Shown here piece by piece: positions 1-64,000 of a DNA stretch of 64,000 nt. Location: IMG/VR virus record IMGVR_UViG_3300023218_000040, positions 32,001-96,000 of that record; one strand, given 5' to 3'. This DNA is from a virus. Its lineage: Duplodnaviria > Caudoviricetes. A program made the position numbers and the translations under genes. The notes beneath the pieces are model-generated. The model worked only from the letters and a program-made list of their open reading frames with translations, was not told where the DNA came from and did no database searches. Within the stretch, counting starts at the first letter, position 1. Every line of letters begins with the position of its first letter.

Positions 1-2277
1 TAACTCGTTGCGGTCGATAACTTCCGGTGGATTATTGCTTTCATCGACTCGCACGGCGAAGTCAAACAAAGCACGTAGGGACTTCAGACCAGCAAGGTAA
101 CGCTCGGTTACAATCTGAGCCGAACGACGAGTCACCGCATCATTGATTTCGAACAGGAACGGCTCCAACAGACGCTGTAGGTCGTACTTCATCTTGGCGA
201 TGAGTCGTGCCACGTTGATGCGGTCAAGTGCGGATGCGAATCCCTGGTTCGTCTTCTGACCAAACACAACCAGACCACGAGTTGGCATGAATGCGATTGG
301 GTTGATGCGGTTATCATATAGTACATCACGCTGAGATTTGGTTAGAACCAGCGGAGTGTATTCACCATCGTTGTTAATGTGACCAACCGAAGAAGCATTG
401 TCAACACGACCACGGCGGAAGCCGGCTGGTGGGAACCAAGGTGCAGCTACCGAGTCAGAGAATGCGATTGTACGTAATGCAATATGAGATGGTGGCTGTA
501 CAACATCCTCTCCGTCAAGGTTGGTAGCCAATGCCCATGGGTACCAGAAACCGGCAAATGCCGATGGTCCAGAAGCAAAGCCACGCTCACCAGTCGCCAC
601 AACATTGTTGGCGTTGGTAATCCACTCGGCTGCCGTAATCTCACGACCCTCTGGAATACCATTCGGAATCATGAACTTCGGCGTATCAGCAACCACGAAT
701 GCAGTTTCGTTGTTGTCAGCGTTCAAAGCAATCATCTCATCGTATAGTTCAGGGTATCCTGGGCATGCGATAAGCTGGAAGAAATTAACCTCGGCACGAA
801 TCTCCTGGTTTGCAACGAACTGAGCTTGTAGTGCCTCTACCACAACGTCACGCTGTGCCAAACGACCGAACTTATCCCCTGCGGCTGGCTCCCAGAAGTT
901 CCCAGTTTGAGGAACAACCACAAAGCTACCTGCCTGCTCTACAACTGTTACAGCATCAAAGTCTGGGTTAAAGACCTTGACAGTGTTGCGAGTGCGAGAC
1001 TCGCCAGTGTTGCACCAGTACGTACCGTTCAATACGGCAGAAGCTACCGGATCATCAGGCTGGAACAGGACTGCATCACGAATGTTAACCCAGGCACCAC
1101 CAGTACGACGCATGATCTGTGGGTAGTTGTCACGTGCCTCTGGGGTTGACAGATCAACCCAGATTGCGCCCTCAGCAGGAAATACTGGAGCAGATGCAGA
1201 AATGACCTTCTGACGATTGGTTGGGTTTGATACCGTGGTGGTCTCGATTGGTACCCACTGGTTACCAAAGCCAACATCGGTTCCTTCCAAATACAAAGCG
1301 AAGTCAGTGAACGTGTCATCGAACCAGTATGTTCCAGTGTCTGGTTCAGAAACAGGAGCCTCAGACTGAATGAATACTGGTAGAGGAATGAACGTGGTGC
1401 CCGTTCCGACAAACAGTGGGCGTGCACCAGTAGTGTTTACATTCGAGATGTCTTCCCAGATGGTGTTCTCATTTGGAACAGGCATCATGGTGTCACGGAT
1501 GATCGTCTGGCTAACAAACACGCCATCCGCTGCACGAAAGCGACGTAGTTTCAGGTTTACACCACCAGCAGAAGAAGTTGTCTTCCACCAGTAGTCACCA
1601 TCGGCAACGCTACCACCGGTAGGAGTAGTGGGAGATACGTGCAGGTTCGTTCCTGCGCCAAAGTCAGTTGCTAGGTTGGCGTCCGTAGCCTCCTTCCAAG
1701 AACCAGCAAACTTGTAAACGATCTTACCATCAGAATTGGAGTAGTCAAATCCCCAATCTCCGTTAGAACCATCTGCACCGGTTGGTGGAGTGGTGAACAC
1801 CAAGAAATCATTGGTGTCAGTGATTGGATTGAATACACCACCGCTGCGAACAAAGATACCACCAACAACCTCATCGGAATCAATCCAATAGGTGTTGTCA
1901 GGTGGCGGAAGAACTGGCTCAACCTCAGATGGAACCAATTGTTCCAGCGGAAGATTAACACGTAGTATAAATGCACGGCTACCACGACCCAGGAAGCTGT
2001 GAGCGGCCAACAGAGCGTATTCGTTGGTCTCGTCTCCTGGAACTGGTTCACCAGCGCTCTCAACAAACACCGGGTTGCCGTAGTTTAGCAACAATTCACG
2101 CTGCGATGTAACCAAACGTAGCTTGCCAGACTCAACCGTTCCCGGTGCTGTAGCTGCTCCGTCCGAAGAAATCTTGTTCGACCTCGTGGCGATTATGAAT
2201 AGCGGAATCGTTTGCGGGTTAGGTTCGGCGTAGATACTGGCGTCTGTAACGCTAACCGTAACTGATGGTGAAGTCAT
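1..2277 (-). CDS. gp18: Tail sheath protein, T4 gp18-like (3' end runs off window)
   Basis: Not in ORF track (no stop in window). Manual translation from ATG 2277 (SD GAGAGGA) is open to position 1: MTSPSVTVSVTDASIYAEP...PWFPPAGFRRGRV...RINPIAFMPTRGLVVFGQKT...ALDRINVARLI, typical sheath C-terminal motifs. Confidence 0.93.
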   Translation of the reverse strand, partial: MTSPSVTVSVTDASIYAEPNPQTIPLFIIATRSNKISSDGAATAPGTVESGKLRLVTSQRELLLNYGNPVFVESAGEPVPGDETNEYALLAAHSFLGRGSRAFILRVNLPLEQLVPSEVEPVLPPPDNTYWIDSDEVVGGIFVRSGGVFNPITDTNDFLVFTTPPTGADGSNGDWGFDYSNSDGKIVYKFAGSWKEATDANLATDFGAGTNLHVSPTTPTGGSVADGDYWWKTTSSAGGVNLKLRRFRAADGVFVSQTIIRDTMMPVPNENTIWEDISNVNTTGARPLFVGTGTTFIPLPVFIQSEAPVSEPDTGTYWFDDTFTDFALYLEGTDVGFGNQWVPIETTTVSNPTNRQKVISASAPVFPAEGAIWVDLSTPEARDNYPQIMRRTGGAWVNIRDAVLFQPDDPVASAVLNGTYWCNTGESRTRNTVKVFNPDFDAVTVVEQAGSFVVVPQTGNFWEPAAGDKFGRLAQRDVVVEALQAQFVANQEIRAEVNFFQLIACPGYPELYDEMIALNADNNETAFVVADTPKFMIPNGIPEGREITAAEWITNANNVVATGERGFASGPSAFAGFWYPWALATNLDGEDVVQPPSHIALRTIAFSDSVAAPWFPPAGFRRGRVDNASSVGHINNDGEYTPLVLTKSQRDVLYDNRINPIAFMPTRGLVVFGQKTNQGFASALDRINVARLIAKMKYDLQRLLEPFLFEINDAVTRRSAQIVTERYLAGLKSLRALFDFAVRVDESNNPPEVIDRNEL

Positions 2278-2316
2278 TTTCTGTATTCCTCTCAATAGGA
2301 GATTTCGTGCTATTCA

Positions 2317-2322
2317 TATTTA
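2317..2322 (-). promoter_or_regulatory. Putative late promoter TAAATA (sheath)
   Basis: TAAATA 40 nt upstream of sheath ATG; motif recurs before most virion genes. Confidence 0.65.
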
Positions 2323-2390
2323 TCAAGACGCTGACTTTTGAGGACTCGAACCTCATATAAGAACTTTGTTCCTGGTGTACATATATATCT

Positions 2391-3110
2391 ATGGGACGAA
2401 AAGTAACTACAGAGATTTTTATTAAGGAATCCCGGAATCTTCATGATGGAAAGTACACCTATGAGAAGACAGTGTTTGTCTCTTCACGAGACAACGTGAC
2501 GATCACATGTCCAATTCATGGGGATTTTCAACAACGGGCGTCTTCACACGCACAAGGAAACGGCTGTAAGAAATGTCAAGATGACAGCCGTCGAATGACT
2601 ACTGAAACTTTCATAAAGAAAGCTCGTCAGATTCACGGTAATCGTTTTGATTATTCTAAAGCTGACTATAAGGGTTCACATAAACGTGTAACCATAATTT
2701 GTCTCCTTCACGGCGAATTCACTCCATTGGCCTACCTCCACCTTCAAAAGAAAGGTTGCAGTATTTGCAAATATCTGAATCACCCAGGTGGCTATACGTA
2801 TGAATTGTTCGACCGTGATGAAGAGTTAGCGAGATCCATTGGGGTGTTCTATATTGTAGAATACCAATTCGATGATGAAACTTTCATCAAGATAGGAATT
2901 ACTCAGCACGACGCTTACGTGAGGCATAAAAGCTATTGGAAAAACGTCGAGGTTTTGTTAGAAAGGCCGATGAGACTGAAAGAAGCTTTCCATTATGAAC
3001 AAGTATTGCTTCATAGAAAAGATTTGCAACCCTACCGGTATACTCCAAAAAATCTAATGGCTGGAGTAACCGATTGTTTCACCGTTGATGTGAAACCACT
3101 TTTGTTCTAA
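2391..3110 (+). CDS. Putative homing endonuclease: two CxxHG...GCxxC Zn-ribbon repeats plus GIY-YIG/T5orf172-like C-terminal domain
   Basis: Repeats ITCPIHGDFQQRASSHAQGNGCKKC and IICLLHGEF...GCSIC; C-terminal FYIVEY...FIKIGIT motif; antisense to flanking virion genes. Confidence 0.7.
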   Translation: MGRKVTTEIFIKESRNLHDGKYTYEKTVFVSSRDNVTITCPIHGDFQQRASSHAQGNGCKKCQDDSRRMTTETFIKKARQIHGNRFDYSKADYKGSHKRVTIICLLHGEFTPLAYLHLQKKGCSICKYLNHPGGYTYELFDRDEELARSIGVFYIVEYQFDDETFIKIGITQHDAYVRHKSYWKNVEVLLERPMRLKEAFHYEQVLLHRKDLQPYRYTPKNLMAGVTDCFTVDVKPLLF

Positions 3111-3116
3111 CGAGTC

Positions 3117-3617
3117 TTACTCCAGGTCTATCTGCTTAACATCCTCAAGTTTGTCTTTTCTGACCAATAGAAGTAGCACTACACGTCCATACATTGGGAA
3201 ATCGTCCTCCATTCTTCCGTACGGCACGTACCCTACATTATCCAGGTCGTTCTTTCTGCGACTCAGTAACCTAGTGTAGATTCTTTCTCGGTGTGGCTTT
3301 GCACCCAATAACAATATCTGCGGCTTCTTTTTCGTCAGATAATCTCCGATGATGTCCATGATTGTGGAGAATACTAGGAACTCGTTGCCACTGCCGATTT
3401 CGTATTCTTCCCACTGTCCATCAATTTCCGCAGCGAAACCCATCATGTGAGTATCAAACCCAGGTATGATTGGAATCTGACGGCCTAGACCTACAACGTA
3501 TCGGATGTCTCCAATATGAAATTCGGCAGCGTACTGGAACATTCCAGGGAATGGATTGTTATGAACCGATAGCCACTCCCAAGCTGCTGTGCGGTTGAAT
3601 AATTCCAGTAGTGTCAT
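3117..3617 (-). CDS. Hypothetical protein
   Basis: 166-aa ORF packed between gp15-like gene and endonuclease gene, with SD upstream; no recognised catalytic motif. Confidence 0.7.
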   Translation of the reverse strand: MTLLELFNRTAAWEWLSVHNNPFPGMFQYAAEFHIGDIRYVVGLGRQIPIIPGFDTHMMGFAAEIDGQWEEYEIGSGNEFLVFSTIMDIIGDYLTKKKPQILLLGAKPHRERIYTRLLSRRKNDLDNVGYVPYGRMEDDFPMYGRVVLLLLVRKDKLEDVKQIDLE

Positions 3618-3622
3618 GTCCT

Positions 3623-4390
3623 TTATCCAAACGTCTGAAATCGTAGAACATCATCCTCATCAGCCTTGATGACACACCGAAAGATTTCATCCAGATCATC
3701 AAACTCGATGACATCTGTAACCTCGGGATCGCCACTGTTCAAATCCAAAATAGGAACCTGAATCTTGAAGATATGCTTGGTCTCCAAAACCTTGGCTGGG
3801 GCCGATAGCCACAACGTAGTAGTGAATGGCAAAGTGATGACGTTCAGCGGATCAATGTCTACACCAGAAGGAACAGCCGCTTCAAAACGTACATCCAAAT
3901 CAAAGTTCAACGTCGTCAGGAAAGTCCAGTCAGCAATACTATTAGACAAAGCAATGTCCATCTCAGGGTTGAAGACCACACCAATCTGCTCTAGAATCTG
4001 AAAACCCTGGTCCTGGTTTGAACCCCAAATGGATAGCTCGAAGTTTAACTCGTACGGCACTGGTTGATAGCGCTCTACGGTCTTTCGCCTTCCAGGCTGA
4101 TTGATGAGAAGCTTGCCCTCTGGATCACGAGCACGCTCTACAAATTGCAGTTTCTCAATGTGCTGTGGTTGTTGTCGCCATTCGGCTTTCTGTCGCATAC
4201 CGGTCATGATTAGCGACATTATAGGTACGTATGCGACTGTATTCTCACTACCACCTTGAAGAATGTAACCGACTGTTCGGTCCATGCTGCCGTACATGAT
4301 TGGAACATCCAAGAAGTGATGCTTGCCATCACGCTGAACACCAGTACGAACCTGATAGCCAGCAAACATCGCCATGATTTGAACAATCAT
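3623..4390 (-). CDS. gp15: Tail terminator / sheath stabiliser, T4 gp15-like (true start uncertain, see findings)
   Basis: VPIMYG, PVPYELNFELSIW, QILEQIGVVFNP motifs; located between sheath and neck genes. Confidence 0.8.
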   Translation of the reverse strand: MIVQIMAMFAGYQVRTGVQRDGKHHFLDVPIMYGSMDRTVGYILQGGSENTVAYVPIMSLIMTGMRQKAEWRQQPQHIEKLQFVERARDPEGKLLINQPGRRKTVERYQPVPYELNFELSIWGSNQDQGFQILEQIGVVFNPEMDIALSNSIADWTFLTTLNFDLDVRFEAAVPSGVDIDPLNVITLPFTTTLWLSAPAKVLETKHIFKIQVPILDLNSGDPEVTDVIEFDDLDEIFRCVIKADEDDVLRFQTFG

Positions 4391-4498
4391 GCGCTTTATC
4401 TGTGCGTCGTAAAAAAAAAAGGTTTCCGTCTCAATCCCTGAAGACGGCTATTATCAGCATTATTCATTTAAAGCCCTTAAACATTAGCTTAGTATTAG

Positions 4499-4527
4499 TA
4501 TTTAGGGATACATGAATATCCTAAATA
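4499..4527. promoter_or_regulatory. Back-to-back TAAATA motifs forming an imperfect palindrome
   Basis: TATTTAGGGATA-CATGAA-TATCCTAAATA: TAAATA on minus (4499-4504) towards gp15 and on plus (4522-4527) towards the HNH gene. Confidence 0.55.
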
Positions 4528-4559
4528 TATTCGTATTGGAATCATAACGAGGATACAAA

Positions 4560-5711
4560 ATGCTATCCAAAGAGCAGGTTATTGAACAGTGTATGTCTTT
4601 CTATAAGAGGACCAACAGACTTCCTCGCCAGAAAGATTTTAGTTGCATAGATGGAGTTAATCAACATGTAGTTGAGAAATATTTTAACTCCATGAAAAGA
4701 TTATACCAAGCGATGGGAGTTGATAAAGATATCAGACGTAGAACCAAACTATCCCTGATTGCCTCGGGTCGAAATTTCAAATCTGGTAATGGTAGGTATC
4801 CGACTAGAAGGGATATAAACAGAGCCAATGGTTTTCGTCATGGAGATAAGACCGTTGTAAAACTCTTTGGTTCTTGGGATGCTTATCTTGATTCTATAGA
4901 GTATGCTGACCACACTAAATTCACCCCGGTTGGCAAGCGCCGTAGGCGTAACATGTCTGAACGAATTTTCTTAGATTGGTTATGCAACCAAAGGTATGAA
5001 AAGAATGGGTGCTGGATTTGGACCAAAAACACTAACTCTGGTGGGTATGGCTTAGTCATATATCAAGGGAAATATCACCTTGTACACCGCCTTTCGTATT
5101 CAATGCTGATTGGAAATATACCAAACGATATGGTGATTCGTCATATCTGTGACAATCCAGCTTGTTACAACCCGGAACATCTGATGATTGGCACCCATTC
5201 AGATAATCGTAAGGACCACACTAAAAGAAATCCCATCAACTCTAGAAAATCCTCCGTCGTCAAAAAACCGGCTGGCATTTGGGGGGACGACTTATATCTC
5301 TGGGCTCTATCTGTTTGCACCGAAAAGGATGGGTGTATGTTGTATCCATCATCCCGAAAATATCCAGTAGTGTTCCATAAAGGGAAAAGCTATCGAATGG
5401 GTAGACTACTGTACAGCATAAATCACTCAATGGAGTATTCAGGAAATTGGATAGCTCGGCACACTTGTCACAATCCCAAGTGTATAAATCCACAACACAT
5501 TGTTAGTGGAACAAGATCTGATAATGCTATTGACAGCAGAGAGAAGTCATCTGTATCACGTATTTCAATGAATATAGCAAGGGAAATTCGAAAGGAATGG
5601 TTGAACTCTTCAACTAAACCAACAACATTCGATAAGCAATGGGCTACGATTTTGGGGGTATCAGTATCAACAATTGCCTCTATCAGACACAATCGAATTT
5701 GGAAAGAATAG
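4560..5711 (+). CDS. HNH (His-Me finger) homing endonuclease with two tandem nuclease domains
   Basis: CWIWT...GGYG...HRLSY...IRHICDNPACYNPEHL...N and GCML...ARHTCHNPKCINPQHI...N; N-terminal repeats LPRQKDF / YPTRRD; C-terminal HTH-like segment. Confidence 0.85.
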   Translation: MLSKEQVIEQCMSFYKRTNRLPRQKDFSCIDGVNQHVVEKYFNSMKRLYQAMGVDKDIRRRTKLSLIASGRNFKSGNGRYPTRRDINRANGFRHGDKTVVKLFGSWDAYLDSIEYADHTKFTPVGKRRRRNMSERIFLDWLCNQRYEKNGCWIWTKNTNSGGYGLVIYQGKYHLVHRLSYSMLIGNIPNDMVIRHICDNPACYNPEHLMIGTHSDNRKDHTKRNPINSRKSSVVKKPAGIWGDDLYLWALSVCTEKDGCMLYPSSRKYPVVFHKGKSYRMGRLLYSINHSMEYSGNWIARHTCHNPKCINPQHIVSGTRSDNAIDSREKSSVSRISMNIAREIRKEWLNSSTKPTTFDKQWATILGVSVSTIASIRHNRIWKE

Positions 5712-5719
5712 TGTTCCTC

Positions 5720-5911
5720 TCAAGAAGTTGTCTCGGATGAATGTGGATCGACCTTAACCCTAAGTTTCTTCTTGCCACCACGACGTTTGGACTTGATGCT
5801 TTTATACTTAATTGAGTCATCGGGCAATGGATACTCATGCCGTGGCTCAATGTCCGGGTGCAGATAATGACTATTGTCATGACCTTCTCTGTACAAGTCC
5901 CAAATCTTCAT
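5720..5911 (-). CDS. Small basic hypothetical protein
   Basis: 63 aa, ATGA overlap with the neck gene stop (5908-5911), Lys/Arg-rich C-terminus. Confidence 0.55.
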   Translation of the reverse strand: MKIWDLYREGHDNSHYLHPDIEPRHEYPLPDDSIKYKSIKSKRRGGKKKLRVKVDPHSSETTS

Positions 5912-7179
5912 GAATCCTTAAGCCTCCCATCGTTGGCGTCATCAAGGTTTTCGAATGGTTCACGCTTGCTACTGCTATCACCATCTCCCGATGGGTTAGA
6001 TCGATCTTCTCTTTCTGTTAGCACATCATGAATACTTTTGAGTTCCCATGGTCGCTCACGGTCTTCGTTGGACCTATCAGACATAAACTCTCGTAATTGG
6101 ACAACCCAATTGTATGGCTGCCATTCACGCTTATTATCCTTCTCCATCAACTTCCAACGACGACGATCTGCTTCATATCTGAAAAGTCGGTTTGGAACAA
6201 AATCAATACGAAGGAACCATTCACCATCCGCAGGGCTACTTGGAAAGTTAACCCCTTGTGCTACTGGCTCGCCGTTATCCGGCTTTCCATCACCCGTCCA
6301 ACGGTATGGCTTACGACTTGGGTGATCTGGACACCAGTACAGAATGGTGGTATCAAACCACGTGGTGTTAACGTATTCACGTGCTTGCTGTTGATTGGCT
6401 TCTGTTACAGCCATTTTTGTATCACGGTTGGACATCTGGTCTGCTAAGCTCCTTCCGTATTCGTCCTGACGGTCAAACAAGTCAAGGAACTCTTGCTGAT
6501 GTCGCATCGGCTTCAAAGTGACAGCCGAAATATGACGGGCATACATCGGGTCGTATCCAGCAGGAGACCACACAATAGAAGCAACTTCATACCACTTGTT
6601 TGCTCTTCGTCCGTCCAAGCCTACTTCACGCAGATGAGGCATTTCAATCACATCACCAGGAAATAGTCGGCGGTCTAATTGCCTTTCCATTTCCTCGGTG
6701 TGGATCTCAAGAGTGATAACGTCATTAGCCAAAGCCAATCCAAATCGAGCATACTCAAGTTCATTCTGACTTACGGTGTACACCACACGAAGGGTCGGGA
6801 TAGTATCAAAATCATACTCACGATCTCGTTCTTCAAGAAGAATTGTATCCTGAATACCAAGGAACGAACCAACGTCCGTAGCCTGTCCCTGATTTTCAGG
6901 CCCGTATGGGTTTTCACGAGTGTCATCCACATCGAATAGGTTCTCTTCATTTGCCGTGTCATCACCATGTGGGTCAACTTTTACGCCAAAGTTATCCTCG
7001 TCCTGGTCGAATGTTCCAACCAAACGATATACGTTCACATCAATGCCACCCATCTCAATATGGTGGCGCATTAGATCAGACAGGAACTTACTCGTCTTAG
7101 TTTTGTTACCAAAATGAGACGGTCCTTGTGTGTCCTTTGCGAACCAAGTGAATGGGTTGTTTGGTCTGAATTTTGGCAT
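5908..7179 (-). CDS. Neck / head-completion protein, gp14-like
   Basis: IQDTILLEERDREYD, ARFGL, FPGDVIEMPHL and FPSSPADGEWFLRIDFVPNRLFRY motifs; next to gp13-like gene; late promoter upstream. Confidence 0.75.
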   Translation of the reverse strand: MPKFRPNNPFTWFAKDTQGPSHFGNKTKTSKFLSDLMRHHIEMGGIDVNVYRLVGTFDQDEDNFGVKVDPHGDDTANEENLFDVDDTRENPYGPENQGQATDVGSFLGIQDTILLEERDREYDFDTIPTLRVVYTVSQNELEYARFGLALANDVITLEIHTEEMERQLDRRLFPGDVIEMPHLREVGLDGRRANKWYEVASIVWSPAGYDPMYARHISAVTLKPMRHQQEFLDLFDRQDEYGRSLADQMSNRDTKMAVTEANQQQAREYVNTTWFDTTILYWCPDHPSRKPYRWTGDGKPDNGEPVAQGVNFPSSPADGEWFLRIDFVPNRLFRYEADRRRWKLMEKDNKREWQPYNWVVQLREFMSDRSNEDRERPWELKSIHDVLTEREDRSNPSGDGDSSSKREPFENLDDANDGRLKDS

Positions 7180-7215
7180 TGCTCTTTCTATAATTCATAC
7201 TAAAACGGATTTGAG

Positions 7216-7221
7216 TATTTA
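7216..7221 (-). promoter_or_regulatory. Putative late promoter TAAATA
   Basis: 37 nt upstream of ATG 7179. Confidence 0.6.
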
Positions 7222-7313
7222 GCACGTATTCAATTACTACACTATTGAACTACACCAATATCTGAGTATCTTCATATAAGTATAGAAATCGGAATGGTTA
7301 AAAAAGGTACGGT

Positions 7314-8759
7314 ATGAGTAGAAATCACACGACGGCATCTGCTATTTCGAGAGCTATAGGTATTCATGGAGATCGGTACGACTATTCTCTATTCGAATAT
7401 CATGGGGACAAAAACCCTTCTATCATCATTTGTAAAGAGCATGGTCCATTCGAACAACGGGCTGGTAATCATTTACAAGGTCAGGGATGTCCGGATTGTG
7501 GTTTGTTAGATAGGAGTGAAAAACGTAGATTAGGAAAGAAACGTTTTCTAGAACAATGTTTAAAGATACATGGCGAAGCTTATGATTACTCACAATTCGT
7601 CTATCACAATAACAAGACCTCTGGTGTCATTATATGTCCTATCCATGGAGAATTTTCAAAAACCCCTATTGCTCATCTAAACAAAAAACGAGGATGTCCG
7701 TTTTGTACAAACGGGTATTATGAGAGAAAATCCAGTAACACCTTTATTCGTGATGCTAACCTAATTCATGAAGGAAGGTACAATTATGACCGAACAATAT
7801 ATAAAGGAGCATTTGTAAAAACAAATATAGTGTGTCATAAACATGGACAATTTGAGCAAGCACCCAAGGAACATTTACGTGGGAGGGGATGTCCGAAGTG
7901 CTCCACTACTACATCTACTCCACAATTAGAAATAGCCGGATACTTTAAGATGAACGGTTATGAAGTATCCTTAAATGATCGTAATGCTATCGCCCCATTA
8001 GAGTTGGATGTGTTCATACCCGAACTAAAACTTGCTATTGAATATTGTGGATTGTATTGGCATACAGAAAACATTTTAGGTAAAGAATATCATTATGAAA
8101 AGTATAACCGGTGTAAAGAACAAAACATTGTATTGATAACTATTTTCGAAGATGAATGGTTAGAAAAGAAGGATTGTGTTCTCAGAATACTACAAAACAG
8201 AACTGGTAATAATAAGACAATTACCGGTGCTAGAAACTTAGATGTCACAAAAATATCAGCCAGAGATAGTCATATATTTTTAGAAACGTTTCATATTGCC
8301 GGAAAATCTAGAGGATCTGTTCATCTAGGCGCATATCATAAGAACGAATTAATAGGAGTCATGACATTTGGTAAACCTACTAGACAATCTACCCATGAAT
8401 GGGAACTTCTAAGATTTGCTACCTCTGGGTTATATCCAGGATTGGCATCAAAGATGTTTAGAACATTTGTGAAGGATTATAATCCAAATACCGTAGTGAC
8501 CTTTGCAGATTGTAGATGGTTTTCTGGAAAAGTATTTGAGAGAATGGGATTTAAGTTTCAAAAACAGATACCTATAGATTACTCATACGTTAAAAATAAA
8601 AGGCGATACCACAAGTCGTTTATGAGAAAAGAACGTGTGCAAAACAGAGAATGCATCCCCACTGAAGGGAAAACAGAAAAAATGTTATCGAAAGAATTAG
8701 GATATTCCAGAATTTGGGATTGTGGAAAAAATCGATATGAATGGTTCAACCACGAATAG
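7314..8759 (+). CDS. Hef-like putative homing endonuclease: 3 Zn-ribbon repeats + PD-(D/E)XK nuclease + Mom/GNAT-like domain
   Basis: CxxHG..F.Q...H..G.GCPxC x3; ELDVFIPELKLAIEYCGLYWH; ELLRFAT...GLASKMF...VTFADCRW...RIWDCG; AT-rich relative to flanking genes. Confidence 0.8.
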   Translation: MSRNHTTASAISRAIGIHGDRYDYSLFEYHGDKNPSIIICKEHGPFEQRAGNHLQGQGCPDCGLLDRSEKRRLGKKRFLEQCLKIHGEAYDYSQFVYHNNKTSGVIICPIHGEFSKTPIAHLNKKRGCPFCTNGYYERKSSNTFIRDANLIHEGRYNYDRTIYKGAFVKTNIVCHKHGQFEQAPKEHLRGRGCPKCSTTTSTPQLEIAGYFKMNGYEVSLNDRNAIAPLELDVFIPELKLAIEYCGLYWHTENILGKEYHYEKYNRCKEQNIVLITIFEDEWLEKKDCVLRILQNRTGNNKTITGARNLDVTKISARDSHIFLETFHIAGKSRGSVHLGAYHKNELIGVMTFGKPTRQSTHEWELLRFATSGLYPGLASKMFRTFVKDYNPNTVVTFADCRWFSGKVFERMGFKFQKQIPIDYSYVKNKRRYHKSFMRKERVQNRECIPTEGKTEKMLSKELGYSRIWDCGKNRYEWFNHE

Positions 8760-9558
8760 GCTGAGGAATTTCCCCACTATCAGAATATAATAACAAGTCA
8801 TCTTCCAACACTTGTTTACGTTCCCAACCTTCACTAACTAATGCTTCTCCCTTCATAACCGTTCCACCTTGCGCACCGGGTAAGGTACTAAAAAGACGAT
8901 ATTTTTCACCCAAAATGACTTTGCACTCGGCCATCGAATACTCTTGAAGCCAGCGATAGGCCCAATGATCATTCAGTAACTCTTCCCATGACTTGAGCAC
9001 GCTGCAATCGGCAATAATAACCTCATCCTGGTCTGGAACCTGAGTAAGAAAAATACTATTCGTTTCATTTCTCCAGACAAAATGGAGTTCTCTTACAAAC
9101 AGACGATCCAAGGTCTCTTGGTACTGAAGAGTCAGGTCGTAGGACACCAAATCAAAGGCGGCACCATTCTGTCCAATGCCTCCACGAAGCAGTGTGTTAG
9201 CCGTGGCGGCTCCAAACGACTCGAACGCACCAGAGCCACCGGCGTTTCCTCCGAACAGCCCACGGGCTCTCCAAAGGCGTGTGACAGAATCCACTTTCTC
9301 ATCAAAAATATACTGCTGAACCTGGGGGAGAACGTCAATCACAGCGTAGGACTTATAATAGCAACGACCGGAATGGGTTCTGTAGGTGTCCACCGCTCGA
9401 CGCCAGGACACGTCAAAGTCTTCGTCTTCCAGGTGAACGTCAATGCTCTGGCCACCAAGACGAGTGTTAACCTCATAATAGAATCGCTCCAGCTTCCTTT
9501 TGGTCTCTGGGCGATTGACCTCGTGGTCTGATGGTTGCACTAGATCGAAGGTAGCCAT
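8746..9558 (-). CDS. gp13: Neck protein, T4 gp13-like
   Basis: TRLGGQSIDVHLEDEDF, WLQEYSMAECKVILGEKYRLF...PG.QGG motifs. Confidence 0.85.
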   Translation of the reverse strand: MATFDLVQPSDHEVNRPETKRKLERFYYEVNTRLGGQSIDVHLEDEDFDVSWRRAVDTYRTHSGRCYYKSYAVIDVLPQVQQYIFDEKVDSVTRLWRARGLFGGNAGGSGAFESFGAATANTLLRGGIGQNGAAFDLVSYDLTLQYQETLDRLFVRELHFVWRNETNSIFLTQVPDQDEVIIADCSVLKSWEELLNDHWAYRWLQEYSMAECKVILGEKYRLFSTLPGAQGGTVMKGEALVSEGWERKQVLEDDLLLYSDSGEIPQPIRG

Positions 9559-9582
9559 TCCAGTTCTCCAGTTTGTTCCAAG

Positions 9583-9588
9583 TATTTA
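9583..9588 (-). promoter_or_regulatory. Putative late promoter TAAATA
   Basis: 25 nt upstream of ATG 9558. Confidence 0.6.
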
Positions 9589-9682
9589 CCAACAGCGGAA
9601 ACACTGACCCTTCAGGACTAAAATACATTTCTCAGGCTTACCTCAGCCATTTACCTTGAAGATTTCTATACGGAGGCATAAG

Positions 9683-9712
9683 TTGACATAGATTTCATGT
9701 AAACCATATATA
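9683..9712 (+). promoter_or_regulatory. Putative sigma70-type promoter
   Basis: TTGACA-N18-TATATA upstream of the 9830 gene. Confidence 0.45.
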
Positions 9713-9829
9713 AATGTGTGACTCCTACCCTACAGAGGATTACACGTTTATTAACCAAGACCACAGGCAGTAAGCCCCGGCAAGTAGGTCGGGCATTTGA
9801 AGTCCTGCGGCAGTACAAGGAGATGTGAT

Positions 9830-10684
9830 ATGTTTAGCTCAACTAGAGAGTATGAGGCTTGCGTGCTCGTCAATGGCAAGCCAGTCACGGAAGTGACTCA
9901 CAACGGGCGCACCTACATCGAAGGTCGGAATAATTCTGTCTACAAACTTCGCTTCACCAACAAGACCAGCCGGCGTGTTCTAATTATTCCCTCAGTGGAC
10001 GGATTAAACGTCCTCGACGGCAAGCCATGCGGCAAGGATTCCAGAGGATACGTAGTGGGTGCTTACGGAAGCATCACCATCCCAGGTTGGACCGTCGATG
10101 GTAGCACTGCTGCCAAGTTCATGTTCAAGCCACAGAACGCAGATCGGAGCAAGGATGAGACGTACGTGGAAGCCATGGGTGAGAACCCTGAGAACCAAGG
10201 TGTTATCGGTTTCATGGTATTCACGGAAGCATACCCAGTAAATCCAAGAATCTGGAGAAAGTCTACGTTCCTTCCGAAAAATAGATGGGATGATGGTACT
10301 GATGATGCAAGCGATTGTATGATCCGCTCATCTGTATCCAGCGCTGCGTTTAGTACGAATGCCATGGGGGTCAGTTCAAATGTGACTACAACAATGAATT
10401 CTTCTGATGCTATGCCAAACCCAGATGAGGGCAAGAGCCTTGGTACTGGTTTTGGAAAGGCCACCGACTTCGAAACCACTACGACTAGCTTCAGTAAGGC
10501 GTCTTCGAATCCACAGGTGGTATTCAGCTTCTTCTACGATACGTTGCAGAACCTGAAGAAGATTGGAGTACCAGTGAAGCACTTCCAAAAGAAGGGACGA
10601 AAGAAGAAGGGTCCGAACCCTTTTCCTATGTCACCTGAACTGATGGGACTTTGCTGCCAACCACCAAGAGGATGGAGAAGATGA
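9830..10684 (+). CDS. Hypothetical protein
   Basis: Start moved to ATG 9830 (AGGAGA SD); globular N-terminal half (SVDGLNVLDG, GYVV, IPGW, GVIGFMVF) followed by Ser/Thr-rich tail. Confidence 0.75.
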   Translation: MFSSTREYEACVLVNGKPVTEVTHNGRTYIEGRNNSVYKLRFTNKTSRRVLIIPSVDGLNVLDGKPCGKDSRGYVVGAYGSITIPGWTVDGSTAAKFMFKPQNADRSKDETYVEAMGENPENQGVIGFMVFTEAYPVNPRIWRKSTFLPKNRWDDGTDDASDCMIRSSVSSAAFSTNAMGVSSNVTTTMNSSDAMPNPDEGKSLGTGFGKATDFETTTTSFSKASSNPQVVFSFFYDTLQNLKKIGVPVKHFQKKGRKKKGPNPFPMSPELMGLCCQPPRGWRR

Positions 10685-10902
10685 CTATCTGCCATTGTTC
10701 TGATCCAGAGTGCGCATGGCTGGGTTGTAAAGCAACTCGGAGAAGGGGACAGGCACCGCCTGTCCCCTTCATCCCAGTATGGCCTCGACCAGATAGAATA
10801 GGATGGAAGTGTCCAAATTGCGGGTCTGGTATATCTCCGGATGAAAAGAGTTGTCCAAACTGCCAGCCAAAGTTCACCGGAACGGTTTCCGAGCCTTCTT
10901 GA
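10681..10902 (+). CDS. Small Cys-rich / zinc-ribbon protein
   Basis: ATGA overlap with upstream stop; WKCPNCG...CPNC. Confidence 0.5.
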   Translation: MTICHCSDPECAWLGCKATRRRGQAPPVPFIPVWPRPDRIGWKCPNCGSGISPDEKSCPNCQPKFTGTVSEPS

Positions 10903-11164
10903 AGCGTTTGTTGTACCAATCCGAGATTAATGATCCTATAAGGACTAGACCGATGATGCAAATTGCAATCAGAATAAACCACCAGAACACCAAAAACGGC
11001 CACAGACCGATGTACACGTACACCCACGGATCTACCCAGGAAAACACTTCGTACTCCCCAAACAAGAGATAGAGAAGAAGGCCAATGGCAGCATAGAAGA
11101 TCGCTGCTATCGGCCCTCCGACCTTCACAACAAACTCGTTGGGGGACTTAACTTGTTTAATCAT
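10874..11164 (-). CDS. Small membrane protein
   Basis: Two long hydrophobic segments and a basic C-terminus; coupled to the upstream ORF. Confidence 0.55.
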   Translation of the reverse strand: MIKQVKSPNEFVVKVGGPIAAIFYAAIGLLLYLLFGEYEVFSWVDPWVYVYIGLWPFLVFWWFILIAICIIGLVLIGSLISDWYNKRFKKARKPFR

Positions 11165-11352
11165 CGAACCTTCACGCTTGTTCGATCACCGATGGCAACC
11201 AGGGCATCCTCCAATGCTTGATCGATGAGGAAATTGTTGCCGGCGCACGACTCCATCTGACTACGCACGATGTGTGACAACCTCCGGATGATTGCATCCC
11301 GGTCAGTTACATCGTCCCAAGTTGGGTCATCAATTTGGTCTGTGGGTCTCAT
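11161..11352 (-). CDS. Hypothetical protein
   Basis: 63 aa, GGAG SD upstream. Confidence 0.5.
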   Translation of the reverse strand: MRPTDQIDDPTWDDVTDRDAIIRRLSHIVRSQMESCAGNNFLIDQALEDALVAIGDRTSVKVR

Positions 11353-11364
11353 GGTTTCTCCAGG

Positions 11365-11463
11365 TCAATCGTCTCGTAAGAACGCAAGATAGCACACTAC
11401 GGCAAAAGTGACAACACCTAGCCATAGGTGAATAATGTCCCAATTTTGAATTATCCAGTTCAT
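11365..11463 (-). CDS. Small single-pass membrane peptide (32 aa)
   Basis: MNWIIQNWDIIHLWLGVVTFAVVCYLAFLRDD, GGAG SD, below ORF-track cutoff. Confidence 0.4.
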   Translation of the reverse strand: MNWIIQNWDIIHLWLGVVTFAVVCYLAFLRDD

Positions 11464-11605
11464 CGGCTGGTATCTCCGGGTTAGAAAGGCGTCCTGTTTC
11501 CACTCCCAGGCAATCAAATCCTCTTCCGCTCTCGAAGCCACATAAGCCTCCGAGACACCGGTCGAATCTATGATATTCTTGCCTCTATCTCAACAACGGA
11601 TAGCT

Positions 11606-11634
11606 AATATATATTATCCATTTTTATCTGTCAA
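11606..11634 (-). promoter_or_regulatory. Sigma70-type promoter
   Basis: TTGACA-N17-TATATT, near consensus, upstream of the small-gene cluster. Confidence 0.7.
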
Positions 11635-11642
11635 GAAATAAT

Positions 11643-11975
11643 TTAAGAGACCTCGGCCTCAACGCATTCTTGTAAGCCCCTGATTTTCCCCCGTTTTTCT
11701 GGGTCGGCGGGGTTGGAAAGCTCACATCCGCCACGTTCTCCAATAAAAATCTGTCGAACTGTACGGTTTGTGATGGCCTGCATGGGGGTTTCGTTGATGA
11801 GTCCCACTTCGGTCAATACTTCAATGGAACGGTTGCTGGAGAAAGGATATACCTCGAAACGTTTGAATTCGTAGCCGTCACCGTGATGCAATAGGATATT
11901 CTCCCGAAGCTGTTCGAGAGCTTTCTTCTGCGAAGGGGTTACTGGTACCCCGTTGTACTCCGGTGTAGCGGTCAT
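11643..11975 (-). CDS. Hypothetical protein
   Basis: 110-aa ORF with normal composition. Confidence 0.6.
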   Translation of the reverse strand: MTATPEYNGVPVTPSQKKALEQLRENILLHHGDGYEFKRFEVYPFSSNRSIEVLTEVGLINETPMQAITNRTVRQIFIGERGGCELSNPADPEKRGKIRGLQECVEAEVS

Positions 11976-12048
11976 TAGTTATCCGATGGAGTGAATAAGG
12001 TTATGGTTGGAGACCATTATTGTGGTTCCTTGTCTTGTGCTCATGACC

Positions 12049-12054
12049 TAAATA
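12049..12054 (+). promoter_or_regulatory. Putative late promoter TAAATA
   Basis: 28 nt upstream of ATG 12082. Confidence 0.6.
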
Positions 12055-12081
12055 CTTACATGTTCAACGGAGAAAGTCAAG

Positions 12082-12492
12082 ATGTCCCACAGCCTGTTAG
12101 GAAAAGCAGTTGACGATGTGCTAGCCCAATTCTGGGGACCACACGAGGGTCGCAACTATTTCACTACTACCGTTGTTCCACAGCTACGCATCCAGGTATT
12201 TGGTTCAGATCCAGCAACCTCAGTTGTTGTTGAAGAAAATACTACTCTTGAATTTCGTGGTTCGAACAACTCTAATGCAATCGGTAGCTTTCCGGTTCGT
12301 GGTGCTAAGTTATTTCCAACAACCAACCCAGCAGATTGGACAATCATCGGTGGTCCGGTTCTGGTTGCATCAGGGTTAGTTGTTGTAGCGTTGACTGCTC
12401 GTCCAGATCCATATGGTATCCGAGTTCGTGTGTCAGCTACTGGTGGCGATCCAGTAGTCGGTAGCGTGGTTGTTGCTACCGAGTGGAACTAA
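12082..12492 (+). CDS. Putative virion structural protein
   Basis: Late promoter, Val/Thr/Gly-rich beta-type composition, heads the fibre cluster. Confidence 0.65.
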   Translation: MSHSLLGKAVDDVLAQFWGPHEGRNYFTTTVVPQLRIQVFGSDPATSVVVEENTTLEFRGSNNSNAIGSFPVRGAKLFPTTNPADWTIIGGPVLVASGLVVVALTARPDPYGIRVRVSATGGDPVVGSVVVATEWN

Positions 12493-12883
12493 ATCTCCAT
12501 CCACGTAAGATTTGCTCTCTTCTCCTCTTAGCCCAAGACTTGGACACTACTCTTAGATTTTCTGCTACGTGTAGCCCACACACGTTCCGGCCTCGTAACG
12601 GTATCTCGTGAGCAACCAGCAATGGTATACCCATTTCACGACTTAGTCTCTCACACTCCTTATAAATGCGTTCAATCTCTATTTCATTAGCCCACCGTGG
12701 CGTGGCTCTTTTGATATCACGGTTTCGCTTCCAGTTCAATTGGTAATTGCAATGCTCGTCTGGGTTTTCCTTGCGCCATACAGCTTGTTGAACACGAGAA
12801 CAAGATACGCATTTCCGATTGGACACGTATCGCTGTGTTCCTCCACACTTTTTACATGGCTTTCCAATCTTCAGTTGCATCAC
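12476..12883 (-). CDS. HNH endonuclease, possibly degenerate
   Basis: CKKCGGTQRYVSNRKCVSC; KRATPRWAN; VAHEIPLRGRNVCGLHVAENL (VAH where VDH is usual). Confidence 0.75.
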   Translation of the reverse strand: MMQLKIGKPCKKCGGTQRYVSNRKCVSCSRVQQAVWRKENPDEHCNYQLNWKRNRDIKRATPRWANEIEIERIYKECERLSREMGIPLLVAHEIPLRGRNVCGLHVAENLRVVSKSWAKRRREQILRGWRFSSTR

Positions 12884-12916
12884 TCAATTACCGGCATAGC
12901 TGAGTAGGTACTTAAC

Positions 12917-12922
12917 TAAATA
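12917..12922 (+). promoter_or_regulatory. Putative late promoter TAAATA
   Basis: 63 nt upstream of ATG 12985 (AGGAG SD). Confidence 0.55.
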
Positions 12923-12984
12923 CTGGCACATTAAGCAGACATTCAAGTCTGTCAATTTAATTAATTCATTAGGAGACAATAATT

Positions 12985-15270
12985 ATGGCATCGAAGGTTC
13001 TTCTTCCACAGACTGGCAATGCCGCTCCCGCTCCTGGTGGTACTGGTGCGATTACTTCGTTCCCAGGTTCTCAGAGTGTTCGCATCATTCAGGTGAACCC
13101 AGGTCCGAATTCCGGTCCAGTTACTGCTACTTTGGAGGTTAAGGGAAGCAACAAGCCAGCCCCTGGCGCTACTGATTTTCAGACGCTAGCCACTATCGAT
13201 CTAACTGGTCATCAGCCCGGTTCGAATGGTAGTTTCACTTTGTACATTCGTGATTCTTCCACGAGCGTTCAGGTTGTTGCCACTGCATTCACTGCTGGTC
13301 AGGTTGCAGTATTCGGTGACGGCAACGACGCAGCCAAGCTAGCTGGTAGCTCTGGTACTACTTTGTCTCAGGCAACTGCTGTTGTTACTTCGCAGCTAAA
13401 CGTGACCGTTGTTGGTCAGAATGTACATATCGCCGCTCCGGTCGTTCCATCGATCACTTCCGACGACGTGACCTATGCTCTGAACTTTAATGAGACCGTT
13501 ACTGACGTTCTTGATCGTCTAGACAGCTTCAACGAGACCATCACTGCTGCCGGTGTTGTAGAAGCTGACGTAAGCCTGCTTGCCGGTAAGGCTGCATATG
13601 GTCTAACCATGGCTGACCTCTGCAAGCTAGCAGATGTTGATGCATCAGCCACTGAACTTAATCAATCTGTCGGTTTGACTGGAAACATTCAGACCCAGCT
13701 TGACGCTATTACTGGTGGCTTCGCCATTGGTCCTGGCGTTGATATCACCGGTCTGGTTGTTGCTGCCGCTGACATCAATACACTGTTTGACGTAAGTCCA
13801 ACAGTCACGATGACTCAACTAAACAACTTTCTGACTGGTTTGGTTGCCACCGCTGGTGACTTGAACTCTTTGGCAGGAACTGCTGGTGACGTAACCGCTG
13901 TTGACTTTGTGAAGCTAGGCAACATTACCGCTTCGGCTGCTGAAATCAACGTTTTGAACGGATTGCTAACAACTGCTTCTGAATTGAATGTTCTGGCTGG
14001 TTCTGGTATCGTTTCTGGCGATATCGCCGCAATCGTTGGCCTCGGAGCAACTGGTGTAACGGCTACAGAGTTCGCTTTCCTTTCCGGTCTATCCGAGAAC
14101 GTACAGGCTGCTTTGAATACAATTACTCCGCTTCCAGGTCTTACCTCTTCGGTTAACGATCTGAACCTGTTGACTGGTGCCTTCGCTGGTACTGGTGCAT
14201 ACTCTGGCGGTGCTATCACTGCTGCCGAGATTTCTCGACTGGACGGTATTACCTCCAATATTCAGGCCCAGATTGACAGTAAGCGTAATGTTGCTGACAC
14301 CATCGGTATTTCTGAGATTACGGGTGCCTCTATTACCACTACGGAGCTTAACTTCCTTCAGGGTGCTACCTCGAATATCCAGGCTCAGATCGATGCAATT
14401 GGAACTGGTTTCCTATCGTTGACTGGTGGAGACATGACCGGACCTCTGTGTCTTGCTGATGGTTCTGTTGGTTCGCCTTCACTGTGCTTCACCAACGACC
14501 CAGGCAATGATACCGGTATCTTCCGTACTGCTCCTGGGTTTGCTTTCACCGTTGATGCTGCACAGGTTGCTCGTTATGACGGAGTTTCCCTAACGTTGGG
14601 TACTGCCGCTGTAACTGCTGAGCCTTTGATCCGCCACAGCGGTTTTGGTTTAACCAATCCGCAATACAGCTTCGTTGGTGACGACGATACGGGTGTAACT
14701 CGTACCGGTGCTGACCGTATTGTTCTTGCTGCTGGTGGTGTGGCTCAGGTTGACGCTGACGGTGTTGCTAATCAGTTGACCCTTGGTGGTCCTACTGCTT
14801 TCAACAACGATGTTGTGGTCTCTGGTCTCTTTGGTGGTATCAAGGAGCTTGGTCGAGCAACCGTTGATGGTTCTTCTGTAGCTAACACGGCCTTGTACAC
14901 GGTACCTGCCGGACGTACAGCAATTGTTACCGCTATCCTAGTACGTCTGTCCAACGCCGTAGTTGGTGGTGGTAGCTATACCGGTAGCGATAACACCATG
15001 CGTATGAACATCGGTTTCAGTCCTCCATACGGTCAGATCGTTGACAACATCAACAACACAACAATCTTCAATCCGTCTTATGGCTTCGACACTAATATGC
15101 AGGTTATGCCGCTGGGTTGGGGTGACAACGTGTTCCCTGCCGTTTCGGGTTCTGCTGGTAAAGACTATCAGGCTCTGGCATCAGGCGCTGTTCTTACCGC
15201 TAGCGTCTCGGTTGGTGCCAACTTCGACTCGTTCGACATGGACCTCATTGTGCTGGGTTACGAACTGTAA
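12985..15270 (+). CDS. Fibre-like virion protein with ELNxLxG / SNIQAQID repeats
   Basis: Repeated T-x-x-E-L-N-x-L-x-G and (T/S)SNIQAQID units; GSVGSPSLCF.ND...DTGIF module common in phage fibres. Confidence 0.8.
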   Translation: MASKVLLPQTGNAAPAPGGTGAITSFPGSQSVRIIQVNPGPNSGPVTATLEVKGSNKPAPGATDFQTLATIDLTGHQPGSNGSFTLYIRDSSTSVQVVATAFTAGQVAVFGDGNDAAKLAGSSGTTLSQATAVVTSQLNVTVVGQNVHIAAPVVPSITSDDVTYALNFNETVTDVLDRLDSFNETITAAGVVEADVSLLAGKAAYGLTMADLCKLADVDASATELNQSVGLTGNIQTQLDAITGGFAIGPGVDITGLVVAAADINTLFDVSPTVTMTQLNNFLTGLVATAGDLNSLAGTAGDVTAVDFVKLGNITASAAEINVLNGLLTTASELNVLAGSGIVSGDIAAIVGLGATGVTATEFAFLSGLSENVQAALNTITPLPGLTSSVNDLNLLTGAFAGTGAYSGGAITAAEISRLDGITSNIQAQIDSKRNVADTIGISEITGASITTTELNFLQGATSNIQAQIDAIGTGFLSLTGGDMTGPLCLADGSVGSPSLCFTNDPGNDTGIFRTAPGFAFTVDAAQVARYDGVSLTLGTAAVTAEPLIRHSGFGLTNPQYSFVGDDDTGVTRTGADRIVLAAGGVAQVDADGVANQLTLGGPTAFNNDVVVSGLFGGIKELGRATVDGSSVANTALYTVPAGRTAIVTAILVRLSNAVVGGGSYTGSDNTMRMNIGFSPPYGQIVDNINNTTIFNPSYGFDTNMQVMPLGWGDNVFPAVSGSAGKDYQALASGAVLTASVSVGANFDSFDMDLIVLGYEL

Positions 15271-15288
15271 TATGACACTTGCCTTGTC

Positions 15289-15317
15289 AGAAAAGGGGGC
15301 TTTGAGCCCCCTTTTCT
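15289..15317. terminator. Intrinsic terminator, potentially bidirectional
   Basis: AGAAAAGGGGGC-TTTGA-GCCCCCTTTTCT, perfect 12-bp stem. Confidence 0.85.
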
Positions 15318-15372
15318 TTGGGGTTATGTTGAGGCGCATTAGCCTGTCATTACGGGAGCCTGTCATTTCGGG

Positions 15373-15378
15373 TAAATA
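15373..15378 (+). promoter_or_regulatory. Putative late promoter TAAATA
   Basis: 31 nt upstream of ATG 15409. Confidence 0.6.
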
Positions 15379-15408
15379 ATATCAAGCGCTTTATTATGGA
15401 AACCTACC

Positions 15409-18400
15409 ATGGCGGACAACCAACAGCAATTTTGGCTTTTTGAAGTATTCGGAACAGATCCTGAACAAATCGGGTTCTTTGGTAATGCTGGCATTATCAT
15501 ACCACGTGGTACCACCGCAGAACGTCCCTCTTCTCCGGTTGATGGTCACATCAGACTTAACACTGATTCCGTTCAATTTGAGGCATTCTTTGATGGAATT
15601 TGGCAATCTCTCGGATCTGGTGGCAGTGGTGGCACGTTTATCGGACAAACCGATACTCCAGGGACATACGTCGGTCAGGGAAATAAGGTTCTACGTGTAA
15701 ACAGTGGCGCTACTGATGTAGAATTCTCTCCTGTTCAAGTTTTGAACTCTGGTGCAATCAGCGTTGCTGGTATCACCAACTATGAGAATTTGGTTACGGG
15801 TGATGATGTTATCCCTAACCGCAAATATGTACAAGACCAGGATGCTCTACGCCTAGCATTGACTGGTGGTACCGTAACCGGTAACATCACCATGTCTGGT
15901 GCTACCGTTACTGGTCTTCCAACCACTCCCGTTGGTTCAACAGATGCCGCATCCAAGGCATACGTTGATAGCATTTCTGCTGGTCTAGATCCAAAAGAGT
16001 CTGTCCGACTAGCTACCACTAGTGCTATCACTCTATCTGGTAACCAGTCCATTGACGGTTTCCTAACCGTAGATGGTGATCGAATTCTGGTCAAGAACCA
16101 AGGCTCTGCTGCTGATAACGGCATTTACATTGCTAACGCTGGGGCATGGACCCGTTCTACAGACCAGGACGGAACCCCAGCCAACGAAGCTTCTGGTGGT
16201 AATTTTACCTTCGTTGAAGAAGGTACTGCGAACGCAGGCACTGGTTGGGTAGTTGTTTGGGATGGACTGATTAACGTTGGCGTTGATCCAATGAACTGGA
16301 CTCAGTTCTCTGGCGGTGGTGGTGCATTTCTACCTCTGGCTGGTGGAACTATGTCTGGTTCTATCGTTATGGGTGCTCCTGGCGTTCAGTTCATTGGTGA
16401 TGTATCTGGCGCTCCTGGTACTCCTCCGTTCACATTTGCCGGTGATACCCTAACTGGCATTCATCAATTAGGTGTCCCTGGTACTATCAATTTTGTTTCC
16501 GGTGGTGCCGCCAACTGGTCTATCGCACCGGCCCCTGGCGCATTTCTACCAGCAACAACACTAACCCACGACATTGGTTCTATGGGATTGAAGATTGCCA
16601 ACTTCTATGGTGATCATCATTTAATGAATTTTGGTGCTGCTGGTGACCCATCATACTCTTTTGAGGGCGATACAAACACTGGTATGTACAACGGCGGTGG
16701 TGACATTCTTAACTTCGCCACGGCTGGTACGTTACGCTTCATTATTGAAGCGGACGGAACCCTATCTGTCCCTCCGGGTACCTATGAGAATCTAGTCACT
16801 AATGACGATGTTATACCTAATAAGAAGTTTGTCGATGACGCAATAGCTGCTGTCGCAACTTATGTTACCGTTGCTGGTGATTCTGGTTCTGCTACTGCTT
16901 CAACTCAGGGCGAAACAGTTAGTCTCATCGGAGCAACTTCGGGTGGTATCACGACCGTTGGTAGTGACGGACCAGATCAGGTAACCTTCGGTATCACACC
17001 AATTGATTTGGTAACTGGTGGTGCAACTCTGGCTACTGGCGATTTCATTATTGTCAGTGACGCTGCGGATGGTGTAACCACGCTTGCCCAAAAGTATACC
17101 TTTGGTGACGTAATCACCGATCTCGGACTTAGCACGCAAACATTAACTGCAAGTGAGGGTGTGCAGCTAGTAGCCGATGACATTCAGCTTGACATTAACG
17201 GACTGGGTGATCTTGTAGCATTTGGTACATTTCCGGTTAGTCCTTCACCGGGTACCATCACTGTTGCACTAGAGGATATAAGTGCAGCCACATCTGGTCA
17301 TGCCAAGTTGACCGTCGCAGAACTTCTTTTTCGTTCTATCAAACCTGTAGCCGATAGTGGTATTGCTATCAGTGGTCAAACAATTGGTGGTATTAATGAT
17401 GTTCTTGGTGTTGAGTTAGATTTAACGACCATCATTACCGCCGATGATACGCTGGAAACAAATGATTTCTTTGCGTATCAAGATGTCAGTGCTGGTAATC
17501 TACGAACTGCCACGTTTGGTAACTTGTTTGAAAATCTTGATGTTCCACACGGCATTACATCTAATGGATTTGTAGTACGCACAGCCGATGACACTTACGC
17601 ATCACGTTCGATTGTAGTAAGTGGTCCTGGTAACGAAGATGGTCTATCTATCACGGACGGTGATGGTGTTTCTGGTAACCCAACAATTGGTTTGGATATT
17701 GTTGGAAACGCATTGGCTGGTGAAGATGTTGCTACAGGTGACCTCTTCCTGTTGTACAACGCTTCGTCTTCAGCTAACGAAGCATTCACTCTGGCCGAAG
17801 TTGCTGCTGGTATTTCTACCGAACTGACAATTAACAATACGTTGTTGGTTGATGATGACCTCGATACGAGGATTCAAGTAGAAGAAGGTACTGATGATGA
17901 TACCATCCGCTTCGATGTTGGCGATAGTCCTGCCGGATATGGCGCTGTTCAAGATATCCTAACTCTATCCTCTGCCGGTTTCAACCTAAGCATGGGCACG
18001 GCGGATTCTGGAACTAATGGTGCCCCAATCGAACTGACTGCTGGTACTGGTGGTGCTGGTGGTGTTGGTGGTCTTTTTAGACTCATTGCTGGTAGTGGTG
18101 ACTTTGTTGGTGGTAATACCGGTGGTACCATGGAAGTATCTGGTGGTACTTCCCCTGGTGGTGGTACCGGTGGTAATGCAAGTCTAAGTGGTGGCCCATC
18201 TCTAGGCGTTGGTATTGGTGTTGGTGGTAATGCAACTGTTGCAGGTGGTACCAGTGCCAACGGAACTGGTGGTGAAGTTAGTATCATTAGCGGAATTGGT
18301 AATAATAGTGGTAGCGTAAACATCAGTACACCAAACGCAGTAAATGGTACGTCGGGTGCCATCTCGATTACTACTGGCGATTCTGTTGGCGCTGGTAACG

Positions 18401-19341
18401 ATGCTGGTGACATCACAATCGCAGCCGGTGATGGAAACCCCGGTGGAGAAAATAATGGTGAAGGTGGTGATGTACTGATCTCTGCCGGTAACTCTGATTT
18501 CGCAGATGCCGGTGGTATCATCACACTAACCGCTGGAACGGGGGGTTCTACTGGAGATGGTGGAGGAATCACTATTACTGCTGGTAATGGTGGTTCCACT
18601 TCCGGCGATGGGGCAGATATTAATCTAAACGCTGGTAATGCAGACGGTTCTGGTTCTGGCGGTGATGTTAACATCAACGCTGGTGCCGGTGCATCCCCTG
18701 GTGGTGCTATCAACCTAACCGCTGGTAATTCTACCTCTACGGATATTGGTGGACCTGTAAACATCACGGCTGGTAATGGTGGTCCAAATGATGGTAATGG
18801 CGGCGTAGTTGTAATCACTGCCGGTGACGGTGGCGCAACAAATTCTAATGGTGGTGATATCGAACTTCGTCCGGGTTCTCTAGCAGGAACTGGAATGAAC
18901 GGTGTGGTTCGGGTCATTGGACCAGCTATTGGTTCTGCTGGTGCCATTCGTCTTGAGGACAATACTGGTGGTCAATTTGTTAGTATTGAAGCCCCAGCTA
19001 CGGTCCCAACAAGCCATTCATTGATTCTTCCTGCGGCTCCTGCCAGTGTAACTAATGCTCCACTGGTATCTGATACCAGTGGTAACTTGAGCTTTGGTTC
19101 CTCGGCAGTTGGTACGGTTCGTAAGTTTGCTCAGGACAACGCTACAACATCAACATCCGAACAGTTTACTCACAGCCTGGGAACGACGGATGTTATCGTT
19201 CAGGTATACGACCTAACAACTTCTCCAGCCACTCAGTTTGTCCCAGGTGATATTGAAATCGATGATGCCAATAACGTGACAATTACCGTGGCAATAGCCC
19301 CGGGTGGTGCAGGCGAATACCGTGTCGTGATCACTGGATAA
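15409..19341 (+). CDS. Long Gly-rich tail/head fibre protein
   Basis: DAASKAYVD...GLDPKESVRLATT...GDRILVKNQ...NGIY module; duplicated YENLVTxDDVIPNxK(Y/F)V; about 250 aa of GG-x-I-x-I-x-AG-x-G repeats; C-terminal HSLGTTDVIVQVYD domain. Confidence 0.85.
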   Translation: MADNQQQFWLFEVFGTDPEQIGFFGNAGIIIPRGTTAERPSSPVDGHIRLNTDSVQFEAFFDGIWQSLGSGGSGGTFIGQTDTPGTYVGQGNKVLRVNSGATDVEFSPVQVLNSGAISVAGITNYENLVTGDDVIPNRKYVQDQDALRLALTGGTVTGNITMSGATVTGLPTTPVGSTDAASKAYVDSISAGLDPKESVRLATTSAITLSGNQSIDGFLTVDGDRILVKNQGSAADNGIYIANAGAWTRSTDQDGTPANEASGGNFTFVEEGTANAGTGWVVVWDGLINVGVDPMNWTQFSGGGGAFLPLAGGTMSGSIVMGAPGVQFIGDVSGAPGTPPFTFAGDTLTGIHQLGVPGTINFVSGGAANWSIAPAPGAFLPATTLTHDIGSMGLKIANFYGDHHLMNFGAAGDPSYSFEGDTNTGMYNGGGDILNFATAGTLRFIIEADGTLSVPPGTYENLVTNDDVIPNKKFVDDAIAAVATYVTVAGDSGSATASTQGETVSLIGATSGGITTVGSDGPDQVTFGITPIDLVTGGATLATGDFIIVSDAADGVTTLAQKYTFGDVITDLGLSTQTLTASEGVQLVADDIQLDINGLGDLVAFGTFPVSPSPGTITVALEDISAATSGHAKLTVAELLFRSIKPVADSGIAISGQTIGGINDVLGVELDLTTIITADDTLETNDFFAYQDVSAGNLRTATFGNLFENLDVPHGITSNGFVVRTADDTYASRSIVVSGPGNEDGLSITDGDGVSGNPTIGLDIVGNALAGEDVATGDLFLLYNASSSANEAFTLAEVAAGISTELTINNTLLVDDDLDTRIQVEEGTDDDTIRFDVGDSPAGYGAVQDILTLSSAGFNLSMGTADSGTNGAPIELTAGTGGAGGVGGLFRLIAGSGDFVGGNTGGTMEVSGGTSPGGGTGGNASLSGGPSLGVGIGVGGNATVAGGTSANGTGGEVSIISGIGNNSGSVNISTPNAVNGTSGAISITTGDSVGAGNDAGDITIAAGDGNPGGENNGEGGDVLISAGNSDFADAGGIITLTAGTGGSTGDGGGITITAGNGGSTSGDGADINLNAGNADGSGSGGDVNINAGAGASPGGAINLTAGNSTSTDIGGPVNITAGNGGPNDGNGGVVVITAGDGGATNSNGGDIELRPGSLAGTGMNGVVRVIGPAIGSAGAIRLEDNTGGQFVSIEAPATVPTSHSLILPAAPASVTNAPLVSDTSGNLSFGSSAVGTVRKFAQDNATTSTSEQFTHSLGTTDVIVQVYDLTTSPATQFVPGDIEIDDANNVTITVAIAPGGAGEYRVVITG

Positions 19342-19458
19342 TAACAATGAGAATCGAAATCGATCTCACTATCGATGGAACTCAAATGGTGGTGGAACCT
19401 ATCACTTGATCCAAAACATTTCGTCCCTATGTTTCTTCACAAACGTCTGGGTGGACAC

Positions 19459-19543
19459 ATGAAGATCTTCAGCATCGATTTATCTAAAACCGGATCAAAC
19501 TCGCTTGTTTGATGCTCTCATAGTTTTGGGATATGACCTATGA
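19459..19543 (+). pseudogene. Possible remnant of a sulfotransferase N-terminus
   Basis: MKIFSIDLSKTGSNSL then +1 shift FDALIVLGYDL*, resembling the PAPS-binding start KIFGIGLSKTGTTSL..AL..LGY. Confidence 0.4.
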
Positions 19544-20346
19544 GTAATGTTACAACAACACAGAAAGAAGAAGTCGATGTGGTCATTCCTTGGGTGAATG
19601 ACAAAGAAGACTGGCAGAGCCTTCGCTATGTCATTCGTTCCGTTGAAAAGAACTTTATCGATATGCGCAACCTATGGATTGTTGGGGATAAGCCAGATTT
19701 TCTGGATCCAAACACCTATAACTACATCCCTAATCCGTCGAAAGACAGTAATGATCTTTTGGTTAGGAATAGACATTTCTGCAACTCGATGTATTTGGCT
19801 GCAATTTGCCCCGAGGTATCTCCAACGTTTTTGTATATGGCCGATAACCATTACCTCGCAACCCCCAGAACTGCCAAGGATTTCCGAACTACAATCTTAG
19901 TGCGAGAAAATATGGCTGAATATTCTCAGATCGAAAGGAAAACCGCCAACACATCATGGCAACTCATGATTTGGGACACGATAGATCGCCTGCTAGATCA
20001 TGGGTTATCAGGGTGGAACTATGAGACACACACCCCTAAACTAGTCAACAAAGACAAGCTTCTTGACTGTCTCGTTTTCTTTGGCATCGGAGATGGCAAA
20101 CTTATCTGGCAAACAGCTTACTTCAACATGTTTCTTACACCAACAACCCGGGGACATCTATCCGAGTCTACCAAGTTGAAAGCTGGGTTCTACGAGAAGT
20201 GCACTGCTGACGAAATTGCGGCCAAGTGTATGGATGCCATCTACATTAATCACAATGACCTTGGTTTGAGTGACGAATTGAAGGCATATTTGGAAGCCTA
20301 CTTTTCAACGCCATCAAAATACGAAAATACTGAGCCCTCGGAGTAA
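19540..20346 (+). CDS. Stealth-family-like phosphoglycosyltransferase / glycosyltransferase
   Basis: VDVVIPWVN (CR1-like), SLRYVIRSVEKNF...LWIVGDKPDFL and FLYMADNHYL (CR2-like). Confidence 0.65.
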   Translation: MSNVTTTQKEEVDVVIPWVNDKEDWQSLRYVIRSVEKNFIDMRNLWIVGDKPDFLDPNTYNYIPNPSKDSNDLLVRNRHFCNSMYLAAICPEVSPTFLYMADNHYLATPRTAKDFRTTILVRENMAEYSQIERKTANTSWQLMIWDTIDRLLDHGLSGWNYETHTPKLVNKDKLLDCLVFFGIGDGKLIWQTAYFNMFLTPTTRGHLSESTKLKAGFYEKCTADEIAAKCMDAIYINHNDLGLSDELKAYLEAYFSTPSKYENTEPSE

Positions 20347-20357
20347 GGTACTACCAG

Positions 20358-20363
20358 TAAATA
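20358..20363 (+). promoter_or_regulatory. Putative late promoter TAAATA within the inverted repeat ACCAGT-AAAT-ACTGGT
   Basis: 34 nt upstream of ATG 20397. Confidence 0.55.
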
Positions 20364-20396
20364 CTGGTATCCACAAGCGTTTCAGGAAAGCAATAG

Positions 20397-21071
20397 ATGG
20401 CTGATACTCCAAAAAATAATCATTGGCAACGAGTTGTCCTCTCGCCAACAGGCGTTACTCCTGGAACATATGACCGAGCCAAGGTAACTGTCAACGATGA
20501 AGGCCGAATTGTCAACATCTCCAGCAACGCTGCGTCTTCCGCAGCCGTTGTTGGCACAATCGGTGATCTACCAACAGTATCAGGCGGAACTCCAGCAAAC
20601 GGAGAGATAGCGGTTGTCCTAAATGATGGTTCTGGAAACGAACAGATCTACGTCAACAACAGCTCGAATGTAGACCTTGGTGCTCCTCTTAATCGTTGGC
20701 GTTTGGTTGCCTCCACGGACGTTGTAACACCGCCGTTCGACTTTCGCCAATCGGCCATTGGAACTGCTGCCAACCAAACAATCTCGTTTCCAATCCAGGA
20801 CACCGGTATCATCAAGGAGATTGCTGTAGTAATAACCACTTCTTACAGTGGTGGTGCAACGATTTCTATTCAAGATAATGCTGGTTTTGTCTACATGCAA
20901 ACATCGGAAATCAACCCACAATTGGAAGGCATCTACAAGACTGACCTATCCGGTAACCTAGCAGACATCCAGACTAATAGCGCCCCAGGCGAGGGTCAGA
21001 TGCGTGCCATCGTGGGTGGAGCCCCAAGCGTAGGCGCAGGAGTAGTCTTCATCACCTTCGTTCAGCCGTAA
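20397..21071 (+). CDS. Putative virion fibre/decoration protein
   Basis: TGVTPGTYDRAKVTVNDEGRI fibre repeat motif; late promoter. Confidence 0.7.
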   Translation: MADTPKNNHWQRVVLSPTGVTPGTYDRAKVTVNDEGRIVNISSNAASSAAVVGTIGDLPTVSGGTPANGEIAVVLNDGSGNEQIYVNNSSNVDLGAPLNRWRLVASTDVVTPPFDFRQSAIGTAANQTISFPIQDTGIIKEIAVVITTSYSGGATISIQDNAGFVYMQTSEINPQLEGIYKTDLSGNLADIQTNSAPGEGQMRAIVGGAPSVGAGVVFITFVQP

Positions 21072-21451
21072 CGGTCTGCAAGCCTCTCTACAAGCTCTCT
21101 GATGTATTGGAAGGTCTTCGGTGCCTTGTGGGCTAGGTCTGCTAATCCAGAACCCAAGGGAGCCACAGGGAAGACCACAATGCCCCCAGCGAACAGGTGC
21201 TGAATCACCGGTTCCATGTCCTCATTAATCCATTCTTTATTTCTCTCAAGTTGGTCATCGGACAGGAATGCAAATCGGTCCTTGGTAGGAGTCCTCTTCG
21301 TCCTCACGCCCACTGCATTGGATTTGCCACGGCAGACCATAGCCAACCCTCCACGTCCTCTACGCAGGTTATTATCACCAAACACGTAGAGAACGCTTGG
21401 ATTCATATCAAGGTCAGCTTCCTCGATACGAGACTGAAAGATAACAGGCAT
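21062..21451 (-). CDS. Conserved-looking phage protein, possibly macrodomain-like
   Basis: YVFGDNNLRRGRGG...NAVGVRTK and VVFP...LGSGLA Gly-rich loops; fold assignment is recollection only. Confidence 0.6.
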   Translation of the reverse strand: MPVIFQSRIEEADLDMNPSVLYVFGDNNLRRGRGGLAMVCRGKSNAVGVRTKRTPTKDRFAFLSDDQLERNKEWINEDMEPVIQHLFAGGIVVFPVAPLGSGLADLAHKAPKTFQYIRELVERLADRYG

Positions 21452-22335
21452 TAGTATATTTCACTCTTGATGAGCCGCATGATGTCGATATCCACTTGAT
21501 CGTTCAGATCATTCCACTCAGGCGTACCTTTGTGATCATGATCCAACACTGCATCAGAAAATTTGAAATTGCTACCGTCCTCAAATGACTTGAACATCAT
21601 TCTTTTGGCACAGGCGTGCAGTTCTTCATAACTCTTGTTGTAGAGTTCAAAGTCAACTTCTCCACGCTTGATCTTCAGCACCACTTCGGCAGCAAATCCA
21701 GTCGCAGCAAGAGGCATTTCCTCACCATCCAGAAGGTCGATGATGAACGTTAGAAGCCGATAGGCGTGCGATGCGCTCTTCCAGTTTATCGGTTCGTCCG
21801 GAGTACCGTACATTGCACGCTTATTCATCTGCTCAGCCGTAAAAAACGTAGCAAGTACGGTATCCCCGACATTCATCTTGACCAAGGTGCGAAGCATGTC
21901 CATCACCGAATAGACTTTGGGGTTCACGCACGTTGCCAACGAGAACAAAGGCTCGAAAAAGTTGATGTTGCCCTTCAGCGCATGCTTACGGTAGTTCTGC
22001 ATCGGATGAAGCTCGCAATCGAGCTTGTCCGTAACAAGACTAAAACGCTGGTTGCGACCGAAATACAGGTCTTCGAATGAGGGCAGGTAAACTGCCTTCA
22101 TGTCGATATCGGAATCCTCGGTCACGCACCTATAGTTCAGAGAACCAACCGCAGCCACAAACGCAACCTGACGGCCCACGTAGTGCTCCTCGTAGGCTTT
22201 CAGGTGAGGGGCCAGGGAACTGTAAACGCCATAGGCATCAGACAGCAAGGGAACCGACTCAGGCTCCTTAAGAGTGTCATACACTAAGCCCACAGTTCTC
22301 TGTGCCTCATTCAGCTTTTTTTCGAACAGGTCCAT
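21451..22335 (-). CDS. Nucleotidyltransferase, Pol-beta superfamily (RlaP / T4 NrdC.11-like)
   Basis: VGSLNY...EDSDIDMKAVYLP = GS..Y...SDxD motif; N(I)NFFEPLF; start set at ATG 22335 downstream of the promoter. Confidence 0.8.
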   Translation of the reverse strand: MDLFEKKLNEAQRTVGLVYDTLKEPESVPLLSDAYGVYSSLAPHLKAYEEHYVGRQVAFVAAVGSLNYRCVTEDSDIDMKAVYLPSFEDLYFGRNQRFSLVTDKLDCELHPMQNYRKHALKGNINFFEPLFSLATCVNPKVYSVMDMLRTLVKMNVGDTVLATFFTAEQMNKRAMYGTPDEPINWKSASHAYRLLTFIIDLLDGEEMPLAATGFAAEVVLKIKRGEVDFELYNKSYEELHACAKRMMFKSFEDGSNFKFSDAVLDHDHKGTPEWNDLNDQVDIDIMRLIKSEIY

Positions 22336-22368
22336 CGTACATCTCTGGGTTGACAAATCTTCCTGAGT

Positions 22369-22397
22369 AATATACACTATGGACTTTACCGAGTCAA
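22369..22397 (-). promoter_or_regulatory. Sigma70-type promoter
   Basis: TTGACT-N17-TATATT. Confidence 0.7.
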
Positions 22398-22401
22398 GGC
22401 A

Positions 22402-23070
22402 ATGAACACACCACCCAAATATCCAAGCACCCCACATTGGCCCGCCTCACAGACGGTCCATCGGGACGACTCTCTTCACCAGACTCCAGCAGAGTTTGTG
22501 GGACGGGAAGTTGTAATCACTGAGAAGGTGGATGGTGGAAATACTTGCCTCTTCAATGGGGGAGTGTATGCTCGCTCGGTGGCTGCCCCATCGACGGCTA
22601 AGTGGTTTGCTATGGTGAAGAAACATCACGCCTGGAAGTTCAATTGTCAGCTTGATATTGCGGTCTATGGCGAGGACATCTATGGTGTTCATTCAATCAA
22701 GTACGCCCCTGTGGCTGAAGAAGAAACCTACCGTATCTTCGCCATTCGGGCTCTGAATACCGACCCAGATCGCTTCTACTCTTGGGACGACCTGGAGGCT
22801 TTCGGGGCGCAGTGGGGCATCAAGACGGTCCCTGTGATATATCGTGGGGTCTTCGACTCCATATATGATATCACGAACTTCTTCGAGACTGAGCTTTCTA
22901 ATGAAAGCGGTATTGGAGGGCAGGACCGTGAGGGGTTCGTCATGCGGGTCGCTGACAGCTTCCCTGCGGACGAATTCGCTCTTCGAGTGTGCAAGTACGT
23001 GCGTCCTAACCATGTTCAGACGGATGAGCATTGGACGAAGAACTGGAAGCCATGCGAGATTAAGCGTTAG
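22402..23070 (+). CDS. ATP-dependent RNA ligase family protein
   Basis: KYPSTPHW; motif I TEKVDGGN; YGED; motif IV REGFVMR; motif V KYVRPNHVQTDEHW. Confidence 0.8.
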   Translation: MNTPPKYPSTPHWPASQTVHRDDSLHQTPAEFVGREVVITEKVDGGNTCLFNGGVYARSVAAPSTAKWFAMVKKHHAWKFNCQLDIAVYGEDIYGVHSIKYAPVAEEETYRIFAIRALNTDPDRFYSWDDLEAFGAQWGIKTVPVIYRGVFDSIYDITNFFETELSNESGIGGQDREGFVMRVADSFPADEFALRVCKYVRPNHVQTDEHWTKNWKPCEIKR

Positions 23071-23075
23071 GGCAA

Positions 23076-23098
23076 GGCGGGAGGGCTTCCCTCCCGCC
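23076..23098. terminator. GC-rich hairpin between convergent genes
   Basis: GGCGGGAGGG-CTT-CCCTCCCGCC; no clear U tract. Confidence 0.55.
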
Positions 23099-23110
23099 GC
23101 CCTCGTCTTA

Positions 23111-23611
23111 TCAGGCCGACTTGACAGCCTTCAGGGTTTCCGTAGAACCGGGAATCACGTCTTCTGCTCCGTTCATATTAATAACTTTAAGCTTCCGTGG
23201 CTTTTCTGATTCCGGAATGACCCTGGTCACTGGAATAGTCAGCAAGCCATTCCTCATGCTCGGAACGCCCACTTCCATGTTGTCACCTAGACGGATCTCC
23301 AGGCTGAAATCACGACGAGCAATCCCCCGATGTAGGTACTCTTCGTTGTTGCCAGTTAGTAGACGACCAGAGATGGACAAATTACGGTTCTTTACTTCCA
23401 CATCGATTTGGTCAGGATCAAATCCAGTAGCAGCAACTTCTACCATGTACTTGTCCTCATCGATCTTGATGATGTTGTACTTTGGATAGTTGACATCCGG
23501 CGCATTCACATAGTTTCGAAGTTCGCTGAAAAGCGGTCCAAAACCTAGGACACGTGGATGATGAAAGGTTGATTCGAGTTCATCGAATAGACGAGTTAGT
23601 TCGTTACTCAT
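23111..23611 (-). CDS. hsp20: Small heat-shock protein (Hsp20 / IbpA-like)
   Basis: YPKYNIIK...YMVEVAATGF...YLHRGIARRDF...NGLLTI; AGGAGG SD. Confidence 0.95.
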   Translation of the reverse strand: MSNELTRLFDELESTFHHPRVLGFGPLFSELRNYVNAPDVNYPKYNIIKIDEDKYMVEVAATGFDPDQIDVEVKNRNLSISGRLLTGNNEEYLHRGIARRDFSLEIRLGDNMEVGVPSMRNGLLTIPVTRVIPESEKPRKLKVINMNGAEDVIPGSTETLKAVKSA

Positions 23612-23668
23612 TTTAGTATCCTCCTAGTTAGCAAGGTTACATTGTATAAGGCCCCAAAAGGCGACCTC
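23612..23668 (-). promoter_or_regulatory. ROSE-like RNA thermometer in hsp20 5' UTR
   Basis: CUUGCU-AACU-AGGAGG SD hairpin plus upstream hairpin GAGGUCGCC-UUUU-GGGGCCUU. Confidence 0.45.
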
Positions 23669-23713
23669 ACACTATATTTATGTCTCTTGCTCTGGAGAAT
23701 CAAGGTTTTGAAC

Positions 23714-24229
23714 TTACTTGAATACATCTGATATCTTGGAGCCAAATCGAGAGGGAGAAAAAAATCCCATCAGTTTGCGTTGTTTCTCGTCACCACGACC
23801 GCTGGTCACACGAACCTCGAAGCCTATGTATTTGCCGTTCCCGTAACCGTTCTTTTCGAAATGCTGACGCACCGCTTGCTTCATCATCGGTACAGAGGCA
23901 GCTACGATCCCGCTGGGGGTTTTGGCAATGTACAATTGAGCCTTGCCTTTCATGTCCCGACCCTCGATACCTTTATCAATGTCCTTCATGATCTCGAAAA
24001 TGATATCTTTTCCGGTCTCTCGTCCCTTGATCTGAACAGTAAGCTGCTTCTTATTAGTTTTGTTCCTGATGTATGCATCGATCTTGTCGTGCATGTCCGC
24101 ACTCTGCGATGCAGAAACGATCTCGTAGTCCGTTCCTTCGAGCATCTTTGCAACCGCATCGAAGATTTGCTTCTCCAGGGCTTTGCCTCTGGCTACTCGG
24201 TCCTGAAAGCTTCTATCTGCTATTACCAT
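23714..24229 (-). CDS. Hypothetical protein, possible PD-(D/E)XK nuclease fold
   Basis: GKALE...DMHDKIDAY...TVQIKGR pattern. Confidence 0.55.
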   Translation of the reverse strand: MVIADRSFQDRVARGKALEKQIFDAVAKMLEGTDYEIVSASQSADMHDKIDAYIRNKTNKKQLTVQIKGRETGKDIIFEIMKDIDKGIEGRDMKGKAQLYIAKTPSGIVAASVPMMKQAVRQHFEKNGYGNGKYIGFEVRVTSGRGDEKQRKLMGFFSPSRFGSKISDVFK

Positions 24230-25770
24230 CGGATAGTCTCCATACTGTTGTCTCTATTTACATCCCACTGCAATCGTAATTTTCCACAATCATATATAGA
24301 GTAATATCCTATATCATTCAACATTTGCTCCTTTGTAAGCAAAGAATTTGTTGCTTCACCAGAATCTAACATGCTCCTTTTTGTCTTGAATCTGCGGTGT
24401 TTTCTGTCTACAAAGTTAGTCCAAAATTTCGCTGGAGCAGTAGCACCATCAACTATAAACCCGGATATGGATTTGAAAGAACCAGTAAACCAACGTCGAT
24501 CTACAAACGCTACTACCGATGTATATCCTTTTTCACGTATTGCATGCTTAAACATCTTGGATCCCACACCAGGGTTGTTCTTTCCATTAGTCACAAATCT
24601 CTTCATTTCCACGACATCTTTTCTACCACGTTCATCTGACGGGTAACCAAACACCATTACCGAAATCAATTCATCTCCGTGGTAAGCTCCAATTCGGTAA
24701 TTGCCGGATTGTCCAGCACCAAGCAAATGATGCTTGTTCAAAAATTCTGATGCTGTAGCCCACGAAACCTCAAGAATAGTTGTGTTTCTGGCATACACAC
24801 CTTTGGGTGAACACCCTAAAAAATGTGCTAACGTGCTCTTAACGATTTCTTGCTTGTCTCTCCATTCATCCTCGAAAACTGTTATTAATCTAATACCTTT
24901 TTGTTCGCACAATTCGTGTTTTTTCAAGTGATACCTTTTATCTTTATTACCAAAGAAAGAAGAATGAGTGCGCAATCCACAATATTCTATTCCTAAATTG
25001 ATAGCTGGTATAAGAATATCGATTTCATATGGATTTATGGTATCTCTATCATTCTCTACTACTTCTACATTAAAACTCTTAACAAAATCACAAACTTCTT
25101 TTTCTGCTTTAGATGTTTGTTTTCCTATGGCACATTTTGGACAACCCACACCGGTATACATATGATGACCAGCATATTGCTCAACTTCACCATGTTTGGG
25201 GCAATCGATTTTTACCTTTTCATATTGATTGGTATATTCTACATTCGGATAACTGTATTTTCCATCATGTTTTTTTATGGAACGTTTAATGAATTCCTCA
25301 TTACCAACCCGTCGCTTTTCATTGGCACATTTTGGACATCCAGAACCATTTTTATGTCTAGAAACTTTCTGTTTAAACAATCCGTGATCAGGACATTCTA
25401 TTTCAAGTATATGACGGCTTCCTCTAAAATTTTCAGGCTTTTTGATGGGGTATTTGTACTTTTTTCCATGAATAGCAGTAAACTCTTCAATAAATTTGTT
25501 CCATCCCAGTTGTCTACCAGGACGGGTGAATGTTGTACATACGGGACAAAATATGTTTCGTTGAAGTATTCGATTGAATTTAGTTTTACAAACATTACAA
25601 ACAAATGGATAACTTATCCACTTACCATTCCTATGCTTTCCTTTATACTCTTTCAGTGTAAATTCTAAATGAATATCTGGCAACAGATCATTACTGATTT
25701 TATCATATGATCTCTGTAATTTTGTTGTTGATACTTTTTCCGACATGTTCATATTGATAATGTAACACAA
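24223..25770 (-). CDS. Hef-like putative homing endonuclease (Zn ribbons + PD-(D/E)XK + Mom/GNAT-like)
   Basis: CPDHG/CPKHG repeats; EIDILIPAINLGIEYCG; EMKRFVT...GVGSKMF...AFVDRRWF...SIYDCG. Confidence 0.8.
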   Translation of the reverse strand: MCYIINMNMSEKVSTTKLQRSYDKISNDLLPDIHLEFTLKEYKGKHRNGKWISYPFVCNVCKTKFNRILQRNIFCPVCTTFTRPGRQLGWNKFIEEFTAIHGKKYKYPIKKPENFRGSRHILEIECPDHGLFKQKVSRHKNGSGCPKCANEKRRVGNEEFIKRSIKKHDGKYSYPNVEYTNQYEKVKIDCPKHGEVEQYAGHHMYTGVGCPKCAIGKQTSKAEKEVCDFVKSFNVEVVENDRDTINPYEIDILIPAINLGIEYCGLRTHSSFFGNKDKRYHLKKHELCEQKGIRLITVFEDEWRDKQEIVKSTLAHFLGCSPKGVYARNTTILEVSWATASEFLNKHHLLGAGQSGNYRIGAYHGDELISVMVFGYPSDERGRKDVVEMKRFVTNGKNNPGVGSKMFKHAIREKGYTSVVAFVDRRWFTGSFKSISGFIVDGATAPAKFWTNFVDRKHRRFKTKRSMLDSGEATNSLLTKEQMLNDIGYYSIYDCGKLRLQWDVNRDNSMETIRW

Positions 25771-25827
25771 CTATAATGACAATCAAGATTTTACACTTGT
25801 TATGTACTTATCAACATTTGAACATAA

Positions 25828-25851
25828 AAGGGGGAGCCCTAGGCTCCCCTT
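25828..25851 (-). terminator. Intrinsic terminator
   Basis: GGGGAGCC-CTA-GGCTCCCC hairpin with U run on the minus strand. Confidence 0.75.
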
Positions 25852-25871
25852 CTACTTAGAATTGGACACTC

Positions 25872-26000
25872 TTATCCAATTAGTGAATTTCCTTTCTTCA
25901 GATTTTCCTGCTTGGTGAGAAGCTGCAAGTTTCCTTCAATATGAAGCCCGCACACACTCTCTCCATGCAATGGAATGATGTGGTCAACGTGATTCTTCAC
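25872..26000 (-). pseudogene. Truncated HNH endonuclease remnant (42 codons)
   Basis: GTG overlapping the Hef stop; KNHVDHIIPLHGESVCGLHIEGNLQLLTKQENLKKGN is a complete HNH core. Confidence 0.75.
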
Positions 26001-27877
26001 GTTGATTCCCAAACCAATCTGAGTTTGCCGCAATCATAAATGGGGTAGTATCCCAGGCTGTTTAACATTTGCTTCTTCGTCATATTTGGGTCAACCCCAT
26101 CCTTCTCTATCATGCTTTTTTTGGTTTTGAATCTACGCTGTTCTCTAGTGGAAAAATCAGTCCAATACTTCGTCGGCTGCGTCTTTCCATCTACTACAAA
26201 ACCAGAAAGCGCTTTGAAAGAACCAGTGAACCACCGTCTATCAACAAAGGCTATCACTTTAGTATACACCTTCTCGTCAACCGCATGCTTGAACATCTTG
26301 GAACCAACACCGGGGTTGTTCCTGCCATTCGTGACGAATCGCTTCATCTCGATGATATCCTCCATCCCACGCTCGTCGGAAGGATAACCAAACACCATGA
26401 CCGCTACTAACTCATCACCATGATACGCCCCGATTCTGTAGTTTCCTGGCTGACCAGCACCAAGAAGATGGTGCTTTTCCAAAAACCCGGAAGCAATCGA
26501 CCACGGAATATCATGTATTCTTGTTTTTCTGGCGAATACACCCTTCGGAGTGCATCCTAGAAAGTGCGACAACGTGCTCTTAACGATTTCTTGCTTGTCC
26601 CTCCACTCGTCCTCAAATATGGTAATCAATCGATATCCAGCATCTTCTGCCTTATCATGCTTCCGCACATGATAGTTGCGGTCCTTTCCTCCCTCACTTG
26701 AATGCCAATACAGACCACAATACTCTATAGCTAACTTCTTCTCTGGAATTACGATGTCGAGTTCGTATGGTGCTATAATACTTCGGTCTCGTTGAATTAC
26801 ATTGCCCTCACCAACCAAAGATGATACGAATTCGTATACCTCGATTTCACCTTTTGAAGTGATGCATGAACATATGGGACACCCTTGTCCTATCCAATGA
26901 TTCTTCGGTATTTGCTCAAAATCTCCATGCTCTTTACACGTTATCGTGACCTTCTTGTCAGCCAAGACATATTGCATCTTGGAGTAGTCATATCGGTCAC
27001 CGTGTGCCAATTTGAATCTCGCTATCACATCTTCTTGTGTGTTTCTGTTTGCATCAGCCATGCATTTAGGACAGCCATGACCTTTTTTGTGTAGTTTTGG
27101 AAGTTGTTCAAAATACCCGTGGTTTTTACACGTTATGGTAACGGGCGTACCATCACTAACGTATTTTGTTTTCGAATAATCATACTTCCCCCCGTGTATT
27201 TTCTTGAAATGTTCTATGACTTCTTCGGTGGTAAAAAGTCTGGTTCCACCACACTTCGGGCACCCGTGCCCACCATATAGATGGCCTCCAGCAAGTTGCT
27301 CAAAGCTTCCGTGAAGTGGGCAAATAATGGTCACCGGTCTGTTTTGGGATACGTAATCCACCAACGAATAATCGTATCGGTCGTTGTGTGCCTCTTTTGA
27401 CCTGGAAATAAAGGTATCGGTATCTAGTGAGCGAATTTCTATCGCACAAGACTTGCATCCACTTTTGAGATGGGAATGTGGTAGTTGTTCCCATACACCG
27501 TGTTTTGGGCACCGAATAGCTATTTTGGTATGTGCGTTCTTGTAGTCCACCAAAGAGTAGTCGTAGAGGTCGCCATGCACTGCTTGCGCCTCTTCAATGA
27601 ATCTTTTTTTGTCCCAAGGTTTGCGTCCACCAACACCCGGTCTCTTTTTACCTTTGGAAGTAGTACCACGTCTATCATTGAAGCATCCGGGGCAACCCGA
27701 AGTATTCAACACATGGTTCTTCGCCGTGGGGAAAAAATCGCCATGGATCTTACAAGTTACACGAATTTTTGACTGAAGATTACGGAATTCGGATAGGTCA
27801 TACTCATACCTATCACCATGAACTTCACAAGCTTTATCTAAAACTAAATCGGATGTCCATCGAATTCTGGATGACAT
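25997..27877 (-). CDS. Hef-like putative homing endonuclease (5 Zn ribbons + PD-(D/E)XK + Mom/GNAT-like)
   Basis: Five CxxHG...GCxxC repeats; ELDIVIPEKKLAIEYCGLYWH; C-terminal half closely similar to the 24223-25770 protein. Confidence 0.82.
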   Translation of the reverse strand: MSSRIRWTSDLVLDKACEVHGDRYEYDLSEFRNLQSKIRVTCKIHGDFFPTAKNHVLNTSGCPGCFNDRRGTTSKGKKRPGVGGRKPWDKKRFIEEAQAVHGDLYDYSLVDYKNAHTKIAIRCPKHGVWEQLPHSHLKSGCKSCAIEIRSLDTDTFISRSKEAHNDRYDYSLVDYVSQNRPVTIICPLHGSFEQLAGGHLYGGHGCPKCGGTRLFTTEEVIEHFKKIHGGKYDYSKTKYVSDGTPVTITCKNHGYFEQLPKLHKKGHGCPKCMADANRNTQEDVIARFKLAHGDRYDYSKMQYVLADKKVTITCKEHGDFEQIPKNHWIGQGCPICSCITSKGEIEVYEFVSSLVGEGNVIQRDRSIIAPYELDIVIPEKKLAIEYCGLYWHSSEGGKDRNYHVRKHDKAEDAGYRLITIFEDEWRDKQEIVKSTLSHFLGCTPKGVFARKTRIHDIPWSIASGFLEKHHLLGAGQPGNYRIGAYHGDELVAVMVFGYPSDERGMEDIIEMKRFVTNGRNNPGVGSKMFKHAVDEKVYTKVIAFVDRRWFTGSFKALSGFVVDGKTQPTKYWTDFSTREQRRFKTKKSMIEKDGVDPNMTKKQMLNSLGYYPIYDCGKLRLVWEST

Positions 27878-27918
27878 GACCTAAACCCTTCCAATACTAT
27901 CCCGCCAATATATGCGGT

Positions 27919-27924
27919 TATTTA
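27919..27924 (-). promoter_or_regulatory. Putative late promoter TAAATA for the endonuclease gene
   Basis: Just downstream of the capsid terminator, 42 nt upstream of ATG 27877. Confidence 0.55.
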
Positions 27925-27939
27925 GGGTTTGTAAAGGTC

Positions 27940-27968
27940 AAAAAGAAAAGGGCACCAACGGTGCCCTT
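27940..27968 (-). terminator. Intrinsic terminator of the major capsid gene
   Basis: AAGGGCACC-GTT-GGTGCCCTT followed by TTCTTTTT on the minus strand. Confidence 0.85.
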
Positions 27969-27996
27969 CTTCCTGCTTCGTAAGTTGTTGTTATTC

Positions 27997-29220
27997 TTAC
28001 AAAAAGCTCAAGGTAGCGGCGTTAATTCCAACCAAACCAAGATAGTCGGCACTGTTACCGAGCGACGTCGCACTGTTTACGAACTCCACGTAGCCATATC
28101 TGGTGTAGAAGCTGGTTACCAGTTCGAACGTGTTCGGGTCGGTGACCACGCCGTGCGTCGTCAAAGGTACGTATGGTGTGTAAAATGTCGCAGCGTCAAC
28201 TTCGCTAGATCCCTTATATCCGATTAGGACCGGAGTGTCGTCATCAGCGTAGTTGTCAACGTAGACACGCATCGAGTTGTTGAGCGTACCAACATACTTG
28301 TTGTTGGTAGGTGCGTCGAACGAACCCTCAGTCGTACGGGCAAAAGCCGATGCACGAGCAGACTCGATTACGGTCAGGATGGTTGGGGATATAACCGCCC
28401 AGTTACCCTTACCACGACGGGTACGAACAGCGATACGGTTTGCCTCACGACCGATTAGAACGGCCAGAGCGGCGAATTCGTCAACAACCGAAGTTGCTTG
28501 ACCAGACACTGCGGACTGATCAAAAGTATTTGCAACGGTTGGTGTAGGTGGCAGAGCACGCAGGTTGCGTAGAATTTCCTGGTCGATTTCGACCGTGATG
28601 TCCTGAGCAACAGCAGCCAGTAGCTCTTCTTCTACGTCCACACCGTACTGGTTCTGAGCGTCTGTCTGAGCCTCAACAGTCCAGCGAGCCGATAGGCGGC
28701 GGGACTTAGCTTCGACAACCTGCTTCAACATCTCCAGCTTAACAGCGTTACCTGGAACACCTTCAAGCTGAGCAGTCAATGCACCAGCAGGGGTGGCGGC
28801 AACCTCGTTACCAGAGTATGAAGCAGCTAGGTCACGTACGTGTAGAGGAGCTAGCATTTCCTCTCCAGCAATGGTGCCAGCACCAGCAGAAGTTGTTCCG
28901 TAGACGTAACGAAGGGTCATGATCTGTGCGACCGGACCCGGCATTGGCTGTACGCCAACCAGTTCGTTTACGATTACGTTTGGTAGCACACGACGAATGA
29001 TAGGCAGAATTACCTTGTTCAGCGTTGCAATGTTACCCGTGGATACGGCAGAAGCTGAGGCATTTTCCATCAGATACTTCTGGCGTCCCACGAAATCCTT
29101 ACGGGTGTTCTCTAGGCACTTGTCCATGATCTTAGCCTTCTTTGGCGGAAGACCATCCATCAAGGCTTCCTTGATGCGCAGCCACTTCGAGTTACCCTTT
29201 TCAGTGATCACGTTAGGCAT
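27997..29220 (-). CDS. gp23: Major capsid protein, T4 gp23-like
   Basis: GVQPMPGP, VEAKSRRLSARWTVEAQTDA, EIDQEIL, RRGKGNW, FYTPYVPL, TRYG motifs. Confidence 0.97.
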   Translation of the reverse strand: MPNVITEKGNSKWLRIKEALMDGLPPKKAKIMDKCLENTRKDFVGRQKYLMENASASAVSTGNIATLNKVILPIIRRVLPNVIVNELVGVQPMPGPVAQIMTLRYVYGTTSAGAGTIAGEEMLAPLHVRDLAASYSGNEVAATPAGALTAQLEGVPGNAVKLEMLKQVVEAKSRRLSARWTVEAQTDAQNQYGVDVEEELLAAVAQDITVEIDQEILRNLRALPPTPTVANTFDQSAVSGQATSVVDEFAALAVLIGREANRIAVRTRRGKGNWAVISPTILTVIESARASAFARTTEGSFDAPTNNKYVGTLNNSMRVYVDNYADDDTPVLIGYKGSSEVDAATFYTPYVPLTTHGVVTDPNTFELVTSFYTRYGYVEFVNSATSLGNSADYLGLVGINAATLSFL

Positions 29221-29265
29221 TGTTCTTTCCTCTCCTTATAGGGGGTGGGAGAATGTATTCTTGGT

Positions 29266-29271
29266 TATTTA
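29266..29271 (-). promoter_or_regulatory. Putative late promoter TAAATA
   Basis: 46 nt upstream of the capsid ATG. Confidence 0.65.
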
Positions 29272-29313
29272 GAAATTTGTTACCAAAATACGTCCCATAT
29301 CCCTCAAAAACGG

Positions 29314-30399
29314 TTATTTTTCGATTCCGGCTAGGCGTGAAATCTCTAGAATCTCATCATCATCTGCCGCATCGGTGTTGCGAGACTCCTTGAGAGTACG
29401 CTGTCCACCGGTCTTCAGTTCTACTACCGACTCTTCCAGCTTACGGCGCTTGTGCTGCTTTGCTGGTGCCTTGGCTTCGTTCAATAGCTCTGGGAGCCAC
29501 TTCTTGTATGTTGCCTGTAGCTTATCGGTACGAGATGCTTCCAACAGATCCTTCATCTTCTCACGAGTTCGACCTGTTAGCGGACTTAGCATCTTATTGA
29601 TAGCACGTGCACGGACCACAGACTCTTGTAACTTCTTCTTGCTGAGTTCTGCGTTACGTGCCGCTTCCCTTGCTTCCTTGATTTTCTTATTTGCCTTAGC
29701 CTCAAGCATTCGGGCTCGCTTCTGCGACTCCTTCAGCTTTCCGGTTATAGCACGGAATTCCTTATTGCTGTCAAAGAACTGACGACGGAAGGTGGTCATG
29801 AACGACTCGTAAATCTCACGACCGAAGTCAGACTGACGGGCAGCCTTGATGTCTTCACGAAGCTCATCTAGGGTACCCTGAACCTGAACATTCACGATGT
29901 GCTCAAGAACAGCCGCAGCCTTCTGACGGAACGCATCACGGTCGGACTCTAGCTGAGCCTTCTTTTCCGTTAGTGCATTCAAATATGCCTTGCGATTGAC
30001 CTTCTCACTTTCATGAAGCTCAGAAAGTTCACGTGCAAGCACGCCTTCAATGACCTTCTCAACTGCACCAAGACGCTTTGCTACGTATTCACGGGCATGC
30101 TCCTTTACAGTAGCACGCTCGTCAACGAGCTTCTTCTTCAATGTATCAACTTCCTCCAAACCAGTTCGGAGGTCACTGACTGCACCATTCAGTTCCTGCT
30201 CTAGAAACTGTTCAAGAGCAGCATGGATAGCCTTCTTATCCTTAGCGTAACGCTCAGCAAGTTCACCACGAATTGCCTTCTCCTGCTCCACCTTGGCTTC
30301 CGCCAATGTGTCGCTGAATACCTTCGCAATCTTCTTTCGAGTGTCTTCGTTAAGAACGTCCATGCTCTCTAGGATCTTCTGTAGAGTATCCTCAAGCAT
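29314..30399 (-). CDS. Prohead scaffold/core protein, gp22-like
   Basis: Coiled-coil, Glu/Lys/Ala-rich; between protease and capsid; ends ISRLAGI. Confidence 0.85.
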   Translation of the reverse strand: MLEDTLQKILESMDVLNEDTRKKIAKVFSDTLAEAKVEQEKAIRGELAERYAKDKKAIHAALEQFLEQELNGAVSDLRTGLEEVDTLKKKLVDERATVKEHAREYVAKRLGAVEKVIEGVLARELSELHESEKVNRKAYLNALTEKKAQLESDRDAFRQKAAAVLEHIVNVQVQGTLDELREDIKAARQSDFGREIYESFMTTFRRQFFDSNKEFRAITGKLKESQKRARMLEAKANKKIKEAREAARNAELSKKKLQESVVRARAINKMLSPLTGRTREKMKDLLEASRTDKLQATYKKWLPELLNEAKAPAKQHKRRKLEESVVELKTGGQRTLKESRNTDAADDDEILEISRLAGIEK

Positions 30400-30400
30400 C

Positions 30401-31051
30401 TTACTTTCTCCACTTGTATTGATCCCGGACTTCCGTCAGGAATCGAGTGATTTCTTGTTCTAGAAAACGTTGTGCGTCTTCATCATGACGTACGTATTCT
30501 GTTAGCTTCATAGCCTCTTGACCATGCTTGCTCCCCATCAAACTCTCTGCAAGAGAAGCATGAGGATAAGCACTTGGAGCGCTTGGGTTTGCAACAATGT
30601 CCACCGTAACGATGTCAAAATCACTTACCCTTCCCTGACCGTCAATATTTCCGGAACCACGTGAACTTACGCCCATCTGCATACCGGCTTCAATACAACC
30701 CTTGACGATCAAACCCATTCCAGCATTCACGATTCTCATCGCACCCATGCCGTTATTTCCATTCATATTCATCTCAGTGATGACATGAGAGATCCTGTCC
30801 ATGTTAATGTTCAGTCCCTCTGGATGGTCTAGCTCGCCAGGGATCGGACCTTTTGACTGAATACGCTCGTTTATATGACCCACGGCTTTTTCAATTTCAT
30901 TCCGTGGGTACACACGACCATTATGGTTCTGCGTCTCACCCTCAAGGAATAAACCCTTCAGGTAATAGAACCCGTCTTTACCGTTGCTTTCTCCGACAAG
31001 AGGTTTGGCTTCGGGTAAAATGACCTCAGTCAGTAAACGTTTCTCAGTCAT
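30401..31051 (-). CDS. gp21: Prohead protease, T4 gp21-like
   Basis: NHNGRVYP, GELDHPE, ISHVI, GVSSRGSG, DIVANPSAP. Confidence 0.95.
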   Translation of the reverse strand: MTEKRLLTEVILPEAKPLVGESNGKDGFYYLKGLFLEGETQNHNGRVYPRNEIEKAVGHINERIQSKGPIPGELDHPEGLNINMDRISHVITEMNMNGNNGMGAMRIVNAGMGLIVKGCIEAGMQMGVSSRGSGNIDGQGRVSDFDIVTVDIVANPSAPSAYPHASLAESLMGSKHGQEAMKLTEYVRHDEDAQRFLEQEITRFLTEVRDQYKWRK

Positions 31052-31081
31052 TTGACTATTTGCTCCAGATTACGTAATGAA

Positions 31082-32068
31082 TTAATCCTCGTCCTTCGAA
31101 TAGGCAGGCTCATCATCGTCATCGTATTCTTTGTCGTAGTCCTTGGACTTCTTGTCTTCATCGTCCTTGGACTTGTAGTCATTAGACTTGTAGTCCTTGG
31201 ACTTCTTGTCTTCATCATCGTATTCGCCCTTGGACTCGTAACCCTTGGACTTGTAACCCTTGGACTTGTAGTCATCGTCGTATTCGTTCTCGGTTTCCAT
31301 ACGATAAGACTTGTCACCATGACCCATGCCTTCCATCTCGTCCTCTTCATGTTCAACACTATCAAGGTCGTCATCGCCCTCTAAATCAAGGTCGAAATCA
31401 AAGCCCATGTCATCATCGTTCATGTCGTTTTCGTAATCCATCTCTGAATCACTATCGCCATCCATGTCCATATCCATGTTGTTTTCATAGTCTGCATCGT
31501 CCATGCCGTCCGAAGCATCAGGAGAACCCATACCGTTGTCATCCATGCCGATCATGAGGTCATCATAGTCCTCGTCGCCATCCTCAACGTCCGTTCCTTC
31601 ATCCTCGTAAGACATGTCACCGCCCATCTCGTTGTATGGATTGCGGCCATCACCCTTCTTGTTGTATACCGAGTCTAGATGATCCATGTTTTCAAATACG
31701 TCGGACAAATCGAACTCATCAGAACCTAGAAGGTCCGAGATGTTCTTTGCCGACTCCATCTGTTGTTCACTCTCTGGAGCATCCCTGTTATCGGACGGCT
31801 TGTGGGTTACTGTGTTTGCCATGCTGGAAGGATCAGTGTTTAGCTCCTCAAAGCTAATCTCTTCTGCCACTCCGGACAGCGAGTCCTCAGCAGCCTCTAG
31901 CTGGTCCCATAGGTCTCGTGACTTTTCTAGCACGAGTGTGTGAAGCTTTTCAGATGCGACCTTTGCAGCGCCTTCGTTGACAACTCGAAGCTTACCCTTC
32001 TCGTCAACAGTGTAGCCCTCAAAAATCGAATCTAAAATCTCTGTCATGAGATTCTGATATCTGGACAT
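31082..32068 (-). CDS. Highly acidic prohead core / internal head protein
   Basis: Helical N-terminus (LHTLVLEKSRDLWDQL), then Asp/Glu/Met-rich low complexity; lies between portal and protease. Confidence 0.75.
   Translation of the reverse strand: MSRYQNLMTEILDSIFEGYTVDEKGKLRVVNEGAAKVASEKLHTLVLEKSRDLWDQLEAAEDSLSGVAEEISFEELNTDPSSMANTVTHKPSDNRDAPESEQQMESAKNISDLLGSDEFDLSDVFENMDHLDSVYNKKGDGRNPYNEMGGDMSYEDEGTDVEDGDEDYDDLMIGMDDNGMGSPDASDGMDDADYENNMDMDMDGDSDSEMDYENDMNDDDMGFDFDLDLEGDDDLDSVEHEEDEMEGMGHGDKSYRMETENEYDDDYKSKGYKSKGYESKGEYDDEDKKSKDYKSNDYKSKDDEDKKSKDYDKEYDDDDEPAYSKDED
31125..31285 (-). repeat. Coding tandem repeats (KSK(G/D)Y, DDEDKKSKDY)
   Basis: Repeated CTTGGACTTGTA / CCTTGGACTTCTTGTCTTCATC units. 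Confidence 0.8.
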
Positions 32069-32117
32069 TTCTCTTACCTCTCGTCAGATTGCCTTGTTTC
32101 GGAAAAATCCGTGTAGA

Positions 32118-32123
32118 TATTTA
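32118..32123 (-). promoter_or_regulatory. Putative late promoter TAAATA
   Basis: 50 nt upstream of ATG 32068. Confidence 0.55.
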
Positions 32124-32179
32124 ACAAGGAGTGATTCTTTTCTGACCAAAACCCCTCATTATAGATAAATTTCATTGAT

Positions 32180-34258
32180 TTATAGTCCACCACCCAGACC
32201 ACCGCCCAATCCTCCAAGACCACCTTCCTCAGATGGAGTCTTATAGACCTTCTGAATCATTTTCATTCTCTTGGAGTTTTCAACTCGTCGGGTCAACTGT
32301 GATTTGCGGACCTTTTGAAGTAAGCTCAACGTAATCTTGAAACCACCACCGATTGCATCTGGATGATCTTCAACATCAGCACCTACAGGGAATAAGTTAT
32401 CATTAGGAGTCTGTGAATGACCAAGGTCATCCACAGACTGTGGGGCAGGTTTTAGGTCACCAGCCGTAACTGGAGCCTCGGTTAGTGTTCTCTTTCCGAT
32501 AATCATCTCAGTTTCTCCAAATCCTCCAATACCAGCGCCACCAGGGGCACCACCAGTAGCACCAGTCATAACACCACCCGCCATATCAGCACCAAGGTCT
32601 CCAAAGCCATCTGCTCCAACACCACCGCCTAGATCACCTACTCCGGGACCAAGACCCATCTGACCACCACCCAGGCCGCCACCCAGGCCGCCACCGAAGC
32701 CACCACCAAATCCTCCACCAGCACCAAGCTCAGCGAAGTCAGTAGCATCCTTCGGATCGAATCGCTCCTCCATTACCATCTTTTCGTTCTCTACAATTTC
32801 ATCCTCAGTCCAACCCATGTACTTCTTCAGTCCGAAGCGACGGGAGATGTAAGGCTCATCCTTGATGGACTGCCATACACTAATGTTATCCTGATCACGA
32901 GCGTTCTGCTTGAACTCATCGTAGTTGGTTGGCTCGTTGAAATGCATATCGTAGTCAGCAGCATTTACATTAACATCACGAACCTTACAGTACAGTTTGA
33001 ATTCGAAATCGAACGTGTCGTCCATGTTCTTCTGGATACGCTCGCAGAATTTGGAGAACTCAATTTCCTCCTGATACGCCACACCAACACGACCATCGTT
33101 GAATACGGAACCACCCTCTTCTGGTCCTAGCAACCAAGAGTGCGGTACACGCAATGAACGCATCATCTTCTTGGTAAAATACTGAAGGTCTGGTAGCTCA
33201 TTCCATGGCTGCCCCTCAAGAGTCTCTACCTTGGAACCACGTTGATCGAAGGACACCGGAATGTAGATGTCTTCCAACTGAGAAATTGGGTTGTACACAG
33301 AGTCTACGCTTCTCTGGCCATCGCTTAGAATTTGGGGCACACGCTTCTGGTTTAGCTCGTTCTTGAAATTGTTGACGACCCAACTAGCACGGTCAGGACG
33401 CATCTTACCGGTGTCGATGTACCACACGGTACGTGACGGAGCACGCTGTGTGCGATGAATAATTGCAGCGTCCTCAAGAAGTTCACGTTGCTTGAATGTC
33501 TTCGAGGCATTCTCCAAGAAAGACTCCCCAAACGGCCAACGATTATTATAGCGATCTGATGGATCATCATCACCAGAAGCACCAGCAAACTTACCCTCGG
33601 AAACCGTTACCTGCATCATGTGAATTGAGGGTATAACCCTAGTATTACGCATACCAGAAGATAAGCTCAAGCTCTTGATAGAATCACTGAGACCACGGTT
33701 ATCCACGGTTAGTTCGATGTTCTCGATGTTGAACTTGAAGTTTCGAACGATCCAGGCAATTACCTGAGTGCTCTCTCGATCAACCAAGGCACCCAAAACG
33801 AAACGTGGGTGAACAGAGAATAACTCAAATGTATCAGGATTCCTGAAGAAAAACCAATCTCCATATTTGACTACGTTTCGGATGGTTCGCCATAGACGAT
33901 TATCCCACTCGTTAATACGAGTCCACTGTGTCATGTTCTCTATGACCAGACCAGACTCTTCCTCGGTTGGATCAAGAGCCCAATCAAAGTACCAGAAGTG
34001 TCCTTCGTCATTTATGGGAGAGCAATGCTCAGAAATCAAATCAAGGGCTCGGGATACATCAGAATCTTGATCCATCCAGTCATATAATTTATATCGTTCT
34101 AGCCTATCATATCTGCCCCTATATACTTGTTGGAGCATATTGAAATTATCAGAGCTACCACCGGACCACGAGTTGTCGCCTCCATAGGAGTGGAGTGTTA
34201 GTTTACGCTTACGGCGGTTACGACCGAGGTCAGGCTTTGCTATAGTGGTCCAGGCCAT
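32180..34258 (-). CDS. gp20: Portal protein, T4 gp20-like, with Gly-rich linker and C-terminal extension
   Basis: YDWMDQDSDV, LLEDAAIIHRTQRAPSR.V.YIDTG.M, EDIYIP...RGSKVETL.G, LQYF.KKM.RSLRVP.S, E.EFSKFC.R. Confidence 0.95.
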   Translation of the reverse strand: MAWTTIAKPDLGRNRRKRKLTLHSYGGDNSWSGGSSDNFNMLQQVYRGRYDRLERYKLYDWMDQDSDVSRALDLISEHCSPINDEGHFWYFDWALDPTEEESGLVIENMTQWTRINEWDNRLWRTIRNVVKYGDWFFFRNPDTFELFSVHPRFVLGALVDRESTQVIAWIVRNFKFNIENIELTVDNRGLSDSIKSLSLSSGMRNTRVIPSIHMMQVTVSEGKFAGASGDDDPSDRYNNRWPFGESFLENASKTFKQRELLEDAAIIHRTQRAPSRTVWYIDTGKMRPDRASWVVNNFKNELNQKRVPQILSDGQRSVDSVYNPISQLEDIYIPVSFDQRGSKVETLEGQPWNELPDLQYFTKKMMRSLRVPHSWLLGPEEGGSVFNDGRVGVAYQEEIEFSKFCERIQKNMDDTFDFEFKLYCKVRDVNVNAADYDMHFNEPTNYDEFKQNARDQDNISVWQSIKDEPYISRRFGLKKYMGWTEDEIVENEKMVMEERFDPKDATDFAELGAGGGFGGGFGGGLGGGLGGGQMGLGPGVGDLGGGVGADGFGDLGADMAGGVMTGATGGAPGGAGIGGFGETEMIIGKRTLTEAPVTAGDLKPAPQSVDDLGHSQTPNDNLFPVGADVEDHPDAIGGGFKITLSLLQKVRKSQLTRRVENSKRMKMIQKVYKTPSEEGGLGGLGGGLGGGL

Positions 34259-34297
34259 TCTCTTGATATCCGGTGGGAATTAGTGATAACATATGTC

Positions 34298-34303
34298 TAT
34301 TTA
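34298..34303 (-). promoter_or_regulatory. Putative late promoter TAAATA
   Basis: 40 nt upstream of the portal ATG. Confidence 0.6.
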
Positions 34304-34324
34304 CTTCAAGAAACCATAGGTCTA

Positions 34325-35785
34325 ATGGCTAGAAAATTCACCACGAAAGATTTCATCGAGCAAAGCCGTACGGTTCATGGTGAGGTATTCGATTACAGTA
34401 AGGTGACATACACCACGGCTCGTGATCCCGTGGTCATCATCTGTCCGGTTCATGGCGAGTTTGAGCAAATCGCTCACACGCACATGAGGGGTCGTGGATG
34501 TGCTAAGTGTTCTGCCAAAAAGATGGCTGTCAAAAGAAGCATGAAAATAGCCTCTGAATATATTGACAGGGTTAAGAAAGTTCATGGCGAACTCTACGAT
34601 CTATCTCTAGTTCGATATTCATCGGCAAAAGAACCAGTAGTGGTCATTTGTGGAAGGCATGGTAGATTTGAGATACGAGCGGATGTCTTTGAATCTGGGT
34701 CAATCTGTCCAAAGTGTTCGTATGAAAAGCGTGGACAAGATAAAGCAGATTCTTTTGAGGAATTTGTGGACAAAGGACAGCGATTGCATGCTGATCTATA
34801 TCGATATCCGCATCAAGTTTATAAGAATGCTTTTACTCACGTTGATATTGAATGTCGTACACACGGTGTATTTTCTCAAATTCCAAATAGCCACCTATCT
34901 GGTAATGGTTGTCCAAAATGTGTGCATCATGTATCATCCGGAGAGGAAGAGATAGCCAATTTTGTTAGAAATATGGCTCCAGACTTACAAACTAGCGTTA
35001 GAACAATAGTTCCGCCGAAAGAAATTGACATGTACAGTGAACAACACCAAATAGGAATCGAATATTGCGGATTGTATTGGCACACAGAAAATCGTGGTAA
35101 GAACAAAACATACCATATCGAAAAGCTGGATGGCTGTTTGAAGAAGGGAATAAATCTTATAACTATTTTCGAAGATGAATGGATTCACAACACCGATAAA
35201 GTTCAATCTCGTCTAACTCAATTGTTTGGGGCTACACCACAGCGCATTGCAGCACGAAAATGTGAGATAGAGATCGTATCTTCATCAGAATGTAGTTTAT
35301 TCATGAATGCTAATCATATTCAAGGAGCAGACATTTCTAGTGTTAGATTTGGTCTTAGGTATCATGGTGAATTAGTATCAATCATGACATTCGTTAAACC
35401 TAGATTTTCTAAAACCTACCAATGGGAGATGTCCAGGTTTTGCTCTAAAAACGGTATTTCGATAACAGGAGCAGCAGGAAAACTGTTTTCTAATTTCTTA
35501 CGAGAACATAACCCAAGCAGTGTAGTAACATACGCAGATTTGCGGTATGGGCGGGGGTACTTTTATAAACATCTGGGGTTTAAGCATTCCCATGATTCAA
35601 ATCCAAACTATTGGTATGTTGCCCCAGGCTCTACCATAAGAGAATCCCGTATGAAATACCAAAAGCACAAACTCATCAAGGAAGGATTTGATCCTGGCAA
35701 ATCCGAATGGCAAATCATGCAAGAGCGTGGTTATGACCGCATCTGGGATTGTGGTAATGCTGTTTGGGTATGGAACAAGAATTAA
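34325..35785 (+). CDS. Hef-like putative homing endonuclease (3 Zn ribbons + PD-(D/E)XK + Mom/GNAT-like)
   Basis: EIDMYSEQHQIGIEYCGLYWH; WEMSRFC...GAAGKLF...VTYADLRYG...RIWDCG; start set at ATG 34325. Confidence 0.8.
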   Translation: MARKFTTKDFIEQSRTVHGEVFDYSKVTYTTARDPVVIICPVHGEFEQIAHTHMRGRGCAKCSAKKMAVKRSMKIASEYIDRVKKVHGELYDLSLVRYSSAKEPVVVICGRHGRFEIRADVFESGSICPKCSYEKRGQDKADSFEEFVDKGQRLHADLYRYPHQVYKNAFTHVDIECRTHGVFSQIPNSHLSGNGCPKCVHHVSSGEEEIANFVRNMAPDLQTSVRTIVPPKEIDMYSEQHQIGIEYCGLYWHTENRGKNKTYHIEKLDGCLKKGINLITIFEDEWIHNTDKVQSRLTQLFGATPQRIAARKCEIEIVSSSECSLFMNANHIQGADISSVRFGLRYHGELVSIMTFVKPRFSKTYQWEMSRFCSKNGISITGAAGKLFSNFLREHNPSSVVTYADLRYGRGYFYKHLGFKHSHDSNPNYWYVAPGSTIRESRMKYQKHKLIKEGFDPGKSEWQIMQERGYDRIWDCGNAVWVWNKN

Positions 35786-38193
35786 GGCGAAACGTCCACA
35801 GCGGTCTCAAACGCCTGAACTTCGCTATCGAGAGATGGAACCTTACGTTGGACCGGGGACGGACCAGTGACATCTCCCACACGAGACAGAGCACCAGCCT
35901 GTCCGATGATGTCACGAATCTGCGTGCTGATATCATTAGCGGTCGTTAGAATTGCTTCAATTGCCGTTAGCTTTTCTACTTGGGTACTCAAATGTGCCAT
36001 GGCAGGATCATTTGCTGGTGTCGGAGTTCTCCTAGCGGTAGCATCACCCGCTCGCTTTCTTTCCTCTGCTCGGGCTTTGATTTGGGCTACCTCGGCATCA
36101 ATCCTTCTTTGTGTTTCCGGGTCAGTAGTATCAGCACCAAACAGATTAGCCAATGCAGTTCCGATTGTACCTTCTCCTGGTACTACCATATCATTAATGG
36201 CTTTATCTGCTCCTGTTATTCTTGTCAATTCAAATCCAAGTAGACCAGCACCAGCTACACTACCAGCGGCACCCAGTGCTCCACGTCCAGCGATGCCAGC
36301 GGCTCCACGTGTTGCAGCAGATCCAGAACCACGGAAAATGCTACTCACAGCACCAGTGCCACGCCTAGCCAATCCACTGATACCACTAAGGATTCTAGAA
36401 ATTCCGCCGCCACCAACCAAAGCTATGGTGTTGGCTATGATCGCAGCGGTGTTGGCTGTCAGAGCCCTAACCAACCCAACTTCATCTCCAGGAAAGAACT
36501 GATTGAATAGGTCTTTAGCGGTCTCAAATAATGACTTCGCTGTATCATCATCTGGTGGGGGAGTTGGAGTATCATCTAATCTTGTGATTCTTGACAAACC
36601 CCCGATAAGTCTAGAAACATCGGTTTTGAAAAAATCTCGTATTTTTACAATTGGTCCCAATTCATCCGTTCTCTGTTTTGCAACTTCTTGCATAGTCTGA
36701 GTCAGATTTTCAAATCTACGGTTAAACTCTTGTGGACCAAGTTCGTCACGCTGATTTATTAGATTTGATAGCTCCCGAAGTTGAGGTTGCAAACCTAACT
36801 TTAAGATATCTTCAAATTCATTTGGAAAGTTGATAGCAAATGCACTCATGTCATTGCCAGATTGTGCTAACTGGTTAATCAAAAGCTTTAGCTCTGGGCT
36901 TCCTGCTGCTTCTGCCCTGGTCTGCAAGTTTTCAAATGCTCTTTTTTGTTCATTATTAAGAACGCTTATAGCTTCCAAGTTCGCAAGTTGTTTTCTATCT
37001 TCTTCTGTCATCTTGCGTAACTGTTCTAAAGACAATCCACTGTCTCTGGCAATTTTGGATAAGAACGTGTTCTGATCTATGAATCTCTTAGTAAGCTCTG
37101 ACGTTGAAATCTCCCCTTGAATACCGGCACGCTTCTGGACTTCCAGGAGTTCCAAAATAGCAACGTTGGCTTCTTCGTCGCTCATGAAACGACGGAAGTT
37201 GAACTCCTCATTGATCTGGTTACGTGTGTCACGCAGGAATTTCGCAGCATCTTCGATATTCTTACTACCTTCCAAAAGAAACTGAGTACCACGTCCCTCG
37301 GCAGCCTGACCCACAATGAATTGACCTGTACGTCGGATACTGTCACGTAAGCTTTCCATGTCATCGGTTGCAAACGCACCTACAACACGACCAAGTTGCT
37401 TGAAGGAGTCTATAATGATATCAGAGGTATCGGCAATTCCAGTTTGGGCGATGTCAAATGTGTCAGCCACACTTCTACTGATCCGCCCAAAGTTTCTCAT
37501 GATGTCTCTAACGTCGGTAAGTTCTGCACCGAACGATTGAACAGACAACCACACCGAGTTCATTATCTGTTCTCTTTGTGCGGAAAAACCAGATGAAATT
37601 AATTGTGATGCTTTTTCAAAAGCTGGAATGCTTTCATTATTTATGATACTATTGAAATCCCTCAGATTATCAGTTGTTTCCAATACTTCTGATATACTAC
37701 GTCCTTGGGCATCAATTTGGTTTTCACCTTGTGCTGAGCTAATTCGTTGTTGTTCAGCAGCGACGATCATGGCATCTGTTATTTGTTGCAGACCATTATT
37801 GAAGGTTTCTATTATGCCCTTAAGCTCCTCCTCTACGGTTTTCATTTCCTGGATGACATCATTAGTTCCACTACCACCAGTTCTACCGCCGCTACCAGAT
37901 CCACCGGTGCGCTCTATAGCCTTGGTAATAGCAGCCCTATTTTCTTGAAGAGTCTTCTTGAGAACAGCCTTGCTAGCACGAATTTCATCACGCAGTGTCT
38001 TTGCCATATCACCGGATGATGCCTCAATGCAATCACATATTTCACGTAGGAGGTCGGTTTGGAGTTCTTTAATCTCGCCGGTATTGACATCCATGCGAGT
38101 AACCTTGACGTTCGAGACATTAGCCTCGTCCATGTTTAAGGGGCGACGACTTTGCGTCGTGCCTTCGCTCACTGGTGGATTGTCATCAGCCAT
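35782..38193 (-). CDS. Tape-measure-like tail protein
   Basis: 803 aa, helical Ala/Gln/Glu-rich with Gly/Ala-rich hydrophobic stretch; late promoter; downstream of the tail chaperone gene. Confidence 0.7.
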   Translation of the reverse strand: MADDNPPVSEGTTQSRRPLNMDEANVSNVKVTRMDVNTGEIKELQTDLLREICDCIEASSGDMAKTLRDEIRASKAVLKKTLQENRAAITKAIERTGGSGSGGRTGGSGTNDVIQEMKTVEEELKGIIETFNNGLQQITDAMIVAAEQQRISSAQGENQIDAQGRSISEVLETTDNLRDFNSIINNESIPAFEKASQLISSGFSAQREQIMNSVWLSVQSFGAELTDVRDIMRNFGRISRSVADTFDIAQTGIADTSDIIIDSFKQLGRVVGAFATDDMESLRDSIRRTGQFIVGQAAEGRGTQFLLEGSKNIEDAAKFLRDTRNQINEEFNFRRFMSDEEANVAILELLEVQKRAGIQGEISTSELTKRFIDQNTFLSKIARDSGLSLEQLRKMTEEDRKQLANLEAISVLNNEQKRAFENLQTRAEAAGSPELKLLINQLAQSGNDMSAFAINFPNEFEDILKLGLQPQLRELSNLINQRDELGPQEFNRRFENLTQTMQEVAKQRTDELGPIVKIRDFFKTDVSRLIGGLSRITRLDDTPTPPPDDDTAKSLFETAKDLFNQFFPGDEVGLVRALTANTAAIIANTIALVGGGGISRILSGISGLARRGTGAVSSIFRGSGSAATRGAAGIAGRGALGAAGSVAGAGLLGFELTRITGADKAINDMVVPGEGTIGTALANLFGADTTDPETQRRIDAEVAQIKARAEERKRAGDATARRTPTPANDPAMAHLSTQVEKLTAIEAILTTANDISTQIRDIIGQAGALSRVGDVTGPSPVQRKVPSLDSEVQAFETAVDVSP

Positions 38194-38218
38194 CTACGAT
38201 ACTCCAAGAGAATTGGAG

Positions 38219-38224
38219 TATTTA
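38219..38224 (-). promoter_or_regulatory. Putative late promoter TAAATA
   Basis: 26 nt upstream of ATG 38193. Confidence 0.6.
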
Positions 38225-38249
38225 CAACTACCAAGTGGCTACATCTGTA

Positions 38250-38639
38250 TTAAAGACGGGGCAAATTGGCTATATCTCGGTCGTGATTTAGGTCCAAAGC
38301 CTCCTTAACAGCGAACCACATGCGATCACACTCGCTATTGGACAACCGTTTTATTGCATTCTCTATATTCATACCATAGTCCGATCTCAGATCATAATGT
38401 CTGCACATGTCAATAAATTTTTGTAGAGCCTCTTGGTCCTTTACCTCTTCTTTTACAAGCTCACAACGCTCGACAAGTTTACGTATAGTTATTCTATTAT
38501 AGACACCATGTATCGTAAACAGAAGATGAGCACGTGAAGATTTGATGCCCAGCATTGGTAACGCAACACCCAATACGATGAGAACCACCGCAACAGCGCC
38601 GGAACCAAAAATCAAATAGATTATAGTTGACTCATTCAT
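38250..38639 (-). CDS. Membrane-anchored hypothetical protein
   Basis: N-terminal TM segment IIYLIFGSGAVAVVLIVLGVALPML; own sigma70 promoter. Confidence 0.65.
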   Translation of the reverse strand: MNESTIIYLIFGSGAVAVVLIVLGVALPMLGIKSSRAHLLFTIHGVYNRITIRKLVERCELVKEEVKDQEALQKFIDMCRHYDLRSDYGMNIENAIKRLSNSECDRMWFAVKEALDLNHDRDIANLPRL

Positions 38640-38645
38640 GCTGAT

Positions 38646-38674
38646 ATTTTATCAATAAAAATCGGCATTGTCAA
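38646..38674 (-). promoter_or_regulatory. Sigma70-type promoter, probably leaderless transcript
   Basis: TTGACA-N17-TAAAAT ending 7 nt before ATG 38639. Confidence 0.7.
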
Positions 38675-38943
38675 CCCCCAATTAGATCACGCCCCGAGCC
38701 CTTCTTAGCGTCTTTATGGGCTCTCTTTATTGCAGCTTCCTGCTCTTTGTTATACTCCTCCAATGCCTCGTATAACAACTCTACTTCCCTTGGGGATGCT
38801 TGCTTGATGTCGTCATATTGGACCGCTCCTTCATACGCTTTACAGATCTTGGCGAGGTTCTTGATGGTCTTCTCCCGGTTTTCTCTTTCATCTTCGATGT
38901 ATCTGATGAAATCATCTCCGGAGTTGAAGCTTCTGGAGAGTAA
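38671..38943 (-). CDS. Start-less -1 frame ORF (90 aa), predicted frameshift extension of the tail chaperone
   Basis: LLSRSFNSGDDFIRYIEDERENREKTIKNLAKICKAYEGAVQYDDIKQASPREVELLYEALEEYNKEQ...; no ATG/GTG; begins at a U9 run. Confidence 0.7.
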   Translation of the reverse strand, partial: LLSRSFNSGDDFIRYIEDERENREKTIKNLAKICKAYEGAVQYDDIKQASPREVELLYEALEEYNKEQEAAIKRAHKDAKKGSGRDLIGG

Positions 38944-39872
38944 AAAAAAATCTTCTGTGGGTCTACCTCGAACGAAGCCGTGTTTTCATGACCGCAATTG
39001 ATACATGTGTACTTGATCTTGGTTAGGTCATTCAGCTTTTCGTTGTATGCCTTGGCTTTCCTCTGCATGTGGTCTACGATAGTGGGTGGTACCATCTCCA
39101 GCCACTCGGCTATGAAGGACTCATCGAATACCTTTTCACCCTTAGCATTGGCAACATAGAAGATACTACCTAGCGTCAGCACGAATCGAGTTTCTGAAGT
39201 GTTCTCGATCATTCGCTCATAGGCATCCATCATGCTCTCATCTTCGATGAGCTTGGTAATGCTTTCTTTCTCGATGCTCTCATATACACGATTCATTGAG
39301 ACCGAGTTCTTGAGTATGGTTAATGCGGACTTGTAGCACAGAGGCTTCATATGAACCTGTTGGCCACGAATTTCCGGAAGGATCAATAACAACGATTCCA
39401 TGTCTTCCAGTGGAGCATAACGCTGGATGTGATGGTTCAAGTCTATATCCAGCTTGTTCTTGTGATTGCATACGGCAACCTTCACCTTCTTCCCGTCATC
39501 ACCATCGACTTCCTCGGTATTTGGGTTCTCACACACGTGAGTCAATTCCATGTGACTACCATAGGATGCAAGACGACAAGCAATCATTATTGCCTGAATA
39601 TCAACTTCACACATCTCTTCGGGTTTGAGAATAGAAGGACAGATATTACGTAGAATCTTGGGCACCCCACGACCAGATGCCAGAACGAATGGATCTTTGG
39701 CAACCAGTTCCGCCATGATACCCAAAGGCTTTACTTCTAGATCGGCAGGATCAGCATCCTCTGCAATGATACCGGAACCCTTGGGATAGAAATACCCCAT
39801 GGTTGGCAATGCGATACTGACCGATGTGATATCACCAGAGTTGAGGTCTTCAAGAAGCGGATTGTTGCTCAT
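38781..39872 (-). CDS. Baseplate hub / tail assembly chaperone, gp26-like
   Basis: IALPTMGYFYP, EMCEVDIQAIMIACRLASYG, CxxC pair (CINCGHEN), DPQKIFF. Confidence 0.8.
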   Translation of the reverse strand: MSNNPLLEDLNSGDITSVSIALPTMGYFYPKGSGIIAEDADPADLEVKPLGIMAELVAKDPFVLASGRGVPKILRNICPSILKPEEMCEVDIQAIMIACRLASYGSHMELTHVCENPNTEEVDGDDGKKVKVAVCNHKNKLDIDLNHHIQRYAPLEDMESLLLILPEIRGQQVHMKPLCYKSALTILKNSVSMNRVYESIEKESITKLIEDESMMDAYERMIENTSETRFVLTLGSIFYVANAKGEKVFDESFIAEWLEMVPPTIVDHMQRKAKAYNEKLNDLTKIKYTCINCGHENTASFEVDPQKIFFYSPEASTPEMISSDTSKMKEKTGRRPSRTSPRSVKRMKERSNMTTSSKHPQGK

Positions 39873-39903
39873 TCCTTATCTCCGTTATTAGTCAAGGTGG
39901 GGA

Positions 39904-39909
39904 TATTTA
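39904..39909 (-). promoter_or_regulatory. Putative late promoter TAAATA
   Basis: 32 nt upstream of ATG 39872. Confidence 0.6.
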
Positions 39910-40079
39910 GTGCTCCTCGAACCTCGTTTCTCAAGATAAAGCTATGGCTATCCGTTAAGAGTTTCAAGCACGAACATTACGATTTTGTAATTTCTTTGAT
40001 TCACCCCTTGACTTTCTATTTCGGAGTACCCATATGTAAAATACTTCTTGCTTATGATCGTACAACTTATATCTATTCA

Positions 40080-40127
40080 CTTCATGTATAACATTCTTCG
40101 CTAACGCTCAGAATGTTATACATGAAG
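40080..40127. repeat. Perfect 18-bp inverted repeat with 12-nt spacer
   Basis: CTTCATGTATAACATTCT-TCGCTAACGCTC-AGAATGTTATACATGAAG. Confidence 0.9.
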
Positions 40128-40156
40128 GGAAAAAGACACAAGGTTATGCGGTAGCA

Positions 40157-40215
40157 CGTTTGTCTGGCGACAAACGGTAGCTCCCGTTATTCCGTTTCGG
40201 TCTAGACCGAAACGG
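40157..40215. repeat. Two further hairpins: 8-bp stem and 24-bp perfect palindrome
   Basis: CGTTTGTC-TGGC-GACAAACG (40157-40176); CCGTTTCGGTCTAGACCGAAACGG (40192-40215). Confidence 0.9.
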
Positions 40216-40225
40216 GGGGGGAGGT

Positions 40226-40840
40226 TTAGATAGATAGGGGATCAGGGATACGGTATTGGCTTTCAGGGCGAGGCTTGTAATCTGAGACTGCTATGATAGC
40301 TTGCTCACGATCACAACCATATTCAGTCTGCTTGGAATCAACCTCGTCCCAGAATTCATCTTCTAGTTGTTTCTGTTTACCAACGAATTCATCAGTTGGT
40401 TGCTCACCAGGAAATACCTTGAATCGAGTTTTGGATTTAATGTCTGGATGGTTATCCCAGGTTTCTTTCCAAGCATTCTTGATGATCCATTCGATGTACT
40501 CAACCTTCTCTGCTACGCTATACTCAATACCATCGTTGTGAATATTGGGTGCAGTAATGTGTTTACCGTTGTTCTTGAGCTTTGGGAAAGACGGTAGGAT
40601 ATCAGTATAGCGTTCGTTGTAGTCACAGAGCTTCGCTGCTTGTTCTAACGTGAAGTCCTTACCACGGCATTTTCTCCAAAATGTCTGCTCAATGAACTTT
40701 TGAAACTCTTCACGAGTATCCAGCCAAGGCAAACAAAGCACGTCCATGTACCATTTGGCCATGGCATATTCTTCATCGGCTGTAAAGCATACGAACGAGA
40801 GCGTGCTCCCGTTCGATAGCTTCGTCTCCACTAGTTTCAT
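40226..40840 (-). CDS. Hypothetical protein
   Basis: 204 aa, ATGA-coupled to the thyX stop. Confidence 0.7.
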   Translation of the reverse strand: MKLVETKLSNGSTLSFVCFTADEEYAMAKWYMDVLCLPWLDTREEFQKFIEQTFWRKCRGKDFTLEQAAKLCDYNERYTDILPSFPKLKNNGKHITAPNIHNDGIEYSVAEKVEYIEWIIKNAWKETWDNHPDIKSKTRFKVFPGEQPTDEFVGKQKQLEDEFWDEVDSKQTEYGCDREQAIIAVSDYKPRPESQYRIPDPLSI

Positions 40841-43800
40841 AGCATGAACTTATTCAAGAACTCCGTGATCTCTCGCTGTGAGCAACCTTTATCCTTCAGT
40901 TCTTTTGAAATCGGATCCTTATCGAGTCCACGAAGCAAATCACGGACTACCTCATATTCCATTCTACTCAATTGAGATCCCTCAAGCAAGTAGTCACGAA
41001 AAGCTTCTGTTGCCCATGGCACATGGGGCTCGATCAGTTCCAGAATAGCATCAGCAAATACTCGGATTTCGTACTGAGCATGTGGATCGCAGCGTAGCTT
41101 CAGGAAGTGGAACAGGTTATGTAGGTTACCCGACCAATACATTTGGCTGTACGTGGCAACAGGCAGTACCATACGAGCTAGCTCCCTGGCAATACCTGGG
41201 AAGTCACCAGCCAATTCTGACACACCGTTCTGCTCTAGATACGCTGTAATCGCCTCAGAGACGCTTTCCTCGGTGGGATAGGGGTCTACATTGCCAGCGT
41301 CCGCAGCACGCTTCCTGGCCTCCCTGACGGCTACTACGGCTGCTTCCTTGCACCACTCGATACGGCGGCGAACACCATCGGGTGGAGGAGTCAGATCTCC
41401 ATTTTCATTTGGACCTAGAAGATGAAGGTAAGTCTGATAGCTAGTATCGAATACCTCGTCAACAGCCGCCATGACCGCATTATATTCTTGTTCAGTCAGA
41501 ACGTCACCAGAACGACCCTGGCGGTTGCTGGTGCTTTGTGGAGCTAGATGCCCCAAGTCTGGGTGGTACATCTCTCCATCGAGAACTGAGTAACGTGCGC
41601 TGTACTCGTTGATCGAGTTATGAACAATCATTCCGTTTGCTACGAAATTGTGGTTTGGTCCCTCGACGCAGATGTCATACGTATCTTCTATTCCAATCAA
41701 CTCTATTTTGATGATTTTAGATGGTCGGGCTACCATCAAGTTGCCTTTCCCCTTACCTGCTCGATGCAACAACCCATCTCCATGCTCTTGACCGTGAGCC
41801 CTTCGGTGACAGGAGACACACAATGTTACTAGGTTATCGAAATCGTATGCGTGTTCAGGGTAATCAACAACCGGCAATACATGATGCACTTGGAGTTGAT
41901 TCTTGCTTGAACACTCGTTACATCTGTAGTCGAATTTTTCATGCACTTTTGGTGCTTGTGCAGTGGTCCATGCACCTATGAGTTGGCGTTCTGGGGTGAT
42001 CCCTCCTTTCCAGAAATTGCTATTTTCACCAGAGCGAGCACGCTTAATTGCCGATATGTGATCATCAGAATGAACCAAATTTGTACTATACCCATATACA
42101 TCTTTGTTCCATGGTTTATGACCTTTTTTGAAACGATTCTCACCGTTAGAAAACTGTAGACCATGAATACGAAGCCATTTTCTGATTGTATGGTAGCTAC
42201 AGCCAGCGTTTGATGCTATTTCTTGAACTGAATAACCAAGATTTCGTTGGTTATTCATCCAATTGAAATCCTGGTGTGCCGGTATCCCATTACACATAAC
42301 ATAGGCATCTTTGGTTATACACGCACGATTGTTTGTTACTGTTAAACCAACCGCATCTTCCAACCTCTGCCAACCATCAAGCGTATAAATCTGATGGTCC
42401 TTGGAACATTTGAGAGTCTTACCGTTTTCTAATGTTATTTCGAAGACCTGTTTTGGTCCACTGTATATTACATCATTGATTGTACCAGTTGTGAATTGTT
42501 CAGCGGATTCGTCATACACTCGAAGTAACATCGAACGAATTCTAGTTCTATTGAAATCTCTCAAAGATCTTTTCTGCTTGTCCTTTCTCTTTATCGGTGG
42601 ATTTTCATTCCATTTTCTATGAAGATCTGAAAGCTTCATGTATTTTGCTGTACGAACACCGAGCTTAATATGATCTGGCAACTCGAATGTGATAACAGAA
42701 TCGCCAGACAAACAGAACGTACGGTGGCGGTGCCACTGACGAAATACGAAGATCGGAGCCTTGACGTGAAACTTGAAGTTGCACATCTCGAATGGAGTCG
42801 AATTAGATGACACAAAACCATATTTAGTATTTGCTCCACGTACCATTAAAAAACCACTAGACGTAGTGGCACAATATACACTACCGGTATATTGAGATGT
42901 TGAATGGTATTGCTTCCTACTTTCAAGACTGGTACGCCCGTTTGGAAAATATATATTGACGGTGTAACCGCTTTGGCGTTCACGACAATAATGACTATCT
43001 AAACCTAAACGTGGTGAGATAGCAGACACTATGTCTGTGAGATTTTTGGATGTAGAACTAAATGATATTTGATGTCTATCACTTTTGTGATTTCCATCGC
43101 TTTCAACCAAACCAGTTAGTAGTCCTCGTAGTTCTTCTCCAGTTAGATTACGAAGATTTTCTAGTTGGAAATGTTTGTTGTTTGTTTGTGTATCTATTTC
43201 TAAACAAACTCGTAATTCATCTGGAGTAGTAATGTAGAACCTTGTTGTATCTTTACTATCCACCGAACTGGTGTATTCCCAACCCAATCTGTGAAGTAAA
43301 GAGGTTAAAAACGAAATCTTACGTTCCTTTTTGAATCCAAAACTAATCCTATTTGGACTTGCCACGTGACCATCACCAAGGAACATACCGACGAACGTAT
43401 AGAAATCATCAATCACACCGTTATACGGATGGGTTGAGTATCCTAACATGGATTCAAACCACCCCCACTTTGGCATGTCCTTTGCCCGATATACCTTGAA
43501 ATCGTTCTGATACTTTTCCTTAAACAACATTTTGTGTTCGTCGGTTACAGAGTATGACATTCTTTCATTGGAGAATTCATACATGATTCCATCGTAATCA
43601 AAGGATTTAACTTCTAACTCCTCGACTGTGTAAGAACGGGTATCGGGGTTAGGAACAAGAAAAGTTTCGACGGAATTACATTCACACCATTTCTTCCATC
43701 CTTCAATCGTTAAAACTTCCATATCTGGATGATAGCAATGTAGGTGACGCATGAGGTATCGGATCAACCCCTTATCGGAGTTAACCTTCTTTGTACCCTT

Positions 43801-43995
43801 GCCATATGAGACACGGGCTGCGTTCACAATGGACGAGTCATCGCCCATGAAGTCCACCAGACCGACAAAGCCGGTATCTAGAACCTTCCTGTACTGTGGC
43901 TGCCAGACACGAAACGTCTCATCGTGTTCTGCGCTACGAATAACGAATTCATCATCGAAGTCGTCCGGGACTTCTACTTTCACAAATCGAGTCAT
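40837..43995 (-). CDS. thyX: Flavin-dependent thymidylate synthase with two inteins (spliced product about 374 aa)
   Basis: IVNAARVSY; after splicing RHLH|STPFEM and RHRTF|SINEYSARY (RHRx7S motif); GIARELARMVLP; NLHNLFHFLKLR...HAQYEIR. Confidence 0.95.
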   Translation of the reverse strand: MTRFVKVEVPDDFDDEFVIRSAEHDETFRVWQPQYRKVLDTGFVGLVDFMGDDSSIVNAARVSYGKGTKKVNSDKGLIRYLMRHLHCYHPDMEVLTIEGWKKWCECNSVETFLVPNPDTRSYTVEELEVKSFDYDGIMYEFSNERMSYSVTDEHKMLFKEKYQNDFKVYRAKDMPKWGWFESMLGYSTHPYNGVIDDFYTFVGMFLGDGHVASPNRISFGFKKERKISFLTSLLHRLGWEYTSSVDSKDTTRFYITTPDELRVCLEIDTQTNNKHFQLENLRNLTGEELRGLLTGLVESDGNHKSDRHQISFSSTSKNLTDIVSAISPRLGLDSHYCRERQSGYTVNIYFPNGRTSLESRKQYHSTSQYTGSVYCATTSSGFLMVRGANTKYGFVSSNSTPFEMCNFKFHVKAPIFVFRQWHRHRTFCLSGDSVITFELPDHIKLGVRTAKYMKLSDLHRKWNENPPIKRKDKQKRSLRDFNRTRIRSMLLRVYDESAEQFTTGTINDVIYSGPKQVFEITLENGKTLKCSKDHQIYTLDGWQRLEDAVGLTVTNNRACITKDAYVMCNGIPAHQDFNWMNNQRNLGYSVQEIASNAGCSYHTIRKWLRIHGLQFSNGENRFKKGHKPWNKDVYGYSTNLVHSDDHISAIKRARSGENSNFWKGGITPERQLIGAWTTAQAPKVHEKFDYRCNECSSKNQLQVHHVLPVVDYPEHAYDFDNLVTLCVSCHRRAHGQEHGDGLLHRAGKGKGNLMVARPSKIIKIELIGIEDTYDICVEGPNHNFVANGMIVHNSINEYSARYSVLDGEMYHPDLGHLAPQSTSNRQGRSGDVLTEQEYNAVMAAVDEVFDTSYQTYLHLLGPNENGDLTPPPDGVRRRIEWCKEAAVVAVREARKRAADAGNVDPYPTEESVSEAITAYLEQNGVSELAGDFPGIARELARMVLPVATYSQMYWSGNLHNLFHFLKLRCDPHAQYEIRVFADAILELIEPHVPWATEAFRDYLLEGSQLSRMEYEVVRDLLRGLDKDPISKELKDKGCSQREITEFLNKFML
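41617..42714 (-). mobile_element. Intein 2 in ThyX (366 aa, HNH-type)
   Basis: CLSGDSVI...; CSKDHQI; HTH-like segment; VHHVLP...DNLVTLCVSCH; ends IVHN|S. Confidence 0.92.
42802..43737 (-). mobile_element. Intein 1 in ThyX (312 aa, LAGLIDADG-type)
   Basis: CYHPDMEVLT...; block B TDEH; GMFLGDG and GLVESDG; ends FVSSN|S. Confidence 0.9.
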
Positions 43996-44039
43996 GGGGT
44001 TTCCTCCAGGATGGAATTACCTCATGAATATAGGTTCAG

Positions 44040-44729
44040 CTAGGCTTCTTTTCTAGACCTTGAGTACCGCTCATCCAGCCATTGGCCCACGGTTTCTCCG
44101 GTAGTCAACACCGCTTCTCGATCTGGAATAGTGAAATACACAATCGAATACTGAGTACGCCCTTCAGGATCGGCTACCACTTCATGCTCAGTGGCCTGGA
44201 ATTTTGGGTTGACTAGCTCCAGGATTTCTCCGAAGTGGATCTGCTTATTCAGTTTTTGTGCATCCATCAGGGGAATACACTCATCTAAATCATCGTTTTG
44301 AGTGTACCTGAAATTTTCAGGGATATTTCTATAGCACATCAGAGTGAACAGATCGAAGTCCACATGTGGGTGTGCGATGGCACCGGGTGGATACTCCAGG
44401 ATACGCATCGCACTCAGGCTACGAACTGGCCAAAATTCTTTAGGGATACCAAGCTCGATTGCTATATCTACAGCACGGTCGTGTGCTTTGTCCAGATATT
44501 CACTTAAAATAGTGGCTCGAACAAACGTGTCACCTTTCTTTGACGATCCGACGTGGATGCTGTTCTTACGCATTTCATTGAGATATTTGGTTGCCACATG
44601 AGCATATCGTTTCTCTGTGTCCCAATTGCCGTTACCGTTTGGAGATTCAATCATTTCGGGACGATATCCTGGGTAGTCATCCCTAAAGACGAGATCGCTC
44701 AGTACTTTATAATCGTGTACTGTAAACAT
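44040..44729 (-). CDS. 2OG-Fe(II) oxygenase, IPNS/DIOX-like
   Basis: RILEYPP...HVDFDLFTL (HxD), FGEILE...ATEHEV (distal His), QYSIVYF..P; start at TAATG overlap with the kinase stop. Confidence 0.75.
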   Translation of the reverse strand: MFTVHDYKVLSDLVFRDDYPGYRPEMIESPNGNGNWDTEKRYAHVATKYLNEMRKNSIHVGSSKKGDTFVRATILSEYLDKAHDRAVDIAIELGIPKEFWPVRSLSAMRILEYPPGAIAHPHVDFDLFTLMCYRNIPENFRYTQNDDLDECIPLMDAQKLNKQIHFGEILELVNPKFQATEHEVVADPEGRTQYSIVYFTIPDREAVLTTGETVGQWLDERYSRSRKEA

Positions 44730-45463
44730 TATTGGTGCTCCCATGGAGTCAATTCTATAGTCTCTCCATCCCAATAGGTGTCGCTCATATGCTCATTCCA
44801 TTGTTCTTCGAGCGCAGTCATAATCTGGGGAGTCATCTTTGGTTTATACCCGATTGCCTTCAATAGTCGATAACGGAACTTGCTTAGGTTGTGTTCTTCG
44901 CTGTACTCCTCGTTAATTTCGTTTTCTACGATAGAGTCCCACTCATTCCAGGTTTCCCATTCAGTCTCGGACTTGTGTTCAGTGGAGGCTGTAAGGGTGG
45001 ATCGCTCACCAGTTCGCTGTATCAGGATTAGCTTACCATTCAAATCTTTAACGAACTGGAGTTCGTTAATGAATCGACAATCGGTGAGCAACCCATAGTC
45101 AAATTCGTCATACTCTCCACGCTGAATGGCGAGCTTGAGAGCTATGATCCAGGCTTCCTGATGAAGTCCTTCACGGAAGCATTCGGTTCCAACTTTTTGC
45201 ATCACGACACGACGAGTCATCCCTAGCATCTCACATGCTGGATCAGGACTACCATCATCTAGGGTGTCACCTTCTTTGTAATCATAATCGTTCAAAAGAC
45301 GATCATAGTCCCACCCGAACATGAGAGCACATACAGCCTTTAGGGGATCTGCAAACGACAGTTTGATAACACGGTTGCCATATTCCTCCAGGGCTTCGGT
45401 CACGAGTTTGGCAGCGGTGTCTTTTCCAGATCCGGCTTTGCCGGAGAAACCAATGATTTTCAT
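44729..45463 (-). CDS. Deoxynucleoside monophosphate kinase, T4 gp1-like
   Basis: IGFSGKAGSGKDT P-loop; SFADPLK; RRVVMQKVGTE; TDCRFINE; HKSE. Confidence 0.92.
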   Translation of the reverse strand: MKIIGFSGKAGSGKDTAAKLVTEALEEYGNRVIKLSFADPLKAVCALMFGWDYDRLLNDYDYKEGDTLDDGSPDPACEMLGMTRRVVMQKVGTECFREGLHQEAWIIALKLAIQRGEYDEFDYGLLTDCRFINELQFVKDLNGKLILIQRTGERSTLTASTEHKSETEWETWNEWDSIVENEINEEYSEEHNLSKFRYRLLKAIGYKPKMTPQIMTALEEQWNEHMSDTYWDGETIELTPWEHQ

Positions 45464-45515
45464 ATATCACTCTCGGATGTTCTTTATCCAAAGATAGGAA
45501 GACCGAAAATATATA

Positions 45516-45896
45516 TCAAGCTGACTCTACGTCGATCTTTACCGGATGGGACACCGAGTATACCTGTTCCGGTGCTTGTTGTTTGGAATATTCCTCAAGT
45601 TCTTCAGGGGTCATATCGATTGCATAGGACTGAAATTCGTCATTACCCATGGTCTTTTTCATGTCCGTTGCAACGTCAATGATCAACTGGTAGTAATCAT
45701 CATGTCGATCAACGATGAATGAGTCACCAAGAACTAGTAACTCCTCGAAGTGTAGTGATCCACGAATACCTTTTTCCTTGAGGTATCCCTTCCAGAGATC
45801 AATCATACGATTGTTCAACTCCGGAGTCATTTTCAGCCAAGATGTGATGAGATCGGCGGTTAGCTCGTATACAGTTTCATCAAGCAGAAGTTTCAT
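45516..45896 (-). CDS. Hypothetical protein
   Basis: ORF with GGAG SD before ATG 45896. Confidence 0.6.
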   Translation of the reverse strand: MKLLLDETVYELTADLITSWLKMTPELNNRMIDLWKGYLKEKGIRGSLHFEELLVLGDSFIVDRHDDYYQLIIDVATDMKKTMGNDEFQSYAIDMTPEELEEYSKQQAPEQVYSVSHPVKIDVESA

Positions 45897-46380
45897 AGCT
45901 AATAATACTCCAGCCATATTTTGCAATCAATGCCGCTTCTGCTTTGCCCTCATCAGCGGTCTTATATTTGAAGTCCGATGCGTTATTAGGGAAGTTCTGT
46001 TTGGCTAGTTCAACAGAATCAACTTTAGCTGCACCAATGAGACCAACTTGTTTCTTCCAGACTTGTGATCGAACTAGAATATACTCCAGGTCTAGTCCGA
46101 TAAGCAATCCTTGCCATTGACCCAGGTTTTGACCGAATCGAAACATACCAGTGACGCCCTGTCCCGGCATAGCTGATACTTGCTCAAGAAAAATCTGACT
46201 CACGGGATGTCGAAGAAGAATGTCCCGGCACTCGCCAAGATCCATGTCATCTCGGGTGGTCTTCTTACCTCGTTTGACGAATGGAACTTTGACCGTTGGC
46301 GTTCGATACGCCAACAGCTTAGTGGGTGAGTAGAAGGCTATTCCGCCTTTTATTCCTGGGTCGATTCCAACTGTATACAT
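45880..46380 (-). CDS. ruvC: RuvC-like Holliday junction resolvase
   Basis: VGIDPGIKGG; FLEQVSAMPGQGVTGMFRFG; WKK; AEAALIA. Confidence 0.9.
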   Translation of the reverse strand: MYTVGIDPGIKGGIAFYSPTKLLAYRTPTVKVPFVKRGKKTTRDDMDLGECRDILLRHPVSQIFLEQVSAMPGQGVTGMFRFGQNLGQWQGLLIGLDLEYILVRSQVWKKQVGLIGAAKVDSVELAKQNFPNNASDFKYKTADEGKAEAALIAKYGWSIISYETSA

Positions 46381-46414
46381 GTTTTCCTCCGAGTATACTT
46401 ATCCCCGTAGGCAT

Positions 46415-46675
46415 TCATCTCGGTAGGTCTGCCAAATCAGCTATTTTTTGAGGTCGATGAACCTTTACTACCTCGAATGTTGGTCTGTCTCCACCTAACA
46501 TTGGGTTCCAGCCATGATTCATGTAGTGTTCAATCATCCTGATGGCAAGATATCCATTCCATCGAGTGGATGCTTTTTTCTCATCACTGACGAGGCATGG
46601 ATTACCTTCGTCATTCTCCCCGATCCACAGAACGGAACCCACTAGTTTTGCAGCGTACTTGTAGTGGATGTCCAT
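46415..46675 (-). CDS. Hypothetical protein
   Basis: 86-aa ORF in a tightly packed operon. Confidence 0.6.
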   Translation of the reverse strand: MDIHYKYAAKLVGSVLWIGENDEGNPCLVSDEKKASTRWNGYLAIRMIEHYMNHGWNPMLGGDRPTFEVVKVHRPQKIADLADLPR

Positions 46676-46676
46676 G

Positions 46677-47072
46677 TTAATCCTGAGTGCATTTGATTGC
46701 TACCAGCCTCCATCCTCCGCTGGTTTTGCCCAGATTCTCGTTGATGAAGTCTAGGCACATCCCATACGGAATCTGACGAGTGTTATCCTGGTGTTTACCT
46801 CCACGGACCATAGTCATCACCATTGTGCCTATATCGGTGTCATACACGATATTATTTCCCCATTCTCTGGTTTCGATACGGGTATAGTTCTTCACGTCTG
46901 GCTGGAGGGACATTTCTCCACGATTGGCGGATCCACTGTATTCTTGGTAGACTTCTTTTTTTCCCTTATAGGAAGCAGGACGGTCTAGATTTATCGGAGA
47001 CGGTTGAACATTGTTTTTGTTGCATCCAGTCAGAACTACTGCCAGCAAAAGGGTTGCTACTATTTTCATCGT
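46677..47072 (-). CDS. Lipoprotein
   Basis: Signal peptide MKIVATLLLAVVLTG|C with lipobox. Confidence 0.7.
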   Translation of the reverse strand, partial: TMKIVATLLLAVVLTGCNKNNVQPSPINLDRPASYKGKKEVYQEYSGSANRGEMSLQPDVKNYTRIETREWGNNIVYDTDIGTMVMTMVRGGKHQDNTRQIPYGMCLDFINENLGKTSGGWRLVAIKCTQD

Positions 47073-47476
47073 TCTGACCACATGTTTGTAATGACCTCTA
47101 ATTCCTCGATGTACCTTTTGTACACAGGATTGTTATCCTGGAATGTCCACTTGTCCGTGTAAAGCTGAAGGGCAATCTTTACCCAATTTGGATGCTTGTT
47201 ATACAACCACAATGCCCATAGCCCACTTGGATTTGGGTTTTCAATGTTATGTCTCGAACAAGATAAACCAACATCATCCGGAGTTGGAATGTGAATAGTA
47301 GCAACCTTCTTACCATTTACTGTCCAGACGATACGGTCCGTTTTTTGTGCTTCACGCACTGGAAGAGTGAAGTCACCTATCTCCTCGAACCACCAGTTGC
47401 CGGTGGAGACTGCTACATGATCAAGCGAAGTTACGAACGAAGTTACGAATTTAGCGTTCATCTTCCTCTTTTCCAA
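47066..47476 (-). CDS. Hypothetical protein
   Basis: Packed ORF with overlaps on both sides. Confidence 0.6.
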   Translation of the reverse strand: MEKRKMNAKFVTSFVTSLDHVAVSTGNWWFEEIGDFTLPVREAQKTDRIVWTVNGKKVATIHIPTPDDVGLSCSRHNIENPNPSGLWALWLYNKHPNWVKIALQLYTDKWTFQDNNPVYKRYIEELEVITNMWSER

Positions 47477-47657
47477 AAAATATCTGGTACAAGAAGATAG
47501 GCCAAATTACCGCCAGGAAGATATGCTGGAAGATGGTCATCTCCTGGTGTGGCAAATCATAGTATTTGGCGTAATACCTGATTGCGAACTCGGCAAATCT
47601 CGCAATCAAAAGACCGGCGAGAGCGTAGTACAGGATGTAATCGTAGATGCCACTCAT
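47451..47657 (-). CDS. Small two-pass membrane protein
   Basis: Two hydrophobic segments. Confidence 0.55.
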   Translation of the reverse strand: MSGIYDYILYYALAGLLIARFAEFAIRYYAKYYDLPHQEMTIFQHIFLAVIWPIFLYQIFFGKEEDER

Positions 47658-47691
47658 GGTTATGCCTCGGACGACGGGTTCATCATTGTGT

Positions 47692-48684
47692 TTATGCAGC
47701 CTTTTTCTGTTGCATCAACCACTCGCTGAACTGGATGGGCAACTCGTACTTTATACCATATTCCCGAAGATGTCCAGTTAGGCGATTGAGATCCACTTCT
47801 CCGAAGCGAGTCAACAAGTAGACGTAGATCCCTACGAATTCCTTGCCATGACCAGCGTGGAGCTTGCCATTGTCATCTGTATTGCCCCAACGACGATGCA
47901 AAACGTGAGCCAATTCATGCAACAAGATCAACCGGTTACAATGAACGGGAAGCAGACGAATGTCAGTACCGCCAAAAGAATGGCTACCACTCTTGCGGAA
48001 CTTCAGGGCCGGAACCTTCTCACCGAGGTTGATGCAGATATGCTCCAGCATGTTCCGAAGGAACTGCGGCGTGCATCGCTGATGCAGCTTGTCCCGAGAA
48101 ACGACGGTATTGGGCCACACACCGGCATCGGCATCGATCTTGGGACCGATATCGAAAGCCATCTTGTGCTCCCACTTATAGACCTTGGACTTCTGGGAGT
48201 CACGAGATTTGTTGCTATTTTTACGAGTGTAGTGCTCAGGAACTTCGAACGACTCGGCCCAGAACGGAATGGATGCGATGGCATCCTCCATCGAGGAGTA
48301 GGACTCGACCACCTTTCGTTTGGGGTTCTCGGGGTCGGTAACCGTCATGGCGAAGGTGTGGTAGCTGGCCAGAGCGTTCCTGGACGGACGCCATCCGACC
48401 ACATGCTTACCACTAAAGTAGCGCAGGCTGACCACGAAGAAATTACCCTTACCGTTGGGGTTCTTCTCTTCGTGCTCAATGTAGTAACTATCGAGCCGGT
48501 CCAGATCCCATCCGGTGTCCAGTTCGATATAATCCCGCTCGTGATGACCTCGGTAGCTCATTACTGGCTCCTGGGTTCCTTGACTAGATGAGCTTATTAT
48601 ACCACGGTGGTATTTCTTCGTCAAGAATTTTTTTAGGCGGGATAATAACTCGGATGCCGCAGTCCAGTAAGAAATCGCATCCAT
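47692..48684 (-). CDS. SprT-like zinc metallopeptidase domain protein
   Basis: LILLHELAHVL (HExxH) followed by HAGHGKEF. Confidence 0.7.
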   Translation of the reverse strand: MDAISYWTAASELLSRLKKFLTKKYHRGIISSSSQGTQEPVMSYRGHHERDYIELDTGWDLDRLDSYYIEHEEKNPNGKGNFFVVSLRYFSGKHVVGWRPSRNALASYHTFAMTVTDPENPKRKVVESYSSMEDAIASIPFWAESFEVPEHYTRKNSNKSRDSQKSKVYKWEHKMAFDIGPKIDADAGVWPNTVVSRDKLHQRCTPQFLRNMLEHICINLGEKVPALKFRKSGSHSFGGTDIRLLPVHCNRLILLHELAHVLHRRWGNTDDNGKLHAGHGKEFVGIYVYLLTRFGEVDLNRLTGHLREYGIKYELPIQFSEWLMQQKKAA

Positions 48685-48721
48685 ATTTTACTTCCTCAAA
48701 AATACTCATTTCTATGTAGGA

Positions 48722-48883
48722 TTAGTATTCTGAACGGCTGATTTGTTTTCCCCAAACGTTATTCAGGAGTATGGGAATTTCATTTCTTCTGAATCTGACA
48801 CAGCCCAATTCAGCGAGCTTGTTGTCAGTAGGGCGAAACGCACCCAGGGAAATGTCTTCGTTTCCGATTCGTATCCATACCAT
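48722..48883 (-). CDS. Possible small protein (53 aa)
   Basis: Fills the gap after gp46; no clear SD. Confidence 0.3.
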   Translation of the reverse strand: MVWIRIGNEDISLGAFRPTDNKLAELGCVRFRRNEIPILLNNVWGKQISRSEY

Positions 48884-48895
48884 CAAAATTCTAGT

Positions 48896-51808
48896 TTATG
48901 CTCCATACTCGATTTTGGACATTCTGTTCTCTTTGATGATTTTCATCACATCTTCAACACGAGCGGCAATGTCATCACGGTGAGTAATCAGGAAGGCACG
49001 CTTGCCTTTCTTGGTGCATGTCTCTTTGAGAGCACGTACAGCGTTTTCGGCACCACGAGGACAGATGCCAGAATCGATAAGCTCATCGACCGCCAACAGA
49101 TTGATGCTGTAGTTCATGAACTCGAATACGTCCTGGAATGCGAAGTTCAAAGCGATACGAACCCGGTTACGCTCACCTTTGGAGAGATTACCAAAGTCAA
49201 ACTCTTCGTGATAATCAGTAATGCTCACTGTCAGGTCTGGCTGGAAAGCTACGATGTGTGGTAGCTCCAGGATCTCCAGCCAATACGCAATTCTCTTGTT
49301 CAAGATTGGCATCCATCGGTCGATGATTAGCTTCCTCAAGAACGAATCTTTTTTTGTCAACAAATCTATGAGGTAGTTATAATGTGCGATCAGCAAACGT
49401 AAGTCCTTGATTTCACTCTCATCGACTTTCTTTATTGCTTCTTCACGAAATTTCGTTACACTTTCAACGTGCGGATTTTCGTCTACTTCTACTTTTTCTA
49501 GTTGCTCACGTAGAGCCTTGAGCGTGGCACCGGCACTAGCTGCTTCCTCTACCGATCCGTAAGTGAGGTTTAGGCGGTCGATGTCACGCAGAGCTTCATT
49601 GAGGTTGGAAATCTCTGTCTTGAGTTCGAGTTCTCTTTTCTCCAGGGTTTTCATTTCAGTAGTAACGTGAAGTTCTTTGTCCTTGCTTTCGGCGTACCGC
49701 AAGACAGCTTCTTCTAGACTTTCGGCCAAGGTCTTTTTGTACTCCGGATCAGCTACCCAATGTTGATTGCAGGTAGGACAGGTCTCTTCTTCTAGTTTAG
49801 CTAGTGACGCTTGGGTTTCGGTTACATACTGGTCATCACGTTTCTGTTGACGTTCATGTTCTTTCAATTCGTTCTGGCAGCGACGAACCTCAGATTTGAT
49901 CTCACGCAGGCCCGCTTCCAGTTCTTTCACCTGGGCGTAGGCGTCGGTTGCCAGATTGAGCATTTCGATTTCTTTCTTGACATCAACTGCCTCCAGGGTC
50001 TTGATTGTCTCCTGGAGTTCTGCTATAGTATCAGCTTTTTTCTTTTCCCACGCCTTGGATTTGGCTTCAAGCTCCTTAACCTGGGCTTCGATACGAGAAT
50101 TGGCTTGTTTGGTTGCTTCGATAGAGGATTCTGCGGTCAACAGATCTTTGTTCTTCTCCTTTCGTTCATCCTTGAGAAGCTTTGCCTTTTCGGTCATGAT
50201 GGTGAAACCGAACAGATGCTCGATCACATCACGGCGTTTGTCTTCTGGTAAACGGAAGAACTCCAGGGACTCGGAAGTATTGGCGACAAGATACTCGAAT
50301 AGGGTGATATCGAAACCGAGGATGCCAACGATCTGGTCAGTGGTTTCGTTCTTACCACGAGCTATATCGTGCTTGAGTTTTCGACCATCCTTGGCCTTGA
50401 AGTCAGAGTCATCATCTAGCTTTTTTCGGAACAAGAAGAGCTTGGATGGTCGTTCTGTTCGTTCAACGAGATAGCGGTACTCATCCTTGGTAAATTCGAC
50501 GCTGACTATCATTGAGCCCTTGGGCGATAGTTTATTGATGAGTTTCTGATTTGAGATGCCTCGAACCACCTTGCCAAACAAGGCGTAACATAAGGCGTCG
50601 ATGATTGCGGAATTATGTGTAACGACATAATTATCAGTTACGTATAGATGGTCAGGGTCAGAAACCGTTATACATTGTACCTCTTCCGAACATATTGGTT
50701 TGATGTCAATAATCTCTAAACGTAGAGAATTTTGGTACTGATAAGGTATCGGAAGTTTCTCAATCTTTCGTTGAAGTCGAAATAGGGTTTCTCTCTGAGG
50801 GTGACGTATACCAACACGATATGATGGCTGTCCCTGTCTTTTCTTCCCGTTATGAGTGTATAACTTGTTTAGTTCTGTTATTTTGGCGATGCCACCGATT
50901 TTCCATACCAAGTTTTGAACTTGTGAAGCAAGTACGGGGCTAGTAGTAGTGAATGAAACGGAACCATTAGCATCCACGGTACCATCTGAATCGAGTAGTC
51001 CTTGAAGAAGGTGTTTGGTTTGGGTAATAGACATTTCCATGTATGCATCAGGAATTGTCTTTTCCCAAGCCCGACTATCCCACATGCCCAAGGAACGTAG
51101 ATGAATAGAAACGGGATTGAACCCTTTAGATCCATCAGTAATAGTGTAAGTAAGCTTGTTTGGTCCTCGGACCTCTACCCCATCGGGAAGTATTGAGCGA
51201 ACAGTCTCTACAATTGCCTCATCTTTGGTGGTGAATCGAACACCAGAAGTGAAATTACCGTCACCGATGAGTATACCTAATAGATATGGATCTATTGGTA
51301 CATTTGTATCTGTGCGTTTCATTTCGCCTGGGAATAGGGGGACGTAAGTGCGCCCAGATGCACCTGGGAACTTTTCTCGATGCTTAATTATATCGAACGT
51401 AGATTGAACGGACCATCCCCAATTAGAACCATTCCGATTCCAAATCTTCCACAGATGATCTCCACAGCATTTAACCACCCGTCCGTCTGAAAAGGTAACT
51501 GCAAATACATCTCGAATTCCACGGGGATGCACTCCTGTTACAATTGTAGGTTTTCCGGTCCCAGAGATGATGCAGGAGCCAATTTCCATCTCTCCCATAG
51601 TTGACCAACCATAAGGAGTTAGGATTTTAGAATCTAAAGGTTGAGCTTTTCCACAACCATTTCTGGAATCTTCTCCCCCGGTATCTCGGTTCTCACCCAG
51701 CACAACAGTGATATGATCGCCCCCAAGGGGAACAACCACTTCCTTCGCTCCAAAGGAGAGGAAGTTTCTCAGTCGTAACTCATTAAACTCTAAAGCTTGA
51801 TTCGCCAT
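48896..51808 (-). CDS. gp46: Recombination exonuclease ATPase subunit, gp46/SbcC-like, with intein
   Basis: LRNFLSFG; Walker A NGCGK|S split by intein; coiled coil with CPTC hook; LSKGE signature; LAVDE Walker B; ITH. Confidence 0.95.
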   Translation of the reverse strand: MANQALEFNELRLRNFLSFGAKEVVVPLGGDHITVVLGENRDTGGEDSRNGCGKAQPLDSKILTPYGWSTMGEMEIGSCIISGTGKPTIVTGVHPRGIRDVFAVTFSDGRVVKCCGDHLWKIWNRNGSNWGWSVQSTFDIIKHREKFPGASGRTYVPLFPGEMKRTDTNVPIDPYLLGILIGDGNFTSGVRFTTKDEAIVETVRSILPDGVEVRGPNKLTYTITDGSKGFNPVSIHLRSLGMWDSRAWEKTIPDAYMEMSITQTKHLLQGLLDSDGTVDANGSVSFTTTSPVLASQVQNLVWKIGGIAKITELNKLYTHNGKKRQGQPSYRVGIRHPQRETLFRLQRKIEKLPIPYQYQNSLRLEIIDIKPICSEEVQCITVSDPDHLYVTDNYVVTHNSAIIDALCYALFGKVVRGISNQKLINKLSPKGSMIVSVEFTKDEYRYLVERTERPSKLFLFRKKLDDDSDFKAKDGRKLKHDIARGKNETTDQIVGILGFDITLFEYLVANTSESLEFFRLPEDKRRDVIEHLFGFTIMTEKAKLLKDERKEKNKDLLTAESSIEATKQANSRIEAQVKELEAKSKAWEKKKADTIAELQETIKTLEAVDVKKEIEMLNLATDAYAQVKELEAGLREIKSEVRRCQNELKEHERQQKRDDQYVTETQASLAKLEEETCPTCNQHWVADPEYKKTLAESLEEAVLRYAESKDKELHVTTEMKTLEKRELELKTEISNLNEALRDIDRLNLTYGSVEEAASAGATLKALREQLEKVEVDENPHVESVTKFREEAIKKVDESEIKDLRLLIAHYNYLIDLLTKKDSFLRKLIIDRWMPILNKRIAYWLEILELPHIVAFQPDLTVSITDYHEEFDFGNLSKGERNRVRIALNFAFQDVFEFMNYSINLLAVDELIDSGICPRGAENAVRALKETCTKKGKRAFLITHRDDIAARVEDVMKIIKENRMSKIEYGA
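50612..51646 (-). mobile_element. Class-3 (Ala1, WCT) intein in gp46 (345 aa, LAGLIDADG)
   Basis: AQPLDSKILTP; block B DHLW; block F VQCITV; block G VTHN|S; GILIGDG and GLLDSDG. Confidence 0.9.
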
Positions 51809-52034
51809 CGTAATCCTGCTTAGATAACACATCCGGGTGAATGGACCACTTAAAGACTAGCGTTTCGCCGTCTTTTCCGCTTGTCCTAAAAACGATATGG
51901 TTTTTTTCACACTCAGTCAAGAATGCGTAGACTTCGGCTTTGTCTAGATCCATGAATTCACTAATCCCTTGTGATGAAATAGAACCGTTTTCTAGGATGT
52001 ATTCCAAAATCTCATGTTGTAGCTCAGTATTCAT
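51783..52034 (-). CDS. Small winged-HTH-like protein
   Basis: EILEYILENGSISSQGISEFMDLDKAEVYAFL pattern. Confidence 0.55.
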   Translation of the reverse strand: MNTELQHEILEYILENGSISSQGISEFMDLDKAEVYAFLTECEKNHIVFRTSGKDGETLVFKWSIHPDVLSKQDYDGESSFRV

Positions 52035-52212
52035 TATATTCCTCGTCGGATTCCTCGTGAGAGTAAATTGCATCTGTAGGTTCTAAGTAATGTTTGTTGG
52101 AACATGAGCACGTCGCCTCAAAGTATAGTTCCTCATCATTCCACGCCCATGCTAGTGGCTCGCCGCAGCACGCAGCAAGCTCTTCCCACGCTTCGTGAAA
52201 TAGGTCATGCAT
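52024..52212 (-). CDS. Small acidic Cys-containing protein
   Basis: CCG...CSC; between gp47 and gp46. Confidence 0.5.
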   Translation of the reverse strand: MHDLFHEAWEELAACCGEPLAWAWNDEELYFEATCSCSNKHYLEPTDAIYSHEESDEEYNEY

Positions 52213-52286
52213 TGAAGTTTTTCCTGGATGGAAGTTTGAGTTCTTGTGTTATGTTTATAGTTTCTCAAGAAAATCATGCAAAGTTA

Positions 52287-53333
52287 CTAATTTCCTACAC
52301 TCTGATATAGTTGTACCAGTAATTCAGAGTCGTATTTCGATCCCTCGGTGTCGATTTCTCGTAGATGCTGAATCACGAGTTGATCGACACTTAATCCATC
52401 CTCTGGAATGTCTGTTCCCTCATCCACACCCAAAGCGTCTCGCTTTGGTCGAAGCCTGATATCTCTTACGTGCTCGGACAGGATGTTAGAGATTTCGGTT
52501 GCTTCCTCAATTTCGATACCCATGTCGTCCTGGCACTCGACAACACTTCTGTCGTTGTAGGTGTTTTCGTATGCCCCATTCTCGATTTCACCAAGTAACT
52601 TGGAGAGCTTGATACGATGGAAATTGGGTGCTTCCTCCCAATTAACGAACTCTGGGTCTTTACCCCATTCTAGAATCATGCATCCACGTTTGTTGTCACC
52701 AACATCGTTGAAGTCATGAGGAAAGCAGTTACCAATGTACCAGATTGGTACTCCGTTCTCGTTGACCTTCAACTGTCTCTTGTGGAAGTGACCACTGAAC
52801 ACGGCATCGCACTGGTAAAAATGGTCACCGTGCAAACCACCACGGTCGGGCATTTCGACCATTTCATTTAATAGGAACAAAGGTAATTCAAAGTGTCCGA
52901 ATACATACTTTACTTCGTATGAAGGTGGATCGGTGAATTCATTTCCTACCAACCACGGGCAGAACAGAACATCATCGATTTCGGTGATGGAGTTGATGAC
53001 CGTGATACTGTCTTGAGTTAGGTAGGGAAGAGAGTGGACATTCCGGTTGGTTTTGAAAAACAGGTCGTGGTTGCCCATCAGCCAGTAGATTGGAAGTCCA
53101 GTAGCAACCAATCTTTCGATGGCTTGCCAAGAGTAGTTGACGGTATCCACACGCAGACGTGAGCGATTGTCATACCAATCACCCATGAATATGATGGTAT
53201 CGCAATCGTGTTCATTCACCTGACTGATGAACCAATCCACGAAATCCAGGCAGTCTTGATTGTGCTGCTCGGAGTCAGATTTTTTACCGAAATGGATATC
53301 AGTGAATACTGCGGCTTTTTCGAACAGTGTCAT
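52287..53333 (-). CDS. gp47: Recombination nuclease, gp47/SbcD/Mre11-like
   Basis: FTDIHFG, MGDWYD, MGNHD, GHFE, SGHFH metallophosphoesterase motifs. Confidence 0.95.
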   Translation of the reverse strand: MTLFEKAAVFTDIHFGKKSDSEQHNQDCLDFVDWFISQVNEHDCDTIIFMGDWYDNRSRLRVDTVNYSWQAIERLVATGLPIYWLMGNHDLFFKTNRNVHSLPYLTQDSITVINSITEIDDVLFCPWLVGNEFTDPPSYEVKYVFGHFELPLFLLNEMVEMPDRGGLHGDHFYQCDAVFSGHFHKRQLKVNENGVPIWYIGNCFPHDFNDVGDNKRGCMILEWGKDPEFVNWEEAPNFHRIKLSKLLGEIENGAYENTYNDRSVVECQDDMGIEIEEATEISNILSEHVRDIRLRPKRDALGVDEGTDIPEDGLSVDQLVIQHLREIDTEGSKYDSELLVQLYQSVGN

Positions 53334-53653
53334 TATTGCTTGGGATCGTTGACTTCTAGCTTTCGTAGGTTCTTCAGTTGAACGTATATGTTGTTTTCGC
53401 CATTGGCGGGATATCCCTCAAAGTATCCCTGCTCGTGCCAGAATTCAAGAGTTGCAGCATAGAATCCTGGCTCATTAGGAAAACCATCCATAAAATCCGA
53501 GTTGTCCTCGATGCACAAACCATCCAACCAGTCCTCGGTAATGAGTTGATGCAGATCACGTGGATTTGGTGTACTCACCAAATAGGTAAGAATAGACTCA
53601 CGCAGTCCAATCGCCGCAAAATGGGCATTCTCAATAGCCTTAATCTTCTTCAT
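53333..53653 (-). CDS. Hypothetical protein
   Basis: Between gp55 and gp47, overlapping both. Confidence 0.55.
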   Translation of the reverse strand: MKKIKAIENAHFAAIGLRESILTYLVSTPNPRDLHQLITEDWLDGLCIEDNSDFMDGFPNEPGFYAATLEFWHEQGYFEGYPANGENNIYVQLKNLRKLEVNDPKQ

Positions 53654-55124
53654 CTTCTTGAGCCTCGTAGAATTCACGCTCGATACGATCCATCCTAACA
53701 GAGTCATTCTCTAGCTGTCTAGTGTTTGATGGATTGAAACCGTTTTGCTCCAATAAGTCGTCACGAATTTTACGGGCCTTTTTCTCCTTCTCCAAAGTCG
53801 TCAAGAAACTATGATGAACGATCTGGGTGTAGTAGCCGAATGGATTTTGACCTACTTCTGGATCGAACTTTAGTGCTCCGTTCAGTAGAGACACCAGAGC
53901 TTCGCTTCGCATGTCTTCGATGTAGGTATTTCCGGTAAGGAATACAGTACCATTACGACGAGCCATAAAACAGCCGTATTCGGTTTCCGGACACCAAACC
54001 CGTCCCTTGTAATATTCCGTAGGAATGTTTGGATTAAATACTTTGGACTTCCCCGAACGTCCGCTTTTTCCTCCATGGAAGTCGATATTTTCAACCTTGG
54101 AATATTCACCCTTGGCGAATACCCTAACGGTATACGTATCCTTTTTGCCGTGTCCAATAGGAGGTCTGATACGAACTGTTGTTCTTTTACCACTGAGCGT
54201 ACATAACGCCACAAAAAAGTCAATTTGCTCTTCCGATGTTTGTGTGTAATTGGTATACCCATTGGTTTTCCAACCGTCGCCATCAACCATAGTATCAATC
54301 AGTAAACGGCGCTGATTAGTAGATAGGTTCATCAAAAATTTATAGGTTGGAACTTTATTTGGTGCAACCGATTCTATCAACTGGCAGAGTTCTTTGGTCA
54401 AGTAGAATGATACTTGTTCTGGTACATTCTCGCCCACAACACGAGTACGCTTATACTCTGCAATTTGATAACCGAGGTCAGCAACACATGCCCGAATTCT
54501 ATCGGAAAACTCGCCCTCATTCTGATAAATCGTGATGCGGGTGTAGTTGCGGTTTTCGGATAGGTAGTAATTTCCTTCGGTAATAACCCAACCGACCAAT
54601 TCCACGAACGCATCGGAATATACACCACCTGGAGATTCCAAGGCTGTCCCAATCATTACAAGATTGTCCTGTTCACGAAGGTAATCTACTCGGCGCAGTC
54701 CATTTGTTGTCATGAACTTATGTCCTGGAGTAACCAAGGAGTCCATTCCTTGGACAGTCATGCGGAACATATGACCATCATAGTCGTCTTTGAATATGGA
54801 ACGAATTCTTGACCACACAAGTTTACTATCGTCATAAGATAGGATTTGGTCATCGGTAGTTACATCATCGATCCCTAGCCACCCACGTTGTGTCATACAC
54901 TCTGTGTGTTCATCAACGCAATATCCACGCCAGTTGGCTTTCTTGGAGTAGCGGTCCACCAACATCATTAGCATCTTGACTAATTCTTGGGTCATACATT
55001 GGGCGGGGGTCACATCGGGATTTTTCTTTTGCTTCTCAGCTAGCATAGTCTTGGATAGTCGAATTTGCTCCATAAGGCTTGCATTGTTTAGGTAATTGGT
55101 GGTTCTTTTCTTTCTGGTAACCAT
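53640..55124 (-). CDS. gp55: Late-transcription sigma factor, T4 gp55-like, with intein (spliced product about 163 aa)
   Basis: NYLNN; after splicing ANWRGY|TYIEDMRSEA; KFDPE...NPFGYYTQI..HSFL...EKEKK; T4-like order 55-47-46. Confidence 0.9.
   Translation of the reverse strand: MVTRKKRTTNYLNNASLMEQIRLSKTMLAEKQKKNPDVTPAQCMTQELVKMLMMLVDRYSKKANWRGYCVDEHTECMTQRGWLGIDDVTTDDQILSYDDSKLVWSRIRSIFKDDYDGHMFRMTVQGMDSLVTPGHKFMTTNGLRRVDYLREQDNLVMIGTALESPGGVYSDAFVELVGWVITEGNYYLSENRNYTRITIYQNEGEFSDRIRACVADLGYQIAEYKRTRVVGENVPEQVSFYLTKELCQLIESVAPNKVPTYKFLMNLSTNQRRLLIDTMVDGDGWKTNGYTNYTQTSEEQIDFFVALCTLSGKRTTVRIRPPIGHGKKDTYTVRVFAKGEYSKVENIDFHGGKSGRSGKSKVFNPNIPTEYYKGRVWCPETEYGCFMARRNGTVFLTGNTYIEDMRSEALVSLLNGALKFDPEVGQNPFGYYTQIVHHSFLTTLEKEKKARKIRDDLLEQNGFNPSNTRQLENDSVRMDRIEREFYEAQEDEED
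53928..54920 (-). mobile_element. Intein in gp55 (331 aa, LAGLIDADG-type)
   Basis: CVDEHTECMT; VTPGHKF; GWVITEG and TMVDGDG; VWCPET...FLTGN|T. Confidence 0.9.
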
Positions 55125-55221
55125 TAAAGCATTCCTCTTTTCCCCTCTTGAGTGTTTCTCAAGAAATTAATATGTTAGGAACATGAACACTTTCCTCATA
55201 AAAGTCAATAGATTTTCCTTG

Positions 55222-55227
55222 TAAATA
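55222..55227 (+). promoter_or_regulatory. Putative late promoter TAAATA
   Basis: 20 nt upstream of ATG 55247. Confidence 0.6.
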
Positions 55228-55246
55228 TCCGAAGAGGAAACTACCT

Positions 55247-56113
55247 ATGGCCCAACTAGATAATCGACCTACTTTCGCCTTTGAACATGTGGCTGCAAAG
55301 CTAGAACCATTTGATCTCATGCGTCTAGCGTTTGTGACTGGTTCTGAAGATACAAGGCAGCAAACAAGCGAGAAGCTTCAGTTGGCTCTTAGCGGACCTC
55401 TCGGCGGTGCTGGCGCTGATGTTGCGGCTGTCCAATCTGTTCGCTCGCAGTTGGATGGAATTCGCACTCCACGAGGACGCTCCAGTGATGAGCATGCCTT
55501 GGCACCAATCTTCGCCACGGGTGGACTAGTCTTTCCTTATAATCCCACTGTGTCAGAAAAGATGTCTGTTAAGTATGATGCTGTTGAATTAACGCACTCA
55601 AACGAGTCGTACCACGTATATCGTTCTACGGATAACGTTCGCATCAGCATTTCAGAAGCAGTATGGACATGCGACACATTTGCAAATGCTGTCTATGCAC
55701 TATCCGTTATTCACTTTTTGAGAACCTATAGTCAGATGGATTTCGGTCGAAATCGAACCGGTCGTCCACCTTCTCCTATGTGGTTTTCTGCTTTTGGAAA
55801 TTACGCATTCCATCGAGTTCCGGTCTTATTGGAGTCGGCTGATTGGAGCTTTCCTAGCGATGTGGACTACGTGGGCATACCAGAGTTTGGAACACCTGAG
55901 CATGCGAGTGGACAGCTACGATTTGAAAGAACTCCTGATGGAAACTACACATGGTTGCCAATGGTGTTCAAGATTCCTTCCATCCAGTTGATTGTTCAAC
56001 ACTCCCCAAGGTACTGGATCAACTATAGCCTGGATGACTTTCGTTCAGGGAAGATGCTACGAGATCGAAAGAGTTTTCACGTTCTCCCAGGCAACACGAA
56101 CAGGAGAAAGTAA
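55247..56113 (+). CDS. Baseplate / tail-tube initiator-like protein
   Basis: GGLVFPYNP...YD..ELTHSN; PPSPMWFSAFG...RVPVLLES..W.FP.DVDY; heads the baseplate operon. Confidence 0.7.
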   Translation: MAQLDNRPTFAFEHVAAKLEPFDLMRLAFVTGSEDTRQQTSEKLQLALSGPLGGAGADVAAVQSVRSQLDGIRTPRGRSSDEHALAPIFATGGLVFPYNPTVSEKMSVKYDAVELTHSNESYHVYRSTDNVRISISEAVWTCDTFANAVYALSVIHFLRTYSQMDFGRNRTGRPPSPMWFSAFGNYAFHRVPVLLESADWSFPSDVDYVGIPEFGTPEHASGQLRFERTPDGNYTWLPMVFKIPSIQLIVQHSPRYWINYSLDDFRSGKMLRDRKSFHVLPGNTNRRK

Positions 56114-56114
56114 G

Positions 56115-56411
56115 ATGCCATTCAGACCAAGGTACACATCGGATTCCCCCTATGGGTTCACACCGATTATTGGACGGTTCATGGTTTACTACGTGCATCG
56201 TGCGGTTCCGGTTCACCAACTTGATCAAACGATCACCCTCGATCATCGATATGAGAATCGTCCAGATTTGCTGGCTAACGATTTGTACGGAGACCCAGAC
56301 ATGTTCTGGATCATTGCAGTCCGCAATGGATTGCAAGACCCTGTGTTTGATTTCAAGGCTGGTGAGAGATACACCATTCCACACCCTTCATTTGCTAGGA
56401 CACTGGTTTAA
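56115..56411 (+). CDS. Baseplate wedge protein, gp53/LysM-like
   Basis: YENRPDLLANDLYGDPDMFWIIAVRNGLQDP; start set at ATG 56115. Confidence 0.88.
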   Translation: MPFRPRYTSDSPYGFTPIIGRFMVYYVHRAVPVHQLDQTITLDHRYENRPDLLANDLYGDPDMFWIIAVRNGLQDPVFDFKAGERYTIPHPSFARTLV

Positions 56412-59185
56412 TGGTAAACATTCAATTTAAGTTGGAATCTCGACTTAACTCCGTTCAGGATATAGATCGACAGCTTGATACACTTGTAAAGCAAGGATCT
56501 GTAGCCGAAGCCAGAGCGTTGCTAGCTCAACTTGGTCCGGATGTCGTTCGTCAGTTCAACAGCGGAACTCAGGGGGCACTATCGGTACTAAATGGACCGT
56601 TGTCGAATGTGTCCTCGGAGATACGAGGCGTACTAGCTAGGCAAGCAAACACATTGTTGTCTAATACTACTGTATCGGCACTGAATGCCATTCGGCAGAA
56701 GACCAATCTCGGGAATTTTAACCTAGCGTCACCGAACGATCTTGCCACTCGGATTCTGGGTAAGGAAGACAACCGATTGACTACTTCTCAGCCGCAGCGT
56801 GAACAGCAGTCAGGAACTGCCAATCGTTCATCTGCTGACAACATTCCCATTCGGGATAATGCACCATTGGATGTAGAACCTCTTGAGAATACGGGTATTT
56901 CAGAAAACGTATTGAACGACTATATTAATCTTCAGTATCATATCACATTGTCTTTAGTTCCATATGGAAAGCTATCCGGTATCCAAACTGAGATACCTAT
57001 TGCTCCTAGCGAACGAGGACAGCCTGGGGCAGATACTCTTCGTCGTTTGATTGAAAACGATGGATCTGTAGTATTTGCTTCTACTGGTGAAATTAGCCAA
57101 ACTGCTGCGGTCATCCTTACTGCCGAAGAGCAATTCAGTCGTGAGGAATTAGCAGAAATCGAAACATCGTCTTTTGGGGATGAAGAAGAAATCGGGGACC
57201 GTTTGGTTGATACGACCGGTAAGAATTACTACAACATTAAAAGCGTTAAGTTCGACACGGTGATGTCACCAAGCAAAGAGAACCCATACATGAATCAGAT
57301 GTTGGGTATCAAAATGATTTTGATTGAGCCTCATGGCTTTAAGTTGTATGAAGATATTCGTCGTTTGGCTGATGAGCTTGGATATCGTGGAATGACAGCA
57401 GCACGAGTAGTGTGGCGGGTGGACATCGGTTTTTCTGGCTACAACCAAGATACCGGAGAGTGGGTAGAAAGAATTGACCTTGATACTCGTTCACCAAGGC
57501 AAACACAAACGCTAACGTATTACCAGAACATTTCCAAGATGCAAGCTAAGGTTGACCACACTGGGACAACATACGATATTGATATGGTTCCTTCAGGGCA
57601 CATTGCATATCGACCAGAGGAAATGACCCTAAAAGCCAAGTCTATTTTCGCTGGAGCAGAAGGTAGTAATGTCGCCAAGGTTGGAACGTTCGGCGGTTTT
57701 CTAAAGAAGCTTGAGACTGCTATGAAGGAGGCTAAGGATCAAAGAACGCATAAGCAGATCAAACGTGAATACAAGTTTTTCGCTCCTACGGCATTGCTAG
57801 AGGCTAAGTTTTTCGAGGACAACTTCGCTAGTAGGCACGGTTTCATTGGCAACAATCCTGATAAGGGTCAGGTTATTAGCGGTGGTCGTGATATCAACGT
57901 AATCAATTTGGTGGAGACTGCATTGAATGATTTGGAATTGGTGTGGGATAGGTTCTTGGCAGACCAAGATCCATCGTTTGAAAAGCCACGCATTCATTGG
58001 GGCATTCGATTCAACACACGTTATGTGAATAGTGCTAACTCCAGAATTTACGATGTAGACACGATTGTGTTGGAATACATTATCGAGCCATATGCAACAT
58101 ACAAGAAAGCAAGCATAGAAAACATTATCGATGCTCGTGCTCTAGTAGATCCGGCTGCACAGCTACGCAGACTAGAAGAAATGCTACGCTTGGGAATGGT
58201 TAACCGTGTGTATGACTATATTCACACTTCGGAAAATACCGAAGTGATTGATTTTGATGTTACGTTGAAGAACTTCTACTACCATTCGCTATTCACTTAC
58301 CCGGATAACCCGACTCGTGCTGGTAGTCAAACTACTACTGATGCTAGTAGTACAGGTGGTAAAAGAAAGCAAGAGGCTTTCACTGGAGATAGAACAGGTA
58401 TCGAGGACACCATTTCTGTAACTAACCGACGACAGGAAATCAATACCGAGTCTGCGTTACAAAGACTGTTTGGTTCTGGAATTGACAATGCTCCAGCCAG
58501 TTGCTTTATTAATCAGAATTCCAATCCATACGATATTCTAGCGGGTGGTTTTAACGAATTTCCACAGGACGATTACTATGGTGCTATTGCTTCATCTGCC
58601 AATCAGAAGAAGAACAAGTACCATTTGCAATTGAATGATCATCTTAGAAACGACTTGCTTCGAATCGACAATCTACAGGTTCGTGGAGATCCTATCTGGC
58701 TATTGACTCCGTATGGAGTTGAGAGTGGAAACACATTGGCCACACAGAAAGCAGCAAAGGATGGAACGAATCGAATCGGTATTGTCCAGACTCAAGCAAG
58801 CAGGCTGATCTACCTGCGTTTGTTTGCTCCTGATCAAGTGGATTACATGAACCCCGACCGAGAGTTTGCCTCGTCTTCATGTAACGTTATTGGTGGTTTC
58901 TACGAAGTTTTCCGAGTAACTAGTACGTTTGAGGGTGGTAAGTTCACGCAAACGATTACTGGTGCCAAAATCAACCACTTGAACTTTATCGAAAATTTCA
59001 TTTCAGTAGCACGTGATGAGGTTAGAAACGGAAACGGTCGAGTCCCCCCAGTTTCTAACGAAAGGGTAACACAGAATCCTCCTAATGCTCAGCCACCGAA
59101 GCCGGTTGATTTGACTGGAAACGAACTAACTACTAACCAACAAAATACACTTTCAACACAGCAATTCTTTGTTGGCGGGAATTAA
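56411..59185 (+). CDS. Large baseplate hub protein (gp27/late-control-D-like)
   Basis: LQVRGDPIWL and GGFYEVFRVTSTFEGGKFTQ motifs; between gp53 and gp5. Confidence 0.7.
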   Translation: MVNIQFKLESRLNSVQDIDRQLDTLVKQGSVAEARALLAQLGPDVVRQFNSGTQGALSVLNGPLSNVSSEIRGVLARQANTLLSNTTVSALNAIRQKTNLGNFNLASPNDLATRILGKEDNRLTTSQPQREQQSGTANRSSADNIPIRDNAPLDVEPLENTGISENVLNDYINLQYHITLSLVPYGKLSGIQTEIPIAPSERGQPGADTLRRLIENDGSVVFASTGEISQTAAVILTAEEQFSREELAEIETSSFGDEEEIGDRLVDTTGKNYYNIKSVKFDTVMSPSKENPYMNQMLGIKMILIEPHGFKLYEDIRRLADELGYRGMTAARVVWRVDIGFSGYNQDTGEWVERIDLDTRSPRQTQTLTYYQNISKMQAKVDHTGTTYDIDMVPSGHIAYRPEEMTLKAKSIFAGAEGSNVAKVGTFGGFLKKLETAMKEAKDQRTHKQIKREYKFFAPTALLEAKFFEDNFASRHGFIGNNPDKGQVISGGRDINVINLVETALNDLELVWDRFLADQDPSFEKPRIHWGIRFNTRYVNSANSRIYDVDTIVLEYIIEPYATYKKASIENIIDARALVDPAAQLRRLEEMLRLGMVNRVYDYIHTSENTEVIDFDVTLKNFYYHSLFTYPDNPTRAGSQTTTDASSTGGKRKQEAFTGDRTGIEDTISVTNRRQEINTESALQRLFGSGIDNAPASCFINQNSNPYDILAGGFNEFPQDDYYGAIASSANQKKNKYHLQLNDHLRNDLLRIDNLQVRGDPIWLLTPYGVESGNTLATQKAAKDGTNRIGIVQTQASRLIYLRLFAPDQVDYMNPDREFASSSCNVIGGFYEVFRVTSTFEGGKFTQTITGAKINHLNFIENFISVARDEVRNGNGRVPPVSNERVTQNPPNAQPPKPVDLTGNELTTNQQNTLSTQQFFVGGN

Positions 59186-59186
59186 C

Positions 59187-61868
59187 ATGACAGCTAGACC
59201 ATATATTAACGGAATAGTGAATGCGGCTAATGCTGAGCAGGCATCTGGACGGGGCGTACCCAACATCCAGCATCAGCTTGGACTGTTTCATATCGGCCTT
59301 GTAATGGATGATTTTGATGAACAACGATTGGGGCAGGTATGGGTGTATCTCCCTGGTATCTCTGCACGTCGATTCTCCGAGGATGATCGTAGTTTGCCGC
59401 TATACGGTGGAACGGTTCCAGACAGAGACCGGGAAGGTGCTGTTCTTCGGTGGGACCAAAAGCTAAGACTAGGATGGCTTCGATGCGCTCCAATGTTTCC
59501 GTTCTTTGGTGGTGACGATTTTCGTGTCCAGAGAAGTTCAGATGGTGACATTCGAAATGCCACAAAGGGTGACGTGCAAAGCTATGGTTTCTGGGCACAA
59601 CCACGTATCGGAGACTATGTTGGTGTGCTATTTGCCAATGGTGATCCGCAGAGCGGATATTGGATTGGTATGCCACCCAAATACAATCGTAATTTCATGG
59701 TTCCAGGAAATCCGGGAAGGTTACCAGAAGAACTTGATGGCAAGACCGACACCGATGGTGGTGCCGTTCACAAACTTACCCGACAAATCAAGGAAGAAGC
59801 TTTACAAGTAGAGGGAGATGCTTTAGTACCATCTTTGGACAAGGCACGGCGCATCAATGTCAGTGTGCCACGTCCAGCAGGTTCTCCTGTTACTCAGACA
59901 CAGGACGACACTAGAGCGCCACCAGTTGAAGTAGAGCTTACCAATGTTCTTGCATCAACGGAGTTTGCATTTAACACCCAAAGTGCAGGACTTTTGTGTG
60001 ACCCGCTTCGTGGTGCTGGAAACTCCTCCGCTCGCAGAGAAAGCCCGTCATATATTGTGGGCTTCAAATCCCCAGGCTGGAATTTCGATAGCGAGAAGAA
60101 GAACCTCAACACTGGTAATGGATCTACCACTCGATTTCAAGACGAAGCTTCGGTATCTCGGTATCAGGCTGTGGCTACTGCTGGACATCAGTTTGTCATG
60201 GATGATCATCCCGATTTTCAGGGCGTCCGTATGCGTACGTCTAAAGGACATCAGATATATCTGAATGATAGCTGTGATGATCCCTTCATCTACATTTCCA
60301 CATCGCAGGGTAAGGTGTGGATTGAGCTAGGAGACAGTGGCAAGGTCAACATTTTCGCTGAGAACTCGGTGTCTGTTCACTCCCGAAAGGATATCAATCT
60401 GACTGCTGATCGAGATTTGAACATTGACGTTCAGCAAGACTTCAAGCTGATGGTTCGTGGTGACACTGAAATGGCACTGAAGGGCCGTGTTGACATTGAG
60501 ACAGGTCGTAATAACAGAACACAAGATGGATTAAACTTTGAGTCTCGTGGTGACATTGGAACGGGTGCTAGAAAGGATTTGTTCATTCACAACTATGGGA
60601 ATGTGGACTGGACAGTCGATGATCACTTGGATATGACTATTGGTAATGTCGCCGGTTTGACTGGCGGTATGGATGTGTTGGTAAAGAAAGGTGACCTTGA
60701 TGTTCAAGCCGAAACTGATGTGGATGTATTGGCTGGAAACACGATGACGCTGGAAACTACCAGCGGTCGCCTTGATGTGCGATCTGGTAGCACGATGCAC
60801 CACACGTCTGCAAGCCAGATGAATCTTCGTACAGAGGGCGGTAACATTCATCAGACTGCTGCTAGCCAAATTCATCTTAACAGCCCTGGAAATCAAGCAG
60901 TTTCGGCAGACACTGCTACTCCTGCTGATGAAGCGACGAAGCCAACCATTCGCCAGTTGATTCAAGTTCCAATTGCTCCAACCGAAGAAGAGATTAAGTT
61001 TTGTCGTCGAACCAGTGACACTCACAACACATTGGATGAAGCCATTGTTCCTCAGCACCAGCCATGGCCAGAAGCATGTACCACCATACTCGGGTTTAAT
61101 GCCTCTGGCGACGAGGGAGAAGTGGTATCACGTTCCGGTGCCGCAAGACCAGAGGCTAGCCATCCGCTACCAAAGGTGCAGAAGGATGGCGTGTTTAATG
61201 CTCAGCAGTACAACTCCAACAACCAGGAAGAGGCTCCAGTATACGAGAAGATATTCGATCCGGACCCTGGTACATTTAACGTATGTTCGTCGTATACCAC
61301 ATCACAACGAATGATCGACTTCTTGAAGAAGGAAGAGGGTTCAAGGAGCAAGGCATACCGAGATGCTGGTAAGTGGGCTATTGGATTTGGTCATCAGATC
61401 AATGTAGGAGATACAATCTTTGGTGACACTATCAATGGTAGAGTAACACAGGAAGACATCGCTCGATTGAACAGAACCAACGGTTCTTTGACTATTAGTG
61501 AGGAAGAGAAGGAACGACTTCTTAGGGAAGATTTGGCCGAGTTCGAAGAGGCTGTTTGCCGAATCGTTACAACCGAGATTACTCAGTCTCAATTTGATGC
61601 CCTGGTGTCTTTTACTTACAACACAGGACCAGGAAACCTATCCAGGCTTGTCAAAACAAGTAATTTAAACAGTGGTGATTTCACTAATGTTCCACAGGCG
61701 TGGATGAGATATCATCTTTGTACCAGATGCCCACCAAACAGGCGTGCGATTATAGAGGGGGTTCTACGAGGTCGCCGCCAGCGAGAGCTTGAACAGTTCT
61801 TCGCTTACAGCGGCGACCCCGTTGAACCGAGGACTGGACAGAAGTCCATTGTGGATGCACTCGTTTAA
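59187..61868 (+). CDS. gp5: Baseplate central spike, gp5/VgrG-like, with C-terminal GH24 lysozyme
   Basis: OB-fold D...RLGQVWVY, YGFWAQPRIG.V.V.FANGDP; GHQFVMDD; beta-helix repeats; KKEEG...AYRD..W.IGFGH...QFDALVSFTYN.G. Confidence 0.9.
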   Translation: MTARPYINGIVNAANAEQASGRGVPNIQHQLGLFHIGLVMDDFDEQRLGQVWVYLPGISARRFSEDDRSLPLYGGTVPDRDREGAVLRWDQKLRLGWLRCAPMFPFFGGDDFRVQRSSDGDIRNATKGDVQSYGFWAQPRIGDYVGVLFANGDPQSGYWIGMPPKYNRNFMVPGNPGRLPEELDGKTDTDGGAVHKLTRQIKEEALQVEGDALVPSLDKARRINVSVPRPAGSPVTQTQDDTRAPPVEVELTNVLASTEFAFNTQSAGLLCDPLRGAGNSSARRESPSYIVGFKSPGWNFDSEKKNLNTGNGSTTRFQDEASVSRYQAVATAGHQFVMDDHPDFQGVRMRTSKGHQIYLNDSCDDPFIYISTSQGKVWIELGDSGKVNIFAENSVSVHSRKDINLTADRDLNIDVQQDFKLMVRGDTEMALKGRVDIETGRNNRTQDGLNFESRGDIGTGARKDLFIHNYGNVDWTVDDHLDMTIGNVAGLTGGMDVLVKKGDLDVQAETDVDVLAGNTMTLETTSGRLDVRSGSTMHHTSASQMNLRTEGGNIHQTAASQIHLNSPGNQAVSADTATPADEATKPTIRQLIQVPIAPTEEEIKFCRRTSDTHNTLDEAIVPQHQPWPEACTTILGFNASGDEGEVVSRSGAARPEASHPLPKVQKDGVFNAQQYNSNNQEEAPVYEKIFDPDPGTFNVCSSYTTSQRMIDFLKKEEGSRSKAYRDAGKWAIGFGHQINVGDTIFGDTINGRVTQEDIARLNRTNGSLTISEEEKERLLREDLAEFEEAVCRIVTTEITQSQFDALVSFTYNTGPGNLSRLVKTSNLNSGDFTNVPQAWMRYHLCTRCPPNRRAIIEGVLRGRRQRELEQFFAYSGDPVEPRTGQKSIVDALV

Positions 61869-62770
61869 GAAACGAAGAGATCCGTAGGATCGATACCCAT
61901 TTCATCGGCAATGCGGTGTACCTCTTTGTACACTTTGTCGCTTGCCTTGTTGCGTAGCTGACGAACACGTTCCTTCGAGATCTCCAGTTCATTACCCAGA
62001 GTTTCAAGGGTTTGCTGACCATCTTCTTTCTCGGTTAGAACCTGCGAGATAAAGATACGGCGTTCACGATCTGTGAGCACGTTCTTCATTGCCTCGTTGA
62101 CAATCGTTTTCTGGAACGTTACAACGTCGTCATCGATTACCACTGCCATAGAACCACTATCAGTATTCAACTCAGCGATGGTGTCCTCACGGGTTAAGCT
62201 GTCATCATCAGGGTTTGTGATAGGATCGTTCAGGGACTCGTGGGGACGCTGGAACATATCGTACATTTGCTGTACTTCCGTGATGGACACCTTGTGCTCC
62301 TCAGCGAGTTCCTGAGCTACCTTCGTGGTCAGCTTGAACTGACCAGTACGCATCATCTCGATGGCAATCCTCTTTCGTAATGCGTAGAATAGTCGCTTCT
62401 TGGTGTGGTTGGTACAAACATGCATCAGGAAATAGTTTTTGGTGATGTACCCCTGCATCATACCTTTGACGCACACCTTGGCATAGGTTGCGAAACGAAC
62501 CCCCGCTCCCAGGTCGAACCTTTCAGCGGCCTCAATGAGCGCAACCATACCCTCGGACAGCATTTCATCGGTTGGCATCTGGTAGCCCGAAAGCTCCTTG
62601 ATAGCTCGCCAAATGATTGGCCCGTAGTGGATGACGATTTTCGTCAGGTAAGTTTCGTTGTCTCCGGTCTCTCGCCACTTTTCGAATAGCTCTCGCTCTT
62701 CGTCAGCGGACAAGAGGGTTCGATATTGCTTGACAAAAATCTTTGCATCGTTTGATATTACTTCTTTCAT
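61865..62770 (-). CDS. rpoH: Sigma70-family sigma factor, RpoH (sigma32)-like
   Basis: EMLSEGMVALIEAAERFD...RFATYA (region 2); KRLFYALRK (RpoH-box-like); TLETLGNELEISKERVRQL (region 4.2). Confidence 0.85.
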   Translation of the reverse strand: MKEVISNDAKIFVKQYRTLLSADEERELFEKWRETGDNETYLTKIVIHYGPIIWRAIKELSGYQMPTDEMLSEGMVALIEAAERFDLGAGVRFATYAKVCVKGMMQGYITKNYFLMHVCTNHTKKRLFYALRKRIAIEMMRTGQFKLTTKVAQELAEEHKVSITEVQQMYDMFQRPHESLNDPITNPDDDSLTREDTIAELNTDSGSMAVVIDDDVVTFQKTIVNEAMKNVLTDRERRIFISQVLTEKEDGQQTLETLGNELEISKERVRQLRNKASDKVYKEVHRIADEMGIDPTDLFVS

Positions 62771-62814
62771 ACTAACCCCCAGACTCGTTTGTCTTTTGGC
62801 GGATAAATGGATGG

Positions 62815-62820
62815 TAAATA
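62815..62820 (+). promoter_or_regulatory. Putative late promoter TAAATA
   Basis: 67 nt upstream of ATG 62887. Confidence 0.5.
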
Positions 62821-62886
62821 GTCTCTATGCCGTGAGGGCACAGAGACTGGCTGGTATATATAAGTCCACAGTAACAGGAAATCAAG

Positions 62887-63303
62887 ATGGTTCAACCACT
62901 TTATAGAGGATTCTCGACCGTAGCTAATGGCACAGCCGCCCAGTTAATTGATGGAGAATTCACTAGCACGGAAGATGTTATTAACACTCGCCTCTTTGAT
63001 ATAGAACTAGTGAAGCAAGACCTATTGAACCACTTCTCGACCCGCTTGGGAGAAAGAGTGGCTAGGCCCACATTTGGTTCGATTATTCATGACCTCCTTT
63101 TTGATCTCATGGATGAACGTACAGAGGGTCTGGTTATTGCTGACGCAAATCGCATCTTCTCTGAAGATCCACGTGTTGTCCCACTGGATGTTTCAGTTGA
63201 CATTGAACCCGACCAGCACAAAATTACCCTAATGGCTACCTTGAGAGTAATCGAATTCGATATGACCACCAATCTTGAAGCAGTCTTTGAGGCCCGCAAC
63301 TAA
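62887..63303 (+). CDS. gp25: Baseplate wedge subunit, gp25-like
   Basis: YRGFST; DIELVKQDLLNHFSTRLGERV.RP.FGS.I.DLLFD; DPRV. Confidence 0.92.
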   Translation: MVQPLYRGFSTVANGTAAQLIDGEFTSTEDVINTRLFDIELVKQDLLNHFSTRLGERVARPTFGSIIHDLLFDLMDERTEGLVIADANRIFSEDPRVVPLDVSVDIEPDQHKITLMATLRVIEFDMTTNLEAVFEARN

Positions 63304-64000
63304 TGGCAAATCTACAACGACAAAATACACTATTCGTCTCTGAAGACTGGATCCGTATCTACGAGGCTATTCAAAACGTAGAATTCCGAGCCTACGATTT
63401 CGATAACCTCACTGATGCTATTCTCAACCATCTTCGGGATGTTTTTCCTGAAGAATTCAACGACTGGATTGCGTCCTCAGAATTCATTATGAAAGTTGAG
63501 GTTCTAGCTTGGTTAAGCCAGAACATCAGCTTTAGAATTGACCTTAACACACGTGAGAACTTCTTGGCAACAGCCGAGCGCCGTGATTCTCTTATCCGCC
63601 TAGCCCAGAACGTTTCCTATAAAGTCTCCCGTGTACGTGGGGCCGCAGGACGTGTTCGCCTGGAAAGCGTTCGCACCAACCAGATTTTATTCGACAGTAA
63701 CAACATTGCTCTTCAGGATCGTGAGATAAACTGGAATGACCCTCGAAATGAAGATTGGTTTGAGCAGTTTATTACAGTGATGAATGCAGCTTTCTCGACC
63801 AGGACTCAGTTTGGTCGTCCTCTGATCAGGGTTCAGGATGGCAACAGTCGAACCGAGCAGTACGTATTCAACGGACAGGCTCCATCAAGTGGCGTATTTT
63901 CATTCAGCACTGCCGTCAATGGCATTGAGCTTCCGTTTGATATCATCAACTCTCGGGTGAACAAAACCACCGGGGAGTTCGAAGAGCTTAGCCCATCCGC
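63303..64000 (+). CDS. gp6: Baseplate wedge subunit, gp6-like (3' end runs off window)
   Basis: Manual translation: AYDFDNL...PEEFNDWIASSEF...LAWL...ENFLATAERRDSLIRLA..VSY; TAATG coupling to gp25. Confidence 0.9.
   Translation, partial: MANLQRQNTLFVSEDWIRIYEAIQNVEFRAYDFDNLTDAILNHLRDVFPEEFNDWIASSEFIMKVEVLAWLSQNISFRIDLNTRENFLATAERRDSLIRLAQNVSYKVSRVRGAAGRVRLESVRTNQILFDSNNIALQDREINWNDPRNEDWFEQFITVMNAAFSTRTQFGRPLIRVQDGNSRTEQYVFNGQAPSSGVFSFSTAVNGIELPFDIINSRVNKTTGEFEELSPS

Follow-up and report, generated by a model that had tools for sequence, protein, structure and literature searches.

Genes at the locus

The window analyzed here, a 64,000-nt stretch of a 204-kb jumbo-phage record, holds four long open reading frames (HEF1 to HEF4) that share an N-terminal zinc-ribbon array, a nuclease domain and a C-terminal GNAT-fold domain (Table 1). 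They are mutual paralogues, with 34–39% identity to HEF1 (P0001) and about 95 invariant columns. The preliminary description of this DNA had recognized four related frames, and the repeats, the nuclease core and the C-terminal domain on which it relied are indeed present in all of them: a regular-expression count of CxxHG...CxxC gives 3, 2, 5 and 3 repeats in HEF1–4, within the range of 2–5 given there, and each protein carries both ELD...IEYCGLYWH...FEDEW and E(L/M)xRF...SK(L/M)F...(A/V)D.R...GF...WDCG. The core virion neighbors were also correctly identified, as head-tail adaptor, major head protein and portal genes. What needs revision is the count for the genome, since the four members described are real but the whole record contains eight full-length genes of this type (P0001–P0008), four of them in the window.

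Table 1. Positions of the four fusion genes, their domains and their neighbors in the window
Feature	Position (nt)	Strand	Description
HEF1 (P0001, 481 aa)	7314..8759	+	3 DUF723 repeats, EDxHD/Vsr-like nuclease, Mom-like GNAT domain
HEF1, DUF723 repeats		+	aa 1-200
HEF1, nuclease	~7911-8201	+	aa ~200-296
HEF1, Mom-like domain	~8202-8756	+	aa 297-481
HEF2 (P0002, 515 aa)	24223..25770	-	N-terminal CxxC...CxxC ribbon, 2 DUF723 repeats, nuclease, Mom-like domain
HEF3 (P0003, 626 aa)	25997..27877	-	5 DUF723 repeats, nuclease, Mom-like domain; directly downstream of capsid gene
HEF4 (P0004, 486 aa from ATG)	34325..35785	+	3 DUF723 repeats, nuclease, Mom-like domain
Virion structural protein gene	5908..7179	-	phrog_11591; flank gene B of HEF1 insertion
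Head-tail adaptor (Ad2-like) gene	8746..9558	-	phrog_211, E 3e-25; flank gene A of HEF1 insertion
Putative HEF3 5' control region	27877..27975	-	terminator, hairpin, late-promoter-like box
Major head protein gene	27997..29220	-	phrog_138, E 2e-88; upstream neighbor of HEF3
Portal gene	32180..34258	-	phrog_213, E 3e-71; HEF4 flank
803-aa gene	35782..38193	-	other HEF4 flank; stop overlaps HEF4 stop

HEF1 lies on the strand opposite to both of its neighbors, and the 3' end of the head-tail adaptor gene overlaps its stop by 14 nt. HEF4 likewise sits in opposite orientation between the portal gene and the 803-aa gene, with its start 66 bp from the divergent portal start codon; comparison with the paralogues favors ATG 34325 (MARKFTTKDF...) over GTG 34283 farther upstream. 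HEF2 probably starts at either of two ATGs in frame (MNMSEK), 18–24 nt downstream of TTG 25770. HEF2 and HEF3 are 67% identical over the nuclease and Mom-like domains and are sisters on the tree, and we therefore regard them as a tandem duplicate. Upstream of HEF3, a hairpin with a CTAAATA late-promoter-like box comes after the terminator of the capsid gene (27950-27975), and the 3' arm of this hairpin spans the AAGGG ribosome-binding site; this arrangement is suggestive of a control region, with a folding z-score of only -1.6 that is not statistically strong.

Mobility and family membership

The HEF genes behave as mobile inserts, as seen in their precise insertion, sporadic presence, low GC and multiple origins. 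In relatives, the two genes that flank HEF1 are direct neighbors, as are those that flank HEF4; here each pair is separated by a clean 1.5-kb insertion of low GC on the opposite strand. At the empty site corresponding to HEF1, homologues of both flank genes are 128 bp apart in one relative (L028) and about 0 bp apart in another (L029); at that corresponding to HEF4, they are separated by 73 bp (L014) and 64 bp (L021), with no insert, while a 99%-identical fragment (L013) also has the HEF4 5' end. GC is below that of the flanks in all eight copies (for HEF1, 0.36 vs 0.45; HEF2 also has 0.36). Two relatives that are 90% and 93% complete have 0 and 1 copy, compared with eight in the present record, which is 55% complete. 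On the tree the eight paralogues are polyphyletic and need at least five origins, with P0001 sister to a protein from another metagenome.

The eight genes belong to a very common and already described kind of selfish phage gene, the Hef-type homing endonuclease. All copies match phrog_559 (E 1e-82 to 1e-152) and phrog_3339 over their full length or nearly so. Hundreds of phages have homologues with the annotation "Hef-like homing endonuclease" or "nuclease/acetyltransferase", tblastn homologues are labeled Hef, Hef-like or homing endonuclease, and the Mom-like domain alone, used as a query, matches 20,595 protein clusters. The Hef-type assignment draws on these PHROG matches, on the database annotations of homologues and on Taylor et al. 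2011, who had already placed Hef-type enzymes in the EDxHD (I-Bth0305I) family.

The N-terminal modules and the nuclease

The proteins begin with DUF723/CapR-type zinc-ribbon modules, whose number varies from 1 to 5 across the copies. The four window copies score 24–56 bits with Pfam DUF723 (cut-off 20.9), HEF3 giving the 56 bits, and P0006 has NUMOD3 instead (28.2 bits, cut-off 20.4). The array presumably binds DNA and reads a long site.

For the nuclease, a domain profile compared with the PDB identifies I-Bth0305I (3R3P) with E 4.5e-9, aligning profile positions 4–98 with chain residues 8–96 and thus covering the whole domain; Pfam Vsr and MTES_1575 give weak matches. Five residues (E230, D232, E243, H250 and H260) are kept in 55–57 of 57 homologues. 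Of the four residues that make up the composite EDxHD motif (E170, D196, H213 and D222 in I-Bth0305I), three have a match in the HEF proteins: D196 corresponds to D232 (56/57 homologues) and H213 to H250 (57/57), both of these I-Bth0305I residues being mutated to Ala in the 3R3P crystal, and an invariant Glu (E206) lies near the position of E170. At the fourth, D222, the HEF proteins have an invariant His (H260) instead of Asp.

The C-terminal domain

The C-terminal domain of about 185 aa is predicted to have a GNAT fold (model pLDDT 96), and Foldseek places Mu Mom (8BV8) first with E 1.5e-8. The preliminary description had proposed a fusion of a nuclease with a Mom-like domain and had suggested structure prediction and Foldseek as a check; the fold, the top rank of Mom and the retention of most residues essential in Mom agree with it, and the refuting outcome that it had named, a fold other than GNAT, did not come about. 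VIA gives Z 12.9 against Mom, with an rmsd of 2.6 over 142 residues, a Z tied with those of many generic GNATs, and by sequence profile against the PDB the generic GNAT 2BSW (E 3e-4) is slightly ahead of Mom (E 3e-3). The "Mom-like" phrog_1384 matches five of the eight copies (E 3e-13 to 2e-6), with no listed match for P0004, P0007 and P0008. With Pfam Mom (PF25680, gathering cut-off 27.1 bits), P0006 is above the cut-off with 31.6 bits, P0001 scores 23.3 (28.8 summed), P0002 19.9, P0003 16.6 and P0005 18.0, and P0004, P0007 and P0008 again have no listed match. A segment of about 40 residues aligns with the Mom-specific helical (HTH-like) insertion (Mom residues ~175–209); in the predicted structure, helices at model residues 230–258 lie between strands 226–228 and 261–264.

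Most of the residues on which catalysis by Mom depends are retained. Mutagenesis of Mom has shown that R111, D149 and R151 are essential or strongly required and that H58A drastically lowers activity (PMC13219725). All eight copies have these four residues, as do 55–57 of 57 homologues, and the domain is therefore probably an active enzyme, as judged from its conserved residues. Y159 is kept in five of the eight copies and in 51 of 57 homologues. The position of S124 is more variable, with Ser in six copies, Thr in P0007 and Gly in HEF4, and with 30 Ser and 20 Gly among the 57 homologues. W48, which lies at the Mom dimer interface, is not kept (R, A, S, S, E, T, S and K in the eight copies), and neither are Y59 and W181.

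Discussion

We conclude that all eight genes are, very probably, free-standing homing endonucleases of the Hef type, in which a zinc-ribbon array and an EDxHD nuclease are joined to a Mom-like GNAT domain with the catalytic core of Mom. This conclusion rests on domain identities, active-site conservation, insertion geometry, sporadic distribution and multiple origins, from which we infer cleavage, homing and a role for the Mom-like domain. An array of 1–5 DUF723/CapR-type modules (NUMOD3 in one copy) would read a long DNA site, the EDxHD nuclease would cut the gene-less allele of a co-infecting relative, and in the ensuing recombinational repair the cut genome would receive the gene along with its neighboring virion genes. 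Two points of the preliminary description do not survive. It had considered these genes the best candidate for an undescribed system, whereas all eight are members of PHROG 559/3339 and the cut-and-protect reading is already in print (Iyer et al. 2021); and it had set them apart from classical homing enzymes, against which stand their full-length membership in these PHROGs, the nuclease match to I-Bth0305I and an insertion/absence pattern typical of free-standing homing genes.

This leaves the puzzle of the Mom-like domain: how would a free-standing gene, which does not interrupt its own target and so gives its carrier no protection by insertion, avoid cutting the genome in which it resides? 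Our best guess, held tentatively and at somewhat less than an even chance, is that the domain is an active and probably aminoacyl-tRNA-dependent modifier of adenine N6, acting at or near the site read by its own zinc-ribbon array, so that the modified adenine would shield the carrier genome. If this guess is right, such shielding accounts for the fact that every copy keeps a Mom domain of its own. In the two intron-encoded cases published for EDxHD enzymes (I-Bth0305I and the homing endonuclease genes of group II introns in PMC12350094), the protein stops at the nuclease and has no Mom domain, which is in keeping with a need for protection in free-standing copies only; the contrast is drawn from a handful of published examples. 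A more specific version, somewhat less probable than our best guess, is that each Hef-type protein would be a self-contained, site-specific cut-and-mark enzyme: the zinc-ribbon array would address a single long site, the Mom-like domain would aminoacylate an adenine of that site on the carrier genome with an aminoacyl-tRNA as donor, and the nuclease would cut the unmarked site of a rival. We count the Ser/Gly variation at S124, the loss of W48, Y59 and W181, the slight lead of the generic GNAT 2BSW in the profile search, and the VIA tie of Mom with many GNATs against the best explanation.

The strongest alternative, about as doubtful as the cut-and-mark version, is that these are homing endonucleases whose Mom-like domain no longer modifies DNA and would serve as a DNA-binding, adenine-flipping or dimerization module that positions the nuclease, the conserved Arg, Asp, Arg and His being retained for binding. 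Consistent with this, S124A kills Mom (PMC13219725) and the corresponding position varies between Ser and Gly; the dimer residue W48 is lost together with Y59 and W181; Karambelkar 2020 suggested the flipped base, not the cofactor, as the contact of R101 (R111 here); and EDxHD nucleases work without a Mom domain, which makes the domain an add-on. However, the four catalytic-core residues are invariant among proteins that are only 30–45% identical in the domain, the Mom-specific helical insertion is retained, and conservation to this degree exceeds the usual need of a binding scaffold.

A quite improbable reading is that the proteins are single-polypeptide restriction-modification weapons and not homing enzymes, with the Mom domain momylating the phage genome broadly and the nuclease degrading unmodified DNA of the host or of superinfecting phages. 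Cut-and-protect for jumbo-phage fusions was proposed as a prediction by Iyer et al. 2021 (PMC7824862) and is the same reading as that of the preliminary description; the idea of cutting rivals and protecting self is plausible, and what is observed here is that both domains lie on one chain. In all copies that chain joins the nuclease to a Mom-like domain whose catalytic core is intact, and a benefit to the phage could explain why eight copies are retained. Nevertheless, long and variable arrays of 1–5 modules imply long, rare targets rather than the frequent sites of restriction enzymes, protection of the whole genome would not call for eight Mom domains, and the clean insertion/absence, low GC and polyphyly seen here characterize selfish mobile genes. 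The nearest characterized relatives of the nuclease (I-Bth0305I and, according to the literature, U5 Hef) are also homing enzymes. Least likely of all is that the domain acts as in phage Mu, shielding phage DNA from host restriction independently of a nuclease with which it merely hitch-hikes: anti-restriction is the documented function of Mom and the active-site residues are conserved, but the domain is C-terminal in proteins of 440–1060 aa in nearly all of the best 150 of the 20,595 clusters, there is one Mom-like domain per nuclease in all eight copies, and a search of the record found no stand-alone Mom gene. Because of this C-terminal placement and one-to-one pairing, we favor functional coupling over accidental linkage.

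The locus itself has little impact, since it enlarges by eight members a family of selfish phage genes that is very large and already annotated; the question of what the domain does belongs to the family, with its tens of thousands of homing endonucleases whose Mom-like domain has an intact catalytic core. The donor used by Mom is Gly-tRNAGly, not acyl-CoA (Silva et al. 2026, PMC13219725). Binding of acyl-CoA is therefore outdated as an assay for the Mom-like domain, and with Gly-tRNAGly an in vitro assay exists, so that the published cut-and-protect prediction is directly testable. A protective Mom domain, if confirmed, would show why a free-standing homing gene does not cut the genome that carries it, and would couple programmable-looking zinc-ribbon arrays to both a nuclease and a DNA modifier. 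If the cut-and-mark version is true, built-in epigenetic self-immunity would be seen for the first time in a homing endonuclease, tRNA-dependent DNA modification would have only its second example, and both would extend to a family of over 10,000 protein clusters.

Relation to known systems

It is instructive to compare the HEF proteins with the systems whose parts they combine. I-Bth0305I (3R3P), the prototype of the EDxHD/Vsr-like nucleases, is homologous over the whole length of the nuclease, with the Mg-binding Asp and the catalytic His common to both, and in both a modular DNA-binding region precedes the nuclease. Unlike the HEF proteins, it is intron-encoded, uses NUMOD/HTH modules, has Asp (D222) in place of H260 and ends with the nuclease, without a Mom-like domain. 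In the CapR/DUF4379/DUF723-array EDxHD genes of phage group I and II introns (Nucleic Acids Res 2025, PMC12350094), 3–5 zinc-ribbon modules of ~60 aa are followed by an EDxHD/Vsr-like nuclease, much as in HEF; those genes are intron-encoded and end after the ~100-aa nuclease, whereas the HEF genes are free-standing and continue into the Mom-like domain.

Mu Mom (8BV8), which modifies adenine N6 with Gly-tRNAGly as donor, shares with the HEF domain the GNAT fold, the helical insertion between the last strands, invariant H58, R111, D149 and R151, and a mostly kept Y159. Identity is only ~15–20%, W48 is lost and the S124 position is Ser or Gly in the HEF domain; moreover, Mom is a stand-alone dimer under com control, whereas the HEF domain is fused to a nuclease. 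Type IIG/IIL restriction-modification enzymes such as MmeI also carry a nuclease and a DNA-modifying domain on one polypeptide. Their modifying domain is a SAM methyltransferase, of a fold unrelated to the HEF GNAT, and they offer a possible parallel, by analogy only, for coupled cutting and protection at one site.

Judged by full-length PHROG matches and the annotation of homologues, the closest correspondence is with Hef of phage U5 and the Hef-like enzymes of T4-related, Campylobacter, Acinetobacter, Klebsiella and jumbo phages (PHROG 559/3339), which have the same whole architecture and belong to the same sequence family. Their genes likewise occur in multiple copies per genome (9–11 in Campylobacter phages) and adjoin neck, capsid and other conserved genes (including those of LIMEstone1), like the HEF genes here. 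There is no difference of kind: the HEF proteins are members of this family, ~35–55% identical, in an uncultured jumbo phage.

Architecture of the fusion genes

The four nuclease/Mom-like fusion genes of the window, HEF1 to HEF4, encode proteins (P0001-P0004) that share 34-39% identity over their full length, with ~95 invariant columns in the alignment of the four. Each protein begins with an array of 2-5 repeats of ~65 aa carrying the CxxHG...GCxxC signature, continues with a ~95-aa core (ELD...IEYCGLYWH...YH..K...FEDEW), and ends in a C-terminal domain of ~185 aa. The repeats match DUF723 above the Pfam cut-off, with weaker matches to DUF4379 'treble clef'. For HEF4, the ATG at 34325 is a better match to the paralogues than the upstream GTG (34283). 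The neighbouring genes encode a head-tail adaptor, the major head protein and the portal. ORF calls, alignment and gene matches thus bear out the preliminary description of these genes, their domains and their virion-gene neighbours.

Positions and repeat content of the four fusion genes in the window
Gene	Protein	Position	Strand	ORF	CxxHG...GCxxC repeats
HEF1	P0001	7314-8759	+	present	3
HEF2	P0002	24223-25770	-	present	2
HEF3	P0003	25997-27877	-	present	5
HEF4	P0004	34325-35785	+	present	3

The 204-kb IMG/VR jumbo-phage record that contains the window, whose completeness is estimated at 55%, holds eight full-length copies. One of the four outside the window, P0006 (contig L008:1489-3075, minus strand; 30230-31816 in the whole record, G000), lies just upstream of it and keeps one DUF723 repeat, the remainder of the array being replaced by a NUMOD3 motif and a separate CxxC...CxxC ribbon; this composition shows module swapping in the predicted DNA-reading part.

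At 2391-3110 (plus strand), the window also encodes a 239-aa protein that combines two DUF723 repeats with a C-terminal domain of another kind (phrog_681 'endonuclease', E 3.7e-33), without the EDxHD core or the Mom-like domain. Here the same predicted DNA-reading repeats appear to have been shuffled onto a second nuclease type.

The nuclease core and the C-terminal domain

[quoted passage not shown] The 3R3P crystal is of a D196A/H213A double mutant, and residues D232 and H250 of P0001, conserved in 56-57 of 57 homologues, align exactly with the two mutated alanines. The nuclease identity rests on this sequence-profile match, the VIA structure match list being filled by GNATs; a phmmer search of P0001 against the PDB returned nothing meaningful. 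The EDxHD (Vsr-like) homing endonucleases, of which I-Bth0305I is the prototype, include the 'bacteriophage Hef type homing endonucleases' (PMC3239194). An EDxHD/Vsr nuclease placed after three to five CapR/DUF4379/DUF723-like modules characterizes a very large, under-annotated homing-gene group (PMC12350094, 2025).

To characterize the C-terminal domain, we modeled P0001 residues 205-481 with AlphaFold2 from 57 sequences (mean pLDDT 96, pTM 0.89). Foldseek against the PDB ranked phage Mu Mom (8BV8) first, with E 1.5e-8 and 20% identity over 193 aligned columns, followed by generic GNAT acetyltransferases. VIA-align gave 8BV8 a Z of 12.9 (rmsd 2.6 Å over 142 residues), tied with other GNATs, among which 8BV8 has the highest sequence identity. 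The preliminary description had made its proposal depend on a GNAT fold in this domain, and these matches agree with one. A sequence profile searched against the PDB likewise found GNATs, Mom among them at E 3e-3; PHROG 'Mom-like DNA modification protein' matches occur in five of the eight copies (E 3e-13 to 2e-6), and P0006 is the only copy to exceed the Pfam Mom cut-off.

Conservation of Mom residues (Mu numbering) in the C-terminal domain
Mom residue	Eight copies	57 homologues
H58, R111, D149, R151	invariant	55-57
Y159	kept in 5	51
S124	Ser in 6, Thr in 1, Gly in HEF4	Ser 30, Gly 20
W48 (dimer), W181	not kept	
Y59	not kept	Ile/Leu/Met at that position

The residues defined as essential or important by mutagenesis of Mom (PMC13219725) are mostly kept, and a Mom-specific helical insertion is seen in both the alignment and the model. 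Because these features coincide with the fold matches, the C-terminal domain is predicted to be a GNAT related to Mom, most of whose catalytic core it keeps intact. The glycine of HEF4 at the position of the essential S124 places it with 20 of the 57 family members; the Ser/Gly split may separate Mom-like domains that are active from those that are inactive or work by a different mechanism.

The glycine that Mom transfers comes from Gly-tRNAGly, and rearrangement of the glycyl-adenine yields carbamoylmethyl-adenine (PMC13219725). An earlier acetyl-CoA/iron model of Mom (PMC7261163) and the acyl-CoA binding test suggested in the preliminary description are both superseded by this donor.

Relation to known families

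All eight copies match PHROG 559 and PHROG 3339 over their full length or nearly so (E 1e-82 to 1e-152); the latter is labelled 'homing endonuclease', and the 'HNH endonuclease' label of the former is a mislabel. By tblastn against GenBank phage records, the whole protein had hits in 956 records and the Mom-like domain by itself in 411, under annotations that include 'Hef', 'Hef-like homing endonuclease', 'homing endonuclease' and 'putative nuclease/acetyltransferase protein'. In Campylobacter phages there are 9-11 copies per genome, some of them beside neck genes. Among cultured phages, the Campylobacter CP220/CPX group, PA5oct and RaK2 have many such genes. A word-indexed search returned 5,879 protein clusters (E ≤ 1e-10), and an exhaustive profile search with the Mom-like domain returned 20,595 at E ≤ 1e-3 and 11,993 at E ≤ 1e-30; for nearly all of the best 150 of the 20,595, the domain is C-terminal in a protein of 440-1060 aa. 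Megablast of 13.5 kb against GenBank phages gave no match, and we found no literature coupling Mom with DUF723, or Hef-like proteins with an acetyltransferase. The functional idea is already in print: Iyer et al. proposed that momylation shields the DNA of the phage and that the nuclease is directed at DNA of the host or of superinfecting phages (PMC7824862).

The suggestion that these genes form an undescribed system does not survive their PHROG membership, the hundreds of annotated homologues and this earlier proposal. The eight copies, from an uncultured jumbo phage, join the Hef-type (EDxHD) homing endonuclease family as new members and have its usual Mom-like domain. Cut-and-protect is a published prediction for the whole family, not a discovery of this window, and it is worth experiment.

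Insertion and ancestry

We compared the gene order with that of ten viral contigs encoding a related portal (54-99% identity). HEF4 has the portal gene on one side and an 803-aa gene on the other. In relatives L014 and L021, gaps of 73 and 64 bp separate the end of the 803-aa gene's homologue from the start of the portal gene; in the window the same gap is 1,523 bp, and HEF4 fills it in opposite orientation. The genes on either side of HEF1, for the adaptor and a structural protein, are separated by 128 bp in relative L028 and abut in L029. The interval 23611-27997 of the window, from hsp20 to the capsid gene, holds HEF3, HEF2 and a 171-aa ORF, and the corresponding intervals of the relatives (L014:16245-20588 and L021:15884-19240) carry unrelated cargo. 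One relative has a dienelactone hydrolase and NadA as well as unknown genes; another has an RNA ligase together with an AAA ATPase. This interval is a cargo hot spot.

Copy number is zero in a 90%-complete relative and one in a 93%-complete relative, and a 103-kb fragment has a repeat-bearing protein only. The GC content of the eight genes (0.36-0.44) is in every case below that of the 3-kb flanks (0.45-0.52). In a maximum-likelihood tree of the nuclease-plus-Mom region, whose homologues are the best matches of P0001 and hence a biased sample, at least five origins are required to account for the eight copies. Sister relationships among them are confined to two pairs, the tandem HEF2/HEF3 and P0005/P0006, with 3 kb between the latter two; the sister of P0001 comes from another metagenome. 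The eight genes behave as mobile inserts.

In the population sampled, the genes look fixed. When the contigs of four runs, all belonging to one study, were compared with 22500-38500, no joint skipped HEF2-4; this comparison is silent on rare HEG-less (homing endonuclease gene-less) forms because contigs drop rare variants. HEF2, HEF3 and HEF4 are all retained on a 60-kb contig from a 99.6%-identical strain, and the start of HEF4 is present on L013, a 99%-identical fragment, as well. The loose ends of contigs at 35060-35091 are due to a 35-nt stretch over IEYCGLYWHTE that HEF1 and HEF4 share at 91% identity.

A contig of run X2 revealed a strain variant at 31226, with a 15-nt in-frame insertion (CCCTTGGACTCGTAA) in the repeat-rich ORF 31082-32068. 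This ORF has 30-nt direct repeats at 31136-31282, and therefore repeat number varies in this virion-module gene.

Proposed mechanism

The comparisons show the identities of the domains, catalytic residues conserved in the nuclease and the Mom-like domain alike, the geometry of the inserts, their sporadic occurrence and their several origins; the steps that follow are proposed. The zinc-ribbon array would read a long DNA site, the nuclease would cut the empty allele of a co-infecting relative, and repair would then copy the HEF gene together with adjacent capsid, portal or neck alleles. We propose these steps from what is established about free-standing phage homing endonucleases (PMC2988022).

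The Mom-like catalytic core is under strong purifying selection, and every nuclease copy (8/8) keeps its own Mom-like domain. The intron-encoded EDxHD enzymes that have been published destroy their own target by inserting, and they lack the Mom-like domain (PMC3239194, PMC12350094). Since the core is selected, each copy has the domain and the intron-encoded enzymes do without it, we tentatively favor a local protective modification of the carrier genome by the Mom-like domain. The Ser/Gly variability at the S124 position supports a non-catalytic domain with a DNA-binding or base-flipping role, which we consider only slightly less likely. A genome-wide restriction-modification-like weapon and a plain defense against host restriction are, even taken jointly, improbable. 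Apart from this argument, Hef of phage U5 reportedly cleaves hef-plus as well as hef-minus DNA in vitro.

Possible expression signals

Upstream of HEF3 (27877-27975, minus strand), the capsid-gene terminator is followed by a hairpin whose 3' arm covers the ribosome-binding site and which encloses a CTAAATA late-promoter-like box. A perfect TATAAATA lies inside a similar hairpin upstream of P0006 (G000 31816-31880, on L008, outside the window). The folding z-scores of these hairpins are weak, at -1.6 (HEF3) and -2.4, and for HEF1 and HEF4 the 5' leaders match shuffled sequence in folding without surpassing it. Among RNA data sets, none is listed with this stretch. In T4, read-through transcripts of homing genes are translationally silent and only late-promoter transcripts are translated. 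T4-style translational control of the present genes is suggested, and only suggested, by the resemblance of the HEF3 and P0006 leader hairpins to this T4 homing-gene arrangement.

Follow-up and report, generated by a model that had tools for sequence, protein, structure and literature searches.

The gp55-like late sigma factor gene described here is interrupted by a 331-amino-acid intein with a homing endonuclease nested inside it. The favored reading, which is given a probability of about 0.8, is that this is a mobile element in a T4-superfamily jumbo phage, seated in its single late sigma gene of the gp55 type, and that it is predicted to splice by the class 1 route, to home, and to be excised constitutively. 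The window referred to below is the whole stretch of DNA analysed (64 kb of a 204-kb record). In its coordinates the parts of the gene are as follows, with a slash marking a splice junction.

53640..55124 (-): precursor gene, gp55-like late sigma factor plus intein; 494 aa plus stop
54921..55124 (-): N-extein, aa 1-68, C-terminal NWRGY; aligned with T4 gp55 residues 5-63, with an equivalent of the DNA-pocket residue N13 (PMC7892883)
53928..54920 (-): intein, aa 69-399, 331 aa; HINT splicing domain with a double-motif LAGLIDADG homing endonuclease nested inside
54882..54920 (-): block A, Cys1-VDEHTECMTQRG; Cys1 kept in 121/121 homologues
54708..54749 (-): block B, GMDSLVTPGHKFMT; T132-P-G-H135, with Thr B:7 and His B:10 invariant (121 homologues) and Phe at B:12
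54567..54611 (-): LAGLIDADG motif 1, AFVELVGWVITEGNY; acidic Glu (E183) in 116/121
54267..54311 (-): LAGLIDADG motif 2, RRLLIDTMVDGDGWK; Asp (D283) in 118/121
53958..54002 (-): block F, RVWCPETEYGCFMAR; invariant Trp-Cys, the Cys being position F:4
53925..53948 (-): block G and +1 residue, TVFLTGN/T; Thr at G:5, penultimate Gly, terminal Asn (N399, 121/121), Thr+1
53643..53927 (-): C-extein, aa 400-494, N-terminal TYIEDM; aligned with T4 gp55 residues 64 to 116

The interrupted gene and its product

The initial annotation placed a C...GN intein with LAGLIDADG motifs in the NWRGY/TY motif of this gene, and the proposed boundaries prove to be exact. The intein begins with Cys69 (Cys1) and ends with Gly-Asn followed by Thr+1, and in intein-free homologues the same junction is unbroken (...ANWRGYTYIDDMKSEA...), which confirms the boundaries independently. 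Against this genome, a profile of the intein-free alleles gives exactly two partial matches ~1 kb apart, one over profile positions 1-65 and the other over 63-156. A split gp55 combined with such intein anatomy is far beyond chance. Empty alleles read NWRGYTYIDDM across the junction, so precise excision is expected; removal of the intein leaves an uninterrupted host protein in which the 68-aa N-extein is joined to the 95-aa C-extein, and the predicted length of this product (the open reading frame minus the intein) is 163 aa, as first proposed.

The assignment of the host protein to the gp55 family also stands. PHROG late-sigma families 12791 and 234 are matched with E values of 4e-30 and 9e-24, respectively, and the intein-free-allele profile matches T4 gp55 (PDB 7D7C_F) with an E value of 7.4e-21 in an alignment that runs straight across the junction. 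Both exteins align with T4 gp55 (the C-extein, aligned directly, with T64 and then Q69-E116), and the insertion site corresponds to T4 Y63/T64, on the stretch that links helix H2 to helix H3 in the sigma-region-2-like domain. This is directly ahead of the RNA-polymerase-binding helix; the equivalent of E70, which in T4 is the first of the acidic H3 residues to contact the clamp helices, follows six residues later (PMC7892883). The T4 protein reads the -10-like element with N13, L54, R57, F86, H95, Y97, and T99 and binds the beta' clamp helices with E70, D74, and E77 (PMC7892883). N13, F86, Y97, and T99 are kept (the last three, pocket residues, are F420, Y431, and T433 here), and R57, L54, and H95 are replaced by Lys, Tyr, and Phe; clamp-helix contacts E70 and D74 correspond to D404 and E408, and the third, E77, to Val. 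A single gp55 copy turned up in the record, and the analysis supports the view that this copy would require splicing to be whole; as the record is ~55% complete, a second, uninterrupted gp55 may lie outside it.

Intein motifs and fold

The recognizable motif strings are TPGH (block B), VELVGWVITEG and LLIDTMVDGDG (the two LAGLIDADG motifs), and VWCPETEYGCF (block F). The reading frame is open end to end and the catalytic residues are all conserved in over 120 diverged homologues, among which block F/G is the best-conserved part (mean pairwise identity 71%). The penultimate His is absent, with Gly in its place in 116 of 121 homologues, and the +1 residue is Thr in 100, Ser in 20, and Asn in one of them. 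The AF2 model of the intein (pLDDT 95, pTM 0.92) and its Foldseek matches agree on a HINT fold with both termini together; the full-length inteins matched, with E values from 3e-15 to 1e-8, are TliVMA (3e-15), PI-PfuI, and PI-SceI. The central part matches I-DmoI (TM 0.62-0.68 by target, E about 1e-6) and has, in the predicted structure, the twice-repeated alpha-beta-beta-alpha-beta-beta-alpha LAGLIDADG fold. Annotated mycobacteriophage inteins are similar to it over their full length (E 3e-19). The curated cut-offs of the intein HMMs were not reached (23.5 vs 35.8 bits for PF14890 and 22.4 vs 24.5 bits for TIGR01445), so recognition of the intein rests on its relatives and its fold, and by sequence it is placed in a divergent lineage.

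Predicted splicing chemistry

Splicing of the precursor is predicted, and the class 1 route is the most likely one. A thioester would be formed at Cys1, the N-extein would then be transferred to Thr+1, the terminal Asn, preceded by Gly rather than His, would cyclise, and ligation of the exteins would give the 163-aa gp55. That this happens constitutively is probable by analogy, at 25% identity only, with the intein of mycobacteriophage Bethlehem gp51, which splices to completion in Escherichia coli and for which a penultimate Gly is optimal (PMC5050341).

The block-F Cys (C378) is found in 121 of 121 homologues and lies at F:4, 19 residues ahead of the G:5 Thr (T397, present in 111 of 121). 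The F:4 assignment was made by motif and spacing because a phmmer search of the PDB with the block F/G peptide gave no intein match. In standard inteins F:4 is usually Asp, and in known inteins this position adjoins the N-terminal scissile bond (PMC2807308). Judged from these residues, the combination of an invariant block-F Cys, an invariant Cys1, and Thr or Ser at +1 is atypical of class 1, and the block-F Cys may be a sign of a different first step or of redox sensitivity.

A class-3-like or hybrid chemistry is the stronger of the alternatives, if still an unlikely one. In it the block-F Cys, alone or in relay with Cys1, would attack the N-terminal junction to form a branched thioester, the N-extein would then pass to Thr+1, and the role of the element would still be selfish. 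Such a route would fit the conserved Cys F:4 (where Asp is usual), Thr G:5, and Thr or Ser at +1 (120 of 121), and the 19-residue spacing equals that from Cys124 to Thr143 in MchDnaB1 (PMC7664689); WCT inteins with Ser1 or Cys1 are known as well and were flagged as unresolved in PMC2807308. However, the invariance of Cys1 argues for its use, and the related mycobacteriophage RDF intein was treated as class 1 by Kelley et al. (PMC5050341). The junction-activating Trp at B:12 is nearly absent: it occurs in none of the 121 homologues (Phe in 54, Leu in 51, Met in six, Ile in four, and Lys in two) and in one of 73 IMG/VR loci (Leu in 30, Ile in 21, Phe in 18, and Met in three). Formal assignment to class 3 was rejected, since that class needs a non-nucleophilic first residue and Cys1 is present here, and Trp B:12 is absent.

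Distribution and probable homing

The gp55-site inteins comprise at least 120 protein clusters at 90% identity, and relatives of the intein described here are encoded on 152 IMG/VR contigs. When 80 of these loci were retrieved, 73 had an uninterrupted intein at the gp55 site, all but one of them (72/73) with an N[WV]R.Y-type flank. Carrier contigs reach 638 kb, and the carriers include the cultured cyanophages B3 and B23. Inteins are thus common at this site, which is half of the finding that the initial annotation named as refuting its proposal, and the intein-free and intein-bearing homologues that it suggested seeking there were both found. The allele states are empty, full, decayed, and mini-intein; the mini-inteins at this site are 167-170 aa long, and there are also inteins of 237-297 aa without LAGLIDADG motifs.

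Presence of the intein is scattered on the gp55 extein tree. At least six gains or losses are forced by well-supported branches and 21 are most parsimonious, of which only the lower bound of six is firm in a tree of 127 columns with many unresolved forks (52 representatives without a junction pattern match, and rows with short flanks, were left out). The nearest relatives of this gp55 on the tree (P0123-P0125) are intein-free, and so is the gp55 of a syntenic relative, contig L003, in which the junction reads GCTAACTGGCGCGGGTAC/ACTTACATCGATGATATG. The T4-like gene order gp55, small ORF, gp47, gp46 recurs in cyanophage B23 and in L003; gp46 here has an extra ~350 aa that are absent from the gp46 of the syntenic relative. 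A megablast search of positions 52000-57000 against GenBank phages gave no match, and the phage therefore has no close cultured relative.

Between this gp55 and that of B23 the inteins are 49% identical and the exteins 32%; this greater conservation of the intein and the patchy distribution both point indirectly to putative homing. The intein most likely invaded the gp55 gene at the conserved site NWRGY/TY. Its LAGLIDADG enzyme, whose activity is predicted from sequence, most likely cleaves intein-free gp55 alleles of co-infecting relatives, into which the intein would then be copied. The intein's persistence would be owed to a conserved target motif and to the loss of an essential gene that imprecise deletion would cause. 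Intein_splicing matches are present in five ORFs of the 204-kb record, and inteins in at least five other genes of the same record, so intein carriage is not special to gp55. Patchy presence together with decaying forms is expected of a parasite rather than of an adopted regulator, and the gp55 intein looks like an ordinary selfish mobile element.

These observations bear on the proposal in the initial annotation that splicing of gp55 acts as a post-translational switch between replication and late expression. In such a conditional switch, Cys1 and the block-F Cys would form a reversible disulfide or be oxidised, and gp55 would be kept inactive until the cell became reducing or permissive, after which late transcription would begin. 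Both cysteines are present in all 121 homologues, in known inteins the N-terminal scissile bond is where F:4 sits (PMC2807308), catalytic cysteines are documented to act as redox traps in Msm DnaBi1 (PMC6195587), and a disulfide-bonded precursor conformer occurs in a mutant of the related RDF intein (PMC5050341). The precursor should also be inactive, with its sigma-R2-like domain split and DNA-pocket residues on both exteins (PMC7892883), and the record has yielded only one gp55 copy. If true, the intein would be a redox or thiol-state trap, virion-gene transcription would wait until the sole gp55 had spliced, and a very large group of uncultured jumbo phages would have retained this post-translational sigma checkpoint. 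It is nevertheless quite improbable, since same-site inteins are common and their distribution is patchy with decaying forms, close relatives (one of them syntenic) run the same programme with an intein-free gp55, several unrelated genes of the genome carry inteins, and the nearest tested relative, a wild-type intein with the same Gly-Asn end, splices fully without any cue (PMC5050341). Inteins in essential genes, moreover, all "gate" their host trivially. On present evidence the gp55 intein does not reveal a new regulatory mechanism.

Late promoters and a second sigma gene

The initial annotation also described the virion programme as driven by TAAATA promoters, and this could not be established. 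The T4 late box TATAAATA has no site in the 64-kb window, and [C/G]TAAATA is not enriched there (17 observed vs 13.7 expected); one GTAAATA lies ~20 nt before a virion gene at 55247. Scanning 53200-55400 for promoters and terminators gave nothing above background. No gp45 (PF02916) was found in the 204-kb, 55%-complete record, but control genomes likewise gave none, so that this negative carries no information. A second sigma gene, of the sigma-70 family, lies at 61865-62770 and matches phrog_351 at 2.8e-31. The idea of a dead insertion, in which splicing has been lost, gp55 is nonfunctional, and the late genes are served by another sigma such as this one, would accord with the lack of TATAAATA and of [C/G]TAAATA enrichment in the window and with the missing penultimate His, but it is extremely improbable and was rejected, as was a pseudogene, on conservation: the frame is open, the catalytic residues and block F/G are conserved as described above, the exteins are conserved too (T4 pocket residues included), and the tested relative has its optimum with Gly in the penultimate position (PMC5050341).

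The mobile intein favored here has practical consequences for how such genes are read. The allele is abundant, being carried by hundreds of environmental phages and by two cultured cyanophages that lack an intein annotation, and jumbo-phage gp55 genes of ~500-630 aa should be read as a sigma factor plus an intein. Because alleles at this one site range from full through decayed and mini to empty, they provide a natural series for study of the homing cycle.

Comparison with known systems

The mycobacteriophage cluster-A metallophosphoesterase/RDF intein (Bethlehem gp51; compared as Nhonho gp52) aligns with the gp55 intein end to end (25% identity, E 3e-19). The two share Cys1, the block B T..H, two LAGLIDADG motifs, VWC, the LTGN end, and Ser or Thr at +1, and the endonuclease of the Bethlehem intein is toxic in E. 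coli (PMC5050341). They differ in insertion site, which is the metallophosphatase GNHD motif in the former and the gp55 H2-H3 linker here, and in hosts, which are actinobacteriophages and jumbo T4-like phages, respectively. Synechococcus phages B3 and B23 (MN695334 and MN695335; gp289) carry, at the same position, a homologous intein of 340 aa (NFANY/C...LTGN/SY) and have the same gene order; their gp289 is annotated "hypothetical protein; phage T4-like gp55", and its product and note fields make no mention of an intein.

T4 gp55 itself (PDB 7D7C/7D7D) aligns with the exteins over T4 residues 2-116 and has the same neighbors, gp47 and gp46. The sigma-R2-like domain, N13, F86, Y97, T99, and two of the three acidic residues that contact the clamp helices (PMC7892883) are kept here. 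In contrast, T4 gp55 lacks an intein and carries two additional residues past the junction (YTQSWKQEM vs YT-YIEDM here), its H95 and E77 are Phe and Val in the present protein, and its TATAAATA boxes are absent from the window. Phage CBB was reported to have a gp55-like gene and no inteins. Class 3 inteins (MP-Be DnaB and Msm/Mch DnaB1) share Cys F:4, Thr G:5, Thr or Ser at +1, and a phage link with the gp55 intein (PMC2807308, PMC5050341), which differs in its Cys1 nucleophile and lack of Trp B:12 and so falls outside the class definition. TliVMA (7QSU), PI-PfuI (1DQ3), and PI-SceI (1VDE) have the same HINT and nested double-motif LAGLIDADG fold at 10-16% identity, but they are 366-454 aa long (331 aa here) and reside in ATPase or RNR genes of archaeal or yeast hosts.

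The initial annotation considered a transcription factor an unusual intein host. A precedent among promoter-recognition and initiation factors does exist in the TFB/TFIIB intein of Methanocaldococcus jannaschii (PMC6801210, PMC2602779), which differs in being archaeal, in having an unrelated host protein, and in its degenerate endonuclease. The claim is fair as far as the published record goes, since no description of an intein in gp55 or in a phage sigma factor was found in a literature search; the element is thus of a known kind while gp55 is new as its host protein, and the hosts of phage and bacterial inteins now include a sigma-family transcription initiation factor.

The interrupted late sigma factor gene

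Judging from its sequence, the gp55-like open reading frame encodes a gp55-type late sigma factor split by an insert, and the division into exteins and intein made in the initial annotation proved exact when the boundaries were re-derived:

53640–55124, minus strand: gp55-like precursor, 494 residues
54921–55124, minus strand: N-extein, amino acids 1–68, ending ...SKKANWRGY
53928–54920, minus strand: intein, 331 amino acids (69–399), starting CVDEHTE and ending ...VFLTGN
53643–53927, minus strand: C-extein, 95 amino acids, starting TYIEDMRSEA

Base composition is unchanged across the insert. Two PHROG late-sigma families match the precursor (4e-30 and 9e-24), each on either side of the insert but not within it, and both exteins align with T4 gp55 (PDB 7D7C chain F). 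The closest extein relatives in a library of 1.84 billion proteins are intein-free proteins of 150–270 amino acids (56–72% identical over the C-extein), in which ...ANWRGYTYIDDMKSEA... runs unbroken across the junction. A profile of 41 intein-free proteins matches T4 gp55 residues 2–116 across the junction (E 7.4e-21), which in essence bears out the kinship with T4 gp55 that had been proposed for the extein. Against the whole 204-kb phage record the intein-free profile gives exactly two pieces (positions 1–65 and 63–156) and no other match; because it matches that locus alone, the interrupted copy is the sole gp55 detected in this ∼55% complete record.

The alignment places the intein between T4 Y63 and T64, within the linker ahead of helix H3. 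Cryo-EM of T4 gp55 has H3 residues E70, D74, and E77 contacting the β′ clamp helices, and N13, L54, R57, F86, H95, Y97, and T99 forming pockets for the −10-like element (PMC7892883). The equivalents of these residues are distributed over both exteins (N14, F420, Y431, T433, D404, and E408 are kept), and it is reasonable to infer that the unspliced precursor would be inactive. Most intein-bearing homologs (P0007–P0122) have an N-extein of 160–220 amino acids, compared with 68 here; the intein is present in short and long forms alike.

The genes are arranged as in T4 (gp55, a small ORF, SbcD-like gp47, SbcC-like gp46), an order common to cyanophage B23 and metagenomic contig L003; baseplate and virion genes are divergently oriented.

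53333–53707, minus strand: 124-amino acid ORF with no PHROG match, sharing 68 nt with the 3′ end of gp55 and abutting gp47
48896–51832, minus strand: gp46/SbcC-like ORF, 978 amino acids
61865–62770, minus strand: second sigma factor (sigma-70 family; phrog_351, 2.8e-31), among baseplate genes
55221–55227, plus strand: GTAAATA, ∼20 nt upstream of the ATG (55247) of a virion structural gene

Small ORFs of 96–115 amino acids likewise overlap the gp55 3′ end in L003, L004, and L005; the gene appears to be conserved but has no name. The GTAAATA sits in the 122-nt divergent gap common to gp55 and the virion gene and is a possible late promoter, of a motif that is not enriched in the window. The TAAATA-driven late program initially assumed is not established, since TATAAATA has 0 sites anywhere in the window and the 17 occurrences of [C/G]TAAATA there are in line with chance (13.7 expected).

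The insert as a LAGLIDADG intein

The insert scores just under the cut-offs of curated intein HMMs. It can be aligned end to end with an annotated mycobacteriophage metallophosphoesterase/RDF intein (E 3e-19), and tblastn also matches it to inteins in actinophage portal, terminase, and methylase genes. An AlphaFold model (alignment of 37 homologs; pLDDT 95, pTM 0.92) finds endonuclease-bearing inteins as its top PDB matches (TliVMA at 3e-15, PI-PfuI, PhoVMA, PI-SceI, and PI-TkoII), and its central domain matches I-DmoI. Cys1, the block B Thr and His, the block F Trp-Cys, and the terminal Asn are invariant in 121 homologs. In 120 of these, position +1 is Thr or Ser; the acidic residue of LAGLIDADG motif 1 persists in 116 and that of motif 2 in 118, and conservation is highest in blocks F and G (mean pairwise identity 71%). 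Relatives and predicted fold together argue strongly for a full intein with a LAGLIDADG endonuclease.

Distribution, decay, and the possibility of a switch

A search limited to proteins of 271–865 amino acids gave 424 matches, of which the best 120 clusters (90% identity) all have the intein at the same site, on contigs of up to 638 kb; the window's own protein recurs on a 360-kb contig. Relatives are encoded by 152 IMG/VR contigs, and 73 of the 80 loci retrieved from these carry an uninterrupted intein at the gp55 site, 72 of them with recognizable flanks (an N[WV]R.Y-type motif before Cys, [TS]Y.[DE]EM after Asn). With at least 120 clusters, inteins at this site are common. Of the ∼580 phage records in GenBank that match gp55, just those of the cultured Synechococcus phages B3 and B23 have it, at the same site and with no mention in their annotation. 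One intein-bearing gp55 (P0043) was submitted under the moss Sphagnum tenellum as an "unnamed protein product"; it lies on a 60-kb contig and is probably phage DNA inside a plant assembly.

Both intein-free and intein-bearing alleles, which the initial annotation had proposed seeking, occur among gp55 homologs. Intein presence requires 21 changes on the extein-core tree, at least six of them forced by well-supported branches, and only this lower bound is firm because the tree has few columns. Several supported sister pairs have opposite states, and the window's gp55 groups with intein-free P0123–P0125 and intein-bearing P0004. Syntenic L003 has an intein-free gp55 (215 amino acids). The window and B23 inteins are 49% identical, their exteins only 32%. 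Mini-inteins of 167–170 amino acids occupy the same site, as do inteins of 237–297 amino acids that have lost the LAGLIDADG motifs. Six such proteins (P0154, P0221, P0166, P0194, P0146, and P0193; inteins of 167–297 amino acids) show no recognizable LAGLIDADG motifs, retain the VWCPETE...LTGN splicing blocks, and are natural mini-inteins. Taken together, these sequences fit the standard homing-element cycle of invasion, decay, and loss.

The phage is unusually intein-rich. Pfam Intein_splicing matches five ORFs of the 204-kb record, including these further ones (record coordinates):

18844–20004
73617–74516 (window 41617–42516)
136170–137180
152319–152678

The gp46 gene has an additional insert: the sole PHROG profiles that residues ∼57–420 match are those of intein-bearing terminases, primases, and helicase loaders, and gp46 of L003 is intein-free and 625 amino acids long versus 978 here, so a second intein lies two genes from gp55.

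Redox-gated splicing is genuine in other inteins (PMC6195587), and Cys1 with the block F Cys makes it conceivable that conditional splicing switches on late transcription. However, the patchy distribution, syntenic relatives with intein-free gp55, the existence of alleles in decay, the number of inteins elsewhere in this genome, and constitutive splicing of a tested relative make such a switch very improbable. The value of the homing element is moderate for intein biology and annotation and low as a regulatory discovery.

Splicing and comparison with known inteins

In the literature outside most subscription journals and InBase, we found no account of an intein inserted into gp55 or into a sigma factor from any phage or bacterium; among initiation factors, the archaeal Mja TFB/TFIIB is already known to carry one (PMC6801210, PMC2602779).

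The motifs most likely predict ordinary class 1 splicing, in which the N-extein would pass from Cys1 to Thr+1 and the terminal Asn would cyclize, preceded by Gly rather than His. A precedent for this Gly has been tested in an intein of the same lineage, that of the Bethlehem RDF, gp51. In E. coli, splicing of the gp51 intein was already complete at time zero, a Gly-to-His change raised its half-time to >5 h, and the endonuclease it carries proved toxic to the host used for cloning (PMC5050341). Unusually, all members of the gp55 family have Cys at position 4 of block F, which is mostly Asp in standard inteins and holds the nucleophile in class 3 inteins (PMC2807308). This Cys may act as a relay nucleophile, stand in for the Asp, or form a redox pair with Cys1. 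Three marks are common to class 3 inteins and the gp55 family (Cys F:4, Thr G:5, and Thr/Ser +1), but the family retains Cys1 and lacks Trp at B:12; it therefore falls outside the class 3 definition. With the mycobacteriophage metallophosphoesterase/RDF intein it has in common Cys1, T..H, the block F VWC, and the ending LTGN followed across the junction by S.
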